A program made the translations under genes and the position numbers. From Eledone cirrhosa (taxonomy: Eukaryota): a stretch of 64,000 nucleotides of DNA. The notes under the pieces were generated by a model. It made no database searches. It saw only the letters and a list, made by a program, of their open reading frames with translations, and was not told the origin of the DNA. The stretch covers positions 273,048,001 to 273,112,000 of the forward strand of contig OZ024740.1 in assembly GCA_964016885.1 (NCBI GenBank), read 5' to 3'. This document shows, piece after piece, positions 1 to 64,000 of this stretch. Numbering within the stretch: the first letter of the stretch is position 1; each line of letters begins with the position of its first letter.

Positions 1-55
1 TGATTCATCGAATGATTTTAAATAGATATACATTCTACATTGCGTGTATGTGTAT

Positions 56-57
<2 letters not shown>

Positions 58-135
<78 letters not shown>

Positions 136-145
136 TATATGCATA
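58..145. repeat. (TA)n microsatellite, representative of dozens of (TA)n/(CA)n/(GA)n/(TATG)n/(TAGA)n tracts across the window
   Basis: Directly visible; these tracts produce the [12 protein letters not shown] ORFs in the track. Confidence 0.99.
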
Positions 146-267
146 TATACGTGTGCAGGGGTGTAAGGTGTGTGGGGTGGTGGTTGTATGTATGTATAAC
201 GAGAGATAAATCCATAGATACGCATATATATATACATACATACAAACATACGCATATATGTACATTT

Positions 268-312
<45 letters not shown>

Positions 313-477
313 GATATATATGTGAGAGAAAGAGATAAATAAATAGATAGTTAGACAGATAGATAGATAAACGGACAGACAGATATATATATATATAGAT
401 ATATATATAGAGGGAGAGAGAGACAGAGAGAAACAGAGGGAGAGCAATCAAGAGACCATCTGAAATAGTAGACATAT

Positions 478-573
478 TTCTTCTTCTTCTTCTTCTTCTT
501 CTTCTTCTTCTTCTTCTTCTTCTTCTTCTTCTTCTTCTTCTTCTTCTTCTTCTTCTTCTTCTTCTTCTTCTTC
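478..573. repeat. (TTC)n microsatellite
   Basis: Perfect TTC run; explains the poly-Lys ORF 351..596. Confidence 0.99.
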
Positions 574-729
574 AGATTTCTATGACATAAAGACAAATGT
601 ATTTAAGTCTAATTTAACAACATAACACTTGTACTGAAATGTTATTTTATTTGAAAGCTGCTGAACAGAATATTTACAGACATTGAAATAACGACGTTAA
701 ATCGGAACAATACATACACACATACATGC

Positions 730-802
<73 letters not shown>

Positions 803-878
803 GGTGTGTATATGTATATACATATATATATATTTATATATATATATAATTATACATATATACACATAAATATATATG

Positions 879-912
<34 letters not shown>

Positions 913-973
913 CACACACACATATATATATATATATCATTTATATGTATGATGTATATATATATATATATAT

Positions 974-1013
<40 letters not shown>

Positions 1014-1014
1014 T

Positions 1015-1048
<34 letters not shown>

Positions 1049-1062
1049 CATACATATAAATG

Positions 1063-1094
<32 letters not shown>

Positions 1095-1544
1095 GGAGAG
1101 AGAGAGAGAGACAGAGAGAGATAGAGAGGGATAGATAGATAGATCGATATACAGATAGATAGATAGATAGATAGATAGATATATAGATAGATAGATAGAG
1201 AGTTAGAGTGATAGATAGAGGGAGGGCAAGGTGGTAAAATAAGCAAAAACAACGTATTAAAATAAAATGCACAAAAAGTGTGCATAACGAGAAAAAATAA
1301 GGCGGGGAAATAAAACAGAAATATATAAGACAATGAAGAATAGATTAACAATACGAGCGAGACATTACTAAGAATAGTATGTTAGTAGATAATAAGAGAT
1401 TTTGTTTGTATTATTTGATGTGTATGTCGTATGGAGGATGTAGTGAAAGAATGATGTTGATTAGATTTGATGACCGTCTCACAGATGGCTATGTAACTTT
1501 TGATCTATTTATCTCATGTTATCTACACGCTCTCATTATACATT

Positions 1545-1580
<36 letters not shown>

Positions 1581-1908
1581 CTTTCTCTCTCCTCTTTCTC
1601 TCTCTCTCTCTCTCTCCCTCTCTCTCTCTCTATCTCTATTCTGTCCTCTTTCTCTCTCTCTCTCTATCTCTCTCTATGCTCTTTCTTTCTGTCTCTCACT
1701 CTCTTCTCTGTTTCTCGCTCTATCCTCTTTCTCCCTCTCTCTCTATCCTCTTTCTCTCGCTCCCTGTCTGTCTCTGTCTCTACCTGCCTGCCTCTCGCTC
1801 TGTTTCTTACATTTCCCCTTTAATCTTCCTCTCCCCACTCCCCCCCCCACACACGCACATACACATACGAGCACACACACACAAGCTCACACGCACATAC
1901 ACACACAA

Positions 1909-1944
<36 letters not shown>

Positions 1945-1987
1945 AAAAACGAAAAACCAGTGATGCATCTAGACTCAGTTTATTATG

Positions 1988-2135
1988 TATATTAGTAAAA
2001 GTAGAGGATCGAACGGGAGCCCGCAGGTCGAGCATCTACCTTTACTAATATAACCACTCTATATCATACCATATATTGAGTACTTCTTTGATGAGTGGTC
2101 TTTCCGGTCTCGTCTCGGTACCACAGATTATCTAA
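1988..2135 (+). mobile_element. Diverged fold-back mini-element related to the 23.7-24.2 kb family
   Basis: Inverted arms tatattagtaaaagtaga/tctacctttactaatata (1988-2052), then ccactcta...tattgagtactt...tggtc...taccaca, matching the body at 23.8 kb. Confidence 0.5.
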
Positions 2136-2166
<31 letters not shown>

Positions 2167-2214
2167 AATATACAATATATTAATAAATGGAAACTATATT
2201 TATAAAACCATATT

Positions 2215-2280
2215 TATTTTATTATACATATTTCAAGGGCAACCAAGGCAAATTATGGTGCGCTTTCATCAGATAAAATA
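2215..2280 (-). ncRNA. Type I hammerhead ribozyme (Penelope pLTR type)
   Basis: Minus strand reads tattttat-CTGATGA-aagcgcacca..tggttgccctt-GAAA-tatgtat-A-ataaaata: 8-bp stem I, imperfect stem II, minimal stem III, AUA cleavage triplet. Confidence 0.75.
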
Positions 2281-2318
2281 CAGATCTGTTTTATAAATAA
2301 ATATTGACATACCCGGAA

Positions 2319-2377
2319 AAAAGACAACCTTAACGGTTGGAGCTTCCAGGAAGCTCCAACCGTTAAGGTTGTCTTTT
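2319..2377. repeat. Perfect inverted repeat with 29-bp arms at the 5' end of the hammerhead-bearing remnant
   Basis: aaaagacaaccttaacggttggagcttcc-a-ggaagctccaaccgttaaggttgtctttt, abutting (TA)n. Confidence 0.95.
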
Positions 2378-2500
2378 ATATATATGCATATATATATATA
2401 TGCATATATATACATAAATATATATATATATACATAAATATATATATATACATAAATATATAAATGAGAGACAGAGAGCGGGTGATGAAAAGAAAGAAAG

Positions 2501-2705
<205 letters not shown>

Positions 2706-2710
2706 GCATT

Positions 2711-3610
2711 GGCTGTGTAATTGCTAGTTAAGTTAAGCTTAAAAATGGAGTGAGAAAGCTGAGTTGTCTACTGGGGGTCTGGGATATTTCAACGCTTTAA
2801 AGACAATATATCTACCCCCAGAGCGTTCAATAACTGGGTAAGTTATTGGAAAAACGATGGAGGGAGGCAAGGGAAATAGAAGGGAAAAGGGAAGAAAGGA
2901 AAAAACAGCGAAAAAACCCCCCAAAACCAGGGAACGTGCGAGCAACTTAAGGTAAGAAAATCCAAGACCACAGCGGTAACAGATCTTAAGTTCGAGAGCG
3001 TGTGGGCGAACGAAAAGACACGACTGACCCCAGCGAGTGAAAGTGAGAAAAGGACTGCTATAAGGTCAGGTGAGGGAAACAATGAGGTGGCAGGAAGAGA
3101 GAGGGAGAGTGAAAGTGAGAGGGTGAAAGGGAGAAGAAGAAAGAGGAGGAAGAGTAGATAGTAACGAAATAAGTAGGTAGAAGGAGAAAGAAGACAGGTT
3201 ACAGAGAAACATGATAAAATATATGGAGAATAGAGTGGCTCTGTAGTTGGTAGTTAAGGTAGGCTTAAAAAATGGAATGAGAATAAGAAGAAAGCAAGAG
3301 CGGGGAGAGGGGGGTCATCATCAGTTGTCTAATGGGGGTTTCGGATATTTCAACGCTTTAAAGGCTACCTCCACAGCGTTCAATAACTGGGTAAGTTATT
3401 GGGAAAACGAAGGAGGGAGGGAAGGAAAATAGAATGGAAGAGGGAAAAAGAGAAGAAAGGAGAAAACAGAGAAAAGAAAGAAAAAAAGCAGGGAATGTGC
3501 GAGCAATTTAATGTAAGAAAATCGAAAACCACAGCGGTAACAGAACTTAAGTTCGAGAGCGTGTGGGTGAACAAAAAGATACGACTGGCCCCAGCGAGTG
3601 TAAGTGACAA
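2711..3610. repeat. Two diverged direct copies (~2711-3110 and ~3237-3610) of an unidentified repeat
   Basis: Shared blocks ggatatttcaacgctttaaag, cgttcaataactgggtaagttattgg, accacagcggtaacaga.cttaagttcgagagcgtgtggg. Confidence 0.85.
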
Positions 3611-4074
3611 CACACGATTTCATATCTAAAACCTTGAAATAAGAATTCGCCGCCGCATATATATGTGTGTGTGTGTGTGTGTGTGTATGTGTGTATATAT
3701 ATATATATGTATGCATATATATTTACTTTCGGATGATCATGTTGCCAATAAAATCACACGCACCTGTTTGTTTTCACGTCAATTTATTATAAATTTCCGG
3801 TTTGGATCGTTACCGGAAGATTGTATATATATTGTCAAAGCTCTTTCGTCACACATTCTGTGAACTCCTCAATGACTAGGTTTTTATTTTGTGTGTCTCT
3901 CCTTTGTTCTGTCCTACACCATCTTGTGTGTGTGTGTTTGTGTGTGTGTGTGTGCGTGTGAGTGTATGTTTATGTGCGTTTGCATGTGTGTATGTATCCA
4001 TATATGTATGAAGTTCATAGAAAAATGGGAAACTCAAACCCGAGAAATAGGTGTTAGAACAGCTGAATAACGTT

Positions 4075-4250
4075 AATAATTGTTTCTAATTTTGGCACAA
4101 GGTCAGCAATTACCCAGTGTATTATTTTATCGACCCCGTAAGGATGAAAGGCAAAGTTAACCTCGGTGGGATTTGAACTCAGAATGGCAAAGGCCGTAAC
4201 TTTATGCGTCAAAGCATGGTGTCCAACCCTCTACCGATACTGCCAATCCA
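4075..4250 (-). mobile_element. tRNA-derived SINE, family A
   Basis: A box TGGCAGTATCGG, B box GTTCAAATCC, core gcctttcatccttacggggtcgataaaat, tail ccttgtgccaaaattagaaacaattatt. Confidence 0.9.
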
Positions 4251-5054
4251 AACAACATGTTCGATGCTGTTATTATTAACGTTAAAATACCTCTACGAAC
4301 TGAAAATAGTAGTCAATGGCAGCTACGGAAAAACAGAAAGTTATAAGGTCGTATGCGAGAAAACCATCGATGGTTAAGACAGGCATGTGTTGATATATAG
4401 AAGCGATAAGAAAAGGAGCAGACAACGAAAACAAGTTGGGATTACAATTATAAAAGTTACAACATGAATACACAGAGATATTGCAAACTCAACAGCTCTC
4501 ATATTACCATGTAATGTTGCACGAGGAAGAGAAAACTACATATTTTGTTTTATTTCGGACAGCAGGAAATAAACGTTTCAGTCGGTATGATGCGTGTGTT
4601 ATAGGATTACAACCACCCTAAAATTAAACCTTTCCGTTAATCCTAGCACCGCAATACTAATCGGACGCCAATTAAATTTTTCTTGCTCCTTGATTCGGAG
4701 GAATTCCATTTCTGCCGTTTATATTCATGATAGTGCCCAACATTCTTGTCCGTTGGTAAGTGTTGGCATTTACTGAATTGAAGATAGCGAGTTTGGCTGT
4801 CACACCTATCTCCGTTCTTCTGATGTCCGAATGCTGCATTTTTTCTTTTAATTCAGCCTCCTGCCTACTCTTACTCGTGAACACAGCCATGAGATACTCG
4901 GACGTCTCCATCTGTTTCAGTGAAACACCACTGCACATGCTTCCATGAGAGACGGAGTGAGTTAATTGCATATCGGATCTTCACTTGACGAAAAGGTGAT
5001 CCATTGAAAGCAGCATCCAATGCACGCTGGTAAACTGGTTCATTCCTGACACAG

Positions 5055-5325
5055 ATATATGCCAGCGAGCATACGTGATATATCGCATTCAATGCGACAC
5101 ATGAAGGGAATTTTACATTGGTACTACCGTTAGACTTCTTCAAACGTACACTAAAGAACATCTCAACACACGTGCAACATCCTTCAGGAAGTACTCAGTC
5201 AAATGCAAAAATTTCAACAAAGGCGTAACAGGTACTATTGAAATTAGGGATAGGAATACAGGCAACATTATTATCACAGAAAGAATACTAATATCTAAGC
5301 TTATACCACAAATAATCAACTGATT
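5055..5325 (+). pseudogene. Degenerate GIY-YIG endonuclease fragment of a Penelope-like element
   Basis: Hand translation across a frameshift: CQRAYVIYRIQCDT...YIGTTVRLLQTYTKEHL...ITERILISKLIPQIIN. Confidence 0.65.
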
Positions 5326-6210
5326 AGAACGTAGCACGCAATTTATAACGTAAGAGCGCACGCACGTAACGTTTGAAATAATAACGCACTCATGCATAAT
5401 ACTCAAACAGACAATTGCACACATCATTTGAGATAAACAAGCACGGACAGACAACCCAAACATATAACTTAATGAAGAATAACAATGGTCAACAGAGAGA
5501 CACCCCACAGGCAAATGAAAGATAGAAAAGATTGAACGCGGAGAAGAACAAGAAACAGTGTGTTGGCGAATATAAGTGACTGCTTTCTGTCTTCTGAAGG
5601 CACTTTTGCATATCGCTGTCTTTGACAGGATTTAGCTGTATTAAATTTTTATATGTATTCAAAAACATTCTCGCTTCGGATCAATGACACACAACATTGT
5701 TTTTCCATTTAAATTTATCATAGCATTGATTACCTATCTGTGTAGGACAGACACCACAGCGTGAGGTCCACTAAGCCATTATTTCCTTTTCTTTGTTTTC
5801 TTTCGTCATTCTATGTGCTGTTTGTTTTATTACACACACATCATACCAGGTGAAACATTTATTTTTCTGTTGCACGATTGAGCATTTTAAAATGGTACTC
5901 TCAACTAAATCGTGCGAAACCATTTTGCAGGTATGAGAGCTGATGAACGTGAAGATGTATGTGTGTGTAAACTTGTCGTCTGCATCGCCTTTCTTTATGT
6001 CCTTCTTCCAGTCACCATTATGCGCCAACACACTTCTCTTTGTCCTCCTCCTCTTTCAATATTTTCTATATTTCATCTGCCTGTCACTTAGCATGTCGAT
6101 TGTCGCTCTGTTAGCCACTGGCATTTGGCCTCTGTCCTCTGAGGCATTTTGACCTATCGCTCTCTTTGACTGCATTTAGTTGTTTTAGCGGCTGTTCTAG
6201 CGATGAGTTT

Positions 6211-6284
<74 letters not shown>

Positions 6285-6488
6285 AGTGTAAGTTTCTACA
6301 CAAAACGAAGGGTATAGAGAAAATTGAGGTTGGTAATGGCACATGGAATATATAAGAGACAGAATATTTTTTTGTGAAAAAACATATAATTTTATTCTTT
6401 CCTTACCTTATAAAATTATATGTTTTTCCACAAAATAATATTCTGTCTCTTATATATTCCATGTGCCATTACCAACCTCAATTTTCTC

Positions 6489-6566
<78 letters not shown>

Positions 6567-7175
6567 TTCGGATTATGAGAGTCACAGTTGTTAAATGAAG
6601 AGAAACAGCCTGTCAATGTAATCAACATGTATGTGGTTGGGCATTCCACAGATGTGTGGGCTCTTCATGTAATTCTCATGGAGATACAATACGACAACAA
6701 GCAGGAAAAGCTAGACCTTTGAATAATAGGTACGGTCCATTCGACGGGATTCCAATTAGTTAGCATCGACCCAATTGTATTCAAAATGTATGGACTGACC
6801 AAAGGTTACGGGAAATGATGGTTACCCAAGATGCAAAACAGTGGCATCAAATTTGTGACCTAATTATTGCACAGCAACTTCTTAACCATTCTGTTATGTT
6901 AGTACATCCACTGACACACTAATTTAATCCTTTTCAGATAGACGCGTTCAATCACCTTATTGTAAAACAAGATCATCTCACACAAAACGCCAGCATCAGG
7001 AGAATGACAACGGATGCCGATGCCAATAGACCAGGCTGTTTCCAGAAATTTATTTTCGTTTTTACCATTGCACAATCTCCCCTACATTTCTATTTGTTCG
7101 TTAATTTCTCATTCTATTTGCTGATGAAGGACTAGTGTCCGAAGAGCCTTTTCCTACTATATCAATAATAAGAAA

Positions 7176-7281
7176 ATAATTGTTTCTACGTTTGGCACAA
7201 GGCCAGCAATTATCCAGCACATTACTGGTACATTATTTTATCGACCCCGTAAGGATGAAAGGCAAAGTTAACCTCGGCGGG
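7176..7281 (-). mobile_element. SINE family A, 5'-truncated
   Basis: Tail and core present, no head. Confidence 0.85.
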
Positions 7282-7446
7282 AAAGAAAATAATAATATAA
7301 GTCTTGACTATGAGCTTTGCTTTGTTATTTTTATTTGGCTTTTGCATAAATATAGTTATATAAATATATATATATATGTACATAGACAAACATGCATACA
7401 TCCATAATATACGTATATATGTAGTGTATATGTATGTATGTATGGT

Positions 7447-7502
7447 GAACATGTATCCCAGTACAACCTGTCCCATGGTCGGGTCGTTGGCGACTAAACT
7501 GG
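7447..7502 (+). ncRNA. Degenerate HDV-like ribozyme, probably the 5' end of a LINE remnant
   Basis: P1 gaacatg/catggtc (one mismatch), P2 ccagt/actgg, GG then P4 tcg-ttgg-cga, J4/2 CTAA; the P3/L3 segment is short and imperfect. Confidence 0.45.
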
Positions 7503-8076
7503 CAACCCCACCAAGGTTTCTTAGTGAGGAGGGTGACTTTGGACATCCTGCAGGACTAAAAACAAAACCTGTCAAAGGGCAAAGGAGCTCTTAAGAGTCA
7601 ATGACCATCCAAAATCACCGGGAGAGATGACCCCTTAGCCTTTGTCAAGGCCGAGGTCTAGGAGAAGGAAAACGCTGATATAACACCTGCAACTCTGATG
7701 GTATCGAATGATGTTAACTTGTTCTTCTTTTTTGGTAAATCTCATCTTGGTTAAGAGAGTGGGACTGGTTTTATACAGTGCCTTTGCTCACTATAAAAGC
7801 TTCACGGCACAGGCATTGCTTTATATCTGGAGATATCTCTGCACTTGTCATCACAGGGTAGAATGGGCCCAGCACTATGTGTCAGCAATTGTCACAAGTG
7901 AAATGTTTGTACCAGAGTTTTCAAGTCACTGGCTGGACTAAAAAGTCACACTCGTTCAGCGCATCGGCAGCCACCATGTATGTATGTATGTATGTATGTA
8001 TGTATGTATGTATGTATGTATGTATGTATGTATGTCTGTATGTATGTATGTATGTATGTATGTATATATATGTATA

Positions 8077-8166
<90 letters not shown>

Positions 8167-8220
8167 TGTGTGTGTCTGTGTGTGTGTGTATGTGTTTGTG
8201 TGTGTGTGTGTGTGTGTGCC

Positions 8221-8261
<41 letters not shown>

Positions 8262-8554
8262 GTGTGTGCGTGTATATAACTATTCAAATATCTATTTCCC
8301 TATATATAGACGTTAGAAAAATTGAATAAGCCTTCATTGTTTAAACATATTATTCATCAATACTTATTCAGTTTACAACTACAATGGTAGTGTTAAAACG
8401 TTACATACATATACATACACACATGCACACCTATTCTTGCATGCTCACACATGGGCACACACACACATACATACCCACGCACGCGCGCACACACACGCAT
8501 ATATATATAAATATGTACATATCTATATATACATGCACATATATATATAAATAA

Positions 8555-8625
<71 letters not shown>

Positions 8626-8630
8626 CACAC

Positions 8631-8782
<152 letters not shown>

Positions 8783-8854
8783 TATATATATAAATATATG
8801 TGTGTGTGTGTCTGTATATACATATGTACATATACATATATATATATAAATATG

Positions 8855-8895
<41 letters not shown>

Positions 8896-9124
8896 GTGTA
8901 TATATACATATGTATATACTGACACCCACTCACCCACACACACACAAATATATATATACTATATACATGTATGTATATATATATATATATATATACATAT
9001 AAATATATATTACAGACACACACACGTATATATATATATATATATACATACTTATATATATATATGTATTTATGTGTGCGTGTGTGTATATTGGTGAGAG
9101 TGTATGTGTGTGTGTATGTGTGCG

Positions 9125-9204
<80 letters not shown>

Positions 9205-9609
9205 TGTGTGTGCGTGTGTGCGAGCGTTTGTATTAACGTGTGAAAAGAAAAATAACGAAGAAAAAAAAAGCCTCCCGTCTTTGCTTTAATCCAATGAAAT
9301 TTGCAGATCTATCTTGGTGAAAATTTCTAAGATGGATGGTTTAAATTAGAAATTCATTCGTCTCCTAGTGAACGTTAGATTCAATATTTTATTAAAACAA
9401 GTTGTTTGTTTCCAGCAAACACATACTTAGGCAGATGGACACATAATACACATATACATAGGCAAGCATACATAATCAAATACACGTACGGAAACAGCAT
9501 AAATACACATAGATACACCTTAAATCATACACAGAAAGATGCACACATACAGAGAGATATAAACACAAGCTACAAACACAAATCTGGATAAACACATATA
9601 AATAGAGAC

Positions 9610-9644
<35 letters not shown>

Positions 9645-10329
9645 TACAATCAAATGCACACAGATATATACATATGTACAGAAACACACATATACAAGCG
9701 AAATCATGTACATAGAAACACCATAGATGCATACGTAATACCTCGCCAACAGTCACATATACACACTCAAACACATTCATATAAAACATCATAGTCATAC
9801 GCATACACATAGACAAAGACGTACAGATAGAAATATTAAAGACGTATGTGAAGAAACACATACTCTGAAACAGACAAATACACATATACACATATCCAGA
9901 CAGAAGACCATTCACATTGATACAGACTTTCAAGTCGTATGAAGACACATACACACAGAAAAATATACACAGAGAAACATACACATATACTCAAGTATGC
10001 ATAGCATACATAAAAAAATGACGCCACAGAAAATTAAGCATAGCCTATATACAAGTTCATGTATCAAGGCTATGGTTTGAGGTGAAACAAGTTAGACTCG
10101 GCAGTCGATATGAATTTATAAGACTATATAATGAGAATTTTTACAATTCACGAAGACGTGTATGTATGTGCGAATGCGACAATCTCTTTATGTATGTATT
10201 TATGTATATATGTATGTATGCACGTGTGTATGTGTATATACATACATACATACATGCATACATACACACGAGCATACATACATATATACACACGTACATA
10301 TAATCATACACAGACAATCCCCCCCTCCC

Positions 10330-10363
<34 letters not shown>

Positions 10364-10411
10364 GAAAGGTATAGAAAACAGTGTAGCAAAACGCCACCAG
10401 TATTCCATAAT

Positions 10412-10473
<62 letters not shown>

Positions 10474-10550
10474 TTATATATATATATGTATATATAGAGA
10501 GAGATGGATAGATAGATACATACATATATATACATGTATATATGTATATA

Positions 10551-10600
<50 letters not shown>

Positions 10601-10647
10601 CATACGCATATATTACATATAAGTACGTGCGTTTGTATTAGGTGTGA

Positions 10648-10692
<45 letters not shown>

Positions 10693-10892
10693 TAGATAGA
10701 TAAATACGTACTTATAATAGTTATATGGATATATAGATATATACATACATATATGAGTACGTGTGTTTGTATTAGGTGTGATTCATATTTTCATGACTTT
10801 CAATACACGGTGAATATTTGGAAACACCCAAATCATTGCCTTGTATTGAACATCATGATGAAATAATTCATTGTAAAATACGTTTATTGTAT

Positions 10893-12618
10893 ATGTATAG
10901 CATCTTCACCAATATTCAAAGGAAGAAAAGGGAAGTTAAACTCACAGCTTCCCCCTGCCACTGGCACAGCAGCAGATGCCAAAGGCAGAGGGCAGCCAGA
11001 GGACGAACTTTCTCCACCTGCTGACCGACAACTTGATATAGCCACAACTATACAAGAAACTGAAAACAACAACAAAAACAACAACAACAGCAACAATAAA
11101 GACAACAAAAACAACAACAACACCAACAACAATGATAACAACAACACCACCAACAACAACAGCGACACGAACAAGGAAAAGGTCTCCTTCGCCCAGACTG
11201 CAAGGAAAACCCTCGACTATTTGCCAGTAGATATAAGCAAAACTAAGGTGCTACTGGCAGATGTCAAAAAATACATAGTGTACGGTGAAAATGGATCATT
11301 TTCGATCCACTCGCCCCCGGAATAAACAGCCAGAGACTCCTAAACACTGTCATGTTTAGGACAGTCTCAAACAAAACAAACAAACCAGCTCAACCATCAC
11401 AGCGTGAGGTAGAGCTGGTTTTAAAAGATGTAATGAAAGACATCATATTCATTCAGAAGGATAGACTCTACGGGAGTCTATCCATTCTCATGAAGGACAG
11501 GGACACGGCAGCGAAACTGTCTATAAAACCAATCACATCCACCGCATACACCTTCTACCCTACGTACATGGGTAGAAGGACACAACAAATAAAAATTCAC
11601 ACCATCCTTCCGATTATAGTCATATGGTGGGTATTAACAGGTTTCCTGGACCTAGACGACGACACATTAATATCAATGGGTGACGCGTCCAGTGGAACGG
11701 GCCTCGAACTTGTAGTTCAAATGGGGCCCAAAAGGATCGCCCAGATCCGTGAACGCGTCATACTGGATGATCAAACTTTTATTAACATTACCGTTGAGGG
11801 TAGGCGGCCCTCGTGTTATCTCTGTGGAGCCAGAGGTCTCCTGGGGGCTGTCTGTCTTCAACTTAAAAAGAAAACCCCAATCCTGCCTACACCACCAACA
11901 ACTGCACAACCAACACAATCCCCACAACCACCACTACAAAAACAACCACAGCTCAAACCAATACAAAACAACCCCCCTCCCCCACTAAAAAACAACAACT
12001 CCCAAAACACCCGCAGCGTATACACAACCCGAAAATCTACCCCTCCTCTCCAACACGGAAGATGTCCCTCGTTTGTCGTCAGACGAGAGGAGCACTTTCA
12101 CACAATCAAAAGAAAAAGAAGAAAACACACCCCAGACACACAAATGAAAACAACCCCTCCCCAAAACATGACACAGACACCAACACAAAAGAGCACATAA
12201 CAACAGCAAACAAAAAGCACCACACAAAAACAAAAACATGCATACACATACATAAATACAAGAAATAAAAAAACTGCTAAACATTGTATACAACAACAAT
12301 TTAGTGAAAACCCAAGGGCCTAACTTCACCCAGGCAGGTTATTTCCCCCACCTCAAAATGATTAAGGTCCCAGAGGACACATATAAAAAGCTAAAAAACA
12401 ACTTTAAAGAGGACGTGCCCCCATGCGTCGGGCCCATTAACCGCGTCCTCCTAAAATTTTGCCCCACCCCCTCCCCAAACACACAATCAACTCCAAACAC
12501 CCCAACCACACAACGCACTGATGCCCCTACACTTCCACAAACCACCACCCCACCCAACAACCCATCCTCCACCCTCATGGAAATTGTGCAGCCCGATACC
12601 CGGGACGCAGAGAGGTAA
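10893..12618 (+). pseudogene. LINE ORF1 (gag-like), disrupted
   Basis: Asn-rich N-terminus, SFAQT motif, VEGRRPSCYLCGARGLLGAVC degenerate knuckle, C-terminal YKKLKNNFKEDV. Confidence 0.8.
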
Positions 12619-12638
12619 GTGCCTTTTCTCTTCACCAC

Positions 12639-15600
12639 ATGGCTATGCTGAGAGTAGGTTGTCTAAATGTGCGTGGCCTGGGCTCAACTTGGAAGCAAGC
12701 AATGCTTCTAAATGACCTCAGGTCACAACGTATAGATGTGATGGTTATTTGCAAGGCACGGATCAGCAACGTGCGACAGCTGGCGCCCACCTTTGATGAC
12801 TTTGAGATGCACGCATCTGTCTGTCAGCCCGGAGGTGGGGGTGGGGTTGTCGTTCTGCTGCAAAAGAATTGGGTCTCGCAACACAGACGGTACATTTGGA
12901 CCCGAAGGGTCGACTAGTGGCTCTGGACCTTGGCAGTGGTGAAGGCGGAGCGTTTAGGCTGGTAGCCGTCTACGGCACTTTCGGGTCAACGCGGCCGGAC
13001 TTCTTCCATCGTCTGGAGACCTTTCTAGGGACGTCCCGCTCCTTGCTATTAGTGGGGGACTGGAATAGTATCCTAGATGCACGTTGGGACTACATAGTGG
13101 CGTGTCCCGATAGAGAGGGGTGCAACAGCCTCAAAGGGTTAATCGGCCGATTTGACCTGGCCGATAGATATCGACTAGATTTTCCGACTGCGCCAACCTG
13201 GACTTGGGCAAACCGCAGCGGTTCATCTAGATCGTACCTAGATAGGTTCTTAGTTAGAAATAAGGATAAGGAATTTTTAAGTTGTCCAAAAATGCTCATG
13301 GTTGGCTATTCAGACCATAAGTTAGTGACCTGCATGGTCAACCTTGACAGAACGCATAGACAGGGACCCGGTTACTGGAATTTCAACTTGTCCTTACCGG
13401 CAAGTAAAGCTTACAGGGACGGGATTAACACTTTAGTTAAGGAGCGGTTGACGGGCGCCATCGTCAACAGCACGTGGTGGGGATCTCTCAAAAGAGAGAT
13501 TAGAGTAGTCTCTATAGAATTTAGTAAGGAGTTAGCCTCAAATAGAAATAGGAAGGAAAGGGAGTTGGTAGATAGTGTAGAAGAGGCACTTAGAAGCAGC
13601 GGCGTGGCCATTGTGCTAGCGTCGAGAACGGCCCTGGGCCAGTTCTTCGACGCGAAACACGAAGGCTGCATCGTCCGAAGCAAAATACGTGCTCTGGGAA
13701 ACGAGTGGACCAAAGCTGTTAGCTGGGCCCGCGTGACAGAAGCCAAAAGAGGGAGTAGATCCACTATCCGGTCTTTGCGAGACCAGGATGGACGGGTGAT
13801 CCTTGAACCTAAGCAGATGTGCAAGGCTTTTCAAAAGCACTTTGCCAGATTGTTCGGAAGGAGCGAGGAGCCGGTTGGGGAAGTGGACTTCGGTCCATAC
13901 CTCGACGGCCTGCCGCGTCTCTTTGACAAGGAGGCGAAGTCCTGCGAGGAGCCGATTTCATGCGCTGAGATAGGATAGAGGATGTGCTGAGCCAATGCGG
14001 CAAACGCAAATCCCTGGGTCTCGATAGTCTTCCATGCGAACTATATCTAGCTATACCGGACTTGTTCCCCGATCTCCTCGAGGCGGTCTACTGCAACTGG
14101 CAACAGAACGGGAGAAGTCCCTGTGCTGTGACCAAGGGAGTAGTCACGCTAGTGAGGAAGGACGAGAACAAGGGGGACGATATAAATAATTTCAGGCCCA
14201 TAACTCTGCAAAATACAGAGTTACAGATTTTGGCCAAGGTGCTAGCAAAGAGGTTGGCGCCTGTTGTGGGCAACCTGGTGGGAGATGCACAGACATGTGC
14301 TATCCCGTCCAGGTCCATCCACGACAACCTCCACCTCATGCGACACATCATTGAGAGGGTTGGGAACGAACCCGGCTTTGGTGGGGCCCTGATCAACTTG
14401 GATCAATCTAAGGCGTTCGATAGGGTCGACCATGGTTACCTGGATGCGGTGCTAGCGGCGGCAGGCTTCGGACCCGTTTTCAGGGGCTGGATCATTGCCA
14501 TGCACAGCAGCCGCATCTGCTCTAGAGTCAAGGTGAACGGCTACCTCTCGGAGCCGTTCGAAATCGCGCGGTCCATCCGACAAGGGTGCCCTCTCTCCTC
14601 CCTTCTGTATGTGATGGCTCTAGAGCCACTGCTGCGGAAGTTGGAGTTGTTGCAGGGCATCCCGATGAAACCGGATTGCAGAAAGCGGTGTCGGCCTACG
14701 CCGATGACGTAACAGTAATGGTGTCGACGGCCTCGGAAATCGGAGCGATCGGGACCTTACTGGAGGAGTACGAAAGGTTTACAGGGGCTAAGCTGAACCG
14801 GGACAAGTCGATCGGTTTGCAACTCAGCACGTGGAGGGGCAAATCGATGCCCTCCGATGGCGTCGTCGGGCGCTGGACGTAGAGCCCGGTGAAGCTGCTC
14901 GGGGACTGGTTCGGACCAGACCTCCAGGTGGAGAAGAACTGGGGTGAGGTAACGAACAGGGTGTTTGCACTGACCCAGAAGTGGACCGAGTGCAAACTGT
15001 GCCTGAAAGGTCGGGTGGAGGTGGCGAACACTTATATAGCGTCCGTCATCTACTACCGCCTGGACGCCGTGCCTTGCCCAAGGGAAACGCTCGCCAAAAT
15101 GGAGCGCGCACTCTTCCAATTCAGTTGGAAGATCGGGCTCCTATGATGAGGAGATCCATCTGCTGTCAACACCCTTCGAAAGGAGGGCTGGGGATGCCGT
15201 GGCTGATGATGCGTAAAAACGCATTAACGCTACGGCACCTCCAGGTATTCCTCAGAGGTCAACCGGTGTGGGCCCCGTTTGTGAGGCGAGCCTGTCCCAG
15301 ACTCGTCTCGCTCACCGAGCTGCAATCCTGAGTCAAGCAAAGACCGAGAAAACTGGGCGCCTGGCACACAGAGTGTGCCCAGGCGCTCACGGCTCTCTGG
15401 CATGCGGACCCGGCTGTCAGTGGAGAATCCACCTCGTCATTCTATAGAGGGCTGGTGGTTAGCAGGTGCGACGACGCCCTCGGAGAATCCCTAGGCATGG
15501 AGGAAAACGAACTGGCCAACCTGTTCGGTAGGACATTCAGCCCGGGACCCATGGATAACTTCCAGAGGTCCCTGGCCTGGCAGTGCTACCGAGGGGCTCT

Positions 15601-16077
15601 GCCCGTTCGAGAAAGGCTCTCCAGACACGGGCGCCCGGGTAGGGACCCCTCAAAAAAGATCTGTCCCAGATGCGTGTGCGACGAGCAAACCGTTGCACAC
15701 GCGTTGGTACACTGCTCGGGTATTGACGATCTGTGGGGCTATGTGGAACGACTGCTGTCACGGGTGGGACCGATCCGGTTGACCACCGTTTCTATTGTAA
15801 CGATCAAGCCGCCTCCCCTCTTCAAAAACGAAGGAGAGGCGGTGTTTCTGTGCGTAATAGCCATGGCGAAAGAGGTTGTATGTGGAAGCGTCTGAAAGGA
15901 CTGAGGTTAGACACCTTTCTCTCTGGCCAACAACTGGTCCATTTCTTCCGATATCATTTCGGAAGAAGTATCAGGATGGAGAGAGAGGTGCTCCACCCCA
16001 GCCGTTTTTATGTAAGATGGGTGAAAGTGGCGAGAATGGCCCGTGTGAATGGGCCTTCACTCTACATCAGACTGTAG
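12639..16077 (+). pseudogene. LINE ORF2 (APE endonuclease, RT, CCHC), several stops and frameshifts
   Basis: LNVRGL, GDWN, SYLDR, SDH; FRPITL, LDQSKAFDRV, RQGCPLS, AYADD; CPRC..H..C. Confidence 0.95.
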
Positions 16078-16435
16078 GTGAGTAAGATGAAAGATCCATG
16101 GTGCACCCTCTCTCTGTGCCCATGAGTAGAAGGGTTGCACACTTTTTCGGGTGTGTGTGCGACCCCCCAAGGCGCCTCCTCTCTATTGAGGATGTTGTTA
16201 TTCAATTTATTTTCGTTATATTTTATATTTTATATTTTTATATTTTGTTATTGCCTCCTCCTTATTGAGGACACCTTTTTATGTAAACTCCCCCCATTGT
16301 ACTTATCCCACTCTTTGATGCCCTGGTGGCAAATAATAAGAAAGTTATCTATCTATTTATGTATCTACCTTTCATTAAATCTATCCATCTCTTTTTCTCT
16401 CATATATATCCTTAAGTTTATATATATACTTGATA

Positions 16436-16474
<39 letters not shown>

Positions 16475-16525
16475 TATATATATATACATGTTAGTGCGTA
16501 TTATACTTACGCACACACATATATA

Positions 16526-16607
<82 letters not shown>

Positions 16608-16659
16608 CATATATATATACACATATATATGTATACATATATATATATACACACATGTA

Positions 16660-16731
<72 letters not shown>

Positions 16732-16736
16732 GGCAC

Positions 16737-16771
<35 letters not shown>

Positions 16772-17212
16772 TGACAATATATATATTTACAATTATATAT
16801 GTATAAGCGTAGTTGCATATATGAATATACAAATAGTATATATGTGTGTGTGCGTCGCGTTTGTGTGTGATTGTGGGTGTGTGAGCAATTGCTTGTGTGT
16901 GTATGTGTGTATATATGGGTGTTTATGTTAAAGCATATGTCCGATTCTGTGGTACACAATATACTTGTTTAAATATCTCAGTTATGTAGGCGCATGACTC
17001 TTGCAGTTTAATATGTTAATATTGTCTTTGAAAGAGATTATACCTATCTAATAAATATATGGACTCAACCTTCTTCATCGTATTCTACTATTCAATCGGT
17101 TAACTCTGCTTGTGCAACATTTATTGATGTCCTCAGCAGCAGCAACAACAACGAAATATCAAAATAACAAGTCCTACTACTACCACCACCACCACAACAC
17201 AACCAATAATAT

Positions 17213-17642
17213 TAATAATGGTTTCATATATAGGCACAAGGCCAGCAATTTTGGGGGAGGGGAAAATCGATTAAATCGACCCCAGTGCGTGACTAGTACT
17301 TTATTTTATCGACCCCGAAAAGATGGAAGGCAAAGTTAACCTCGGCGGGATTAAGAACTCAGATCATAAAGTGCCGTAACTCTATGCTGCAAATCATGGC
17401 GTCCGGCCCTCTACCAATACTGCCAATCCACCGCCCTATCAACCTTAATAATTGTTACTAGTTTTGGCTCAAGGCCAGCAATTATACCAGTGCATTACTG
17501 CTACTTTATTTTATCGACCCCGTAAGGATGGAAGGCAAAGTTAACCTCGGCGGGATTAAGAACTCAGATCATAAAGGGCCGTAACTCTATGCTGCAACGC
17601 ATGGCGTCCGGTCGTCTACCGATACTGCCAATCCCCCGCCCT
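17213..17642 (-). mobile_element. Two tandem full-length SINE A copies (long-body and short-body variants)
   Basis: Heads end ccgccct at ~17437 and ~17642; atcaaccwtaataat is duplicated around the second copy. Confidence 0.9.
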
Positions 17643-17659
17643 ATCAACCATAATAATAA

Positions 17660-20610
17660 TAATAATAATTGTTTCATTTATTTGCCACAAGGACTGGCAT
17701 ATAGGGGACAATACAAAGTCAGGGACAGTGGGGTTTTACATATAACAATGAATAAACAATATGAATACAATAAAAATATAACAAATGACATTCCCCAATA
17801 GGGATGATAACCACTCATAGGTAACACAAGTACCCCATCAATCCTTAACCACTGCTTCGAGAGAACCCAGGAAGGGTACTTCTTCTCAAATCAACCAGCC
17901 TACAGGTGCATGCTCGCTACATTCACCCACCCTATAGCAAATGTACTGGGTGGTATTATTTCTATCGCCTTTCGAAGTGAATATTTATTGTGGGTTTGGC
18001 CCAAGGAAAAAATGTGTGTCTTCAGTCTTTTCAACCTGTTCCAACACACAATGTATTTCGCTACCGTCACCAGACAGAAGAAAAATGCTTGCCCTTCCCG
18101 ACCGAAAGAAGGCGGCTTGGCTATCTACACTATGGACTCGAGGCATTTCTGGAAGTTATCCATCGTCCCAGGTTCGAAAGCCCTCCGGTACAAACTAGTC
18201 AGTTCCACGACGCCTAGAACCATTCTGGGTGCGTCGTCGCACTTGCCTACCACTAATCCTCTATAGAACTCGAGAGGGGAATTTCTATCCATTGATCACA
18301 TTGCCCGCCCGATAGAGGGCAGTGAGCACTTGGCAACATGCTAGGCACCCAGTCTCGGTCTCTTCTTGAACCAAGACTGCAGCTTAGTGAAAGAGACGAG
18401 CAGTGGTATGTCCTGTTTCACAAACGGCGACCACATCTGTTCATCATTTAGACAGAATATCTGGAGATGCCGCAGCATCAGTGCAAGTTTGCACATCAAA
18501 AGCCACGTCATGCCCAGCCCTCCGCGTAGGCGGTGCAGGCAGCAGATGGATAACCTCACTAACAGAACCTGTCTCCTCCGCAAGAAGTTAAATAGGAGCC
18601 GTTCCAATTTGGCGAAGTATGAACGGGGCATGTTACGATGTTCAGGCGGTATCAGATGACGAACCCGAAGTACGCGTTCGTCACCGCCGCCCGTAATTTT
18701 AGGGACAGCTTTCTCTCGGCCCATTTCTTGGTGAGAGTGGCTAACCTGATCGTAACCTTGGCCCAATTCTTATCCAACCGGAGATTCGGTCTGAACCAAT
18801 CCCTGAAAAATTTCACCGGTCCGTCCGTCCAGCGCCTGACGATGCTGGTGGACAGCGTGGACTTGCCTCTCTAGATGCTGAGCTGCAAGCCCACAGACTT
18901 TTCCGGGTTAAGTTTTTCTCTCATCAGCCTTCATATTTCTCAAAGAAGTTGCCGATCATCTCGATTTCCGAGGTGTTCGAGACAATCACAGTGATGTGGT
19001 CCGCCTATGTCGACACAGTCTTTCCGCGACCCGGTTCGAGCGGGGTGTCCTGCAACAACTGCAGCTTCAGCAGGAAAGGGTCGCAAGTCAATACATACAG
19101 AAGGGAGGGGAAAGGGCTCACTTGACGGACCGATCGGTAGATCGAAAATGGTTCCGAAAGATGGCCGTTAACTTTGACCACTAAGCGACATTCGTACCAA
19201 TAGTAAATATTATGGCACGCTAAATGTGCTCGTTTCAAATAACACCCCCTCCTTTTCTATTTCTTGCCTTCATGCTATCATGGCCATCAAATCCTTGTTG
19301 GCCTTTCTTACTAGCACGTTGTTGTGTTTCTTGTTTTGTTCTTGTGTTTGTTGTGCTGGTTGGTGTTTGGGGGATTGTGGTCGTGATGGTTGTGCTGGTG
19401 TTGTTGAGGGTGTGTCTGTGTTTGTGGCGATTGTGGTGTCTTTATTTCATTCGAATCTGTGTGTGGTATACTTGCGGTTTTCTTTTAATAGTGTTTGTCC
19501 TTTTGTTTTCTGGCATTCTTTGGTTGTCCTTTGTCTTCTCTACTTAAAGGTGAGGAGACTGTGTTGTTTTTTGATGCCCGAGTAATTGTGTTTGTCTCTG
19601 TGTTTATGTTTGTGTCTGCTTCTGCAGAGAAAGTTAGAAAGCATTCCTCATTTTCCCCCTGTGTTGGTTTTTCTACTGGTTTTTGTGTGTGTAGGGGTGG
19701 GGGAGGGAGGGGGGGGGGGGGTGTTGGTGGATTTTCCGTCCCATCACTGGCGTTTGCAGCCATGATGGCTTGCAGACCCCTGCATTTTTGAGCTGAGCGC
19801 AGATGGCAAGCAGATGTGTTGCTTCACCGCAGACGAAACAGTGTGGCTTTCACTCTCAGTGACCAAATGTATGGTGGATCCGTCCTGAAGGCACACATAA
19901 TCCGGCATGGTTTGGAATTCTTCTGGTTTTATTTAGACAAGACTCTCCAGATCCATCCCAGATCAGTCCTCTCTAGATATTTTCATAACGTCTGTGAGGA
20001 TACCATCGGAACCAATCACGCACCACAGGAGCCAATATAGTTTCAGCTTTAGCGGGATCCCGGTAATGTCGACCTTTACAGTTTTCCTAACCATGTGGGA
20101 TAGGTACATTACTATGCCGTCCTTTCTATAGGGACCACCGAATCTTCTATAGCAAGGGCCTCGGTTTTGAACCTCACCGAGATGGTGCCGAACAGTTTGG
20201 CCATTGCTTTGTATTCTATGTAATGCTTGGTGTATTTAAGTGCAGCTTCCACTTCTGCCTGGGTGGCGAATTTGCTTTTCAGTTCTGCACTGAAATACCT
20301 CTATAATGCAAACACCTACTTTGCGTTGCAGCTATTGCTTCATCCGCGATGGTTAGGTTGGCCCAGGTTCTTTCTCGCTTAATCAGTTTCCACTTCTGAA
20401 CCAACTCTTTATCCTTATCCGTAATATCCACTTGGAAAACTTTTCTGGTTTTTGTAGCCACAGCTGCGAATGTATTATTGCTGTTCACGTTGTTGTTGTT
20501 GCTGCTTTTCTACTTGCTATTGTTGTTGGTGTTGTTGTCGCTATTGCAGTTGGTGTTGGTATTGTTCTCGGTGTGGTTGTTGTTGGTTTCGTTGTTGCAG
20601 TTGGAATGAA
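17660..20610 (-). mobile_element. Tx1/L1-group LINE copy 2, internally deleted and decayed
   Basis: 3' end ccttgtggcaaataaatgaaaca-(ATT)n; RT 3' half at 17900-19185; ORF1 remnants (TFAAVA, WANLT, CFVCGEATHLLAIC) at 19185-20610; same subfamily as the 40-46 kb copy. Confidence 0.9.
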
Positions 20611-20759
20611 CAAATGAGGTTTATTTTTCAACATAGTCCCTAGAAAAAGCAACAATGCCGTTATCAATCAGAAGAGTTGAAATTAATGCATGCAAGATTT
20701 CACAGCTCTAGCATGACTCCTTCCTAGACAGCCTATGAAACTTTCCGCCTAACCTCCTA
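20611..20759 (-). mobile_element. Partial copy of the mariner-type MITE
   Basis: Reverse complement aligns to 21303-21450 (gtgaaatct.gcatg..taatttcaactcttct..tatgttgaaaaataaa) with a decayed TIR. Confidence 0.65.
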
Positions 20760-20884
20760 CTTATCAACTTTCAGCTTTTAAAATGAGCGAATTAACTGGT
20801 TAAGTATGCATTGAAATCAAAGACATAATCTTTTATAGACACATTTCGTGCATAATTACTTTTAATATTATTCTTAAAACAAGG

Positions 20885-21020
20885 TTAGTGGATTGGCAGA
20901 TTTGGTGGTGGGGTAGAATGCCATAGCAGTATTACTTCTGTGTTTATATATTCTGAGTTAATGATCCCATCATCGCTAACTTTGTCTTTCATCATTTTTC
21001 GGTCGAGAAAAATATAGCAC
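20885..21020 (+). mobile_element. SINE family A, old degenerate copy
   Basis: gtggattggcag head; aactttgtctttcatcatttttcggtcga core. Confidence 0.6.
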
Positions 21021-21302
21021 CAGATTGTGGTATTACGTCTAAAATCCTGTCTTCAAAATAAACTCAGAATTACCACAAGTACAGCCAGTTTAAAATTTAA
21101 CATTGATATGGCCATTAAATTCATAAGAGAGTATTAACGTTTGAAAATATATTTAGGGTAATATTAGAATTTAAGCTTAACTGAAATATATGAATCAGTC
21201 AATCCTAGGAACGCAATTATATGGTATATATGTATATATTTAAATTATTAATAAATATATACGAATATATACTGAATGTATAGAAATTAGAAAGAGAATA
21301 TG

Positions 21303-21495
21303 TACGAGGGTCGGCTGAAACGTTCATAGGCTGACTCTGAATGTGTGATGCAAGGCTGTGAAATCTCGCATGTAATAATTTCAACTCTTCTTATTAATAA
21401 CTGCATTGTTTCTTTCGGGGGATTATGTTGAAAAATAAAACACATTTGGTCATTCCATGAGAGTATTTTGGTCAGCTTTTGAACTTTTCAGCCCA
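21303..21495 (+). mobile_element. Tc1/mariner-type MITE
   Basis: TA-cgagggtcggctgaaacgttcataggctgac left TIR; gtcagcttttgaacttttcagcc right TIR with outer end lost. Confidence 0.75.
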
Positions 21496-21797
21496 TGAAT
21501 TTTGAGCCGATCTCGTAAATTTAAATTTTTGATAAAAGATAGCTCGGGTTCTACCCCTGAGTCTCCTACCGTTTGATTTAACGTGTAAAATCTGCCCAGT
21601 AATTCTTTCTTGACGCATTCTAATGACATACCCATAGTATCGGAGCTGCAATATCTCAATTCGGAGCAGTAACGTCCTTACCTGGAGTGACTCTTTGATC
21701 TAAGATCTCCCCATTTTATCGAGTAACGTTACTCCAAAAACCCTGGTCTCGGTTGAGGATCCAGCTGGATCAGTTGGAGACTGTTACTTCTGAAGTG

Positions 21798-21978
21798 TGG
21801 TGGATTGGCAGTATAGGTAGAGGGTCGGACGCCATGCTTTGCAACATAGAGTTTCGGCCCTTTGCGCTCTGATTTCAAATCCCGCTGAGGTTAACGTTGC
21901 CTTTCACCCTTACATAAATACCAGTAATGCACTGGCATATTGCTGGCCTTGTGCCAAACGTAGAAACAATTATTATTA
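21798..21978 (+). mobile_element. SINE family A
   Basis: Head, partly deleted core, tail ccttgtgccaaacgtagaaacaattattatta. Confidence 0.88.
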
Positions 21979-22681
21979 TCTTTATCTTTAACCTTTATTC
22001 GTTTTCTTTTCTTCTTCTCTCTGTTCAGTCAGTCTGCTTTCTCAGCGATTTCTGTTCTCACTCTTTTCTCCATCCTCTCCTATCTTTTTTCCTCCATATA
22101 TTATATAAATAAGTAGACTGATAGATTTTATGATATAGAGATTTGTTTGTATTTCTGTTTTTTCTCCCCATCTCTATGTGTGCGCACATTGTGTATATCA
22201 TGAGATATACACATTGACAGGTTCTGGCAGACTGTGTGTGCTAAAAATTGAAACTAATATTGAATTTATAAGGTTATTAAACAGTAAATAAAGGCATTTA
22301 GAAGAGAGTTAATTGATAAAAAAGACATAGATAAAATAGAGCAAAAAGTATAAATTATTTACCATGAAGTAAAAAAAAGAAAATACAAACAAAGATAAAA
22401 AACAATGGAACAAATAAAAGAAAAATAGAAAAAAAGATGAAAACAATTTGATAACAATATAAATTGATAACAATATAGGTAAAAAGGAAAGCAAACAGAG
22501 AATTGTTCCTGCAGGTTAAATAATGTTGTCTGTTATCTAAATATCTATTGAAGAGATACGATGTCTGTGTACGTAAGTGTGAGTGTTGTGTGGGTGAATG
22601 TTTGTTGCCAGAAGGGAATTGGTATGTGTAAATGGATATATACTTTAATATATATACACTTTAATATATATATATATATAA

Positions 22682-22767
<86 letters not shown>

Positions 22768-23524
22768 AGTATATATATATATATATGTATATATATGTAT
22801 AAATGAGTGTGTGTATATGTGTGTTTGTGTGATTCGTCTGTGTAATATATATGGGCTAACACAAGCTTATATAATTGAGCACAAATTGTATCTACAAATT
22901 CACACACACACAAACTTGCACACTCACACACACACACATATATATATTTGTATGCGTATATGTAGTCTTATATATAAATATATATATATATATATGAATA
23001 TATGCTTGTTCGTATGGCTGCATGCATATATATATATATGTATACCCCTCTGCCAGTCACTCACTCAGTTAGCCTCTTTCTCACACTTTCACTCACTCAC
23101 TCTCTGCTAGTCCCTCTCCACCACTTCCTCCCGTTTGACCTGTCCGGAATCCTTTCCTCGCTCACATTTCAACCAGGTTGGAGAGTCTTTATTCTCTCGT
23201 CTACGATTTCACAGAACTTATGTTCATCGATTTCAGCGACTTGAACCCTACTTCCTCACTTTCCGTTGCATTACCATCTTTGTTTGTTTACTGTCCCGCT
23301 CGTTCCTCCTATTTACGTGTCCCGACGTCTTTCTTTAGCCGTTGCTTGCACAAACCAGAGGTATATGATCTTTAAAGCGATGAAATAACAATGAAGGTTG
23401 GGAGATCACTGATGAAGGACTAATTTTATTCATATATATATCTTTACTCTTTTACCTCTTCCAGCCATCCGGCTGAGGCCATGCTGGGGCACCGCCTACA
23501 TTTATACACACACACACACACACA

Positions 23525-23659
<135 letters not shown>

Positions 23660-23675
23660 ACATATATATATATAT

Positions 23676-23871
23676 GAAAAAGTATGACACCGACGGCAGA
23701 GCTCAAGCCGTTTCGACGGCTATTTCTGGAACATAAAGAAATAGCCGTCGGAACGGTATGAGCTCTGCCGTTGGCGTCATACTTTTTCCTATTTCCCACT
23801 CTACTACCCTAAGTATTGAGTACTCTGGTGCGTTATGGTCCATGCGGTTCCTTACCACAATTCCTTTGTTA
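23676..23871 (+). mobile_element. Penelope-like mini-element with 5' fold-back palindrome (23676-23788)
   Basis: Imperfect ~50-bp inverted arms, then the shared body; flanked by (TA)n on both sides. Confidence 0.7.
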
Positions 23872-23885
23872 TATATATATATATA

Positions 23886-23988
23886 TAGGAACGAGTAGGA
23901 CCACATTTCTATTACCCACTCTACTACCCTAAGTATTGACTACTTTGGTGCGTTATGGTCCACCTGGTTCCTTACCACATTTCCTTCG

Positions 23989-23991
<3 letters not shown>
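23886..23991 (+). mobile_element. Same mini-element family, palindrome mostly deleted
   Basis: taggaacgagtagga remnant joined to ctattacccactctactaccctaagtattg body. Confidence 0.7.
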
Positions 23992-24027
<36 letters not shown>

Positions 24028-24030
24028 TAT

Positions 24031-24242
24031 AACAAAGGAATTGTGGTAAGGAACCAGATGGACCATAACGCACCAAAGTACTCAATACTTAGGGAGTAGA
24101 GTGGGTAATAGGAACGAGTAGGACTCCGACGGCTGAGCTCAAGCCGTCTCGACGGCTAATTCTGGACTAAATGAAAGTTTTCATTTAGTCCAGAATTAGC
24201 CGTTGAAACGACTTGAGCTCAGCCGTCGGGGTCCTACTCGTT

Positions 24243-24247
<5 letters not shown>
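24031..24247 (-). mobile_element. Same mini-element family with ~140-bp palindrome (24108-24247)
   Basis: Near-perfect ~69-bp arms centred at ~24178; each arm carries a hammerhead 3' half GAAACGGC..GCCGTC with one substitution. Confidence 0.75.
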
Positions 24248-24305
<58 letters not shown>

Positions 24306-24346
24306 AAGAACACAAGAGCGTCTACAACATCAACAGATTTTTATTG

Positions 24347-24391
24347 GCTTACAATGTTTCTTCCTTACGTAACCGTAGGATTCGTCAGAGC
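24347..24391 (-). ncRNA. Type I hammerhead ribozyme in a Penelope pLTR remnant (~24302-24505)
   Basis: gct-CTGACGA-atcctacggttacgtaaggaa-GAAAC-att-GTA-agc, then AATAAA; the base of stem II is an A.A mismatch. Confidence 0.7.
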
Positions 24392-25155
24392 TATAAAAGG
24401 GGTTTGATTGGTGTTATGGACTCCAAAGCATAGAGCTAATTATTATGCTGCCAATACCTTAATGGGACACGGGTATACAATACCTAACTCCTATTAACCT
24501 AAGTATATATATCTATATATATATTTGTATATATATATATATATACATACATATATTATCGTGCGACGGATGTATAGATACAGGATAGTCATATCCAATA
24601 CATTTGAAAAAGGAAACAAAAACCTAGTGGTAATTATTAGTATTCTACAAGGAAATGCGGTGATCATTTCTTGAAGTTAAACATATATTTCATAGAATTC
24701 CTTTTTGTAGGGTGTGTCTCAATTCCCTGCTGGCATTGGCCAATCTATGTGCATGATGCAGTCGTACTTATCACCATAATATAGCCAGCAGAGGTCTTCT
24801 TTGATCATTTAAAGATTTTCCACCTAGAAAAAGCGTTATGTCTGTCTGTATGTATGTATATATTCTTCTGGTTTTATAATTTCACAAATTTTTACCAATA
24901 GAGAGAGAGTCGGTTTCTAGCATAGATACAAGACTCTCTCATTCGAATTTACACAACATCAACTAGATAGATATATATGCATGTCTGCATGCATGCATGT
25001 GTAGATATGGAGGTTATTGTATGTCTGGTTGTGTATGTTTTGAGTTGTACGTGTGCATGTGTATATGCTTTGTATCTGTACATGTGTATATGCAGTTATT
25101 AGATGCAAAATTCTTGGAATGTTTTAGATATTTTTACTGTTCCATTAATGGATTG

Positions 25156-25212
<57 letters not shown>

Positions 25213-25285
25213 TAAAACATGTCTATAGAATTACCAGATAAAATATATATATATGTAAACCTTTAAAATATATATATATGTAAAC

Positions 25286-25359
<74 letters not shown>

Positions 25360-25570
25360 ATATGCATGTATGTATCTATGTATCTATGTATGTATGTATA
25401 TATGTATGTATTTATATATGTATGTATTATATATGTATGTATTATATATATATATATGTATGCATATGTATGTATGTTCGTTTGAGTGTGTATGTGGGCG
25501 TATGACTGTGTGTGTATGTGTGAGCGTTTGTTTGTGTCTCTGTGTCCCCGTTACACTCTTTGACTTGTAT

Positions 25571-25653
<83 letters not shown>

Positions 25654-25861
25654 TTTTCTCGCTTATCTATTTATCATTATGGGTTAAATTAATAACCATT
25701 ACATGATTATTAATTTAACGTGTGTATGTGTATTTGGTTAAATGTGTATTAGCCTCTCTGTGGCGTTGTGCGTGTGTGTATGTGAGTGTGTGTGCATGTA
25801 GGTTTACGTGTGCGTGTATGTATATGCACTTATACGTATTTTCAATATGGATTTGACAGAG

Positions 25862-25910
<49 letters not shown>

Positions 25911-26294
25911 AAGTATCTATGTATTTACATGTTTCTCTGTTATATGTTATTTCATAAACACATACGAATTTGTATAAACAACAGACACAAACATGACTGG
26001 AAAAAGAAATCAATACACGGACCCCATCAAGTCTAATTTTGTTGCTGTAAAAAGAACGTGAAGTAAATCTCTTGAATCTAGCGTTTCTGATAATCAGATT
26101 CTATTATTGTTTGTCTGTAAACTGTACGGCTTTAACTATTCCTTTACTTTTCCAAACATTTTAGTCATATTATGTATGTATGTATGTATGTATGTATGTA
26201 TGTATGTATGTATGTATGTATGTATGTATGTATGTATGTATGTATGTATGTATGTATGTATATAAATATATATATATATATATATCTATATCTA

Positions 26295-26353
<59 letters not shown>

Positions 26354-26376
26354 GTATCTCTCTATCTATCTATATG

Positions 26377-26410
<34 letters not shown>

Positions 26411-26430
26411 TATGTATGTATATATCTATG

Positions 26431-26463
<33 letters not shown>

Positions 26464-26466
26464 GCA

Positions 26467-26531
<65 letters not shown>

Positions 26532-26541
26532 GTATGTATGT

Positions 26542-26598
<57 letters not shown>

Positions 26599-26629
26599 TA
26601 TGTGTATATATATATATATATACATATAC

Positions 26630-26667
<38 letters not shown>

Positions 26668-26704
26668 CCATATTATATGTAGACACACACACACACACAC
26701 ACAT

Positions 26705-26774
<70 letters not shown>

Positions 26775-27088
26775 GTATGTATAAATATATATGTGTGTGT
26801 CTATGTGTGTGGGCGTATTTCTTTGTTTATATATGTTTAATCATTTCATATCCATTTAAAGGTTATATAATTTCTTGCTTATCCTCCCATGCATGGCTTT
26901 GCGCTGCTTTTTCGCTTTCTTACCCCCTCTCTGTCACTTTCTAACTCTCACCCTTTCTCCCACTCTTTTTTATGTGTACTCCTTCACTGTATTTCTTTGT
27001 GTATCTCTCTTTTTCTCACCCACACGTATATATCTGTAGGCGCCTATATAGATAATTATATATAACATATGCATGTGTATATTAAAAA

Positions 27089-27174
<86 letters not shown>

Positions 27175-27237
27175 GTATGTATATATAATATATATATATA
27201 TACACACACATATATGTATATACACACATTCACACAT

Positions 27238-27280
<43 letters not shown>

Positions 27281-27730
27281 TGTTAATATGTTAATACACA
27301 TATAATATATTTGTATGCATATGTGTATGTGTGCGTATGTGTATGTGTGTGTGTATGTGTTTATACACATATCATATATTTGTATATATATATATATATA
27401 TACATGTGTATGTGTACGTATGTGTGTGTGTGTCTAGTAGACATATGTATTTAAAGAAAGAGAGATATAAAAGAAAGCAACTATAATGTATATTTAAATG
27501 TTTCTATTACGTCCAAATGTATTGAGAAAATTGATTTCGTTGGAACTAAAAGAAGAAGATGGCCGTTGTTCATGCAAGGTCTTTTAAGGGATTAAGTCTA
27601 CATTTTTGAGTTATTCCTTGTGAAGGGTCTTATTTACTTCGCACCAGATGAGACATTTGTAAGTGCCAAACATGTAAAACCGCTTTCATATTACTTTACG
27701 TTTTGTTTTCATTTTTATTCTTCCTTCCAG

Positions 27731-27827
27731 ACTCAGAAATCATGACTCCATCTCATTGTCTAATCTCCTTCTGTAGTTATATAGCTAGAGATTAAAAATG
27801 TTTAGATGACCGAGGCAATGCGACAAG
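27731..27827 (+). other. Candidate 97-nt spliceosomal exon of an unknown host transcript
   Basis: Pyrimidine tract tttttattcttccttccAG upstream and AAG|GTAAGC downstream, in non-repeat-looking DNA; all three frames contain a stop, late ATG gives MTEAMRQ. Confidence 0.3.
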
Positions 27828-28133
27828 GTAAGCATCTCAAATAAAATGTATCCGTCTTTTCCGCTACCCACATTTTCTGTGGAGGCGACGTGGCGAGGAA
27901 TTTTATTTTGTTTTATTTAGGAGCGGGCTGATTCTAGCCTGCCATTATTTGCTGAGGAATGTTAGTACGCGAGTGGGGTCATCTTTGTATGTATGTATGT
28001 ATGTATGTATGTATGTATGTATGTATGTATGTATGTATGTATGTATGTATGTATGTATGTATGTATGTATGTGTGTATGTATGTATGTATGTATGAATAT
28101 TTGTATATATGTATGTAATGTATGTATGTATGC

Positions 28134-28167
<34 letters not shown>

Positions 28168-29396
28168 TTATCTATCTATCTATATATCTATCTATCTACC
28201 TATCTATCTATAACTCTCCATCTCTCTCCATTTCTCTCTCTCCCCCGTCCTATCTCTCTCTATCTCTCTCCTTTTCTCTCTTTGTCTGAATGTATGAACT
28301 TCATTTGGTTTGATTTTCAAAAAATATTAAAAATATTAAAACATTTTCCTGGCAGACTCCTCAGTCGTATTGCTTCGTTCCCAGGAGATTAAGAAATAAA
28401 ATGCAAAAATTAGTTTGAAGAACCACATACTATAAATAAATAAAAAACATTTACAGGATATGACAAAACAAAAGAAGATAAATAATATAATACAAATAGA
28501 AATTGTTGTTTATGGAACATTGTACAATGATATGTGTTTGGTAAGAAAGTGAAATTTCGTTGGATCAAGCACAAATGGATAAGACTGGATATATTGCAAA
28601 AGTTGTTTGGTGATTTGGATATTTTCTGTGGTGGGGTAAACGGCATATAAACAATACACGTAGAGGCATGTCTTTGCAAAAGAATGCCACAGTATGATAA
28701 TGGAAAATATGTGAATAAAATTCAAATGAATCATATTTATATATCAGAGCCCCAGGGAATATCAGTAAGAGAATGAGAGAGATAGGGGTAGAAAGAGAAA
28801 GAGAAAGAGAGGCTAGGCAGAGAGAAAAGAAGGGGAACGAGCAAAACAGAGAATGTGGATAAAGATTAAACTTAGGCAAAGTAAGATGGATATTTCTCAT
28901 AGAGGTACAGGGTCTGTAATTTTAAACAAGAGTATAGTCAATTATAAAGATCATAGTCCGTGATCGGTAATATTTTATTGAACAGGAAAGTATGAAAATC
29001 CAAATTGACACAAAAGTCGCGTACATTTGACTATAGTTTGACATATGCTTCGGGTTATGGCCCTTTTTCACGCGAGATCTTACATCGAAATCTCGTTCAG
29101 ACATCTTGTCTTTACGCACGACGTTAGATACTGAACACATAATCGTGCATAATCTGCAGATGCTTTCGCCACCTATACCTTGAAGTCTAAGATTGCGTAA
29201 TAAATTGTATGTGTTTGAATCAATAAATTAACTGTTTCTCATTATATAGAGCACTCTTTTCCTGTCTCCGTCCAACGGACCTTTTCACTATATCCAAACT
29301 GCACGAACGTACAGACAGACAGAAACACACAGACACAAACATACATACAAACTCATGCACACCCACACACATACACACGCAAACACACACACACAC

Positions 29397-29467
<71 letters not shown>

Positions 29468-29513
29468 AATGAATAATAACAGGTAGACATCATAAAAGGT
29501 AATTTATTCCGTG

Positions 29514-29625
29514 TGCTTACAAGTGTTTCCACGGTGGTACTACAGCCTAGTTATGCTATGTGCAAATTTACAAGTATTTGCAGAACTCAAATATCCAATG
29601 CTGTGACCACTGTATCCTCAGAGCA
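29514..29625 (-). ncRNA. Type I hammerhead ribozyme with ~85-nt extended stem II
   Basis: tgct-CTGAGGA-tacagtggt...accaccgtg-GAAAC-actt-GTA-agca. Confidence 0.8.
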
Positions 29626-30115
29626 GAATGGTAAAATGTACTATGTAAATACCCTTAAGTGGGGTTGTTGGGGAAGATAGAGTAGAAAAGGAAGAGAGAA
29701 AAGTAGGGGAGAGGGAGAGAGAGAGAAAGATATGCAGGGGTTGGAGAAGTAGGAGAGAGTGGTTTGTAGATATCTTAATCAAAATGTTATGGTAGGGGTT
29801 TTATTATACTGGTTACTTTTGGAGAGATGCGTTGATAGTTAAGGTCGGAATTATTTATTGCCCCAGAGGGCAGGTTCATAGATGTGGAGAGGGAGGTAGG
29901 CCAAAGGCGAGAGAGAGAGTGTGTAATGGATGTAGAGAGAGAGGTAGAGAGGGGACAGACGAAGTTTATGTGGTGAGTGAACTTTGGGTTTGTAGTAGTA
30001 ATCTGTGAATTGCACTGAGTTACCATTTATAGTGGTAAGCAGTGTATTGTCTTGTAGTGTGGGGGAAGAGAAGGTGGTTAGCTAGAAAGCGATGTTATAG
30101 TTACGGGTTCGAATG

Positions 30116-32270
30116 TTAAGTTATTTTATAGTGAGAGAATTTAGCTTTTAGTTTGTGGTTGCAGTATAATGATCGTTCAATTCTATCGTTACGTAGTTTG
30201 TTTTTGGATTTTAATATGTAAAAGAGTTCAAGGTTACATAACCTGCAGCACTTCAATCCACTCCGATATGCACTTGCGCTTGAAAGTATATCCCATTTTA
30301 AGGTGAACTGTTGGTTGCGTTCGCGGAGTTGCCAGGTTTTGTTGGCGAGCGTGGTCACAAAACGGTGATTAGGATGTTTGATTGAGAATCGATGACGGTA
30401 CCAGCGAGATTTAAACGAGGTGGTGGTAGATCCGATATAATACCATAATCTGGTCGTTCGATTCAACCGTGCATTGGTAAACAATGTTGGACTTTAGGCA
30501 TTCATTCTTCAATGGACATCTTTCAGGTAGATGGCAGTTACATTCTTTGTTGTGGGTAGCGGGTATACCATGGATAGGTTGTGATAGCGGTACAGGTGGA
30601 TTGTGCAATACCCGTCTCCCATTTAGTGGTTGGGAGGCAGATATTACGTTCTGTCCATCTGTTACTAAAATGTTTTGTTTTGTAGAGTTGTTTAATTTCC
30701 TTAAGTTAATTTTTTTTTATGTATGCTTCAAGGTTTGGTGCCGTGGAGTATGATAGTCTAATAGTTTAAGAGTTCAGAATTTTGCAATATTTATGGGAAC
30801 TAGGGAAATGTTTGTTGATTAACTTAAAGAATGAAAGAGATAGTTTTGTACTAATCGAGGCATTAAAAATAGGATTGTACCAGCTATACTTTCTACAACG
30901 AGATTTATTTGGTGGTGATTTTCTATTATTAGTATGTCTGGTAGTACTGTGTGTGTGCGCTTGTATTTTAGTCCACCGGTTACGTATTCCTTGATTTCGT
31001 GTAGAGCTATGTGTGTTATGGAAATTCCTATCAATGTATTCTATTGTATCCCGGTGGTTGGCCTTTCTTAATGCATTATTGTAGTATTCAGCGTGTTCAC
31101 TAAAAATATCAGAGTTAGACGATAGGCGAGAGATTCTAAGAGAAATACTCCGGGGAACTGATTTGATCATGGAGAGTGGGTGGTTTGAGTTAAAGTTAAT
31201 ATACGTAAGGTTCTCATTCATCTTGTGGAAGGGTCGTATCTGTCCGGTATTTAAATTAAGAGTTACGTCCAGAAAGTTTACTACTTTAAGATTGTATTCG
31301 TATGTTATTTTTAGACCCAGTTCACTAAAAGATTTTCTAATATTTTTCCGTCGCCTTTCAAGATTTTGGTTATTCAAGTTATTAACTAATAAGAGCCCGT
31401 CATCTCGGTATATCCCCCCCTGTAGATTACTAAATTTACTATGTAATATGTGGGCTATGTAAATTCCCACGAGATCCGTGACCTCCGCTGAGTCGTTGGA
31501 ACCCATGGTAATGTCGAAATGTGTGGGTCTGTCCTTACGTTCCCAGTAGCAGTTATCAAACTTAATAATGGTTTTTCTAGCCTCGAGAATAATATTAATT
31601 TCGTCCTCTGTTAGATCGGAATTGACCTTAGCAAACGATAGGGACTTACGTAAAGTGCTTGGTGAGATGGAAGAGTAGTATTCGTCCATGTCAAATTGTA
31701 TAAACTTAGATTTATTCTTATTCTTAACGTTATTAAACCAGCGAATTGCTTCCCTTGTGTTGCTCCATAATTTAATTTCAATTCTCTTTTTCACTTGAGT
31801 TATTACTCTGTCAAGTATATGTTTGCTAATTTTTCCTATGTCTGATTTAGAAGGGCATATAAGTCTAATCTTAGGGTTAGAGTCAAAATTTACTTTATGG
31901 TCCTTCAGGTTGAAGGTGGGGGTAGCGGGTATAATCGGTTCGGTTCTATCGTCTATCTTGAGATTCTTCACCACTTTATATGCCTCGTTGTTAATATTTG
32001 CCAGCGTAGTTTCATTTGTTTTTCTATATTTTTTGTGTAGTTCGTTGCGTATGAAGTTATTGTACGTATAGATATCCATGGTATACACGTTAGAGGTCTT
32101 GTCAGCTTTCACAACAATTCCATTGGTATTTTGCAATCTTCGGAGTAGTGCTTTCATGTTGCTCTGCAGCTCATTATTTCTATGTTTGTTGAACTTAATG
32201 TTCATGGTCGTTTTCATTAAATCTTGTTCGAAAGCATCGAGATGAGGGTTTGTGGGTGGGTTTTTACATG
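30116..32270 (-). pseudogene. Penelope-like RT-GIY-YIG polyprotein with one nonsense codon and at least two frameshifts near the C-terminus
   Basis: KADKT, LKDHK..KIRLICP, QFDMDEYYSSI, TMGS, IYRDDG, NFLDVTL; CNCHLPERCPLKNECLKSNIVYQC..YYIGST..FKSRW..H; CRLC; CNH. Confidence 0.92.
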
Positions 32271-32616
32271 ATTTTCACATAATTTCACATAAATATATAT
32301 GGAGAGAGAGGGAGAGGGAGAAATAGAGAAAACCAGAGAAAGAGAGAGTAGAGAGACAGAATGAGAAAGAGTGAGGTGGATGGAGAATGAGTGAGAGAGA
32401 GGCCCCAAAAATCTTCTTTTTCACTCCCAAGTTTACTAATGGTGCTGTGAGACACTAAACAATCTCTACTTTTGCAATCCAGACTGCATCATTCACATAC
32501 AAAATTTAGAACACTGTTTTCTTTCGACCTTGCCATATATTATATAAGTTCTTAGTTCTTATGTTGATATGGCTTCTGATGCCACTTTGAAATGTCTTCC
32601 TTTCGTCCCTTTACTG

Positions 32617-32975
32617 GATGTGGATTGGCAGTATCGGTAGAGCGTTAGGAACAATGCTTTGCAGTATAGAGTTATGGCCCTTTACATTCTGATTTCAAAT
32701 TCCAGCGAGGTTAACTTCGCCTTTCATCCTTGCGGGGTCGATATAATAAAGCAACAGTAACACACTGGGATAATTACTAGCCTTGTGCCAACAGTAGAAA
32801 CAATTATTACAGTCCGTTTACGTTCTGAGTTCAAATCCTGTCGAGTTTAGCTTTGGCCTTCATCCTTACGGGATCGATAAAATAGATTACCAGTAACGCA
32901 CTAGGGCGGATTTAATTGAATTTTCACTATACCCAAAATTACTGACCTTAAGCTTAAATCAGAAACCATAAAACA
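32617..32975 (+). mobile_element. SINE family A full copy followed by a 5'-truncated copy
   Basis: Two cores; first tail ccttgtgccaacagtagaaacaattatta at ~32790. Confidence 0.85.
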
Positions 32976-33649
32976 TTATTACGGTCAGCGACACATTTCT
33001 AAAAATTTGAAGCTTGTATTCCAATATCATTGAGTATAAGAAGAGGTTTTCCTACGTTACACACACCCGGATGAAGTTGGCCATAAGTAAAGAGTTTCGG
33101 CAAACCTTCATCAATCATAGGAACAACATAACTAACCTCTTTTAATTAGGATTGCATCAAATGAGAATGATTAGAAATAAAATATAATGGGAGTTGTGTA
33201 GATGAAAGAATATAAATGGTGATCTGTGAACATTTGGTTCTATATGTCAAGATTCTCAGCTGAAGGTCGGAAAAGAAGTTAGGAGTACGTATGTATTTGG
33301 AATCGCAGCGTGTGTAGAGAGAGGCTTGCAACATTTTTTTGTGAGCAGACAAGAACAAATTCAAATTTTATTTAAGATATGTCACTAGCGTCAATATTTG
33401 TAGCTTCTTAGACAGAGGTTTCATTTGCTGCCATGACCTTTGATTTTACAGCAAAATTTACGTTCTAATTTCACGATTATCATGCCACCGAATATACATC
33501 CCCGATGAAATAAATTTGGGATTATTTTTGTGTTGATGAATTTTGACTCTACAACTACCTGAATTGGTTTTCGAAAAATCTGATATATGTGTTTTTCTTT
33601 CTTGCCTTTAACGTATGGAACAACTGCTGTATACCCCAGTTACTACTCG

Positions 33650-33897
33650 AGGCTTGTTTTATTCACAGGGCAATAGCTCGCTCTGATCGATCGACAAGAC
33701 CCCAGATCTCATTCACCTGTCGAGGTTTCCATTCCTCATTCCATTCATGATACTATCTAACTATCGCAACTCCTGGTAGAAGGAGCAACGTGAAATAAAT
33801 GTCTGGCTCAAGGACACAGCGCATCAACCGGTCCGTGAATTGGACTCGCAACCACACAATTGCGAATCTAACTCTCTAACCACTATGCCACGCACCT
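33650..33897 (-). mobile_element. Second tRNA-derived SINE family, decayed
   Basis: Minus strand gtggcatagtggttagag A box, decayed B box, gtgtccttgagccagacattt CORE/V-like block. 3' boundary uncertain. Confidence 0.6.
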
Positions 33898-33952
33898 TCA
33901 GTTGATAGGGTATTAACCTATCTGAATGTTTTCATTATGTTATCCAAGAATA

Positions 33953-34168
33953 GGACGGTGGATTGTCAGTATCGGTAGAGAGTCAGACGCCATGCTTTGC
34001 AGTATAGAGTTACGGCCCTTTACGGTTTGGGTTCAAATCCCGCCGAGGATAACTTTGCCTTTCATCCTTAGGGGGTCGATAAAATAAAGTACCAGTCTCG
34101 CACTGAGGTCGATTTAATTGACTTTCCCCTCGCCCAAAATTGCTAACCTTGTGCCTATATAAGAAACC
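33953..34168 (+). mobile_element. SINE family A with target-site duplication
   Basis: attatgttatcc occurs before the head and after the tail, where it runs into the gap. Confidence 0.9.
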
Positions 34169-34180
34169 ATTATGTTATCC

Positions 34181-34380
34181 NNNNNNNNNNNNNNNNNNNN
34201 NNNNNNNNNNNNNNNNNNNNNNNNNNNNNNNNNNNNNNNNNNNNNNNNNNNNNNNNNNNNNNNNNNNNNNNNNNNNNNNNNNNNNNNNNNNNNNNNNNNN
34301 NNNNNNNNNNNNNNNNNNNNNNNNNNNNNNNNNNNNNNNNNNNNNNNNNNNNNNNNNNNNNNNNNNNNNNNNNNNNNNNN
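34181..34380. other. Assembly gap (200 N)
   Basis: Run of n. Confidence 1.
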
Positions 34381-35535
34381 GTTAGATGTGACGAAGGAGA
34401 GAAAAGGTACGTGATATCAGAAGTAGAGTACGAAGAGGTTAACTCAATCAGCTTAAAATATTATCGTGTGGCTACTAGTATTATTCAGCACGAAAATCAT
34501 AAATTCTTCGAATAGAATTGGAGAAGGGAAGATAACTGTTATGGAATTATGAAAAACAGGAGATACGATGGATAAACTAAAGCCTCACGCACACATATAT
34601 TTGTATACTCGAATACTTATACATACATATCCAGATGAACACAAATGTCATATACACTGTCTGTGTTATACACGTAGACACAGATGTGTATGAATCGGAT
34701 TACAAATAAACATGCAAATGCATGACTATACCAATAAAAGCACAAGTTCAATGAACTGGCGATTTTACAACCATAGGTTGCCAAAATTGTGAGTTTTTAC
34801 ATTGAGTGAAAACAAGCATACATTTGAGGAGTATAGTACACAAAATATGAATATACAAAACTATGTAAAATATATTTCCCCACAGGTGGCTAATGACACA
34901 TGTTACAGTAGGACACTATCCAAGTCGCCAAATAGCTTTAAAATATAAAGCTAGTAGGAAATAAAAAATAAAAAAATGAAATCGGACCTCTTTAACCACT
35001 CTAGGCTAATCGCTCTCACTCACCTGTCAAGAATTATATCTGGGTTAGTATTCCCGTATCTACCTTTACCTAGTGGTAGTTCATAAGTCTGAACAGGGAT
35101 TTACCGAAGAAGAAGCTAATTGTATGGTGCCCCATTTCTTTAAGTATCGTGAACCACACGCTCTTTGTGTTATAGCCGTCAGACACAAGTACTACTTTCT
35201 AAAAGATGCTGGCTGAGTAATCCTTAAGTTGGATTCGACTGACTATAATAACAATATCAATGACCATAGTAATAATAATAACAATAATAATAATAATAAT
35301 AATAATGCTTTCTTTATTAACCACAAGGGTTTACATAAAGTAGACATTAAGGACAGTACAGGACAATACAGGACGGTACAAATGGGCATTTCTGCGTGTA
35401 AAAAAAACAGAGGATGTAATAAAAAAAATAACAATGAAAAATGTCCGAGGGACCTTTGTGGAGAAAGCCCATTAAAAGGCCACAGTGACCCTGACCACCA
35501 GGGCTAGTGCCCTCTGCCAGTTTTCCACCTTTAAT

Positions 35536-38376
35536 TTACAGACACATACTCAGAGTAGGCCCATTCACTCGGGCCATACTTGCTTCTCTCACCCATCTTT
35601 CAACAAAATGCTGGGAAGAGAGCACTTCCCTCTCTACCCTGATTTTCCTTTTCAAATGAAATTTGAAAAGGTTAATCAGGGCATCACCGAAGGGGTAAGT
35701 GCTCGTCTTCAGCCCTTTCAAACGTGTCCACCATACTATCTCTTTCGCCATGGCCACCAGACAGATAAAAACTGCCTGCCCTTTCCGGCTAAAGGAATCC
35801 TCACGATGGACTCAGCTGATAGCTGGATCAGTCCTACACGTGACAGCAGGTGTTCAACATAAACCCACAAGTCAGAAATGCTCGGACACTGGACGAGTGC
35901 GTGCAGGACGGTTTCGTCGCCCTGCGCGCATCTCGGACATGCCCGGCTGACGGCACCTCCATGCCCGTAGAGTTTATCCCGAACTGGCAAAGCTCCTCGG
36001 TAGCACTGCCAGGCCAGGGATTTCTGGAAGTTGTCCATAGGCCCCGGCCCGAAAGTCCTTCCGAAGAGATTGGCTACTTGATTTTCGTCGACGCCTAGAG
36101 TTTCTCCAAGTACATCGTCGCTCTTCCCCTCCACTAATCCTCTATAGAACGGCAAGGTGGAGTTTCCACCGATCACATTGCCCGATTGGTCGAGGGCTGT
36201 TAGCGCATGATGACATTCCAGTCTCCAAGCGCTCCCTCTCAGTCTTCGCTTAACCCAGGACTGCAGCTCCGTCAAGGAAGAGGTGGAGATGTCGTAGCCT
36301 GAGCGCGTGTCTGCGCATCATCAGCCACGGCATGCCCAGCCCTCCACGTAGCGGGTGTTGACAGCAGATGGAACGCCTGACCATCGGAGCGCGTCCCTTC
36401 CACAGAAAGCGAAAGAGCAAACGCTCCAGCGCAGTCAGGCGGGGCTTAGGACAAGGTACGACGGTCAGGCGGTAGTAGATGATGGACGCGATGTACGCGT
36501 TAGCCACCTCCACTCGACCTTTCAGGGATAGCTTCCTCTCCGCCCATTTCTGGGTGAGAGAAGCCACCCTGCTCGTCACATCGTCCCAGTTTTTGTCCAT
36601 CTGGAGGTCCGGACCGAACCAGTCCCCTAGCAATTTAACCGGTCCGTCCGTCCAGCGCCCGTCGACGCTGTTGGACGCCATGGACCTGCCTCTCCAGGTG
36701 CCGAGCTGCAGGCCCACTGACTTTTCCTGGTTGATCATTGCTCCGGTCACCGCTTTGTATTCTCTTAGTGTAGTGCCGATCGCCTCGATGTGTTTGGCGT
36801 TCGACACCACTACGTTAACATCGTCCGCATATGCTACACGGATCTTACGCATCCTAGTTTGCGCGGGATGCCCCTCAACGTTTCCAGATTGTGCAGTAAT
36901 GGCTCGAGTGTCAATACGTACAAGAGGGACGAGAGGGGACATCCTTGGCGGACCGAGCGCATGATGTTTAACGGTTCCGAAAGGTGACCGTTCCCTCTCA
37001 CCACAGAGCAGATGTCGTTGTGCATGGCAGCGATCCAGCCTCTGAAGACGGGCCCAAAGCCAGCCGCTCTCAGGACTGCCGCTAGGTAACGATGGTCGAC
37101 CCTATCGAAAGCTTTCGACTGATCTAAATAGATCAAGGACCCACCCGTGACAGGTTCCCTAGCTACCCTCTCTACGATGTATCGCATGAGGTGGAGGTTG
37201 TCGTGGATATATCTGTCGGGAATGGCGCATGTCTGCGCCTCTCACACCAGATCACCGACGACAAGCGCCAACCGCTTTGCTAGCACCTTGGCCAACAATT
37301 TTTAGCAGACTTATGGGCTTGAAATTATCTATGTTATCCCCTTATTCGGATCCTTTCTCAGCAGCGCCACAGCTCCTCGGCTCACAGAGCTGGGAATTCT
37401 CCGTTCTGTTGCCAGTTGCAGTAGACGTCCGCCAAGAGGCCTCCGAACAAGTCTGGCATCTGTACGTAAAGTTCATAGGGCAGACCATCCACACCAGGCG
37501 ATTTACCCCTTGTGCAGCCAGTCATTGTTTCCCGTATTCAGCGGTTGTTATCGGCTTTTCGCAACACTCAGCCTCAGTGGCCGAGAGCAGCGGCAGTCCG
37601 TCGAGGTAGACACTAAAGTCCATCCCTCGATTCGGCCCGCCGCTGCCCCCGAACAGCTGTGCGAAGTGTCACTGAAAAGCTTCACACATTTGCCCGGCAT
37701 CGAGTAGCATGCGCCCGTCGTGGTCCACCAAAGACCGGATCGACGCGCCTCCGCCACTCGGGCCCATTGAACGGCTTTTGTCCCCTCGTGTCTAAGAGCA
37801 CGCACCCTAGCTCCGACAACGCAGCCTTCGTGCTTTGCATTGAAGAATTGGTCAAGGGCCAATTTCGCCGCAAGTACGTCGGTCGCGATGCCTTTGCTAA
37901 GCGCCTCGTCTAATTTTCTAACTAGTTCTCCCTCTGCTGTATTTTTCTCTATTGCTAAAGCCCTACTAAACCTAATGGACTCTATTCTAATCGCTCTTTT
38001 CAGAGCAAACCACCACTTGTTGTTGACGATGGCCCCCGTCAACGCCCGCTTAACTAGTTCGCTAATCCGGTCTCTGTAAGCCTTGCGCGCTGGTAAGGAC
38101 GCGTTTATCTTCTAGTAGCCGGGTCTTCGTCTATGAAGCCTATCCAAATCTTTCCGAAAAAGCACAGCAACTCCTCCCCCCGATCCAGGACGGCTGGGAG
38201 ATGCGTACACATCGTAGCCGCCGAAGATCGGTGCGAAGGCCCGTGCTTCGGAGGTTCTGGTCTCTCTGTTGGCCACTACATCTATGTTTAGTGACCTGAG
38301 GTCGTTGAGCAGGTGGCCCTGCTTCCGTGACGACCCCAAGCCACGCATATATGCTGCCTATTCTGAGTAAGGTTAT
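35536..38376 (-). pseudogene. LINE ORF2, disrupted
   Basis: LDQSKAFDRV, RQGCPLS, AYADD, CPRCAQGDETVLHALVQC; the start codon position reads ATA. Confidence 0.92.
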
Positions 38377-38410
38377 GTTGAAATGGAGTGGAAAAGATGG
38401 GAAAGACCAT

Positions 38411-39914
38411 TTACCTTACTTCTCGTATAGGAAGGATGGTTTGTCCATCCTTTTCACTGCTTGTGGCCTCTTCCGGAAGGATGTCCTTATGAATCCTCCT
38501 GGAGAGTGCTTGTCGGAAGTCTCCGATGTCTTTGGGGAATTTTTGTTTTAGTGCCGTGTGCGTTTTCTGTGTGATGCGAGTGAACTTTTGGGTTGTTGTG
38601 TAGTCTTTTTCTGCGATGCTGGTGTTGGGTTGGATGTAGTGTAATAATTGGTTGTTGTTCAAATTTAATGCTGTGTAGTGTGTATCGTTTTGGTTGTTTT
38701 GTTTTGTTTGCGTTTGTTGTGGGGTTGTTGCTGTTACAGTTGCTTCTGTTGTTGCTGCCATTTCTGCTGCTGGTGGTGTTGATGGTTGAGTCACTGGGGT
38801 GGGTAATAGAGGTTGCCTCAACCTTTTAGCCCGAGGGCAGAAAGCCCTTAGGTGGGTTCCTTCACCACAAATGACACACCTAGGCCTTCTGCCCTCGACG
38901 ATTACGGTGAGGTGGCTGCCGTCAGTGAGGTCTATTACCTCTGGGATCTCCTCAATGCTTTTTTGGTCCGCTTGGATCAGGAGCTCCATTCCAGATCCGG
39001 ACCAGTTCTGCTGCTTTTCTTTCGCTATTTCGATTATCTTAGTGTTGGCCTCGATGCCGGCGAGGACGGCAGCCATTAGCCAGGGAATTTCGATGGCCGG
39101 TTGAACGTGGTTCACCCTGATCTTCACGAGTCACTGGCCACAATAGCTTGGGACGAGTGTGAAGTCGTCACTTCTTAATGGGGCCATGGAGTATTCTCTG
39201 GCCTCCTGTTGTCTTCCAAAGAACACGTCCACGGTTCCATATTTCTGCCCACATCTGATGTGGGGTTTTTTTGCCCACACATGTCCCAAAGCTTTTTGGA
39301 TTCGGGACTCGGATGCTCGTTCCACTCGGCGCGATTTTATATTAATCGTCCGATAAGACACGGTGCATAGGCGCCGATGTGCGATTTTATTAGGTGGGAT
39401 GGTGGGGGGGGGGGGGTGAGTCTGACCCTGTACCCATCTTTCTTTACCATTCTCTTGGCTTCATCTAATTCCTCCTGAGTTACCTGGATTGCTTCGCACT
39501 TTTTTGCTGCACTGGCAAAAGACAGCGTGGTTTTCTTATTCTCATTGTTGCTGTTGCTGTTGTTGTTATCGTTTTTTTGTTATTGTTATTTTTAGTTTCA
39601 GTTGTGTTGGTGGTGGCTTCAATGGTGTTCGGTGTGGAAGAGTCCATTCTGGGTGAATCCATTTCGATGTCACGAGATAATTTATTATTTTTTTCTTTTG
39701 TTTCTGTTGTCGCTGTCGCTGTGATGGTGGTGGGGGTGGCGGCTGCAACACCTGCAGTCATTGGTAATGGCGGGAATTGAATGTCTGCATGAGACAAATT
39801 TAAATTATTGCTACTGCTTATATTTTTAGTATTGGCAAACGTAGTAATATTTACAATGGTGGTGTCGGTGTGAGGTGTTAGTTTGTGAGGAAGGTGTGAC
39901 TGTGAGTCGTCCAT
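38411..39914 (-). pseudogene. LINE ORF1, disrupted
   Basis: Thr/Asn-rich N-terminus; VEGRRPRCVICGEGTHLRAFC; LKQKFPKDIG. Confidence 0.85.
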
Positions 39915-40125
39915 GATTTTTTCAAAGAAATATTTGTTTGATAATTATAACAGTTTAAATTAGGGCTCAAGGCCCCAATATATTTGAGTGTCCTTTTCAG
40001 AAAACAATGTATGTGCACTTATATACAGTTAACAATAAAAAATTTCCATAAATGGCAATTTTAAACAACTGAAAACAACAAACTTTGCGGAGCTCACGAT
40101 AATACGATTTCCTACGTAGGTCGCC

Positions 40126-40163
<38 letters not shown>

Positions 40164-40412
40164 TTTCATTTATTGGCCACAAGGGCCGACATATAGGGGA
40201 CAACACAATAGACAGGGACAGTGGGGGTTTACATAGAGATCGAGTAAGTATAAATAACAAAAACAAAATAACAATAAAAATACAACAATGAAAGTTCCCC
40301 AATAAGAGGGATCACCACCCAGGGTTGACTCAAGCACCCCACCAGTCCTGAGCCACCCGACGCTCCTAGGGCACCCGGGAAGGGCACCCCTCTCCTTCTC
40401 GAATTCACCAGC

Positions 40413-43400
40413 CTACAGGCGCATGATCAGAGTAGGCCCACTCACGCGGGCCATTCTCGCCACATTCACCCACCTTTCAGTAAATGTACTGGGGGGCAGC
40501 ACTTCTCTCTCCACCCTCACCTTCCTTTCCAAGTGAAACTTGAAGAAGTTGATGAGGGATTGGCCGAAGAGAAAAGTGTCTGTCTTCAGTCCTTTCAACC
40601 TGGTCCACCATGCAACCTCTTTCGCTACTGCCACCAGGCAGAGGAAAATTGCCTGCCTTTCCTGACCAAAAGAAGGCGGCGGGTCAATCTTCACTATGGA
40701 CTCGGACGATAGCCGGATCCGTTCTACACGCGACAATAGCTGTTCGACATAACCCCACAAGTCAGCAATGCACGGACACTGGACGAGTGCGTGCAGAACG
40801 GTTTCGTCGCTCTGCGCGCATCTCGGGCAGGTTCGTCTGACAGCACTTCCGTGCCTGTAGAGTTTATCCCGAACCGGCAGCGCCCCCCGGTAGCACTGCC
40901 AAGCGAGGGATTTCTGGAAGTTATCCATCGTCCCCGGCTCGAAAGTCCTCCGGAACATACTGGTCAGTTCTACTTCGTTGACGCCTAGAGCCTCTCCTAG
41001 TACGTCATCGTACTTGCCCTCCACTAATCCTCTATAGAAATCTTGAGTGGAAGTTCCACTGACCGCATTGCCCACCTTGCAGAGTGCAGTGAGCGCCTGG
41101 CAACATTCCAGATGCCAGTCGCCCAGTCTCGGTCTCTTCTTGACCCAGGACTGCAGTTCAGTCAAAGAGATGAGCTGCGGAAAGGCCCGTCTGACAAACG
41201 GCGACCACACCTGTTCATCGTTTAGGCAAAATATCTGGAGATGTCGCAGCCTCAGCGCATGTCTGCGCATCATTAGCCACGGCTTGCCCAGCCCTCCACG
41301 AAGAGGGTGCTGGCAGCAGATGGACCGCCTCACCAACGGGACCCGTCCCCTCCACAAAAATTTGAAAAGGAGCCGTTCCAAATTGGCGAGGCGTGGACGG
41401 GGGCAAGGCACGACGGTCAGGCGGTAGTAGATGACGGACGCGATGTACGCGTTCGCCACCTCCGCCCGCTCTTTCAGTGATAGCTTTCTCTCAGCCCATT
41501 TCTGGGTGAGGTTGACTATCCTGCTTGTCACCTCGTCCCAATTCTTATCCACCTGGAGGTCTGGTCCGAACCAAACCCCGAGCAACTTTACCGGTCCGTC
41601 TGTCCAGCGCCCCACGACGCTGTTGGACGGCATGGACTTGCCTCTCCAGGTGCCGAGCTGCAAGCCCACCGACTTTTCCAGGTTAAGTTTTGCTCCCGTC
41701 AACCTTTCATATTCCTCCAAATGGGTGCGGATCACCTCGATTTCCGAGGTGTCCGACACCATCACGGTGATGTCGTCCGCATAAGCGGACGCAGCCTTTC
41801 TACGTCCCGATTCGAGCGGGATGCCCTGCAACAACTCCAGCTTCCGCAGTAGAGGCTCAAGAGTCAATACGTACAGAAGTGAGGAGAGAGGGCACCCTTG
41901 ACGGACCGATCGAGAGATCTGAAACGGTTCCGAGAGGTGGCCATTAACTTTGACCACCGAGCAGATGCCGCTGTACATTGCAGCGATCCAGCTTCTGAAG
42001 ACGGGGCCGAAGCCAGCCGCCTCGAGGACAGCTTTCAAGTACCGATGGTCGACCCTATCGAATGCTTTCGATTGATCTAAATTGATCAGAGCCCCACTGA
42101 AGCCAGGTTTGCACCCAACCCTCTCTATGATGTATCACATGAGGTGGAGGTTGTCGTGTTTGGACCTGGTCGGGATTGCGCAAGTTTGCGCCTCCCCAAC
42201 CAAATCTTTGACGACAAGCGCCAACCTTTTCGCTAACACCTTGGTCAAAATCTTAAACTCTGTGTTGAGCAGGGTTATGGGCCTGAAATTATCTAGTGTG
42301 TCCCTCTTGTTCTCGTCTTTCCTTATCAGCGTCACTACGTCACGGCTCACAGAACTGGGAATGCTCCCGTTCTGCTGACAGTTGCAGTAGAGCGCTTCGA
42401 GGAGATCGGAGAACAAGTCTGGCATATTTACGTAAAGCTCGTAGGGCAGACCATCCAAACCGGGTGACTTGCGACTCGAGCAGCCGACAAGGGCGTCCTG
42501 AATTTCGACTGATGTTATCGGCTCTTCGCAGCGCTCAGCGTCGGCCGTCGAGAGGCGTGGCAAGCCGTCGAGGTAGGGACTGAAGTCCGCCGCCGTCTCC
42601 GACTCACCCATCCCCCCGAACAATCGAGCAAAGTGCTGGCGAAAGGCCTCACACATCTGCTTGGAATCGCTCAGTTCGTGTCCATCTCGATCCGTCAAAG
42701 ACCGAATTGTGGTTTTATTTCCACGCTGCGTCTCTGCAAAGCGAGCCCATCGGGCAGCTTTGGTTCCCTCGTTCCTCAGAGCACGCGCCTTAGCTCTGAC
42801 AATGCAACCTTCGTGTTTCGCATTGAAGAAATGGTCTAGTGCCATTCTCGCCGCTAGCACGTCTGTTGCAATGCCACTACAAATAGCCTCGTCTAACTTA
42901 GCTATCAGCCCCTCCTCCTTTCTATTTTTCTCTATTGCTACTTCTTTGCTAAATCCTATCGAGGTTGCTCCAATCTCTCTTTTGAGAGCCCCCCACCACC
43001 TGTTGTTGACAACCCCCCCTGTCAACTTTTGCTTAACTAAGTTGTTGACCCGGTCCCTGTAAGCTTTACGTGCCGGAAACGACATGTTTAGCTTCCAGTA
43101 GCTAGGTCCTAACCTACGTGTCTTATCTAGGTCGACCATACAGATCACAAGCTTGTGATCTGAATAGGCAACCGTTTTAAAATGTGGACATCCTACACTA
43201 TTTCTATCTCTTTTCCTAATGAAAATCCTATCTATGTACGATCTAGATGACCCTATGCGATTGGTCCAGGTCCATACTGGCGCATTAGGGAAATCTAGTC
43301 GGTACCTGTCAGACAGTTGAAACTGGCTGATCAGGTACTTGAGGCTTTTGCACCCCCCGCTCCTATCAGATACTCCCACACAATCCCAGCGTGCTTCTAA

Positions 43401-43832
43401 GATGCCATTCCAATCCCCTATTAACAGTAAAGGGCGAGACGTAAGCAGAAAGTTTTCCAGGCGCCTAAAGAAGTCCGGCCGACCGGCCCCAGTAGGGGCG
43501 TAGACGGCCACCAGTCTAAAGGCACCACCTTCGCCATTGCTCACGTCCAGGACCACCAACTTTCCGACAGGATCCCGGAAGATTGACCTTACCTCGAGAT
43601 CCAGACATTTCCTAAACAGCACAGCCACTCCACCTCCCATTCCCGGCCGACTAACAGATGCAAAGATCTGATAATCGTCGAAAATCGGCGCCAGTGCGCG
43701 TGTGTCGGAAATTCTGGTCTCGTTGATGGCAATTACATCCATTCCTAGTGACCTGAGGTCGTTGAGCAAGCGACCTTGCTTCCAGGGCGACCCCAGGCCA
43801 CGAACATTTAAACTTCCTACTCTTATGGCCAT
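40413..43832 (-). pseudogene. LINE ORF2 (APE-RT-CCHC, 1139 codons) with a single in-frame TGA at 42135-42137
   Basis: Track ORFs 42135..43832 and 40413..42038 are in the same frame; sister copies have CGA (LHLMR) at this codon. Confidence 0.95.
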
Positions 43833-43861
43833 GCTGGCAGGATGAATGGGAGAGGAAAGGT

Positions 43862-45771
43862 TTACTTACCTTCCGGGGTCTTGTGAAGGTCGGGTGGTTC
43901 GACCTCCATGGTTTGTGGGGTTTCTTTTGGGAACCCCTTTAATAGTCTTGAAGTGGGTTTTACGTTCGGGGTTCCCACATCCCGAGGAAAGCTCTTTCGA
44001 ATTTCTTTGTATGAAGCGAGCGACATTCGCATCAGAAGCAAATTATCTGGTACGCGAAATGTGCTCGCTTCAAATGTTTCCCCCTCTTTTTCGATGTTTG
44101 TGCTTCGTGCTACATGGGCCATCAATTCCTTGTTGGCCCTTCTGGCAAGCACGAAGTTTTTAATGTTTTGTTGCTCGGGTTTTATTTGTTCGTGTGATTG
44201 TGGTGGTGATAGCTTTGTTAGTGTTGTTTCTATTGTGTCTGCGTTTGTTGTGGGTGGGGTGTCTGTAGTTTCTGATGTTTGTGTGTCTATTTGTTCTTGT
44301 GTCTGTTTAGCTTGTTTGCGTTTGGGGGATTTTGGTGGTTGTGTTGGTGATGCTGTGGGGAAAATGTTTGTGTGGGTGGTGTGTGTATTTTTTTTTGTGG
44401 GGGTGTTTGTGCTTTGTGGATTTCTTTTTTTTTGTGTTTTGTTTTTTGTATTTTGGGGGACTTTGGTTTTCCCTCATCTTCACTGCTGGAGGATGAGGGG
44501 TCTGTGGCTGTGAGCGTGTTTGTGTCTGAGTGAGTGTTTATGTTCTTGTTCGTGTGTGTATTTTGGGGGGGAGGGGGAATGGGAGAGCTTTCCTCGTTTC
44601 CCCCCTGGGTGTGCAATTTTGGTGGTTCCATTGTTGACGGTGTTGCTGGTGGTCCTTGTCCCGGCGTCGCCAGCAGTGGAATCTTTCGACCCCTTGCGCT
44701 TTTCGGCAGTTGAGGGCAGAAGGCTCGCAAGTGTGTCGTTTCCCCACAAAGGAAACAATGTGGCCTTTTGCCCTCAGTCATTATATGCAACACCCTCCCG
44801 TTTTGGAGGCGGATGTGGTCCGGGATTGCTTTTACGTTTTCGGGTCTGATTTGGAGCAGTATCTCCAGATCAACCCCGGACCAGTCGTCCCTGGCAGTTC
44901 TCGTTGCCTCTACCGGGACTGTATCCGTTCCTTCCACGATTACGCAACCCAGGAGCCACCACATATCAAGTCCTGGTGGAATCCTGGGAATGCGCACACG
45001 TGCTATTCGTTTTCCCATGTGGGAGGGGTACATTATGACCTTGCTGGTTTTGCAAGGGGTCATTGAATGCTTCACAGCGAGGGCTTCAGACTTGAACAGC
45101 ACCGAAACGGTGCCGTATTGCCTGCCCCTCTCTATGAAGTCTGTGTCCTCTCTGATGTATTTCAGTGCGGCTTCTATATCAGCTTGGGCGATTATCGCTG
45201 CCCTCTTTGTCTCTACTGAGATGCATCTGAAATGCACCGTTCTTTTTTCCACTGCCTCAATGGCTTCTGCCGGGACAGTTAAGTTTGCCCAGGTCTGCTC
45301 TTGATTTATGATTTTCCAGGCCTGGGCCAACTTTTCCTCTCTGTTGGTTAAGTCGATGCTGTAGCATGGTCTCCTTTTAGCCGCTGCCACAGCAGCGAAG
45401 GTGTTCTTGTTGGTGTTGTCACTGTTGTTGTTTTTGTTGGTGTTGCTGCTGCTATTGCTGTTGTTGTTCTCCCCTGTGTCGTGGTTACCCTCTGTGCTGT
45501 TGGCCTTGTTGGTGCTGCTGCTGTCGCTACTATTACTCTCTGTGCTGTTCGTTTTGTTGGTGCTCTCGCTATTACCACCTTCTGCGCTGTTCGGCTTGTT
45601 GGTGTTGGTGTTGTCGCTGTTACCACCTTCCGCGCCGCTCGGCCCGTTGGTGCTGGCACTGTCGCTGCTCACACTCGTGCTGGTGGCGCTCCTCGCCCCA
45701 CCTCTCCTCTCAACGCTCAAGTCGCCGTTGCACGACAGCAGACTCGCCTCTAGGGGGCGTGGCTCCGCCAT
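43862..45771 (-). CDS. LINE ORF1 (gag-like, CCHC), with a net frameshift in the low-complexity linker
   Basis: TFAAVA, CFLCGETTHLRAFC; C-terminal YKEIRKSFPRDVG lies in another frame. Confidence 0.85.
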
Positions 45772-46002
45772 GTTTTTTTGAGAAAAAAATTATTATTTTT
45801 CCAAAATAAAGTTCAAATATTTGGGCCAAAAGGCCCAAATATTATGAGTTATTCCTTCACAGGATACAAATGAATGTCTTATAATGCTTCAGCGGTACAA
45901 AAAAATAAACAATTCTCTACAATTAATCCTCAAAAATTGCTTACTCACGGAGCTTCAAAAAACGTACATCCACTTTCGTCAATAATAATAATAATAATAA
46001 TA

Positions 46003-47721
46003 ATGGTGCCTCATTCTTGGATCACCAAATGCCTGGAGATCTTCGGGGTGGCAGATAACATCAGACAGTTGCTGGGCAGGAGTATGGGGTCCTGGGAGAC
46101 AGAGTTGACATCAACTGGAGTATCCTTGGGAAGCGTGAAGATCAAGAGAGGTATCTTCCAGGGAGATAGCCTGTCCCCTCTGCTGTTTGTCCTTGCCCTG
46201 ATGCCCTTGACCATTATGCTGCGAAAAGTGAGAGCAGGATACAAGTTGGGAAAGGGAGAGCTTACCATCAATCATCTCCTCTTCATGGACGATCTTAAGC
46301 TCTTCGGGAAAAGTGAGAAGGAGTTGGATGTGCTTGTTGACACTGTCCGTATTTTCAGCAGTGATATATGTATGCAATTTGGTATTAGTAAGTGTGGAGT
46401 CATTGTGATGAGGATGGGTAGGTTGAACAGAAGTAACGGGATCCAGATACCAACAGGTGAGATGATAAAGGAAATTGACTCTGAGGAAGGATACAAGTAT
46501 TTGGGCGTTCTGGAGGCTGATGGCATAAAGAACAAAAAAATGAAGGAATTGTTAAGAACTGAATACATTCGGAGAGTAAGGAGCGTGTTGAAGTCACATC
46601 TGAACAGCAGAAATGCCATAAGCGCAGTAAATTCCCGAGCTGTGTCTATTATTAGGTACAGTGCGGGAATTCTGAGATGGAATGTTGCTGAACAAAAAGA
46701 AATGGATAGGAAGACTAGGAAGCTATTGACTATCTACAACATGTTCCACAAGAGGAGTGATGTCGATAGACTCTACCTAAGGAGATCTGAGGGTGGAAGA
46801 GGTCTTATCAGCATAGAGGACTGTGTTCAGATGGAGAAAAACAACCTATACAAATACGTGACCTATAGTAAGGGGCCAATGCTCAGAACTGTACTGAAGG
46901 AGGGGACAGTAGGCCAGGGGATGTCCAAGGAGGAAATAACATCAAGGAGGAAGAGCAGCCTTAAGGGAAAATCCCTTCATAGTACCTTCTTTGAGAAAAC
47001 TGAATTTAGAGATCCACAGACATGGAACTGGTTGAGAAGAGGAGACCTCAAAAAGGCTACAGAAGGAATGCTAATGGCTGCGCAGGAGCAGGCCCTCAAA
47101 ACGAAGTGGTTGAAGCACCATATTTACAAGGAGGAGGCTAGCCCACTGTGCAGGATCTGTGGAGAGAGAGAGGAGACTGTGGCTCACATTGCGTCCGAGT
47201 GTAAACACCTAGCCCAGACCCACTATAAGGGCTGGAGACACGATGTGATGGGCAGGGTGATCCACTGGCACCTGTGCAAAGTAAACAATTTACCACATTC
47301 TGAGAAATGGTATGAGCATAGGCCAGAGGCGGTGATGGAGAACAATCAGGTGAAGGTGCTGTGGGATTTTAGGATACAGACGGACAAAAAACTGGAACAC
47401 AATAGACCTAACCTGGTGGTTGTGGACAAAGAAAAAAGATCGTGTCTGATTGTGGATGTGGCCTGCCCATTCGACACGAGAGTGCAAGAGAAGGAGAGGG
47501 AGAAAATTAACCGATACCAGGACCTAAAGTGGGAGGTGAAAAGGATTTGGAACTGCCATGAAGTCAAAGTGATCCCGATTGTCATAGGCGCACTGGGGAC
47601 TATCTCCAAAAGTTTCCAGGGATGGTTAAAGAAAATCGGCCCCTTCACGCTTTTTGGAACGCTTCAAAAGGCATGCTTGCTGGGAACAGCAAGAACCCTC
47701 CGATACGTCCTGAATATCTGA
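46003..47721 (+). CDS. Uninterrupted C-terminal part of RT plus CCHC plus restriction-like endonuclease
   Basis: GIFQGDSLSP, LFMDD, YKYLG, CRICGEREETVAHIASEC, RHD, RPN..IVDV..KEREK..RY. Confidence 0.92.
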   Translation: MVPHSWITKCLEIFGVADNIRQLLGRSMGSWETELTSTGVSLGSVKIKRGIFQGDSLSPLLFVLALMPLTIMLRKVRAGYKLGKGELTINHLLFMDDLKLFGKSEKELDVLVDTVRIFSSDICMQFGISKCGVIVMRMGRLNRSNGIQIPTGEMIKEIDSEEGYKYLGVLEADGIKNKKMKELLRTEYIRRVRSVLKSHLNSRNAISAVNSRAVSIIRYSAGILRWNVAEQKEMDRKTRKLLTIYNMFHKRSDVDRLYLRRSEGGRGLISIEDCVQMEKNNLYKYVTYSKGPMLRTVLKEGTVGQGMSKEEITSRRKSSLKGKSLHSTFFEKTEFRDPQTWNWLRRGDLKKATEGMLMAAQEQALKTKWLKHHIYKEEASPLCRICGEREETVAHIASECKHLAQTHYKGWRHDVMGRVIHWHLCKVNNLPHSEKWYEHRPEAVMENNQVKVLWDFRIQTDKKLEHNRPNLVVVDKEKRSCLIVDVACPFDTRVQEKEREKINRYQDLKWEVKRIWNCHEVKVIPIVIGALGTISKSFQGWLKKIGPFTLFGTLQKACLLGTARTLRYVLNI

Positions 47722-47795
47722 GGCTGCAGGTAGTGGCTTGATATTCATTCCAACGGACTTTCCAGTTAACCAACATCAATGACTGAGATTCAAGG
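46003..47795 (+). mobile_element. R4/Dong-clade LINE copy 1, 5'-truncated
   Basis: Begins inside the RT directly after (AAT)8; short 3' UTR followed by (AAC/AAT)n. Confidence 0.92.
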
Positions 47796-47804
47796 AATAA
47801 CAAC

Positions 47805-47840
<36 letters not shown>

Positions 47841-47843
<3 letters not shown>

Positions 47844-48337
47844 TTTAGCATCCAAACAGACCGAAAAATAGATGCAAATAGACCTGATATAATACTGAAG
47901 GACTTTAAAAAGAGGGTGTGCCTGCTAATTGATATGTCCGTTCCAATAGAAAAGAATGTATCTATAAAAACATTTGAAAAATTGAGCAAGTATAAGGACA
48001 TGGAGATATAAATTGGAAAAATGTGGAAATTGAGAACTAAAACAATACCAGTGGTTGTAGACGCTCTAGGAATGATATCTAAGGGCTCTAATGATTACTT
48101 ATCGCAAATCCAAGGAAACCCGCGTATAGGAGAAATACAAAAGATAGTACTAATGGGAACTGCCCATATACTAAGGAAGATTCTGTCAATATAAGTACAT
48201 CACAAGTCTAAACACCTAAAGATGCATGTGCGTGTATGTATGTTTTTTCTTGAACATGGCGGACCTTGTCTCTTGAGGTCATTGGTTGTGACCTGGTGAT
48301 AACTGGTATGAACATAAAGCAAGATAAATGCAACTCT
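47841..48337 (+). mobile_element. R4/Dong-clade LINE of a different family, heavily 5'-truncated (RLE only)
   Basis: Hand translation NFSIQTDRKIDANRPDIILKD..LLIDMSVP..EKLSKYKD..TIPVVV.ALG..LMGTAHILRKILSI*; (AAT)n on both sides. Confidence 0.88.
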
Positions 48338-48404
48338 AATAATAATTATAATAATAATATATATTTTTTAATGTTTTCATTTATTTATTTTTTTATTTAT
48401 TTAT

Positions 48405-51400
48405 GTTCGTCTACAGCGTGATGGTACCACGCTAAAATCACCGGTGGTTATGTAACCATACATTCACCAATCCTCGATATGAGTGTTTAAATGTCGAACC
48501 TAAACAGTTCGAATAACGGTGAAGAGGATACTGGAACGTCATGTGAAAGACTCTCCCCCAGCAAGTGCTCCCTGGCCCAGCAGCAGGGACCTGGCTGTCA
48601 TCCAAATACTGCTGGTGTTGGAGGAAGAAAAGAAGAAGGAAAGAGACAAGAACCAACTGGACGAAAGAATTGAATAGAACTGTCCTGGAATGTTACCTGA
48701 AGAGTAACCTCATGGAAAAAGGCTATAGGAAACGGATGCATAACATCTGGAACGAGATTGTTCTATTTAAGTTAGATGAACAAAAATTGGCCGGGCAGGG
48801 TCCGGTAATAAGAACTAATGGATGGATAAGCGAGTTTGAACTGGAGGAACTGAGCAGAGAGATTAAGTTGGAAATGGAGAATGGAGTATGTGAGGCAAAC
48901 GAGCCAGTGGGAAATGAAGGTGAAGAGGTTGAGAGACCTGAGGAAGCATCCGAAGCAGACAATGATCTGAATGCTGAAATAGATAACATCTGGAACAAAG
49001 ATACGGCCATTGAGTTAATGAATGCTGACGCGCTAGGATAAGATTTGGTTGATATCATGAACTTAGTGGTAGCTGAAATGAACAATGATAGTGGAAAACC
49101 TATGAACCTAAGATTTGTAGACAGGAAAAAGTTAAAAGAAACAACAGCTAAGGTAAACAAAGTCATCCCATACCTTGAGGCAAGGAGCCTTCACCAATGC
49201 AACAATATCCTCAAAGCAACAGCAAATGCGGCGAGGAAATTACTTGGCAGAAAAATGAGAGAAAACAACAAACAAGAAAGAACCTTGGTGGAAGAAACGA
49301 CTGAATGGGTAAATCAAGGAAATAAGAAAAGACATTGGAAAGCTTGAGTCCTTACTAAATGGGACATTACAAAACATAGACACTAAAGATAGATTGGAAA
49401 TAAAGTACAAAACCAGGGGGGAAAGCTAAATATTATCATAAACTGAAGTAACGCATTTTAGCAAAAAGTGCAAAGATTAGGCGGTATGTGAACAGAACCG
49501 CATGTTTGACAACAACCAGAAGATGTTGTTTGGACAGCTTGAAGGGAAAGAAAGAGGCAACGACTTGATCCCTGAGGCGGAACAGACTAAGACATTCTGG
49601 AGAGGAATATGGGAACTAGATGTTGAACATAATAGCCAGGCAGTGTGGATTGAGACAGTTCAAAAAGAGATTAGTGAAGAAGCACACCAACAACCTGATT
49701 TGAGTATCACAGTTGAAACTCTTAAAGGGCAGGCCAAAAAACTAACCAACTGGAAATCACCAGACCCAGATGGTGTGCAAGGGTATTGGATTACAAATAT
49801 AACATCTCTCCACCCGAAACTGACAACCATGTTCAATGACTGCTTGATGTCGCGTGAGGTACAAGAGTGGTTGAGAAAAGGTACCACAGTTCTGGTAATG
49901 AAAGACCGCATCAATGATAATGATGTTACCAACTATAGGCCTATCACATGTCTGTCCGTAATGTGGAAACTGTTAACAAGCATTGTGTCTGAGGAAATCT
50001 ACCATCACCTCCACATAAACAACTTGTTACCGGACGAACAGAAAGGATGCCGAATGAAGTCCCGTGGTACAAAAGACCAGTTACTTATTGATAAGTTGGT
50101 AATGAGGAATTGCAAGAGGAGGCACACTGGTCTTGCCATGAGATTGATAGATTACAAAAAAGGCATTCGACGTTGTACGTCATTCTTGGATAACCAAAAG
50201 CCTAGAGATCTTCAAGGTGGCAGATAACATCAGACAGTTGTTGAGCAAAAGTATGAAATCCTGGGAAACTGAGTTAACATCGGGTGGAGAATCCTTGGGA
50301 GGCGTGAAGATCAAGAGAGGTATCTTCCAGGGAGAGTCCCATCTGCTGTTTGTCCTTGCCCTGATATCCCTGACCGTTATATTGCGAAAATTGAGAACAG
50401 GATACAAGTTGGGAAAAGGAGAGCTTACCATCAATCACATCCTCTTCATGGACGATCTTAAACTGTTTGGGGTGAGTGAGAAGGAGTTGGATGTACTTGA
50501 CACTGTTCGTATTTACAGCAATGGTATATGTATACAATTTAGTATTAATAAATGTAGAGACCTAGATGAAGAGCAGAAACAACGGAATCCAGGTACCAAC
50601 AGGTGAGATGATAAAGGAAATTGACACTGAAGAGGGATACAAATATTTAGTTGTTCTGGAGGCTGATGACATCAAGAACAAAAAATGAAGGAATTGATAA
50701 GATCTGTGTACATAAGGAGAGTAAGTAGCGTATTAAAATCACATCTTAACAGTAGGAATGCCATAAGTGCAGTAAATTCCCGAGCTGTGTCTATTATTAG
50801 GTACAGTGCGGGAATTCTGAGATGGAATGTTGCTGAACAAAAAGAAATGGATAGGAAGACTAGGAAGCTATTGACTATCTACAACATGTTCCACAAGAGG
50901 AGTGATGTCGATAGACTCTACTTAAAGAGATCTGAAGGTGGAAGACGTCTTATCAGCATAGAGGACTGTGTTCAGATGGAGAAAAACAACCTGCACAAAT
51001 ACGTGACTGACAGTAGGGAGCAATGCTCAAAATTGTACTGAAGCAGAAAACAATAGACCAGGGAATGTCCAAGGAGGAAATAACGGGAAAGGAGGTAGAG
51101 CAACCTTCATGAAAAATCCCTTCATAATACCTTCTTTAGGAAAACTGAATTTAGAGATCCACAGACATGGAACTAGTTAAAAAGAGGAGACCTTAAAAAA
51201 GCTATAGAAGTAATGCTAATGGCTGCGCAAGAGCAGGCCCTCAAACGAAGTGGTTGAAACACCATATTTACAAGGAGGAGGCTAGCCCACTGTGCAGGAT
51301 CTGTGGAGAGAGAGAGGAGACTGTGGCTCACATTGTATCCGAGTGTAAACACCTAGCCCAGACTCACTATAAAGGCTGGAGACATGATGTGATGGGCAGG

Positions 51401-51921
51401 GTGATCCACTGGTACCTATGCAAAGTAAACAATTTACCACATTCTGATGAGCATAAGCCAGAGCCGGTGATAGAAAACGATCAGGTGAAGGTTATGTGGG
51501 ATTTTAGGATACAGACGGACAAGAAACTGGAACACAATAGACCTAACCTGGTGGTTTTGGACAAGGAAAAAAGATAGTGCCTGATTGTGGATGTGGCCTG
51601 CCAATTCGACACGAGAGTGCAAGAGAAGGAGAGGGAGAAAATTAACCGATACCAGGACTTAAAGTCGGAGTTAAAAAGGATTTGGAACTGCCATGAAATC
51701 AAGGTCGTCCCGATTGTCATAGGCGCACTAGGTACTATCTCAAGGAGTTTCCACGGATGGTGACAGAAGATTAGTCCAACCCCGCTTTTTGGAACACTTC
51801 AAAAGACATGCTTGCTGGGAACAGCAAGAACCCTCCGATACGTCCTGAATATCTGAGGTTGCAAGTAGCGGCTTGATATTCATTTCAACAAACTTTCCAG
51901 TTAAATAACATCAACTTAAAG
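48405..51921 (+). mobile_element. R4/Dong-clade LINE copy 3, near full length, decayed
   Basis: RTNWTKELN..CY, NWKSPDPDG, NYRPITCL, EQKGC, LFMDD, CCHC, RLE; same family as 46003-47795. Confidence 0.92.
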
Positions 51922-51948
51922 AATAACAACAATAATAATAATAATAAT

Positions 51949-54900
51949 GATTTTATTTATTGGCCACAAGGGCTGACATTAAGAAAAAACATTACAGACG
52001 GCCCAGGACGGTACGATGGGGGTATTGTGCGTGTAAAGATTTTTATTATTTATATAAGAAACGAAAAAGAAAAAAATAGACATAGGAACATATATATATA
52101 AACAGTAAATATGAAAATTCAAAAAATGAAAAATTCCCCAATAGGGGGGAAACCTCCGAGGGTTACTCGTAGCGAAAACCACATAAAAGAACATGGCCAC
52201 CCTGAACACCAGGGCAAGCGCTCTCTCTCAAATTTTCCATTCCTCAAACCACAAGCGTATATTCAGAGCGGTCCCGTTCACTCGGACCATTCTCGCTACA
52301 TTAACCCACTTTTCAACAAACTTGCTAGAAGACAGCACTTGCTCTCCACCCTGATTTTTCTGTTCAAGTGAAACTTGAAAAAGTTAATCAGGGATTCACC
52401 GAAAAGGAAAGTGTCTGTCTTTAATTCTTTCAACCTTGTCCACCACACAATCTCTTTCGCCATGGCCACCAGGCAGATGAAAACTCCCTGCCCTTCCTCC
52501 TCGAAGGAAGACGGCGAGACCATCTGCACAATGGACTCAGTCGATAACCGGATCGGTCCTACACGCGAGAGCAGCTGTTCGACATATCTCCACAAGTCAG
52601 CAATGCTCGGGTATTGAACGAGTGCGTGCACGATGGTTTCGTCGCTCTGCGCGCATCTCGAACAGGCTCGGCTGACGGCACTTCAGTGCCTGTAGAGCTT
52701 ATCTCGAACCGGCAACGCTCCCCTGTAGCACTGCCAGGCCACGGATTTCTGGAAGTTATACATAGGCCCTTGGCTGAAAGTTCTCCCGAAGAGAGCAAAC
52801 AGCTGATCTTCTCATCGCCCAGGATCTCTCCGAGAACGTCGTCGCTATTCTCCTCCATCCACTAGTCCCTATAGAACTGGATGTTCCACCGATACTGGTG
52901 CCCAGCTGGCAGAGGGGGGGTGAATGCCTGGAGACATTCCAGTTTCCAAGCGCTATCCCTCGGTCTTTTCCTGACCAAGGATAGCAGCTCCGTCAAGGAG
53001 ACGAGCTGTGCGAAAACGTGCCCGGCGACCAGTGACCTCAGCTGTTCACCGTCAAGGAAGCACCAGAGATGTAGCAGCCTCCGCGCATGTTTGCGCATCA
53101 TCAGCGATAGCATGCACAGTCCTCCACGCAACGGGTGTTGACAGCAGATGCTTCGTCTGACCATGGCAGCGCGTCCCCTCCCTAAAATGCGGAAGAGGAG
53201 GCGCTCCATTTTGGTGAGAGTTGGGCCGGGGCAAGGGACGACGGTGAGGCGGTAGCAGATGGCGGATGCGATATATGCATTTGCCACCTCCGCCCGGCCT
53301 TTCAGGGACAGTTTCCTTTCGGCCCATTTCTGGGTGAGGGAGGCCACCCTGCTCGTCACCTCGCTCCAGTTTTTCTCCATCTGGAGGTCCGGTCCGAACC
53401 AGACCCCAAGCAATTTAACCGGTCCGTCCGTCCAACGCCCCACGACGCTGTCGGACGGTATGGACTTGCCTCTCCAGGTGCCGAGCTGCAACCCCACCGA
53501 CTTTTTCTGGTTTATCTTTGCTCCTGTCACTGCTTCGTATTCCTTGAGAGCGGTGCCGAGCATCTGGACGTGTCTCGTGCTCGACACCACTACGGTGACG
53601 TCGTCGGCGCAAGCCGACTCTGATTTCCTGCATCCTAGTTCGCGTGGGACGCCCCTCATCGCCCCCAGTTTGTGCAGTAACGGCTCGGGCCAATACGTAC
53701 AACAGGGACGAGAGGGGACAACCCTGCTGGCGGACCGAGCGCATGATTATGAAGGGCTGCAACATGTGACCGTTCAACCTCACCACCGAGCAGATGTCGC
53801 TGTACATCGCAGCAATCCAACACGTGAAAACGGCCCGAAACCGGCTGCCCCGAGGACCGCCGTCAGGTACCGATGGTAGACCCTATCGAATGATTTGGAT
53901 TGATCCAAGTTGATCAGGGTCACAGCCGTGTCAGGTTCTTTAACCACGCTCTCTACGATGTATCGCATGAGGTGGAGGTTGTCGTGTATGGGTTGCTAGC
54001 ACCTTGGCCAAAATCTTGTGTTTAGCAGAGTTATGGGCATGAAGTTATCGATAACATCCCCTTGTTCGGGTCTTTTCTCAGCAGCGCCACCTCTCGCCGG
54101 CTCACAAAATTGGGAATGCTCCCGTTCTGCTGTCAGTTGCAGTAGACGCCTGACAAAACGTCAGCGAACAAGTCTGGAATAAATGAATAAAGCTCGTAGG
54201 GCAGACCATAGAAACCTGGCGATTTACCCCTCGTGCAGTTTGCCATCGCTTCCCGTATTTCACCGGCTGTTATTCGCATTTCACAACACTGTGCTGCCGT
54301 CGTTGAGAGCCGAGGCAGTCCGTCGAGGTATGCACTGAAGTCCATACCCCGATCCGGCCCGCCGTTGCTCCCGAAAAGTTCAGCAAAATGCTGCTGAAAA
54401 GCCTCACACATCTGCTCGGGTTCGAGCAACACGCGCCCGTTTTCGGCAGACCAAAACCGAATTGTGGATTTGTTGCCACGTCGCGCCTCTTCCACCCGGT
54501 CCTATTGGACGGTTTTCGTCTCCTCGTGTTTCAGCACGCGTTCTAGCTCTGACAACGCAGCCTTTGTATTTTGCGTTGAAGAATTGGACGAGTGTCAATC
54601 TCGCCGCAAGCACGTCGGTTGCGATGCCTGTCTTAACGCCTCTTCTAGCTTTCTGACAAACTCTCCCTCTACTCTATTTTCCTCTATCACTAGTCCTTTG
54701 CTAAACCTAATGGACTCTACTTTAATTGCCCTTTTCAGGGCAAACCACCACCTGTTGTTGACGACCACTCCCGTCAACGTCCGCTCAACTAATACGCTAC
54801 TCCGGTCTCTGTAGGCTTTGTGCGCTGGGAAAAACGCGTTCAGCTTCCAGTAACCGGGTCCTTGTCTATGAAGTCTGTCTATGTCGATCTCACAGATCAC

Positions 54901-57900
54901 AAATTTGTGGTCTGTTTAGTCGACTATTTTAAATTGTAGACAACTTATACCAGCCTTATCTACTTCTCTACAGAATACCCTATCGAGATACGATCTGTAT
55001 GACCCGATGCGGTTTGTCCATGTCCACATTGGCACATTCGGGTGATCCAGTCGATACCTGTCAGACTGTTCAAAACGTCTGACAGGTTGGTGAGGCTCTT
55101 GCACCCTTATCCCCGACGCACTAGCCCCACACAATCCCAGCATCCATCGAAGATACCGTTCCAGTCGCCCACTAACACTAAAGAGCGGGACGTTCCAAGA
55201 AAGGTCTCTAGACGTCTGAAGAAATCTGGCCGTCCTGCCCCAGTTGGGCGTAGACGGCTACTAGCCTGAAAGCATTGCCTTCGCTGCCGGCCACATCCAG
55301 CACCACCGACTTACCTTCTGGGTCCAGGAAGATGGCCCGTATGGCGAGATCCAAGCCTCTCAGAAAAAGGATGGCAACCCCTCCCCCTATTCATGGAGGG
55401 CTGGGACATGCGTATACATCGTAGCCGCCGAAGATCGATGCGAAGGAACGTGCCTCGGAGATTCTGGTCTCGCTGATGGCCACCACATCTATGTTTAGTG
55501 ACCTGAGGTCGTTGAGCACATGACGCTGCTTCCAAGATGACCCCAGGCCACGTACATTTATACTGTCTATTCTAAGTACGGCCATATTGGATGAGAAACG
55601 GGGCAAGTGAGAAAGGGTCACTTAACTTGATCGTGTGGTGAAGGGACAGTAGAACCGTCCCTTTGGCTGGTCATGGGTGTTTTCAACAGGATGTCAGTGT
55701 ATATCTTCTTGGTAACCGACCCTCTGAAGTCTCCAACTGCGTTGGGGAATTTTTGTTTTAAAAGTTTGTAATGTTCTATTTTGATATCAATGATGCTTAT
55801 GTTTGTCGGGAGAGTTCTTGGTGCTGGTGGTGTGTAGTAGTTTTTCTCTGTGATGTCTTTTTGCTGCTTCATATGTTGTATGAGTTCTTTATTTGCGATG
55901 TCTATGGCTGTGTACCTTTTGGGTGAGAGGTGATTTTGTTGCTCTTTTCTCCTTGTTGATGTTGGGTGTGTGTGTTTTGTTGTGTTTGCGTTGTTGATGT
56001 TTTTGGTGATGCTGGTGGTGGTGTGGTTGTTGTTGGCGGTGGTGATTGTGGTGGAGATGGTGGTGGTGTTGCTGCAAGTCTCCTTGCAGCCTTTACCCCT
56101 CTTTGTGTGCCTTCGCTTTTGGAGGGTGAATCAAAGGGTTTTTTTCTTTTTTGTTTTTTTGTGGCAGACCGTTTGCCACTTCACTCCATGTCGGATTCCG
56201 TGGCGTCTGGCAGAGGTATGCGCTCCACGGCTGTTGGTGGTGGTAGTGGAGCCCTCTCCGGCGATTTTGTTGCTGGTGCAGCTACTGCAAATGTAACTAC
56301 TGGTGTTGCCGCCACTGATGCTGCTGCTTTAGTTGTCCGTGGCCTTGGTACGTGTTCCACGGACGCTGCCCTCTTACTCACCGTTGAGGGGGCTTCTGTG
56401 TTTGTTGCCTGCCATTCTCTTGGTAGCAGCGGACCAGGCATTGGAAGGAGAGGGGTCTTCTTCTTCGCTGCCTTCTGCGAGCAAAAGGCCCTGAGGTGAC
56501 CCTTTGACCTACAGAGATAACATTTTGGCCGTCTTCCTTCCACGCTTATAGGGAGCTCGAGTCCTTCCTCTAGGTCTATGATATCGGGGATAGCGTCAAT
56601 ACACTTCTGGTCAGTTTGTATAAGCATTTGCATGCCTATACCTGACCAGGTTTCTCTCCCTATTTTCTCTACTTGCAGCATGGTCGTCCTGTCCTCGATC
56701 CCAGCAAGGACAGACGCGGCCAGCCAAGGTATGGGCACGTCGGGTGGGACCTGGGTCACTTTGACCCTCACAATTTTCTGCCCGCAGTAGGAGGGCACCA
56801 AGACTATCTCCCCACTCTTTAGGGTTTCCAAAGTGTGAGACTTCACTTCTTGGGGGGTGGCGAAAAGTATGTCTACTGTGGTGTACTTTCTGCCTCGGGG
56901 GATGTGGGTTTTGCGCGCCCAGACGCACCCCATCCTTTTGTATTTGAGCCTAGGTGGCTCTCTCCACCCGATGTGACGTTTTGCTTATGGTGCAGTAAGT
57001 CACCGTCCGTAGCTGCTGGTCCTTGAAAAAATCGGGTGGAGTTTTCAGGGAAACTCTATTGGCGCTTCTTGTCATCATGGCCCTTGCGACTGCCATCTCC
57101 TCCTCTGCGACTAACACTGTCTCGATATTTCGGGTCACACCTGCAAAAGAAGTGGTCCCTTTTTCAGCAGCACCACTATTGCTGCCGTTACTGGTCTTAC
57201 TGGTGGTGCTGAGATCGCTGTTACAGGTATCGATGTCATTGTTGATGTTTTCGTTGGTACTGTTGTCGCTGTTTTTGCTGTTGTTGTTGTTTTCGTTGAT
57301 ACTGTTGTTGTTGTTACTGTTATTGTGGATGTTGTTATTATTGTTGTTTCTGTTGATACTGTTCCTACTATTATTGATGTTGTGGCTGTTTTTATTGTCA
57401 TTGTAATTCTTGTTCTCGACCTTACCGCTGTTATTTTTGTTATTGTCGTTCTCGACCTTACCGCTGATATTGTTGTTGTTGCTGTTGTTTTTGATGGTGT
57501 TGTTGTTGGTGTTATTGTTGGCGTTGTTTGTGTTAGAAATAGTTGGTAATTTTAAATCTGTGACAATATCATTAAAAATGATATTGTTCCTCTTTTCCTT
57601 CGTAATATTTCCTTTTACTAGAACGCTGTCTTGTTGATATGTTGACAAAGTCTTCCTCCCTCTGTGTTGTCTGACAGCGCTCTCTCTCTTTCTTGTGTTT
57701 TCTATGTTGAGAGAAATTTTGTTTTCAAATAATATTTTTAGATAATATGACACCCCGTAAAGGGGTACCGTATTATTTACGAGTGAATCCCTGTATTAGG
57801 TGGGGCACTTCTTCTAAATTGTTATCAAGTTTAAAACTTGAATAAAAGGTTTAGAACGGTTGAAAACGAGGTAAACTGTTGAAAAAAAATGGAGGCGATA

Positions 57901-57920
57901 AGAAGCGTGGCTTCACCATC
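51949..57920 (-). mobile_element. Tx1/L1-group LINE copy 5, full length, decayed
   Basis: ORF1 ~57705-55618 (poly-Asn, SFAGV, CYLCRSKGHLRAFC); ORF2 55585-~52244; tail cccttgtggccaataaataaaatc-(ATT)n. Confidence 0.94.
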
Positions 57921-58302
57921 AATAATAATTGTTTCTACTTTTGGCACAAGGCCAGCAAATTACCCAGTGCATTACTGGTACTTTATTTTATCAACCCCGT
58001 AAGGATGAAAGGCAAAGTCAACCTCGGCGTGATTTGTAATAACTAATAATAATTGTTTCTACGTTAGGCACAAGGCCAGCAAATACCCAGTGTATTACTG
58101 GTACTTTATTTTATCGACCCCGTAATAAATAATAATAATGATTTCTAGTATAGGCACAACTCCAGTAATTTGAGGGGGGAAAGGGTCAATTTCATTGACC
58201 CCCAGTACGTTACTGGTGCTTTATTTTATCGACCCCGTAAGGATGAACGGCAAAGTTAACTTCGACGGCATTTGAACTCAGAATGTAAAGGACCATAACT
58301 CT
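57921..58302 (-). mobile_element. Three stacked 5'-truncated SINE A copies separated by (AAT)n
   Basis: Tails at ~57930, ~58053 and ~58140. Confidence 0.9.
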
Positions 58303-58310
58303 AATAATAA

Positions 58311-58385
<75 letters not shown>
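58303..58385. repeat. (AAT)3-(AGT)n microsatellite closing the cluster
   Basis: Directly visible. Confidence 0.98.
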
Positions 58386-58902
58386 ACATACGACGAAATT
58401 TACAACTGCCTGAATACACTATAGAAAACGAATGATAATGTGCAATATTGATGGATCCTCATATCTATTGGGAATTATATATTATCACCAATAATTATAG
58501 AATGATTCATATGAAAATGGCGAACAAATTTGATGCTAAATCACAAGGATGGAACCTTAAAATTTGACGCAATTCATATGAAAACGCTAATATTTTAAAG
58601 TGATTCACTTTCATCAATTCATATCTGCCAGTCTCTTCCCGAATTGAGTTGAACACTAAACAGAACATGGAATAACTATAAGGTTGTAAGGAGAATTATC
58701 AGCAATTTTCTCCGTATGGATTACATTCGGTTATACAATACCTCACAGAAACAGCTGGAAAATATTTTTCAAAATATTGAAACATTATAGCTATGACATC
58801 CAGCCTGCGATAAAAAAAAGTTATGCCAGGGTCACATTCAATGAGGAAAAGTTCTCTAAAATGGTAAATTCAGAAATCTAAATCGGCCAGGTATTAAAAT
58901 GA

Positions 58903-59062
58903 AAGGGAACATATTTAACCCGGGTAAATATATAACCGGACAAAGTTGATACTTTAAATGTGAAATCAATTAGAAGTGGGAACTATGTAAGGGAACAGAT
59001 TTAACATGGACAAAGACCTAACCGGGCAAAGTTGATAATAAAACGTGGAATCAAATAAAATA
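58903..59062. repeat. Two diverged tandem copies of an ~86-bp unit
   Basis: aagggaaca.atttaac...aaccgg.caaagttgata...aa.gtg.aatcaa occurs twice. Confidence 0.75.
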
Positions 59063-59292
59063 AGATAAGATGTAAACAACCAACACTTCAGTAATTCTGG
59101 CAGCAAATTACGGTATTAATGAGATTCATTAGAATATGCAAAATATAATAAAATATTCTTGTCCCTAAATCAAGAGAATTATTAATATTTAGAGTATTAT
59201 TTGATACATAGGTATGCATAGTCAGTTTGGTTTAGACAATTACATAAAACGCAAAAATAATAAAAAACAAACAAACAAGAGACCCTACTAAA

Positions 59293-59511
59293 ATGATTTC
59301 TATTATAGGCACAAGACCAGTACTTTTTTTGGGGGGGGGGTCAATTAAATCGACCCCAGTACGTTACTGGTGCTTTATTTTATCAACCTCGTAAGGATGA
59401 AAGGCAAAGTTAAAATCGGCGGGATTTGAACTCAGAGAGTAAAGGGCCGTAACTCTATGCTGCAAGGCATGGCGTCTGACTCTCTACCGTTACTGCCAAT
59501 CCAGCGCCCTA
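59293..59511 (-). mobile_element. SINE family A with target-site duplication
   Basis: gagac(c/a)ctactaaaat flanks both ends. Confidence 0.92.
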
Positions 59512-60121
59512 GAGACACTACTAAAATAATTTAATAAATACGAAGAAAAAAACAAACCGAATGTTGCATTCAATAAATGAAAAAACGCCCAATCAGGCTT
59601 AAGCAGAATTATGTACTCTTACAGACAAGTTACTCCAAAAACAGGAATACACACGGCTTAGAAATAAAAATAATATATATGACAAAAGAAGTTAAATAAT
59701 TGTACACATACGCACACACATGCCTGTGTATGTATGCATCTCAGAAATATGTCTGTGTCTCCGAGTATGCAAGTATATATATATATATATATACACTTAT
59801 ATATGCATATATATATATATATATATATATATGCATATATAAGTATATCTGAGTGTATGTAAGTGTGCATATTGCAGTTATATGTTGTTCTCATTAAATT
59901 TTATTTTATTCTGAACATAGAAAACTAAATATCAGTGGAGACTAAAAACTTAAGCAATGTTGATTGTGACAGTTACATCTTCGTAAATTTATCATTTTCT
60001 CTTCTGTTTTTTTTTTTTATGTGATTCCATGAGTACTATAATTTTAGAATTTAGTGGGTCTCCGTCGGTTTCGACGATAGATATTTGAACAACAGGAAAT
60101 TAACGTGTAAACGGCTGAGCT

Positions 60122-60167
<46 letters not shown>

Positions 60168-60289
60168 GCGCGCGCGCACACACTTATATATATGTATATA
60201 TATATAGTGTTTTTGCAACAATAAAACTTTAAAGGAACATCACCAGTTCGGCCTTCTGTTGTTAATCAAACCAATATATATATATTTAC

Positions 60290-60321
<32 letters not shown>

Positions 60322-60322
<1 letters not shown>

Positions 60323-60445
60323 ACAAAGAGGGTGTGGTCATGTACCAGGTGGACCATAGCGCACTAAAGTACTCAATACTTAGGGTAGTAAAGTGGGTAA
60401 TAGGGAAAAGTCCGGACTCCGACGGCTGAGCTCCGCCCGTTTCGA
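60322..60445 (-). mobile_element. Penelope-like mini-element of the 23.7-24.2 kb family, abutting a plus-strand SINE tail (~60460-60490)
   Basis: aagtactcaatacttagggtagta..ggactccgacggctgagctc..gtttcgac. Confidence 0.75.
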
Positions 60446-60569
60446 CATGGGTAATTTCTCGCCTTGTGCCAAAAGTAGAAACAATTATTTTATTTTGGTT
60501 TGCTTGAACATGGTTACCTAAGATCCTTGCGACATCATCAGGCTCGGATTGCACACACACACACATAAG

Positions 60570-60607
<38 letters not shown>

Positions 60608-61481
60608 AATATATATATATATATGCACACGCGAACACATATACATCTTCACATATATCTATTTATACATACGGTCATACATATGTATATATGTTATATA
60701 ACTGCATAAAATTATATTCTCAATCAACTTTTCGATGTTACTAACAACTAAAACATCTGCAATTGCTGCAACAAAAACAGTATTAGGAAATTACGAAACA
60801 ATATATATTACAGATTATCAACAGTAAATATTTAAAAATTATTTTAAAAACATTTAAAAAACCCAAAGATTATAACAACTGTTGAACATATAAAAGTAAA
60901 TATCAGTTCCAAGGGAACGACTATGAACAACAGCTATATCTAAGCATACGAAAAAAAATAACAATAAGATGAACTCCAGAAAACACCACTCTTATTGTTA
61001 CCAGTACTAATAAGAGTAGTCAAGACATTCATGATAATCAACCAATAACAATAACAAGAGCAACAATAAGTACAGTGAGAAAAAAAAAGTACTACAATTT
61101 ACTGCTAAAACGTCATGTCTGTCTGACTATACACCTGACAATATTTCAGCTTTCCTTAAAAGCTAGTATACATTTCTCCTGAGTTATGTGCTGCCTTCAA
61201 ATTTACATAAAATTTTACAATGCAACAAATAGCCTGGCTGGAAGCCAAGATATGTATTCTGGGACCCATGTTGCTTTATTTTAATTTGTTGTTTTGTTAT
61301 TGTTCTTTCTCAATGTTTTCTCTTTTTCGTATGATATAGACATATGTGTGTATATTGTGGGTGTATACATATATATATATACATGTATAGATATATGCAC
61401 ACGTACATATATACACACACATATATATATGTATATATATATACACATATGTATGTGTGTGTGTCTGTGTGTGCGTGTGTG

Positions 61482-61530
<49 letters not shown>

Positions 61531-62751
61531 TATAGATAGACACATATACACGCACACACTCTCACATATAGAGATTTCTTGGGTTATTTATCAGTCTTGA
61601 AAATAAAATGTTTAGACTCAGCTTTCCACTACAGATGGAAACATATAACTTTGTACTTCTAGACACTGAACTGACAAATTCAGCTGCATAGCGACAGAAT
61701 CATAAATGTCATAGGAATTTTATAATTTCATTCCGCTTCTCCACTTTTGAATGTGTTTTATCAGTAAGTAACTTTTCTATATGATAATATACTAAACAAA
61801 GATGACTAGTCTTTATGGACTGCAATATATTGACTAATAATCAATTATGTCTATATATTATAATCTATCGAATAAGGATTAATATTTCTAGACAGCAATA
61901 TATCGAATTATTATCCATAATGATGGTATGGTGCAATAACTTCTGGGAAAGTTTTTGAAACGCCGTATTTAGATACGGCGTTTCTTGGGCATTTAAAGCC
62001 TGGCGGTGACCCTCCATCTCCAGGCCTGTGTTCGGCAGATTTCTTTCAGTGAAAGATCGAGAGTGAGAGATAGGAAATGAGAAGGAGATATAAGGGAAGA
62101 ATCGCCTCCAGTACTAAACTAGTACTTTTTTTAATCGACCTTAGAAGGATGAAAGGCAAAGTTGACGTCAGAGCAGAGAGCCGGAACGAATAACATTCTA
62201 TCCGATGTTCTAACGAATCTGTCAATTCCCTGCCTATTATCCATAACGATACTAGGTTGTAATTTACTGACATATGATCAATATTTCTAAGTTATAACAC
62301 AATGACCAAGGATGAATATTATTTTTACCATAAAGATTTATTTAATATATATCAATATTATTTTTATATTCAAATTTTTTGAGTAAGTTCCAATAATGTT
62401 TCGTATTTACTGAATAAAATTCAATATGTCGACAATATCATTGTCCAAATATCATTTTCTCTAAATACGCTTTAAAGTTTACATATACTGCCTAAAAATC
62501 AATAATATCTATATGTTGTAATTTACTGAATAAAGTTCAATATTTGTTTCAAGATTAGCATTTATCGAATAATATTCAATAATAATTTAGTGTACAATGT
62601 TCAATACTATTTCTGTAATGTAATTTCCCGAATAATGTTCAATATTGTTTTTGAATTGTAATTTACAGAATACAGTTCAATATTCTTCCTGGATTTTGAT
62701 GCATTGAATCAGAACCAATATCATTTATAGACTATGATTTTATTAATAAAG

Positions 62752-62960
62752 ATTGTTTCTACTTTTAGCCAGCAATTGGAAGGAAAGGAGAAATTCGATT
62801 ACATTGACCCCTGTACATTACTGAAACTTTATTTTATTCACCCCGTAATAATGTAAGACAAAGCTATGCTCGACCGGATTTGAACTCAGGACGTAAAGGG
62901 CCGTATTTGCATGCCACAAAGCTTTTTGCCCGAAGCTCTACTAATGCTGTCAATCTACTG
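62752..62960 (-). mobile_element. SINE family A, diverged
   Basis: Tail, core and B box (ggatttgaactcag on the plus strand). Confidence 0.8.
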
Positions 62961-63235
62961 TTATTTTAATAATTCTCTCCGCCCCCTAATGTTTACTTGA
63001 GCAAAAATCAATGGTACTTCTCCCATGTAATATACTGAATAAGGATTAATACGTGTGGCGAGCCACATATATATTCTAGACATTAGAAAAAAACAGATTT
63101 AGGCTTCACCATCGACGGAGAGATGGCTCAAGACGAAGAATATTTGTTCTATATTGTAACGTACTAAATAAACATCAATATAGGATCCAGAAGAAACTCA
63201 CTGAATAGGGATTAATATTATTGAAACCTTATCAT

Positions 63236-63452
63236 GGGCGGTGAATTGGCAGTATCGGTAGAGGGTCGGACGCCATGATTTGAAGCATAGAGTTATGGCC
63301 CTTTATGATCTGATTTCAAATCACGCCGAAGTTAACCTTGTCTTTCATCCTTACGGGGTCGATAAAATAAAGTACTAGTCACTCACTGGGGTCGATTTAA
63401 TCGATTTTCCCCTCCCCTAAAATTACTGGTCTTGTGCCTATATAAGAAACCG
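63236..63452 (+). mobile_element. SINE family A, full length with 17-bp target-site duplication
   Basis: ttattgaaaccttatca occurs before the head and after the tail. Confidence 0.93.
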
Positions 63453-63567
63453 TTATTGAAACCTTATCACGTACTAAATAATTATCGGTAATTATTTTAG
63501 CTTACAATTTACTGAATAACGATAAATATTGTTTCCATATTGTAATGTAATTTACTAAATTTAATTT

Positions 63568-63745
63568 AATAATTATTTCTACATTTGGCACAAGGCCAGC
63601 AATTACCCAAGTGCATTACTGCTACTTTAATTCATCGACCCCGTCAGGATGGAAGGCAAAGTTAAACTCAGCACGCAAAGGGCCATAACTCTATGCTGCA
63701 CAGCTTGGTGCCTGACGCTCTACCGATACTGCCAATCCACCGCCT
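63568..63745 (-). mobile_element. SINE family A with internal deletion of the B box
   Basis: Tail, core and A box present. Confidence 0.85.
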
Positions 63746-64000
63746 TTGATAATAGTAATTATATAAATAAATATATAAATAATTATATTAATAGTTACAT
63801 AAATAAATACACAAATAAATACATAAATATTTATATAGATAAATATATAAATATTTATATAGATAAATATATAAATAAAGATGCTTGATTCTGTCCTGTT
63901 TGAAGACACCTGATAAGGATGGTATATCCAATGAGCTACAAACCGTTATTTTTGCAGGTACATCTGCTTTAGTTAGGAGAGATCTAAAAGTAAAAAGACA

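Follow-up and report, generated by a model that had tools for sequence, protein, structure and literature searches.

Palindrome-plus-tail repeats in (TA)n-rich DNA of Eledone cirrhosa as likely 5′-truncated ends of a Penelope-like element

Introduction

Among the closest described systems are the Penelope-like elements (PLEs). Craig 2021 (PMC8557442) described PLE insertions with an inverted 5′-truncated copy and a tail of 30–40 nt at one end, and listed (TA)n as a target of the octopus Naiad and Hydra families. Palindromes at the inverted junctions were read by Arkhipova 2013 (PMC3846280) as products of self-priming, and siRNAs matching the inverted regions of Penelope were reported by Evgen'ev 2013 (PMC3681739). 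For R2 elements, junctions formed by snap-back of the cDNA have been described (PMC11371274, PMC11331408). In the experiments of Frangieh 2024 (PMC11167929), both strands of an AT-rich target were cut and extended by a PLE protein, and reverse transcription began at two sites, which bound the tail. The origin of the tandem and inverted ends of PLEs is nonetheless an acknowledged open question (PMC8557442, PMC11167929). Concerning ribozymes, the minimal hammerheads of PLEs were defined by Cervera and de la Pena 2014 (PMC4209133), and those of animal PLEs usually have a helix II of 4–8 bp and a minimal helix III (PMC4209133, PMC8557442). Recently active Penelope families have been reported in Octopus vulgaris (PMC13282606), in a paper whose accessible part mentions neither palindromes nor ribozymes. 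A literature search, thin on subscription papers, found no work in which the inversion points of PLEs are put at stem II of the hammerhead.

The DNA analyzed here, called the window, is a stretch of 64,000 nucleotides of Eledone cirrhosa. It is rich in TA and CA microsatellites, with many SINEs and LINEs of the APE-RT-zinc-finger kind. A degraded cluster of the latter (L1/Tx1-like, 68–88% alike) occupies 12600–16100, 18100–19200 and 35400–55600. A sequence-only reading of the window had proposed that two palindromes in (TA)n arose by fold-back of a Penelope cDNA at the stem II of a hammerhead.

Results

Anatomy of the palindromes and their relatives

The two palindromes, at 23676–23788 and 24108–24247, were confirmed, as was their location in (TA)n. 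The units to which they belong exceed the size described earlier, since each palindrome is continued, on one side only, by a tail of about 81 nt that ends in (TA)n. The first unit (c1, plus strand, 23676–23869) consists of an outer, inverted arm, a 9-nt loop running in the orientation of the outer arm, and a tail-side arm (palindrome 23676–23788), followed by an 81-nt tail (23789–23869) that stops at (TA)n. Both of its arms contain a GAAAC..GUC motif resembling half a hammerhead. The second unit (c3, minus strand, 24032–24247) comprises the one-sided tail (24032–24110) and a near-perfect palindrome (about 24111–24247) with its axis at 24177/24178; at its outer end, a TAT is common to the element and the (TA)n flank. 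Folded with their tails, c1 and c3 gave z values of −13.6 and −19.2, respectively, and none of 200 shuffles was equally stable.

Three more copies, also missed by the sequence-only reading, were detected by BLAST and profile search, giving a family (family A) of five copies, all from this one 64-kb window. Copy c2 (plus strand, 23888–23989) sits between c1 and c3 and is an inversion without duplication: a 15-nt inverted stub (23888–23902) is joined almost directly to the tail (23909–23989). Copies c1 and c2 are in tandem over the tail only. Between c2 and c3 there is a (TA)n run (23990–24031) with the tails on both sides facing each other; across this (TA)21 the facing tails make up a further inverted repeat of about 200 nt (23906–24114). 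Copy c4 (minus strand, 60323–60446) has a single arm from GTCGAAAC, the tail and (TA)n, with no inverted copy. A 45-nt 3′ end of the SINE abundant in the window (plus strand, 60445–60489) is inserted 5′ of its GAAAC, with a 6-nt word repeated on either side of the insert. Copy c5 (plus strand, 1988–2135) is a distant relative, about 58–60% alike in the tail, with a palindrome (1988–2052) centred on the stem III position and a homologous outer boundary. None of 1000 shuffles or 1955 random windows reached its score with any of three references, and its E value was 0.01 with a profile from which it had been left out.

Considering all the copies, the one-sided tail is present in five of five and the inverted copy in four. 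The 3′ end is at the same base in (TA)n in c1–c4, while c5 stops at (CA)n. Tails diverge by 5–10% within c1–c3 and by 14–19% between these and c4. At its outer end the inverted arm has a fixed boundary in c1, c2 and c3, with a homologous one in c5, and it is the axis that varies. Outer ends fall at TAT or TATA in the element in c2, c3, c5 and the unrelated family at 6282–6484 described below, with one mismatch in c1, but not in the family at 2170–2376, these words covering 2–15% of the positions in the sequences concerned. In this count the family A copies are not independent, because their shared outer boundary may have been inherited from one master.

None of the five copies is attached to an ORF, as expected from their 5′ truncation, and the tail is not crossed by any convincing start of an ORF. 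The family A copies are inactive. A protein search with the 44-codon open frame of c1 returned no longer, mis-annotated copies. A scan of GTDB with a 16-mer of the tail gave 51 matches with a best extension of 29 nt, which is the level of chance, and a scan for bacterial promoters and terminators gave nothing above shuffles. In the supplement of Craig 2021, nine short motifs of family A had no hits in the PLE consensus files consulted, one word being nearly shared, and the octopus Naiad 3′ ends given there did not match family A by eye.

Comparison of the arms

The four arms of c1 and c3 were aligned over 62 ungapped columns, of which 43 were identical. The remainder were five columns grouping by copy, one by side, eleven singletons and two of other kinds. 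The single by-side column belongs to flank outside the arm, so that none lies within the arms. The claim that variants go with the copy is thus borne out, with the qualification that the c3 variant recurs in c2 and is therefore a subfamily variant, not a copy-specific one. On the other hand, the conclusion drawn from it earlier, that each palindrome was copied from itself, does not follow. Two cDNAs made from one RNA, a subfamily master, or conversion from arm to arm would all give grouping by copy, which shows only that both arms have a common source.

Arm against arm, mismatches amount to 5 of 52 pairs in c1 and 4–5 of 67 in c3 (four plus the tip), and nearly all are of the transition type, which fits the ageing of once identical arms. 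These differences bear on the possibility that the palindromes are an assembly artefact, produced by chimeric reads that had folded back in TA-rich DNA. Microsatellites make palindromes difficult to assemble, and the window includes a 200-N gap; read fold-back, however, would not leave aged arms, nor would it make the boundaries recur across copies. An artefact appears extremely improbable.

Another possibility is that a non-autonomous, PLE-derived palindrome with its tail is copied as a unit, c2, c4 and c5 being deletion or truncation products and the arms being kept alike by conversion. It would agree with the architecture and central sequence common to c1 and c3, and with the similarity of their tails (4 differences in 80, against the five by-copy differences in the arms). 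Moreover, stem III is self-complementary, so that deletion between the stem III copies of the two arms would give c5. Against it, c1 and c3 differ at the axis itself, c2 carries the same variants as c3 in a wholly different architecture, and other families show the same layout independently. Movement of the mini-elements of the sequence-only reading as palindromic units is not supported here, and we consider a palindromic master quite unlikely.

Relation of the motif to hammerhead ribozymes

The sequence-only reading took the arms to carry the 3′ half of a hammerhead (GAAA, stem III and the cleavage site). This holds for the consensus of the arms, which has GAAA, stem III and UH, whereas an exact 23-nt match is found in none of the four arms, which have 1, 1, 1 and 5 substitutions. 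Stem III is intact in the outer arm of c1 and nearly so in c4; no compensatory changes were seen among c1, c3 and c4. The half-motif lies in sense orientation about 97 nt (96–98) from the (TA)n end. It is also weak evidence if taken alone, as the two strands of the window (128 kb) contain 11 instances of GAAAC followed by a stem of at least 5 bp and UH. In c1 and c3, weak pairing of 3–4 bp between the 5′ flank and the strand following GUC can be traced by eye.

The other half, CUGANGA, had been reported as missing from both palindromes, and indeed none occurs within 8–38 nt of GAAAC in c1 or c3, nor within 150 nt upstream of the half at 23714. The core is also lacking in c2 and c5. Copy c4, on the contrary, has CTGATGA at 60541–60535 on the minus strand (within 60530–60550), 91 nt upstream of GAAAC across the SINE fragment, so that the complete lack of this core in the family, which would have told against a hammerhead, was not observed. 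A core within 150 nt is found at 3.8% of random sites, and a core together with the duplication at 5 of 20000, for a pattern defined post hoc; the CTGATGA-T-G of c4 is only about 9 nt from a (TG)n run. Its stem I is unpaired (one anchored pair, with 1133 of 2000 shuffles as good) and its 91-nt spacer is unfolded (480 of 500 shuffles as stable). An apparent covariation of a small hairpin across the GAAAC of c4 was dropped, the sequence being derived from the SINE.

A relaxed hammerhead descriptor recovered three loci in the window (28364, 24388 and 2272) and none in family A. The whole window had no Rfam match at gathering score. By E value, the region 23400–24700 gave 116 matches and the window 113; none was a ribozyme, and most were miRNA hairpins of a generic kind that fell short of the gathering score. 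Rfam is uninformative here, since it also misses two complete hammerheads, at 24388 and 29621. A Twister ribozyme and type II, type III or permuted hammerheads were also considered and rejected, as the tail has no CUGANGA downstream and Rfam no match. In the Naiad_Obim and Naiad_Ovul 3′ ends of the Craig supplement (PMC8557442), as far as inspected by eye, GAAAC lies upstream and CTGATGA downstream in the 'half core', which is accompanied by segments with the potential to pair as a permuted or dimeric hammerhead. In family A, GAAAC..GUC is probably the 3′ half of a pLTR hammerhead, separated from its core; to read it as a hammerhead is plausible, if unproven.

If the half-hammerhead were fortuitous, family A could be a DNA element, either a MITE or a Helentron-associated (HINE/DINE-like) element with an internal inverted repeat and (TA)n as target. 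The chance-like frequency of the half-motif and the lack of an Rfam ribozyme match would be compatible with this, and terminal inverted repeats differing at the subfamily level would also group by copy. However, the inverted repeats of family A are not terminal, the 81-nt tail being outside them on one side, and the 3′ end is kept in c4, which has no inverted copy, and in c2, which nearly lacks it. Arms grouping by side across copies, as MITE terminal repeats would, were not seen. Together with the insensitivity of Rfam, which misses the hammerheads at 24388 and 29621, this makes a DNA element highly unlikely.

Penelope-like ends elsewhere in the window

About 5 kb from the palindromes there is a Hydra-type PLE (minus strand, 29463–32274) with RT, a GIY-YIG-like segment, a hammerhead and a (TA)n end, broken by a stop and frameshifts. 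Its ORF at about 30766–32274 (minus strand) is a PLE-type RT with DKT and YRDD motifs. It had 160 homologues at E≤0.001, the best 42% identical over the whole length, and no Pfam match in a search of 35 window ORFs. By eye, the RT is colinear with Hydra-1_Obim as given in Craig's supplement (PMC8557442). A CxC..CP linker and the GIY-YIG-like segment come after it in other frames, and the match of the latter (E 0.0066) is below the curated cut-off. The hammerhead, at about 29510–29626, is of type I and has every part of the core. Its stem I is of 4 bp, its stem III of 3 bp and its stem II domain of 85 nt, which is unusually long and folds into an extended hairpin (−22.8 kcal/mol, with 6 of 500 shuffles equally stable). 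Published Hydra elements have instead stems of 3–7 bp and short loops.

Beside c3 there is another PLE-like end (minus strand, 24302–24500) with a compact type I hammerhead (about 24340–24400, core at 24388), whose stem II is 21 nt long and from which the (TA)n is 48 nt away. With c1–c3, it makes four insertions stacked in one TA tract. Neither the Hydra-type PLE nor the other PLE ends show sequence similarity to family A, and the two complete hammerhead ends have 48–55 nt from cleavage site to end versus 96–98 nt in family A. A 14-nt word starting with CTGATGA occurs twice on the plus strand (7121–7150 and 23409–23422); after the copy at 7121 come a short hairpin and then a decayed GAAA, which may represent a hammerhead family in decay.

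Two further units, both located in TA repeats, show the palindrome-plus-tail layout. That at 6282–6484, in (TA)n/(TC)n and unrelated to family A, has arms of about 75 bp, a 14-nt loop and a 36-nt one-sided tail, with no CUGANGA or hammerhead core on either strand. That at 2170–2376 (minus strand; the 2320 family) has a perfect 28-bp palindrome with a 1-nt loop at the 5′ end of the fragment, and a hammerhead (2272, minus strand) with an 8-bp stem I and intact core about 50 nt 3′ of the palindrome. Its axis lies well 5′ of the intact core; the palindrome is a candidate for a genuine fold-back junction at a distance from ribozyme stems.

Taken together, the one-sided tail, the fixed 3′ end in (TA)n and the inverted 5′-truncated copy support well the Penelope-like origin proposed for family A by the sequence-only reading, in a window that holds the Hydra-type PLE and two further hammerhead-bearing ends. 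Most likely, the palindromes are ordinary debris of a PLE family that is undescribed as far as the sources consulted go, as supplements of further PLE or octopus repeat papers may hold the parent consensus. Against PLE debris run the lack of an RT ORF joined to any of the five copies, the lack of similarity to the other PLE ends of the window and of motif hits in Craig's consensus files, and the lengths of the tail (81 nt, against the published 30–40 nt) and of the stretch from cleavage site to end (96–98 nt, against 48–55 nt).

Fold-back at stem II or two priming events

The mechanism proposed earlier supposes a parent with a complete hammerhead and a long stem II (at least 27 bp), at which the stalled cDNA would prime on itself and give palindromes centred on stem II. 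The axes of c1 and c3 do lie 13–27 nt 5′ of GAAAC, within a central sequence common to both. The hairpin seen there, however, is merely the centre of the palindrome, for the 27 nt 5′ of GAAAC are unfolded in a lone arm (0.0, 0.0 and −0.1 kcal/mol in the three arms tried), and it may be a product of the inversion itself. Further points for fold-back are c4, which stops at GTC/GAAAC and has CTGATGA-T-G upstream and a 6-nt duplication around its insert, the full hammerhead with the 85-nt stem II of the Hydra-type PLE at 29621, and the precedents of self-priming proposed for PLEs and cDNA snap-back observed for R2. In contrast, the axis is at the stem II position in only two of the four inverted copies (not in c2 or c5) and in neither of the other two palindrome-plus-tail families. 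In addition, stem I of c4 pairs no better than shuffles, its spacer is unfolded, the descriptor misses family A, and animal PLE hammerheads normally have a helix II of 4–8 bp and a tiny helix III. Snap-back alone also offers no reason for the second arm to end at that same boundary of the tail.

Snap-back needs the outer arm to be copied from the tail arm, yet in two of the four inverted copies (c1 and c2) the outer arm has sequence absent from the tail arm. Snap-back alone is then insufficient, as c1 and c2 would require later deletions, and two priming events fit better: no further step is needed for either copy if its two arms are cDNAs that were truncated separately. Two unrelated families, at 6282–6484 and 2170–2376, have this layout with no stem II at the axis, which points in the same direction. 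It is likely, then, that family A represents 5′-truncated 3′ ends of a PLE whose outer arm came from a second priming event and not from ribozyme fold-back; we put the probability of this reading at about 0.55. The near-perfect axis of c3 counts against it, being what fold-back would give, and it may be that c1, c2 and c5 started out as palindromes like c3 and had some of the tip deleted afterwards.

With two priming events, the sequence of steps would be as follows. The GIY-YIG nuclease of the element would cut both strands of (TA)n. One of the cut ends would prime at the RNA's 3′ end and give the tail arm, while the other would prime about 81 nt inside, at a UAU able to pair with the target, and give the outer arm. 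Both cDNAs would stop early, mostly 0–30 nt 5′ of GAAAC, and be joined head to head, so that variants of the source RNA would appear in both arms. Point mutation, and possibly deletions at the tip, would come afterwards, the first accounting for the transition-type arm mismatches.

So, snap-back at stem II is neither needed nor general, and we regard it as unlikely. The 85-nt stem II at 29621 keeps it alive as a possibility for family A, and stops at up to 30 nt from GAAAC in three of the five copies (c1, c3, c4; nearly so in c5) hint at a block there. One may picture that some PLE families of this genome have a greatly lengthened stem II, as at 29510–29626, that the RT of family A stalls there and the cDNA folds back, and that nicking or stopping at the boundary of the tail then sets the palindrome free, in which case the fold of the ribozyme would set the sites of inversion; this we hold to be doubtful.

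Discussion

The interest of family A is that its very short copies show the geometry cleanly: a fixed 3′ end, an equally fixed inner boundary at TA microhomology, and a variable axis. The structure, the self-priming hypothesis and siRNAs from inverted repeats are already published, and so family A should be taken as a test case, not as a new system. The 85-nt stem II of the Hydra-type hammerhead widens the known range of PLE ribozyme shapes slightly.

Two priming events recall the twin priming of L1, reportedly put forward by Ostertag and Kazazian in 2001, in which the second target strand is said to prime internally. Copy c2 resembles L1 inversions in being an inversion without duplication; L1 inversions, unlike c1 and c3, are not known normally to duplicate one stretch into a palindrome. 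No paper applying twin priming to PLEs was found. The snap-back of R2 and the PLE self-priming model of 2013 are alike in that the 3′ end of the cDNA primes on itself and gives an antisense 5′ junction; in neither is the fold-back point tied, in the parts consulted, to hammerhead stem II, and the 2013 PLE model (PMC3846280) differs also in invoking an antisense RNA template.

Non-LTR retrozymes (PMC7229834; bioRxiv 10.64898/2026.07.22.740005) are likewise PLE-related repeats that are short and non-coding, and they bear hammerheads of type I. They form head-to-tail tandems of units that each bear a complete hammerhead, whereas family A is head-to-head and coreless. The inverted repeats at both termini that define MITEs are not found in family A either.

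The Poseidon PAc element studied in vitro (PMC11167929) offers a comparable mechanism, with two RT starts that delimit the tail, both strands cut and extended, and an AT-rich target. It differs in that its hammerhead and tail overlap the ORF start, and family A is known from sequence alone. Family A can also be compared with EN+ PLEs as a group (Penelope/Poseidon, Neptune, Nematis, Naiad and Hydra; PMC8557442, PMC3846280). It departs from them in its tail of 81 nt instead of 30–40, its incomplete hammerhead, its helix III of 5–6 bp, atypical for animal PLEs, and its lack of an ORF, the PLE ORF with RT and a GIY-YIG-like segment in the window being of another family. As in these elements, an inverted 5′-truncated copy adjoins the direct copy (four of the five copies), a tail is present at one end (all five), a palindrome occupies the inverted junction, and a fixed 3′ end and variable 5′ end are found in a microsatellite target, which for octopus Naiad and Hydra is also (TA)n.

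What the first reader, a model, noticed from the sequence alone, without database searches (positions are those of the whole stretch)
35265..58385. 23-kb polar retroelement train on one (AAT)n landing pad shared by two endonuclease classes
Seen: six LINEs (Tx1-, Tx1-, Dong+, Dong+, Dong+, Tx1-) and three SINE fragments sit end to end. None interrupts the body of another, and every junction is an (AAT)n tract (~35268, 40126, 45981, 47796, 48338, 51922, 57921, 58045, 58130, 58303). APE-type Tx1 elements and SINEs all read (ATT)n on their sense strand; RLE-type Dong elements all read (AAT)n. The smaller cluster at 17.2-20.6 kb (SINE, SINE, Tx1) follows the same rule. Known: Bombyx Dong targets TAA repeats, and some Tx1 families (Kibi, Koshi) target other microsatellites. 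Inference: unrelated APE and RLE nucleases converge on opposite strands of one trinucleotide repeat, and each insertion regenerates the target. That would give a self-extending, non-destructive array that might also supply dual-strand small RNAs.
Basis: partly seen in the sequence, partly recalled or inferred. Interest (0 to 1): 0.85.

Follow-up and report, generated by a model that had tools for sequence, protein, structure and literature searches.

The report
Two retrotransposon classes share one microsatellite
Across this animal genome, two unrelated kinds of jumping gene sit in the same AAT repeat facing opposite ways, likely because each inserts there and leaves repeat on both sides for the next, which builds ordered chains like this 23-kb one.

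Summary
The window holds three L1/Tx1-group APE LINEs (minus strand) and three R4/Dong-type RLE LINEs (plus strand) of different ages, joined by (AAT)n tracts.

In G000, full-length copies of the three APE families have a perfect ATT run of 12 nt or more directly 5' in 28/29, 26/29 and 17/29 cases (background 3e-4). 14/15 visible Dong truncation points abut (AAT)n. Neighbours within 10 kb keep the polarity: Dong-Dong same strand 22:0, APE-APE 25:1, Dong-APE opposite 18:1. Trains of 16 kb or more recur, so this one is typical.

Corrections: SINEs do not target the microsatellite (2/30 in long runs). They need only ATTAT, show 9-21 bp duplications and sometimes break LINE bodies. Truncated APE copies are looser (4/15). 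The small-RNA idea is untested, and reads could not bridge the array.

Two additions: the SINEs share a 3' hairpin with the APE LINEs (likely partners), and a sister family has switched tail and target together to (TATC)n.

Verdict: new variant of known microsatellite targeting (Kibi/Koshi, Dong; SART/TRAS logic).

The parts
35268..35306 (.). Left (AAT)n tract; 3' tail/target of TxA
35307..40125 (-). TxA: L1/Tx1-group APE LINE with both ends, ORFs broken; 6,439 exact copies of a 30-mer from its 3' end in G000
   Evidence: best identity of the 3' 480 bp to fetched copies 93%
40126..40161 (.). (AAT)12 between the TxA 5' end and the TxB 3' end
40162..45980 (-). TxB: youngest APE LINE, full length (5.8 kb); ORF1 about 45771-43862 (split), ORF2 43832-40413 (APE-RT-zf) with one in-frame stop at 42135
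   Evidence: 99.8% to other copies
45981..46004 (.). (AAT)8; head-to-head junction of the TxB 5' end and the DongA truncation point
46005..47796 (+). DongA: 5'-truncated RT-CCHC-RLE LINE, open frame of 571 aa; 4,430 exact copies of a 25-mer from its 3' end
   Evidence: 99.2% to other copies
47797..47840 (.). AAC/(AAT)12 tract
47841..48337 (+). DongB: 3' 0.5 kb of a second Dong-like family (RLE motif RPD...IDMSVP...EK..KY)
   Evidence: translation; no nucleotide match to DongA/C; 95% to other copies
48338..48359 (.). Imperfect (AAT)n tract
48362..51921 (+). DongC: Dong LINE truncated in its 5' UTR, ORF broken; same family as DongA (88%)
51922..51948 (.). AAC/(AAT)6 tract; tail-to-tail junction of DongC and TxC
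51949..57920 (-). TxC: most diverged APE LINE, both ends, heavily broken; sits in the tail of a SINE
   Evidence: 90% to other copies
57921..58310 (-). Three 5'-truncated SINE pieces (about 57930-58036, 58054-58123, 58140-58302), each ending in the shared 3' hairpin and a short ATT run
58311..58385 (.). (TAG)25 closing the train on the right
17205..20600 (-). Smaller cluster: SINE, SINE (joined by a duplication of about 15 bp), (AAT)6, internally deleted APE LINE (TxE) without AAT at its 5' end
10900..16350 (+). TxD: sister APE LINE (about 71% nt to TxB) with a TTATC/(TATC)n tail and target; used as control

Best explanation
The train is a chain of six LINEs and three SINE pieces of different ages joined by (AAT)n, likely built by repeated target-primed insertions into one microsatellite, where three L1/Tx1-group APE families would nick the AAT strand and Dong-type RLE elements the ATT strand. 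Shown: flank preference, polarity, differing ages, and genome-wide recurrence. Inferred from the standard TPRT model: the first nick is on the strand antisense to the element, so APE elements that read (ATT)n prime from the AAT strand and Dong from the ATT strand. Each insertion splits the tract and leaves repeat on both sides, so the next element lands between earlier ones in a fixed orientation. Inferred for the APE families: specificity is shared between the endonuclease (a TTAT-type core, beta-hairpin loop) and annealing of an AUU-ended RNA to the nicked strand. The copies have no poly(A) although an AATAAA lies about 7 nt before the tail, and the sister family changed tail and target together. 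The SINE likely borrows the APE machinery through a shared 3' hairpin, needs only ATTAT, and its short ATT tails seed new pads.
For: 5' flanks of full-length copies, queries without any ATT: perfect run of 12 nt or more in 28/29 TxB, 26/29 TxA, 17/29 TxC, against 111/370,602 background positions; nearly all junctions read ...TT|G. Dong: 14 of 15 visible 5' truncation points, which the element cannot encode, abut (AAT)n; 3' run of 12 nt or more in 25/30. Listed hits on C1 within 10 kb: Dong-Dong same strand 22:0, TxA-TxA 25:1, Dong-TxA opposite 18:1; 27 of 51 Dong hits have a TxA end within 16 kb against a mean of 2.7 (maximum 9) in 2,000 random placings. 23 of 40 full-length APE copies have an element directly upstream and 23/23 follow the rule. 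Best identities of 90-99.8% show sequential insertion, not duplication. TxD: 21/30 ends begin TTATCT, none has an (ATT)n tail, unique duplications of 15-17 bp in L092 and L303; its EN loop reads NRSG where TxA/B/C read NRIG. Shared hairpin.
Against: Truncated TxA copies are looser: of 15 visible 5' ends only 4 abut a clear ATT run of 12 nt or more; 2 abut (TTC)n, 1 follows a same-strand Dong tail, and the rest are short, degenerate or alignment breaks. 8/30 TxA 3' ends have runs under 12 nt. Some flanks are not independent (L012/L014/L018 share one; several are tails of the same families), and the full-length sets are the top-scoring 30 of 40 scored among 479-2,279 candidates. SINEs interrupt TxA at one internal site (L141, L147, L159 twice) and TxC (L085), and chimeric elements exist (L122, L087). 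Duplication length for LINEs inside pure repeat cannot be read. No biochemistry.
Confidence: 0.75

Rival explanations
1. The APE endonuclease is only a loose TpA/TTAT nicker, and the target is chosen almost wholly by base-pairing of the RNA's 3' repeat to the nicked strand, so the tail programs the target.
For: Tail and target co-switch in TxD. SINEs with a short AUUAU end use short ATTAT sites, LINEs read through into long tracts. No poly(A) in copies. SART1 can prime internally from a target-like triplet (PMC7265360, passages).
Against: The EN hairpin also differs between ATT and TATC families. EN swaps transfer specificity between SART1 and TRAS1 (PMC7265360, passages), and the hairpin affects recognition in TRAS1 and R1Bm (PMC1919474, passages).
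Confidence: 0.3
2. The perfect 5' ATT of full-length APE copies is a leader carried on the RNA (co-transcribed flank), so it overstates target specificity.
For: Invariant ...ATT|G phase in full-length copies against 4/15 in truncated copies. Dong 5' UTRs carry an internal AAT tract with an antisense SINE piece shared by several copies.
Against: In the 40 copies read over 10 kb I saw no clear case of a unique duplication lying outside the 5' ATT run (by eye). 3' runs are long too (22/30). Dong truncations cannot be explained this way.
Confidence: 0.15
3. Insertion is random and trains reflect survival in gene-poor repeat patches, with AAT as mere tails.
For: The genome is rich in microsatellites and LINEs; tails alone would explain 3' tracts.
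Against: It cannot give 5' tracts at truncation points, a fixed junction phase, or cross-class polarity of 18:1. The much commoner (AT)n tracts of the window carry none of the train's junctions.
Confidence: 0.04
4. This particular 23-kb order is a mis-join of the assembly through AAT tracts.
For: Contig gap 0.9 kb to the left. The two adjacent Dong copies share a variant seen in 0/62 other copies, which polishing cross-talk could produce.
Against: The elements differ from each other and in age. The same junction types recur at dozens of loci on many contigs, so the rule does not depend on this locus.
Confidence: 0.08

Closest known systems
Kibi (TC)n, Koshi (TTC)n and crocodilian Tx1 families (TTCC/TTTC)n
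   Same: APE LINEs of the Tx1 group that insert into a microsatellite (PMC3812793 and PMC4494074, passages).
   Different: The target here is (ATT)n, with a sister family on (TATC)n; neither is among the targets in those passages. The host is an octopod-like mollusc (closest named protein Argonauta hians, 66%). Clade membership was not tested by a tree.
Dong (Bombyx), DongAg, DongBg (snail): TAA-targeting
   Same: Same target repeat, (TAA)n (PMC3812793, passage); RT-CCHC-RLE layout. Dong-R4 is listed as abundant and recently active in octopus (PMC13282606, first third plus passages; PMC9115989 and PMC8967140, passages).
   Different: Here it shares the tract with APE LINEs in opposite orientation. 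The octopus passages I saw do not mention its target or arrays.
SART1 and TRAS1 in (TTAGG)n of Bombyx
   Same: Two families insert into one short repeat in opposite directions (PMC7265360, passage).
   Different: Those are both APE elements of the R1 clade and telomeric; here an APE and an RLE class share dispersed interstitial pads.
R1 (APE) and R2 (RLE) in 28S rDNA
   Same: The two endonuclease classes converge on one multicopy target (recalled; R1Bm in 28S seen in PMC1919474 passages).
   Different: They use distinct fixed sites of a gene and do not renew them; here the target is a 3-nt repeat kept on both sides of each insertion.
SINEU mobilised by Tx1-Mar; stringent SINE/LINE pairs with a shared 3' stem-loop (eel and zebrafish L2, a monocot L1 lineage)
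   Same: SINE riding a Tx1-type LINE (PMC4494074, passages); shared 3' hairpin as recognition signal (PMC4176376, PMC3747384, passages).
   Different: For SINEU the link rests on shared target preference; here the SINE and five APE families share the hairpin sequence with compensatory changes. Whether this SINE is one of the octopus OK/OR1/OR2 families was not tested.

Membership tests
L1 group (APE LINE) | Two ORFs; ORF2 = APE endonuclease, RT, C-terminal zinc motif | tested here: met
   TxB: Exo_endo_phos 7e-15, RVT_1, zf-RVT; translations; L128 has both ORFs uninterrupted, 642 and 1150 aa. TxC gave no Pfam hit in 7 fragments but matches TxB ORF2 by tblastn.
L1 group (APE LINE) | Closest solved relative is LINE-1 ORF2p | tested here: met
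   Top PDB hits are human L1 ORF2p (1e-27) and L1 EN; no R1/TRAS EN among 12 hits.
Tx1 clade | RT phylogeny groups with Tx1L/Keno/Kibi/Koshi | not testable with these tools
   No named Tx1 reference appeared; no tree was built.
Tx1 clade | Target-sequence preference | tested here: met
   far above the 20% criterion used in PMC4494074.
Classical L1 (relaxed, poly(A)) | 3' poly(A) tail | tested here: not met
   No poly(A) after any of 30 TxA or 30 TxD ends; a conserved hairpin and a repeat instead.
R4/Dong | RT followed by CCHC and a PD-(D/E)xK restriction-like endonuclease | tested here: met
   all 5 PDB hits are R2-type proteins, with the RLE stretch aligned; RPD codon is Asp in 48 of 51 motif hits. 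The two window copies read Asn.
R4/Dong | Insertion into (TAA)n | tested here: met
   14/15 truncation points and 25/30 3' ends.
R4/Dong | RT phylogeny with Dong/Rex6 rather than HERO or NeSL | not testable with these tools
   No named references among the 120 listed hits; the motif resemblance is recalled.
SINE | Short, non-coding, high copy, with duplications and a LINE-like 3' end | tested here: met
   63,217 exact 29-mer hits; duplications in 15/30; shared 3' end.
SINE | tRNA-derived Pol III head | tested here: inconclusive
   ARAGORN found 0 genes; Rfam gave no tRNA hit at E<=1 on 17150-17700. Diverged heads often escape both.
Microsatellite-targeted element (SINE here) | Flanked by the long repeat | tested here: not met
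   2 of 30 have a 3' ATT run of 12 nt or more.

The most novel reading that the evidence does not exclude
Octopods harbour an L1/Tx1-group lineage whose target is programmed by the repeat at its RNA 3' end (ATT in three families, TATC in a sister), which recognises its RNA by a conserved hairpin shared with a SINE of over 60,000 copies, and which together with RLE-type Dong turns one trinucleotide repeat into thousands of self-renewing, polar LINE arrays that read each other in antisense.
Probability: 0.3. Interest if true: 0.75.

Novelty: new variant of a known kind. Interest (0 to 1): 0.5.

Why it matters
It gives a sequence rule for how much of the LINE and SINE content of this 3-Gb genome is laid out: clustered, polar and mostly between rather than within earlier copies. 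That bears on TE hotspot maps, on assembly and on insertion calling in cephalopods. The review passage seen (PMC3812793) says the mechanism of microsatellite targeting by such elements is not well understood. Here young, near-identical families with different tails and targets (ATT, TATC), a known loop difference and a partner SINE make the question 'endonuclease or RNA tail' directly testable by swaps. APE and RLE enzymes sharing one 3-nt repeat on opposite strands is a clean case of convergence, though each half has precedent.

Tried and rejected
A DNA search with the Dong 3' end found nothing, not even the window's own copy (very common words are skipped); an exact pattern replaced it. Read check: no RNA holder listed, so expression and small RNAs stay open. 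Laying 4 of 15 listed runs on 34400-54300 showed the left flank in one contig but no listed piece across a junction, as the AAT tracts are skipped: inconclusive. Three protein searches, a cluster look-up and the Atlas gave no named Tx1 or Dong reference. Duplication length of LINEs inside pure repeat could not be read. 'Dong here has a dead RPN nuclease' was rejected as a family trait: Asp in 48/51. 'SINEs target the microsatellite' and 'this locus is exceptional' were rejected. Three look-ups of earlier findings were empty. Literature: nine searches showed no report of an (ATT)n-targeting Tx1 family, of Tx1-Dong arrays or of this SINE-LINE pair; (Tx1/non-LTR with AAT, ATT or TAA repeat phrases) returned 0. 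Repbase entries, Kojima and Fujiwara 2004, Ohshima and Okada 1994 and paper supplements were not seen and may already record these targets.
Full report
Setting. The window is G000:C1:273,048,001-273,112,000 of a 3.0-Gb genome, rich in dinucleotide repeats. The closest named protein relative of the youngest LINE is from Argonauta hians (66%), so the host is probably an octopod (inference).

Observation. All ten tracts exist where stated. The train reads TxA- (35307-40125), TxB- (40162-45980), DongA+ (46005-47796), DongB+ (47841-48337), DongC+ (48362-51921), TxC- (51949-57920), three SINE pieces on minus, and (TAG)25. TxB has ORF1 and an APE-RT-zinc ORF2 with one stop, and its best solved relative is human L1 ORF2p. 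DongA encodes RT-CCHC-RLE and hits only R2-type structures. DongB is the RLE end of a second family. The best identity of each 3' end to fetched copies runs from 90% (TxC) to 99.8% (TxB), so the train grew by separate insertions over time.

Target or tail? A 3' repeat could be a tail, so I read 5' ends. Queries of about 210 bp from each 5' end, without ATT, gave 479, 2,279 and 628 candidates; 40 were scored and 30 fetched per family, one being the window's own. A perfect ATT run of 12 nt or more ends at the junction in 28/29 TxB, 26/29 TxA and 17/29 TxC copies, against 111 of 370,602 background positions. The phase is nearly always ...TT|G. Some flanks are shared (L012/L014/L018) or are tails of the same families, so the counts are not all independent. 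For Dong, a 25-mer has 4,430 exact copies. In the first 30 by position, 14 of 15 visible truncation points abut (AAT)n and 25/30 3' ends carry 12 nt or more. Against strictness: among the first 30 of 6,439 TxA 3' ends, 22 have runs of 12 nt or more, but only 4 of 15 visible truncated 5' ends abut a clear long run; two abut (TTC)n and one follows a same-strand Dong tail.

Polarity and arrays. From the first 100 listed hits of each pattern on C1, neighbours within 10 kb are Dong-Dong same strand 22:0, TxA-TxA 25:1 and Dong-TxA opposite 18:1. Of the 51 Dong hits in the shared interval, 27 have a TxA end within 16 kb, against 2.7 at random. Of 40 full-length APE copies, 23 have an element directly upstream (11 APE same strand, 7 Dong opposite, 5 SINE same strand), with no violation. 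I extended 18 of these 40 loci, chosen because a LINE reached or neared the edge, and found trains of about 16-19 kb or more at L125, L130, L134, L140, L150, L152 and L159. Five same-strand TxA ends at 6-7 kb spacing are listed at C1:55.42-55.45 Mb (not fetched). The window's train is therefore typical of a genome-wide process.

SINEs. A 29-mer has 63,217 exact copies. In the first 30, only 2 have a 3' ATT run of 12 nt or more; 15 show 9-21 bp duplications that start at ATTAT, most continuing in non-repeat sequence (two further candidates dropped: one inside (AT)n, one a tandem SINE). SINEs break TxA at one internal site (L141, L147, twice in L159) and TxC (L085). Their last 30 or so nt align with the 3' ends of all five APE elements of the window. 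A 4-bp stem around a CUUGU-type loop pairs in 81.7% of cells, with two-sided changes at 3 of 4 pairs (covariation 0.395, reached by 0/500 shuffles). I drew this structure from the same sequences, so the control flatters it. The SINE is likely mobilised by these LINEs, and several TxC copies, the window's included, sit in short SINE tails.

A natural control. TxD (10.9-16.35 kb, about 71% nt to TxB) keeps the hairpin but ends in TTATC/(TATC)n: 21/30 of the first of 165 exact hits begin TTATCT and none has an (ATT)n tail. Its truncated 5' ends often abut (TATC)n, and unique duplications of 15 and 17 bp occur (L092, L303). The loop before the conserved SYxD motif of the endonuclease reads NRIG in nearly all TxA/B/C copies and NRSG in the three TxD-like copies. 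That this is the specificity hairpin is recalled from L1 EN; its role in TRAS1 and R1Bm is in PMC1919474 (passages). Tail, target and loop changed together, so sequence alone cannot separate enzyme from RNA guidance.

Mechanism. Shown: flank preference, polarity, ages, recurrence. Inferred from TPRT: the first nick is antisense to the element, so APE elements prime from the AAT strand and Dong from the ATT strand; repeat remains on both sides and receives the next insertion in a set orientation. Inferred: an AUU-ended RNA anneals to the nicked strand, since an AATAAA precedes the tail yet no copy has poly(A). Untested: nuclease specificity, SINE trans-mobilisation, antisense or small RNAs.

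Assembly. A 200-N gap lies 0.9 kb left of the train. Contigs and RAD reads from 4 of 15 listed runs could not bridge the junctions, so this exact order is unverified. The rule does not depend on it.

Known versus new. Kibi, Koshi and crocodilian Tx1 target TC, TTC and TTCC/TTTC; Dong targets TAA in silkworm, mosquito and a snail (PMC3812793, PMC4494074, passages). SART1 and TRAS1 enter one repeat in opposite directions (PMC7265360, passages). R1 and R2 share 28S rDNA (recalled). Octopus repeat papers list Dong-R4 and L1-Tx1, and the parts I saw name no targets (PMC13282606 first third plus passages; PMC9115989; PMC8967140; passages). PMC4640811, PMC5786205, PMC3747384, PMC4176376, PMC4758252 and PMC4824008 were seen as passages only and showed no octopus Tx1-SINE pair. 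Nine searches found no report of the ATT target or of these arrays; Repbase and supplements were not seen. Membership of the Tx1 and R4 clades fits architecture and target but lacks a tree.

Verdict. Real, genome-wide, and a new variant of known microsatellite targeting. Interest 0.5.

Noticed in passing
window 47410 and the matching site in DongC near 51540: Both adjacent Dong copies read RPN instead of RPD in the endonuclease motif; 0 of 62 other copies carry this base. Local gene conversion or polishing cross-talk; identity between the two varies from 75 to 97% per 100 bp.
   Followed up: partly
L164, L167, L168, L173, L181 (upstream of the match to window 48400): Long Dong 5' UTRs seem to contain a shared internal AAT tract followed in several copies by an antisense SINE 3' piece, as if a former flank was captured into the UTR.
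   Followed up: partly
L128: A TxB copy with both reading frames uninterrupted (642 and 1150 aa); most of the 20 TxB copies read over 10 kb are full length at 98-99%, suggesting recent activity.
   Followed up: partly
TxA position about 1457-1476 (window about 38650-38669); L141, L147, L159: An internal ATTATT site receives SINEs of different lengths in several TxA copies; a loose contig end in X1 marks the same place.
   Followed up: partly
L117, L305, L096: TxD copies follow short elements ending in the same hairpin with a (TATC)n tail, suggesting a second SINE or LINE set and trains on the TATC repeat.
   Followed up: no
L294, L296: Truncated TxA copies with (TTC)n at the 5' side and (ATT)n at the 3' side; compound microsatellite targets or deletion.
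   Followed up: no
window 30116-32274 (-): A 502-aa open frame without Pfam hit next to a weak GIY-YIG hit (E 0.007); possibly a Penelope-like element.
   Followed up: no
window 20602-20772 and 21290-21457: Inverted repeat pair (81%) right after the 5' break of TxE, possibly a small DNA transposon.
   Followed up: no
window 23618-24301, 6237-6565, 60281-60456: Palindromic repeat units around (TA)n tracts, also seen at 60.3 kb; possibly TA-associated MITEs.
   Followed up: no
L122, L087: Chimeric LINEs (TxB 5' half on a TxA 3' half; Dong fused into a TxA 3' end), pointing to recombination within trains.
   Followed up: no

Follow-up and report, generated by a model that had tools for sequence, protein, structure and literature searches.

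A short 3' module with a predicted hairpin is shared by an abundant octopus SINE and L1-clade, probably Tx1-type, LINEs

The window, that is, the whole 64-kb stretch of Eledone cirrhosa DNA analysed here, is eukaryotic, repeat-rich DNA that holds five LINE copies identified by Pfam matches to an APE endonuclease, a reverse transcriptase (RT) and a zf-RVT domain, or to their remains. Their ORF2 DNA is 68-79% identical, and L40, L35, L52, L17 and L16 are therefore distinct families. L40, a full-length L1-clade and probably Tx1-type element (40162..45980, minus strand), carries ORF1 (45771-44287) with a CX2CX4HX4C knuckle, ORF2 (43832-40413) with all three domains and a single in-frame stop (42135-42137), and a 251-nt 3' UTR closing in a terminal module (40162..40187) that consists of a predicted stem-loop (40187-40175; 4 bp, 5-nt loop), AATAAA (40174-40169), GAAA and the end. 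An (ATT)12 array (40126..40161, minus strand) joins its 3' end to the 5' end of L35, so that both LINEs lie head to tail within one array, and an (ATT)8 run upstream of L40 (45981..46004, minus strand) also marks the 5' junction of an opposite-strand Dong/R4-like fragment. L35 (35307..40125, minus strand) is broken and internally deleted, with a stem-loop at 35331-35319 and a decayed (ATT)n after its end. L52 (51949..57920, minus strand; stem-loop 51974-51962) starts directly after a SINE (ATT)3 and ends inside the (AAT)n tail of a Dong/R4-like element. The broken copy L17 (17671..20600, 5' limit approximate, minus strand; stem-loop 17695-17683) has a tandem SINE pair immediately after its 3' end. 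L16, also broken (10900..16344, 5' limit approximate, plus strand; stem-loop 16319-16331 with the loop CTGGT), has no ATT run after its end and runs into TATC-like repeats, whereas the other four of the five LINE ends finish in (ATT)n.

Three further non-LTR copies on the plus strand (46005-47795, 47841-48337 and about 48410-51921), which from a C-terminal nuclease motif we take to be Dong/R4-like, served as control elements. The target of Dong is TAA, and these copies close with (AAT)n when read in the sense direction, with a polarity opposite to that of the SINE and the LINEs and with unrelated tails. Together with three of the L1-clade copies on the minus strand they form a 22.6-kb nest (35280-57930) that consists almost entirely of non-LTR elements sitting in ATT/AAT runs; the two clades, whose nucleases differ, exploit one microsatellite in opposite polarity, each inserting into the other's tails. 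Elsewhere, a putative Penelope-like element (about 30100-32300, minus strand) comprises a 502-aa RT-like frame, after which comes a weak match to GIY-YIG (E=0.0066).

The 3' ends of 16 SINE copies were located in the window, with the sense strand fixed by A-box-like and B-box-like motifs. Full-length copies are 216-218 nt long and 83-91% identical. The 216-nt copy at 63236..63451 (plus strand) shows both box-like motifs, a conserved central domain and the tail, and is flanked by an exact 17-bp duplication; others lie at 59295..59510 (minus strand; 17-bp target duplication with one mismatch) and at 33952..34168 (plus strand), where 12 bp of the duplication are visible, and 18 bp implied, before an assembly gap of 200 N (34181-34380) directly after the element. 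A fourth belongs to a tandem pair (17220..17642, minus strand) in which an internally deleted form (17642-17453) is followed by the full-length copy (17437-17220), with a copy of the 15-bp target duplication between them; with L17, which ends at the same ATT start, the site (17195-17670) has received three insertions. Internally deleted forms also occur at 4081..4250 (minus strand), 21800..21968 (plus strand) and 63574..63745 (minus strand), a 5'-truncated copy with an 11-bp duplication beginning ATTAT at 7181..7282 (minus strand), two copies head to tail at 32620..32967 (plus strand), three stacked 5'-truncated pieces with short ATT runs between them directly upstream of L52 at 57930..58303 (minus strand), a decayed copy whose loop region is deleted at 62754..62958 (minus strand) and an isolated tail fragment at 60449..60483 (plus strand). 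The common form misses about 35 nt just before the tail; of the tail region these internally deleted SINEs keep the last 35 nt or so alone, yet the form is common. Head-to-tail arrays recur, as joints between a SINE head and a tail are also seen in sequencing reads. A different repeat, found at 23618-24301 and 60281-60456, has long inverted arms and, adjoining (TA)n, a duplication of 120 bp; one copy of it (60281-60450) is fused to the isolated SINE tail.

Size, box-like motifs and duplications in 5 of 15 copies identify the element as a tRNA-type SINE; ARAGORN detected no tRNA in the window, and Rfam at its gathering threshold returned nothing there. When four sequencing runs (X1, X2, X6 and X23) were aligned to one full-length copy, the SINE proved very abundant, with 16,963 to 180,745 records in each. 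From an apparent likeness of head, central domain and tail, it is presumably the octopus OK family (Ohshima and Okada 1994). The central domain is presumably the Deu/Nin domain; a 24-nt motif of it was also found in 121 metagenome loci representing SINE-like repeats of other animals, and was absent from the viral contigs and prokaryote genomes scanned. The heads of these metagenome families are unrelated and their tails are of at least three kinds, and none of the 87 motif matches with at least 120 nt downstream carried the tail of the SINE in the window.

(ATT)n is found at the LINE ends and, in three copies, at the 5' junctions as well, L16 having none. Among the 15 SINE copies examined, the four with an intact 5' end had duplications of 17, 17 (one mismatch), 15 (one mismatch) and 12 bp (18 implied), one truncated copy had 11 bp, and the remaining ten showed no duplication or short ATT-rich matches alone; in a control of 208 mismatched flank pairs, three scored at least 13 and six at least 11. 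All SINE duplications start with ATTAT, ATTTT or TTATT, and in three dated insertions this start is at most one base from the GAAA-N-C end of the tail. The ATT junctions, the duplication starts and the common polarity bear out the earlier claim that the SINE and the LINEs share an ATT target and an orientation. The duplications of 15-18 bp, which are SINE data because the LINE flanks are pure repeats, fit the range published for L1 (7-18 bp) better than that for RTE (mostly up to 13-15 bp; PMC6007223, cited, like the other sources below, from the accessible portion of its text).

All five L1-clade LINEs and the tRNA-type SINE close in a common end, formed by a 3-4-bp stem, a CT(T/G)GT loop, 12-13 nt containing RAAA and (ATT)n, the last missing in L16. 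Across the five LINE ends, the terminal 25 alignment columns reach 74% pairwise identity, against 7-52% in other 25-column blocks of the 3' UTRs and 68-79% in ORF2 DNA, so that the first-pass annotation was right to call this block the best conserved part of the 3' UTRs. The five ends that it quoted are all present, and its positions hold for L40, L52 and L35 (40162, 51949 and 35307); its 17660 falls inside the ATT run of L17, whose last base is 17671, and its 16320 lies in the stem of L16, the end of which, on the plus strand, has 16344 as its last base. The (ATT)n endings that it gave to L40, L17, L52 and L35 were found, as was the absence of ATT from the L16 end.

The match between LINE and SINE tails was scored in two 3'-anchored analyses. 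In the first, which used the 16 SINE tails with ATT removed and 40,052 sampled 28-mers outside SINEs, the three best scores were those of the L17, L40 and L52 ends; the L16 end would place fourth, and 76 positions scored as high as L35 or higher. Shuffling gave z values of 2.9-5.3 for the five LINE ends and of -1.2 to -0.1 for three Dong-like ends. In the second, 6 of the 16 SINE tails were compared with about 120,000 window positions under three scoring schemes, giving ranks of 1/1/1 for L17, 4/4/3 for L40, 6/5/5 for L52, 7/16/16 for L16 and 174/29/102 for L35, many of the top places being offsets of the same sites. The match is short, at about 30-40 nt with about 70% identity in the best pair: LINE/SINE identity, about 0.76-0.79 over the ten columns that begin with the loop, drops to 0.40-0.48 over the preceding ten and to background beyond those. 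A profile HMM built from four full-length SINE copies gave 20 matches, 19 of them SINE-derived and the last-ranked being the L40 tail (E=0.037, ATT included). Unanchored profile HMMs without ATT were not significant, E being 10 when the SINE model was run on the L40 end and 0.57 when the LINE model was run on one SINE end, and a routine BLAST screen would thus miss the pair. Homologous 3' ends, as expected of a stringent SINE/LINE pair, are therefore indicated by the anchored tests over a short match, the unanchored searches being negative. On the strength of the anchored ranks and shuffles, the sequence comparison supports the shared tail well and we regard it as real, as the earlier reading had it.

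Two other origins of the likeness were rejected. The LINE ends are not merely adjacent SINE fragments, as a LINE-specific GCC/GGC stem and AATAAA occur in the five families. Nor are the Dong/R4-like elements the SINE partner, given their opposite polarity and background tail scores; for a better match to the SINE tail from another clade, which would have spoken against the first reading, the comparison was limited to these Dong/R4-like ends, and it excluded them. No CR1 or RTE fragment was seen among the 86 searched of 89 further open reading frames of at least 65 aa listed for the window. Short palindromic GGGCC...GGCCC stems, about 55-65 nt before ORF1 in the 5' UTRs of L35 (39952-39975) and L40 (45811-45835) on the minus strand, also gave high scores against the SINE tail.

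A MAFFT alignment of the 5 LINE and 13 SINE tails was ungapped (three of the 16 SINE tails, the most decayed, with broken or deleted stems, were omitted), and the block formerly written with a gap, CCTTGTG(G)C, is better read without one, as a swap in the stem: the second pair is C-G in the LINEs and G-C in the SINE. Over these 18 tails the 4-bp stem with its 5-nt loop was paired in 82.4% of 68 cells, with both sides changed in eight. Stem covariation was 0.357, compared with 0.164 +/- 0.044 in shuffles, none of 500 of which reached it, and with at most 0.143 in slid registers; the count is inflated by kinship of the sequences, the LINE/SINE swap being one event, and the structure was drawn from the same tails. 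Further compensatory pairs are seen in L35, with two A-U pairs where L40 has G-C, and in L16, with an outer U-A pair. The outer pair is U.U in all five full-length-type SINEs; in run X6 (organism C) the outer stem base of the SINE is A in about 88% of depth and would pair with the opposite U, its partner having no entry among the 40 listed of 227. A descriptor made of three pairs, loop, spacer and RAAA found 13 sites in the 64 kb, namely all five LINE ends and 8 of the 16 SINE ends, with none outside LINE or SINE ends and a mean of 0.16 (maximum 1) in 50 shuffles, although it was derived from the sequences on which it was run. Folding energy was unremarkable against shuffles (z from -0.94 to +0.72 in four tails). 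A conserved stem-loop with compensatory changes, as in stringent pairs, is thus predicted in 18 of the 21 tails, and the mini-hairpin proposed before is retained on its paired changes, its folding energy being not significant. AATAAA stands 9 nt after the loop start in four of the five LINE ends and in no aligned SINE.

The LINEs have the layout of the L1 clade, with two ORFs: ORF2 combines Exo_endo_phos, RVT_1 and zf-RVT (Pfam), and ORF1 lies upstream. Against PDB, ORF2 matched human L1 ORF2p with E=1.6e-56 and R2 with E=6.6e-20, in a small comparison set with no CR1, L2 or RTE ORF2 among the 15 matches listed. Among named proteins, the LINE protein is closest to one from Argonauta hians (68% across the searched region), and in an RT tree of 39 rows L40 joins Argonauta at 100/100, with a clade holding a cuttlefish protein as sister; scanned viral contigs yielded no ORF2 relatives. 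Membership in the L1 clade is accordingly solid on sequence grounds. Within it, the LINEs likely belong to the Tx1 branch; cluster look-ups of 30 proteins returned no name containing Tx1. ORF1 is of the RRM plus CCHC type and not of the Transposase_22 type, a type described as consistent with Tx1 (PMC5203782), albeit not exclusive to it. Its knuckle is intact in L40, L35, L52 and L17 and altered in L16; matches in the Atlas were to CCHC and ZCCHC3-like RBD clusters (0.90-0.93), while ORF1 had no Pfam match and a homologue search gave zero matches among 1,020 candidates. Long low-complexity arms rich in Asn, Thr and Ser flank the RRM-CCHC core (44287-45771 and other ORF1 copies), encoded by AAC-type repeats and differing between families. 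Target preference, a Tx1 trait, is visible in three of the five copies, flanked on either side by ATT runs; a fourth has one at its 3' end alone and the fifth none, in what is a small sample from one clustered locus. The annotation of Octopus vulgaris lists 80 L1-Tx1 and 60 L1 families (PMC13282606 supplement), and the Tx1L endonuclease is treated in PMC1950540.

Taken together, we propose, with a probability of roughly 0.7, that a 3' module about 30 nt long is common to the SINE and the L1-clade, likely Tx1, LINEs, that the predicted hairpin is likely recognised by ORF2p and that the SINE likely uses the LINE enzyme. By analogy with L2 proteins and their tail stem-loops, ORF2p would bind the CUUGU-loop hairpin; its endonuclease would, again by analogy, nick the bottom strand at the start of the duplication, ATT(A/T)T, and the AUU end of the RNA could pair with the freed target strand and prime reverse transcription. 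A second nick about 17-18 bp away would produce the target duplication. The SINE would mimic the hairpin, GAAA and the AUU end without a poly(A) signal: AATAAA after the hairpin in four of the five LINEs likely serves Pol II 3'-end processing, and the SINE, of Pol III type, lacks it. Recognition of the tail by the LINE ORF2p would accordingly be stringent, and with the first-pass annotation we infer a stringent-type L1/Tx1 machinery accompanied by its parasite SINE, the Tx1 label being likely.

An unlikely alternative is that the enzyme is relaxed, the SINE having taken its tail from the LINE lineage and AUU/ATT pairing being sufficient, with the LINE block kept for another role such as AATAAA 3'-end processing and the SINE copy a relic or an aid to RNA stability. 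Part of the terminal conservation is indeed explained by AATAAA in four of the five LINE ends, the hairpin is of marginal thermodynamic stability, and the crocodilian SINEU, regarded as Tx1-mobilised from its targets and heads, is poly(A)-tailed (PMC4494074). Yet the SINE has the hairpin and GAAA in the absence of AATAAA, the stem is kept by paired substitutions in L35, L16 and the SINE, and it is exactly the tail piece that internally deleted SINEs retain. Chance, or the convergence of two AT-rich tails, each with ATT at its end, is a highly improbable source of the likeness. The shortness of the match, the two unanchored E-values (10 and 0.57) and the relatedness of the five LINE ends, which are hence not independent, would be in keeping with it, but with ATT removed the LINE ends came out on top among 40,052 and about 120,000 positions in four scoring runs, with loop and spacing in exact register and with compensatory pairs.

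We consider it quite unlikely that the true partner is a CR1 or RTE element with a similar tail and ATT, the likeness to L1/Tx1 being secondary, for instance through tail exchange between clades. Such elements are plentiful in Octopus vulgaris, in which RTE (106 Mb) and CR1 (62 Mb) exceed L1-Tx1 (56 Mb; PMC13282606 supplement), bivalve SINEs pair with CR1-Zenon, CR1, L2 and Nimb (PMC11481361), and in sequencing runs the sense-strand flanks upstream of the SINE are T-rich, which is loosely RTE-like. Against this, the 15-18-bp duplications are above the usual RTE range, the L1/Tx1 ends match in register, structure, target and polarity and, in a weak test, none of the 24 loose ends listed of 1,429 from the four runs aligned to a full-length SINE was a foreign family on the SINE tail.

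If the recognition of the shared hairpin by the L1-clade enzyme is true, it would identify what drives a very abundant octopus SINE, and it would give direct support to the view of Ohshima that strict 3'-tail recognition is ancestral in the L1 clade and was relaxed in mammals and most flowering plants (PMC3747384), a paper that calls for tests in other L1 lineages. An animal L1/Tx1 element whose hairpin is shared with a SINE makes this idea testable through a cis element of about 30 nt with natural compensatory variants, and the solved structures of human L1 ORF2p allow comparison with the octopus LINE. A LINE that moves a short tagged RNA into ATT sites would also deserve attention as a system for targeted insertion.

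SINEs make up 11.7% of the O. vulgaris genome, most of them unclassified, and 'tRNA-Deu' SINEs are annotated there (PMC13282606 supplement). No partner for the octopus SINE is named in the accessible text of PMC13282606, PMC9115989, PMC4758252, PMC4824008, PMC5804259 or PMC3531059, the words 'Tx1' and 'Octopus' are both absent from the accessible part of the PMC5786205 supplement, and the 58-pair SINE/LINE table of PMC3747384, as far as it was available, holds no Tx1, cephalopod or octopus SINE pair. We found no animal L1/Tx1 pair with a shared tail in the full-text papers searched; Repbase, Dfam and SINEBase tables, subscription papers and supplements may record one.

The first-pass annotation named L2, CR1 and RTE as the typical partners in tail sharing, and missed published cases from the L1 clade. 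The 58-pair table contains L1-clade pairs from maize/sorghum and Chlamydomonas (PMC3747384; also PMC3472496), and a SINE-Tx1 association is described in crocodilians (PMC4494074). In the latter, as here, a SINE (SINEU) was proposed to be mobilised by a target-preferring Tx1 element (Tx1-Mar), and some crocodilian Tx1 families target microsatellites; the assignment was made from shared targets, ages and snRNA-derived heads, SINEU being poly(A)-tailed, and the accessible text of PMC4494074 reports no shared 3' tail, whereas the octopus pair is linked by a shared tail hairpin and involves a tRNA-type SINE. Kibi and Koshi, also of the Tx1 clade, likewise show APE-type insertion into simple repeats, their targets being of the TC/TTC type instead of ATT, with no SINE partner reported in that portion of the paper (PMC4494074). 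The L2 elements ZfL2-1, ZfL2-2 and UnaL2 and their SINEs similarly have a 3' stem-loop just before a short repeat, in which the loop must be cognate and the stem is exchangeable if pairing is kept (PMC4176376); their stem is longer, in two parts, and its role experimentally shown, whereas the octopus system belongs to the L1 clade, has a minimal stem and is deduced from sequence. The closest parallels are pairs of a tRNA SINE and an L1-clade LINE with a conserved 3' end in common, namely maize ZmSINE2/ZmSINE3 with LINE1-1_ZM and Chlamydomonas SINEX-3_CR with L1-1_CR, the maize pair having, like the octopus pair, a hairpin with compensatory changes (PMC3747384). The plant and algal pairs share about 45-80 nt and end in poly(A) or (T)n (PMC3747384, PMC3472496); the octopus pair differs in being animal and in sharing about 30 nt, with a 3-4-bp stem, an (ATT)n end and an ATT target. 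The broader reading, for which we see about even odds, is that a stringent L1/Tx1 LINE of an animal reads a minimal CUUGU-loop hairpin, targets ATT and drove a SINE that ranks among the most abundant in octopus genomes, as an animal counterpart of the maize and Chlamydomonas pairs.
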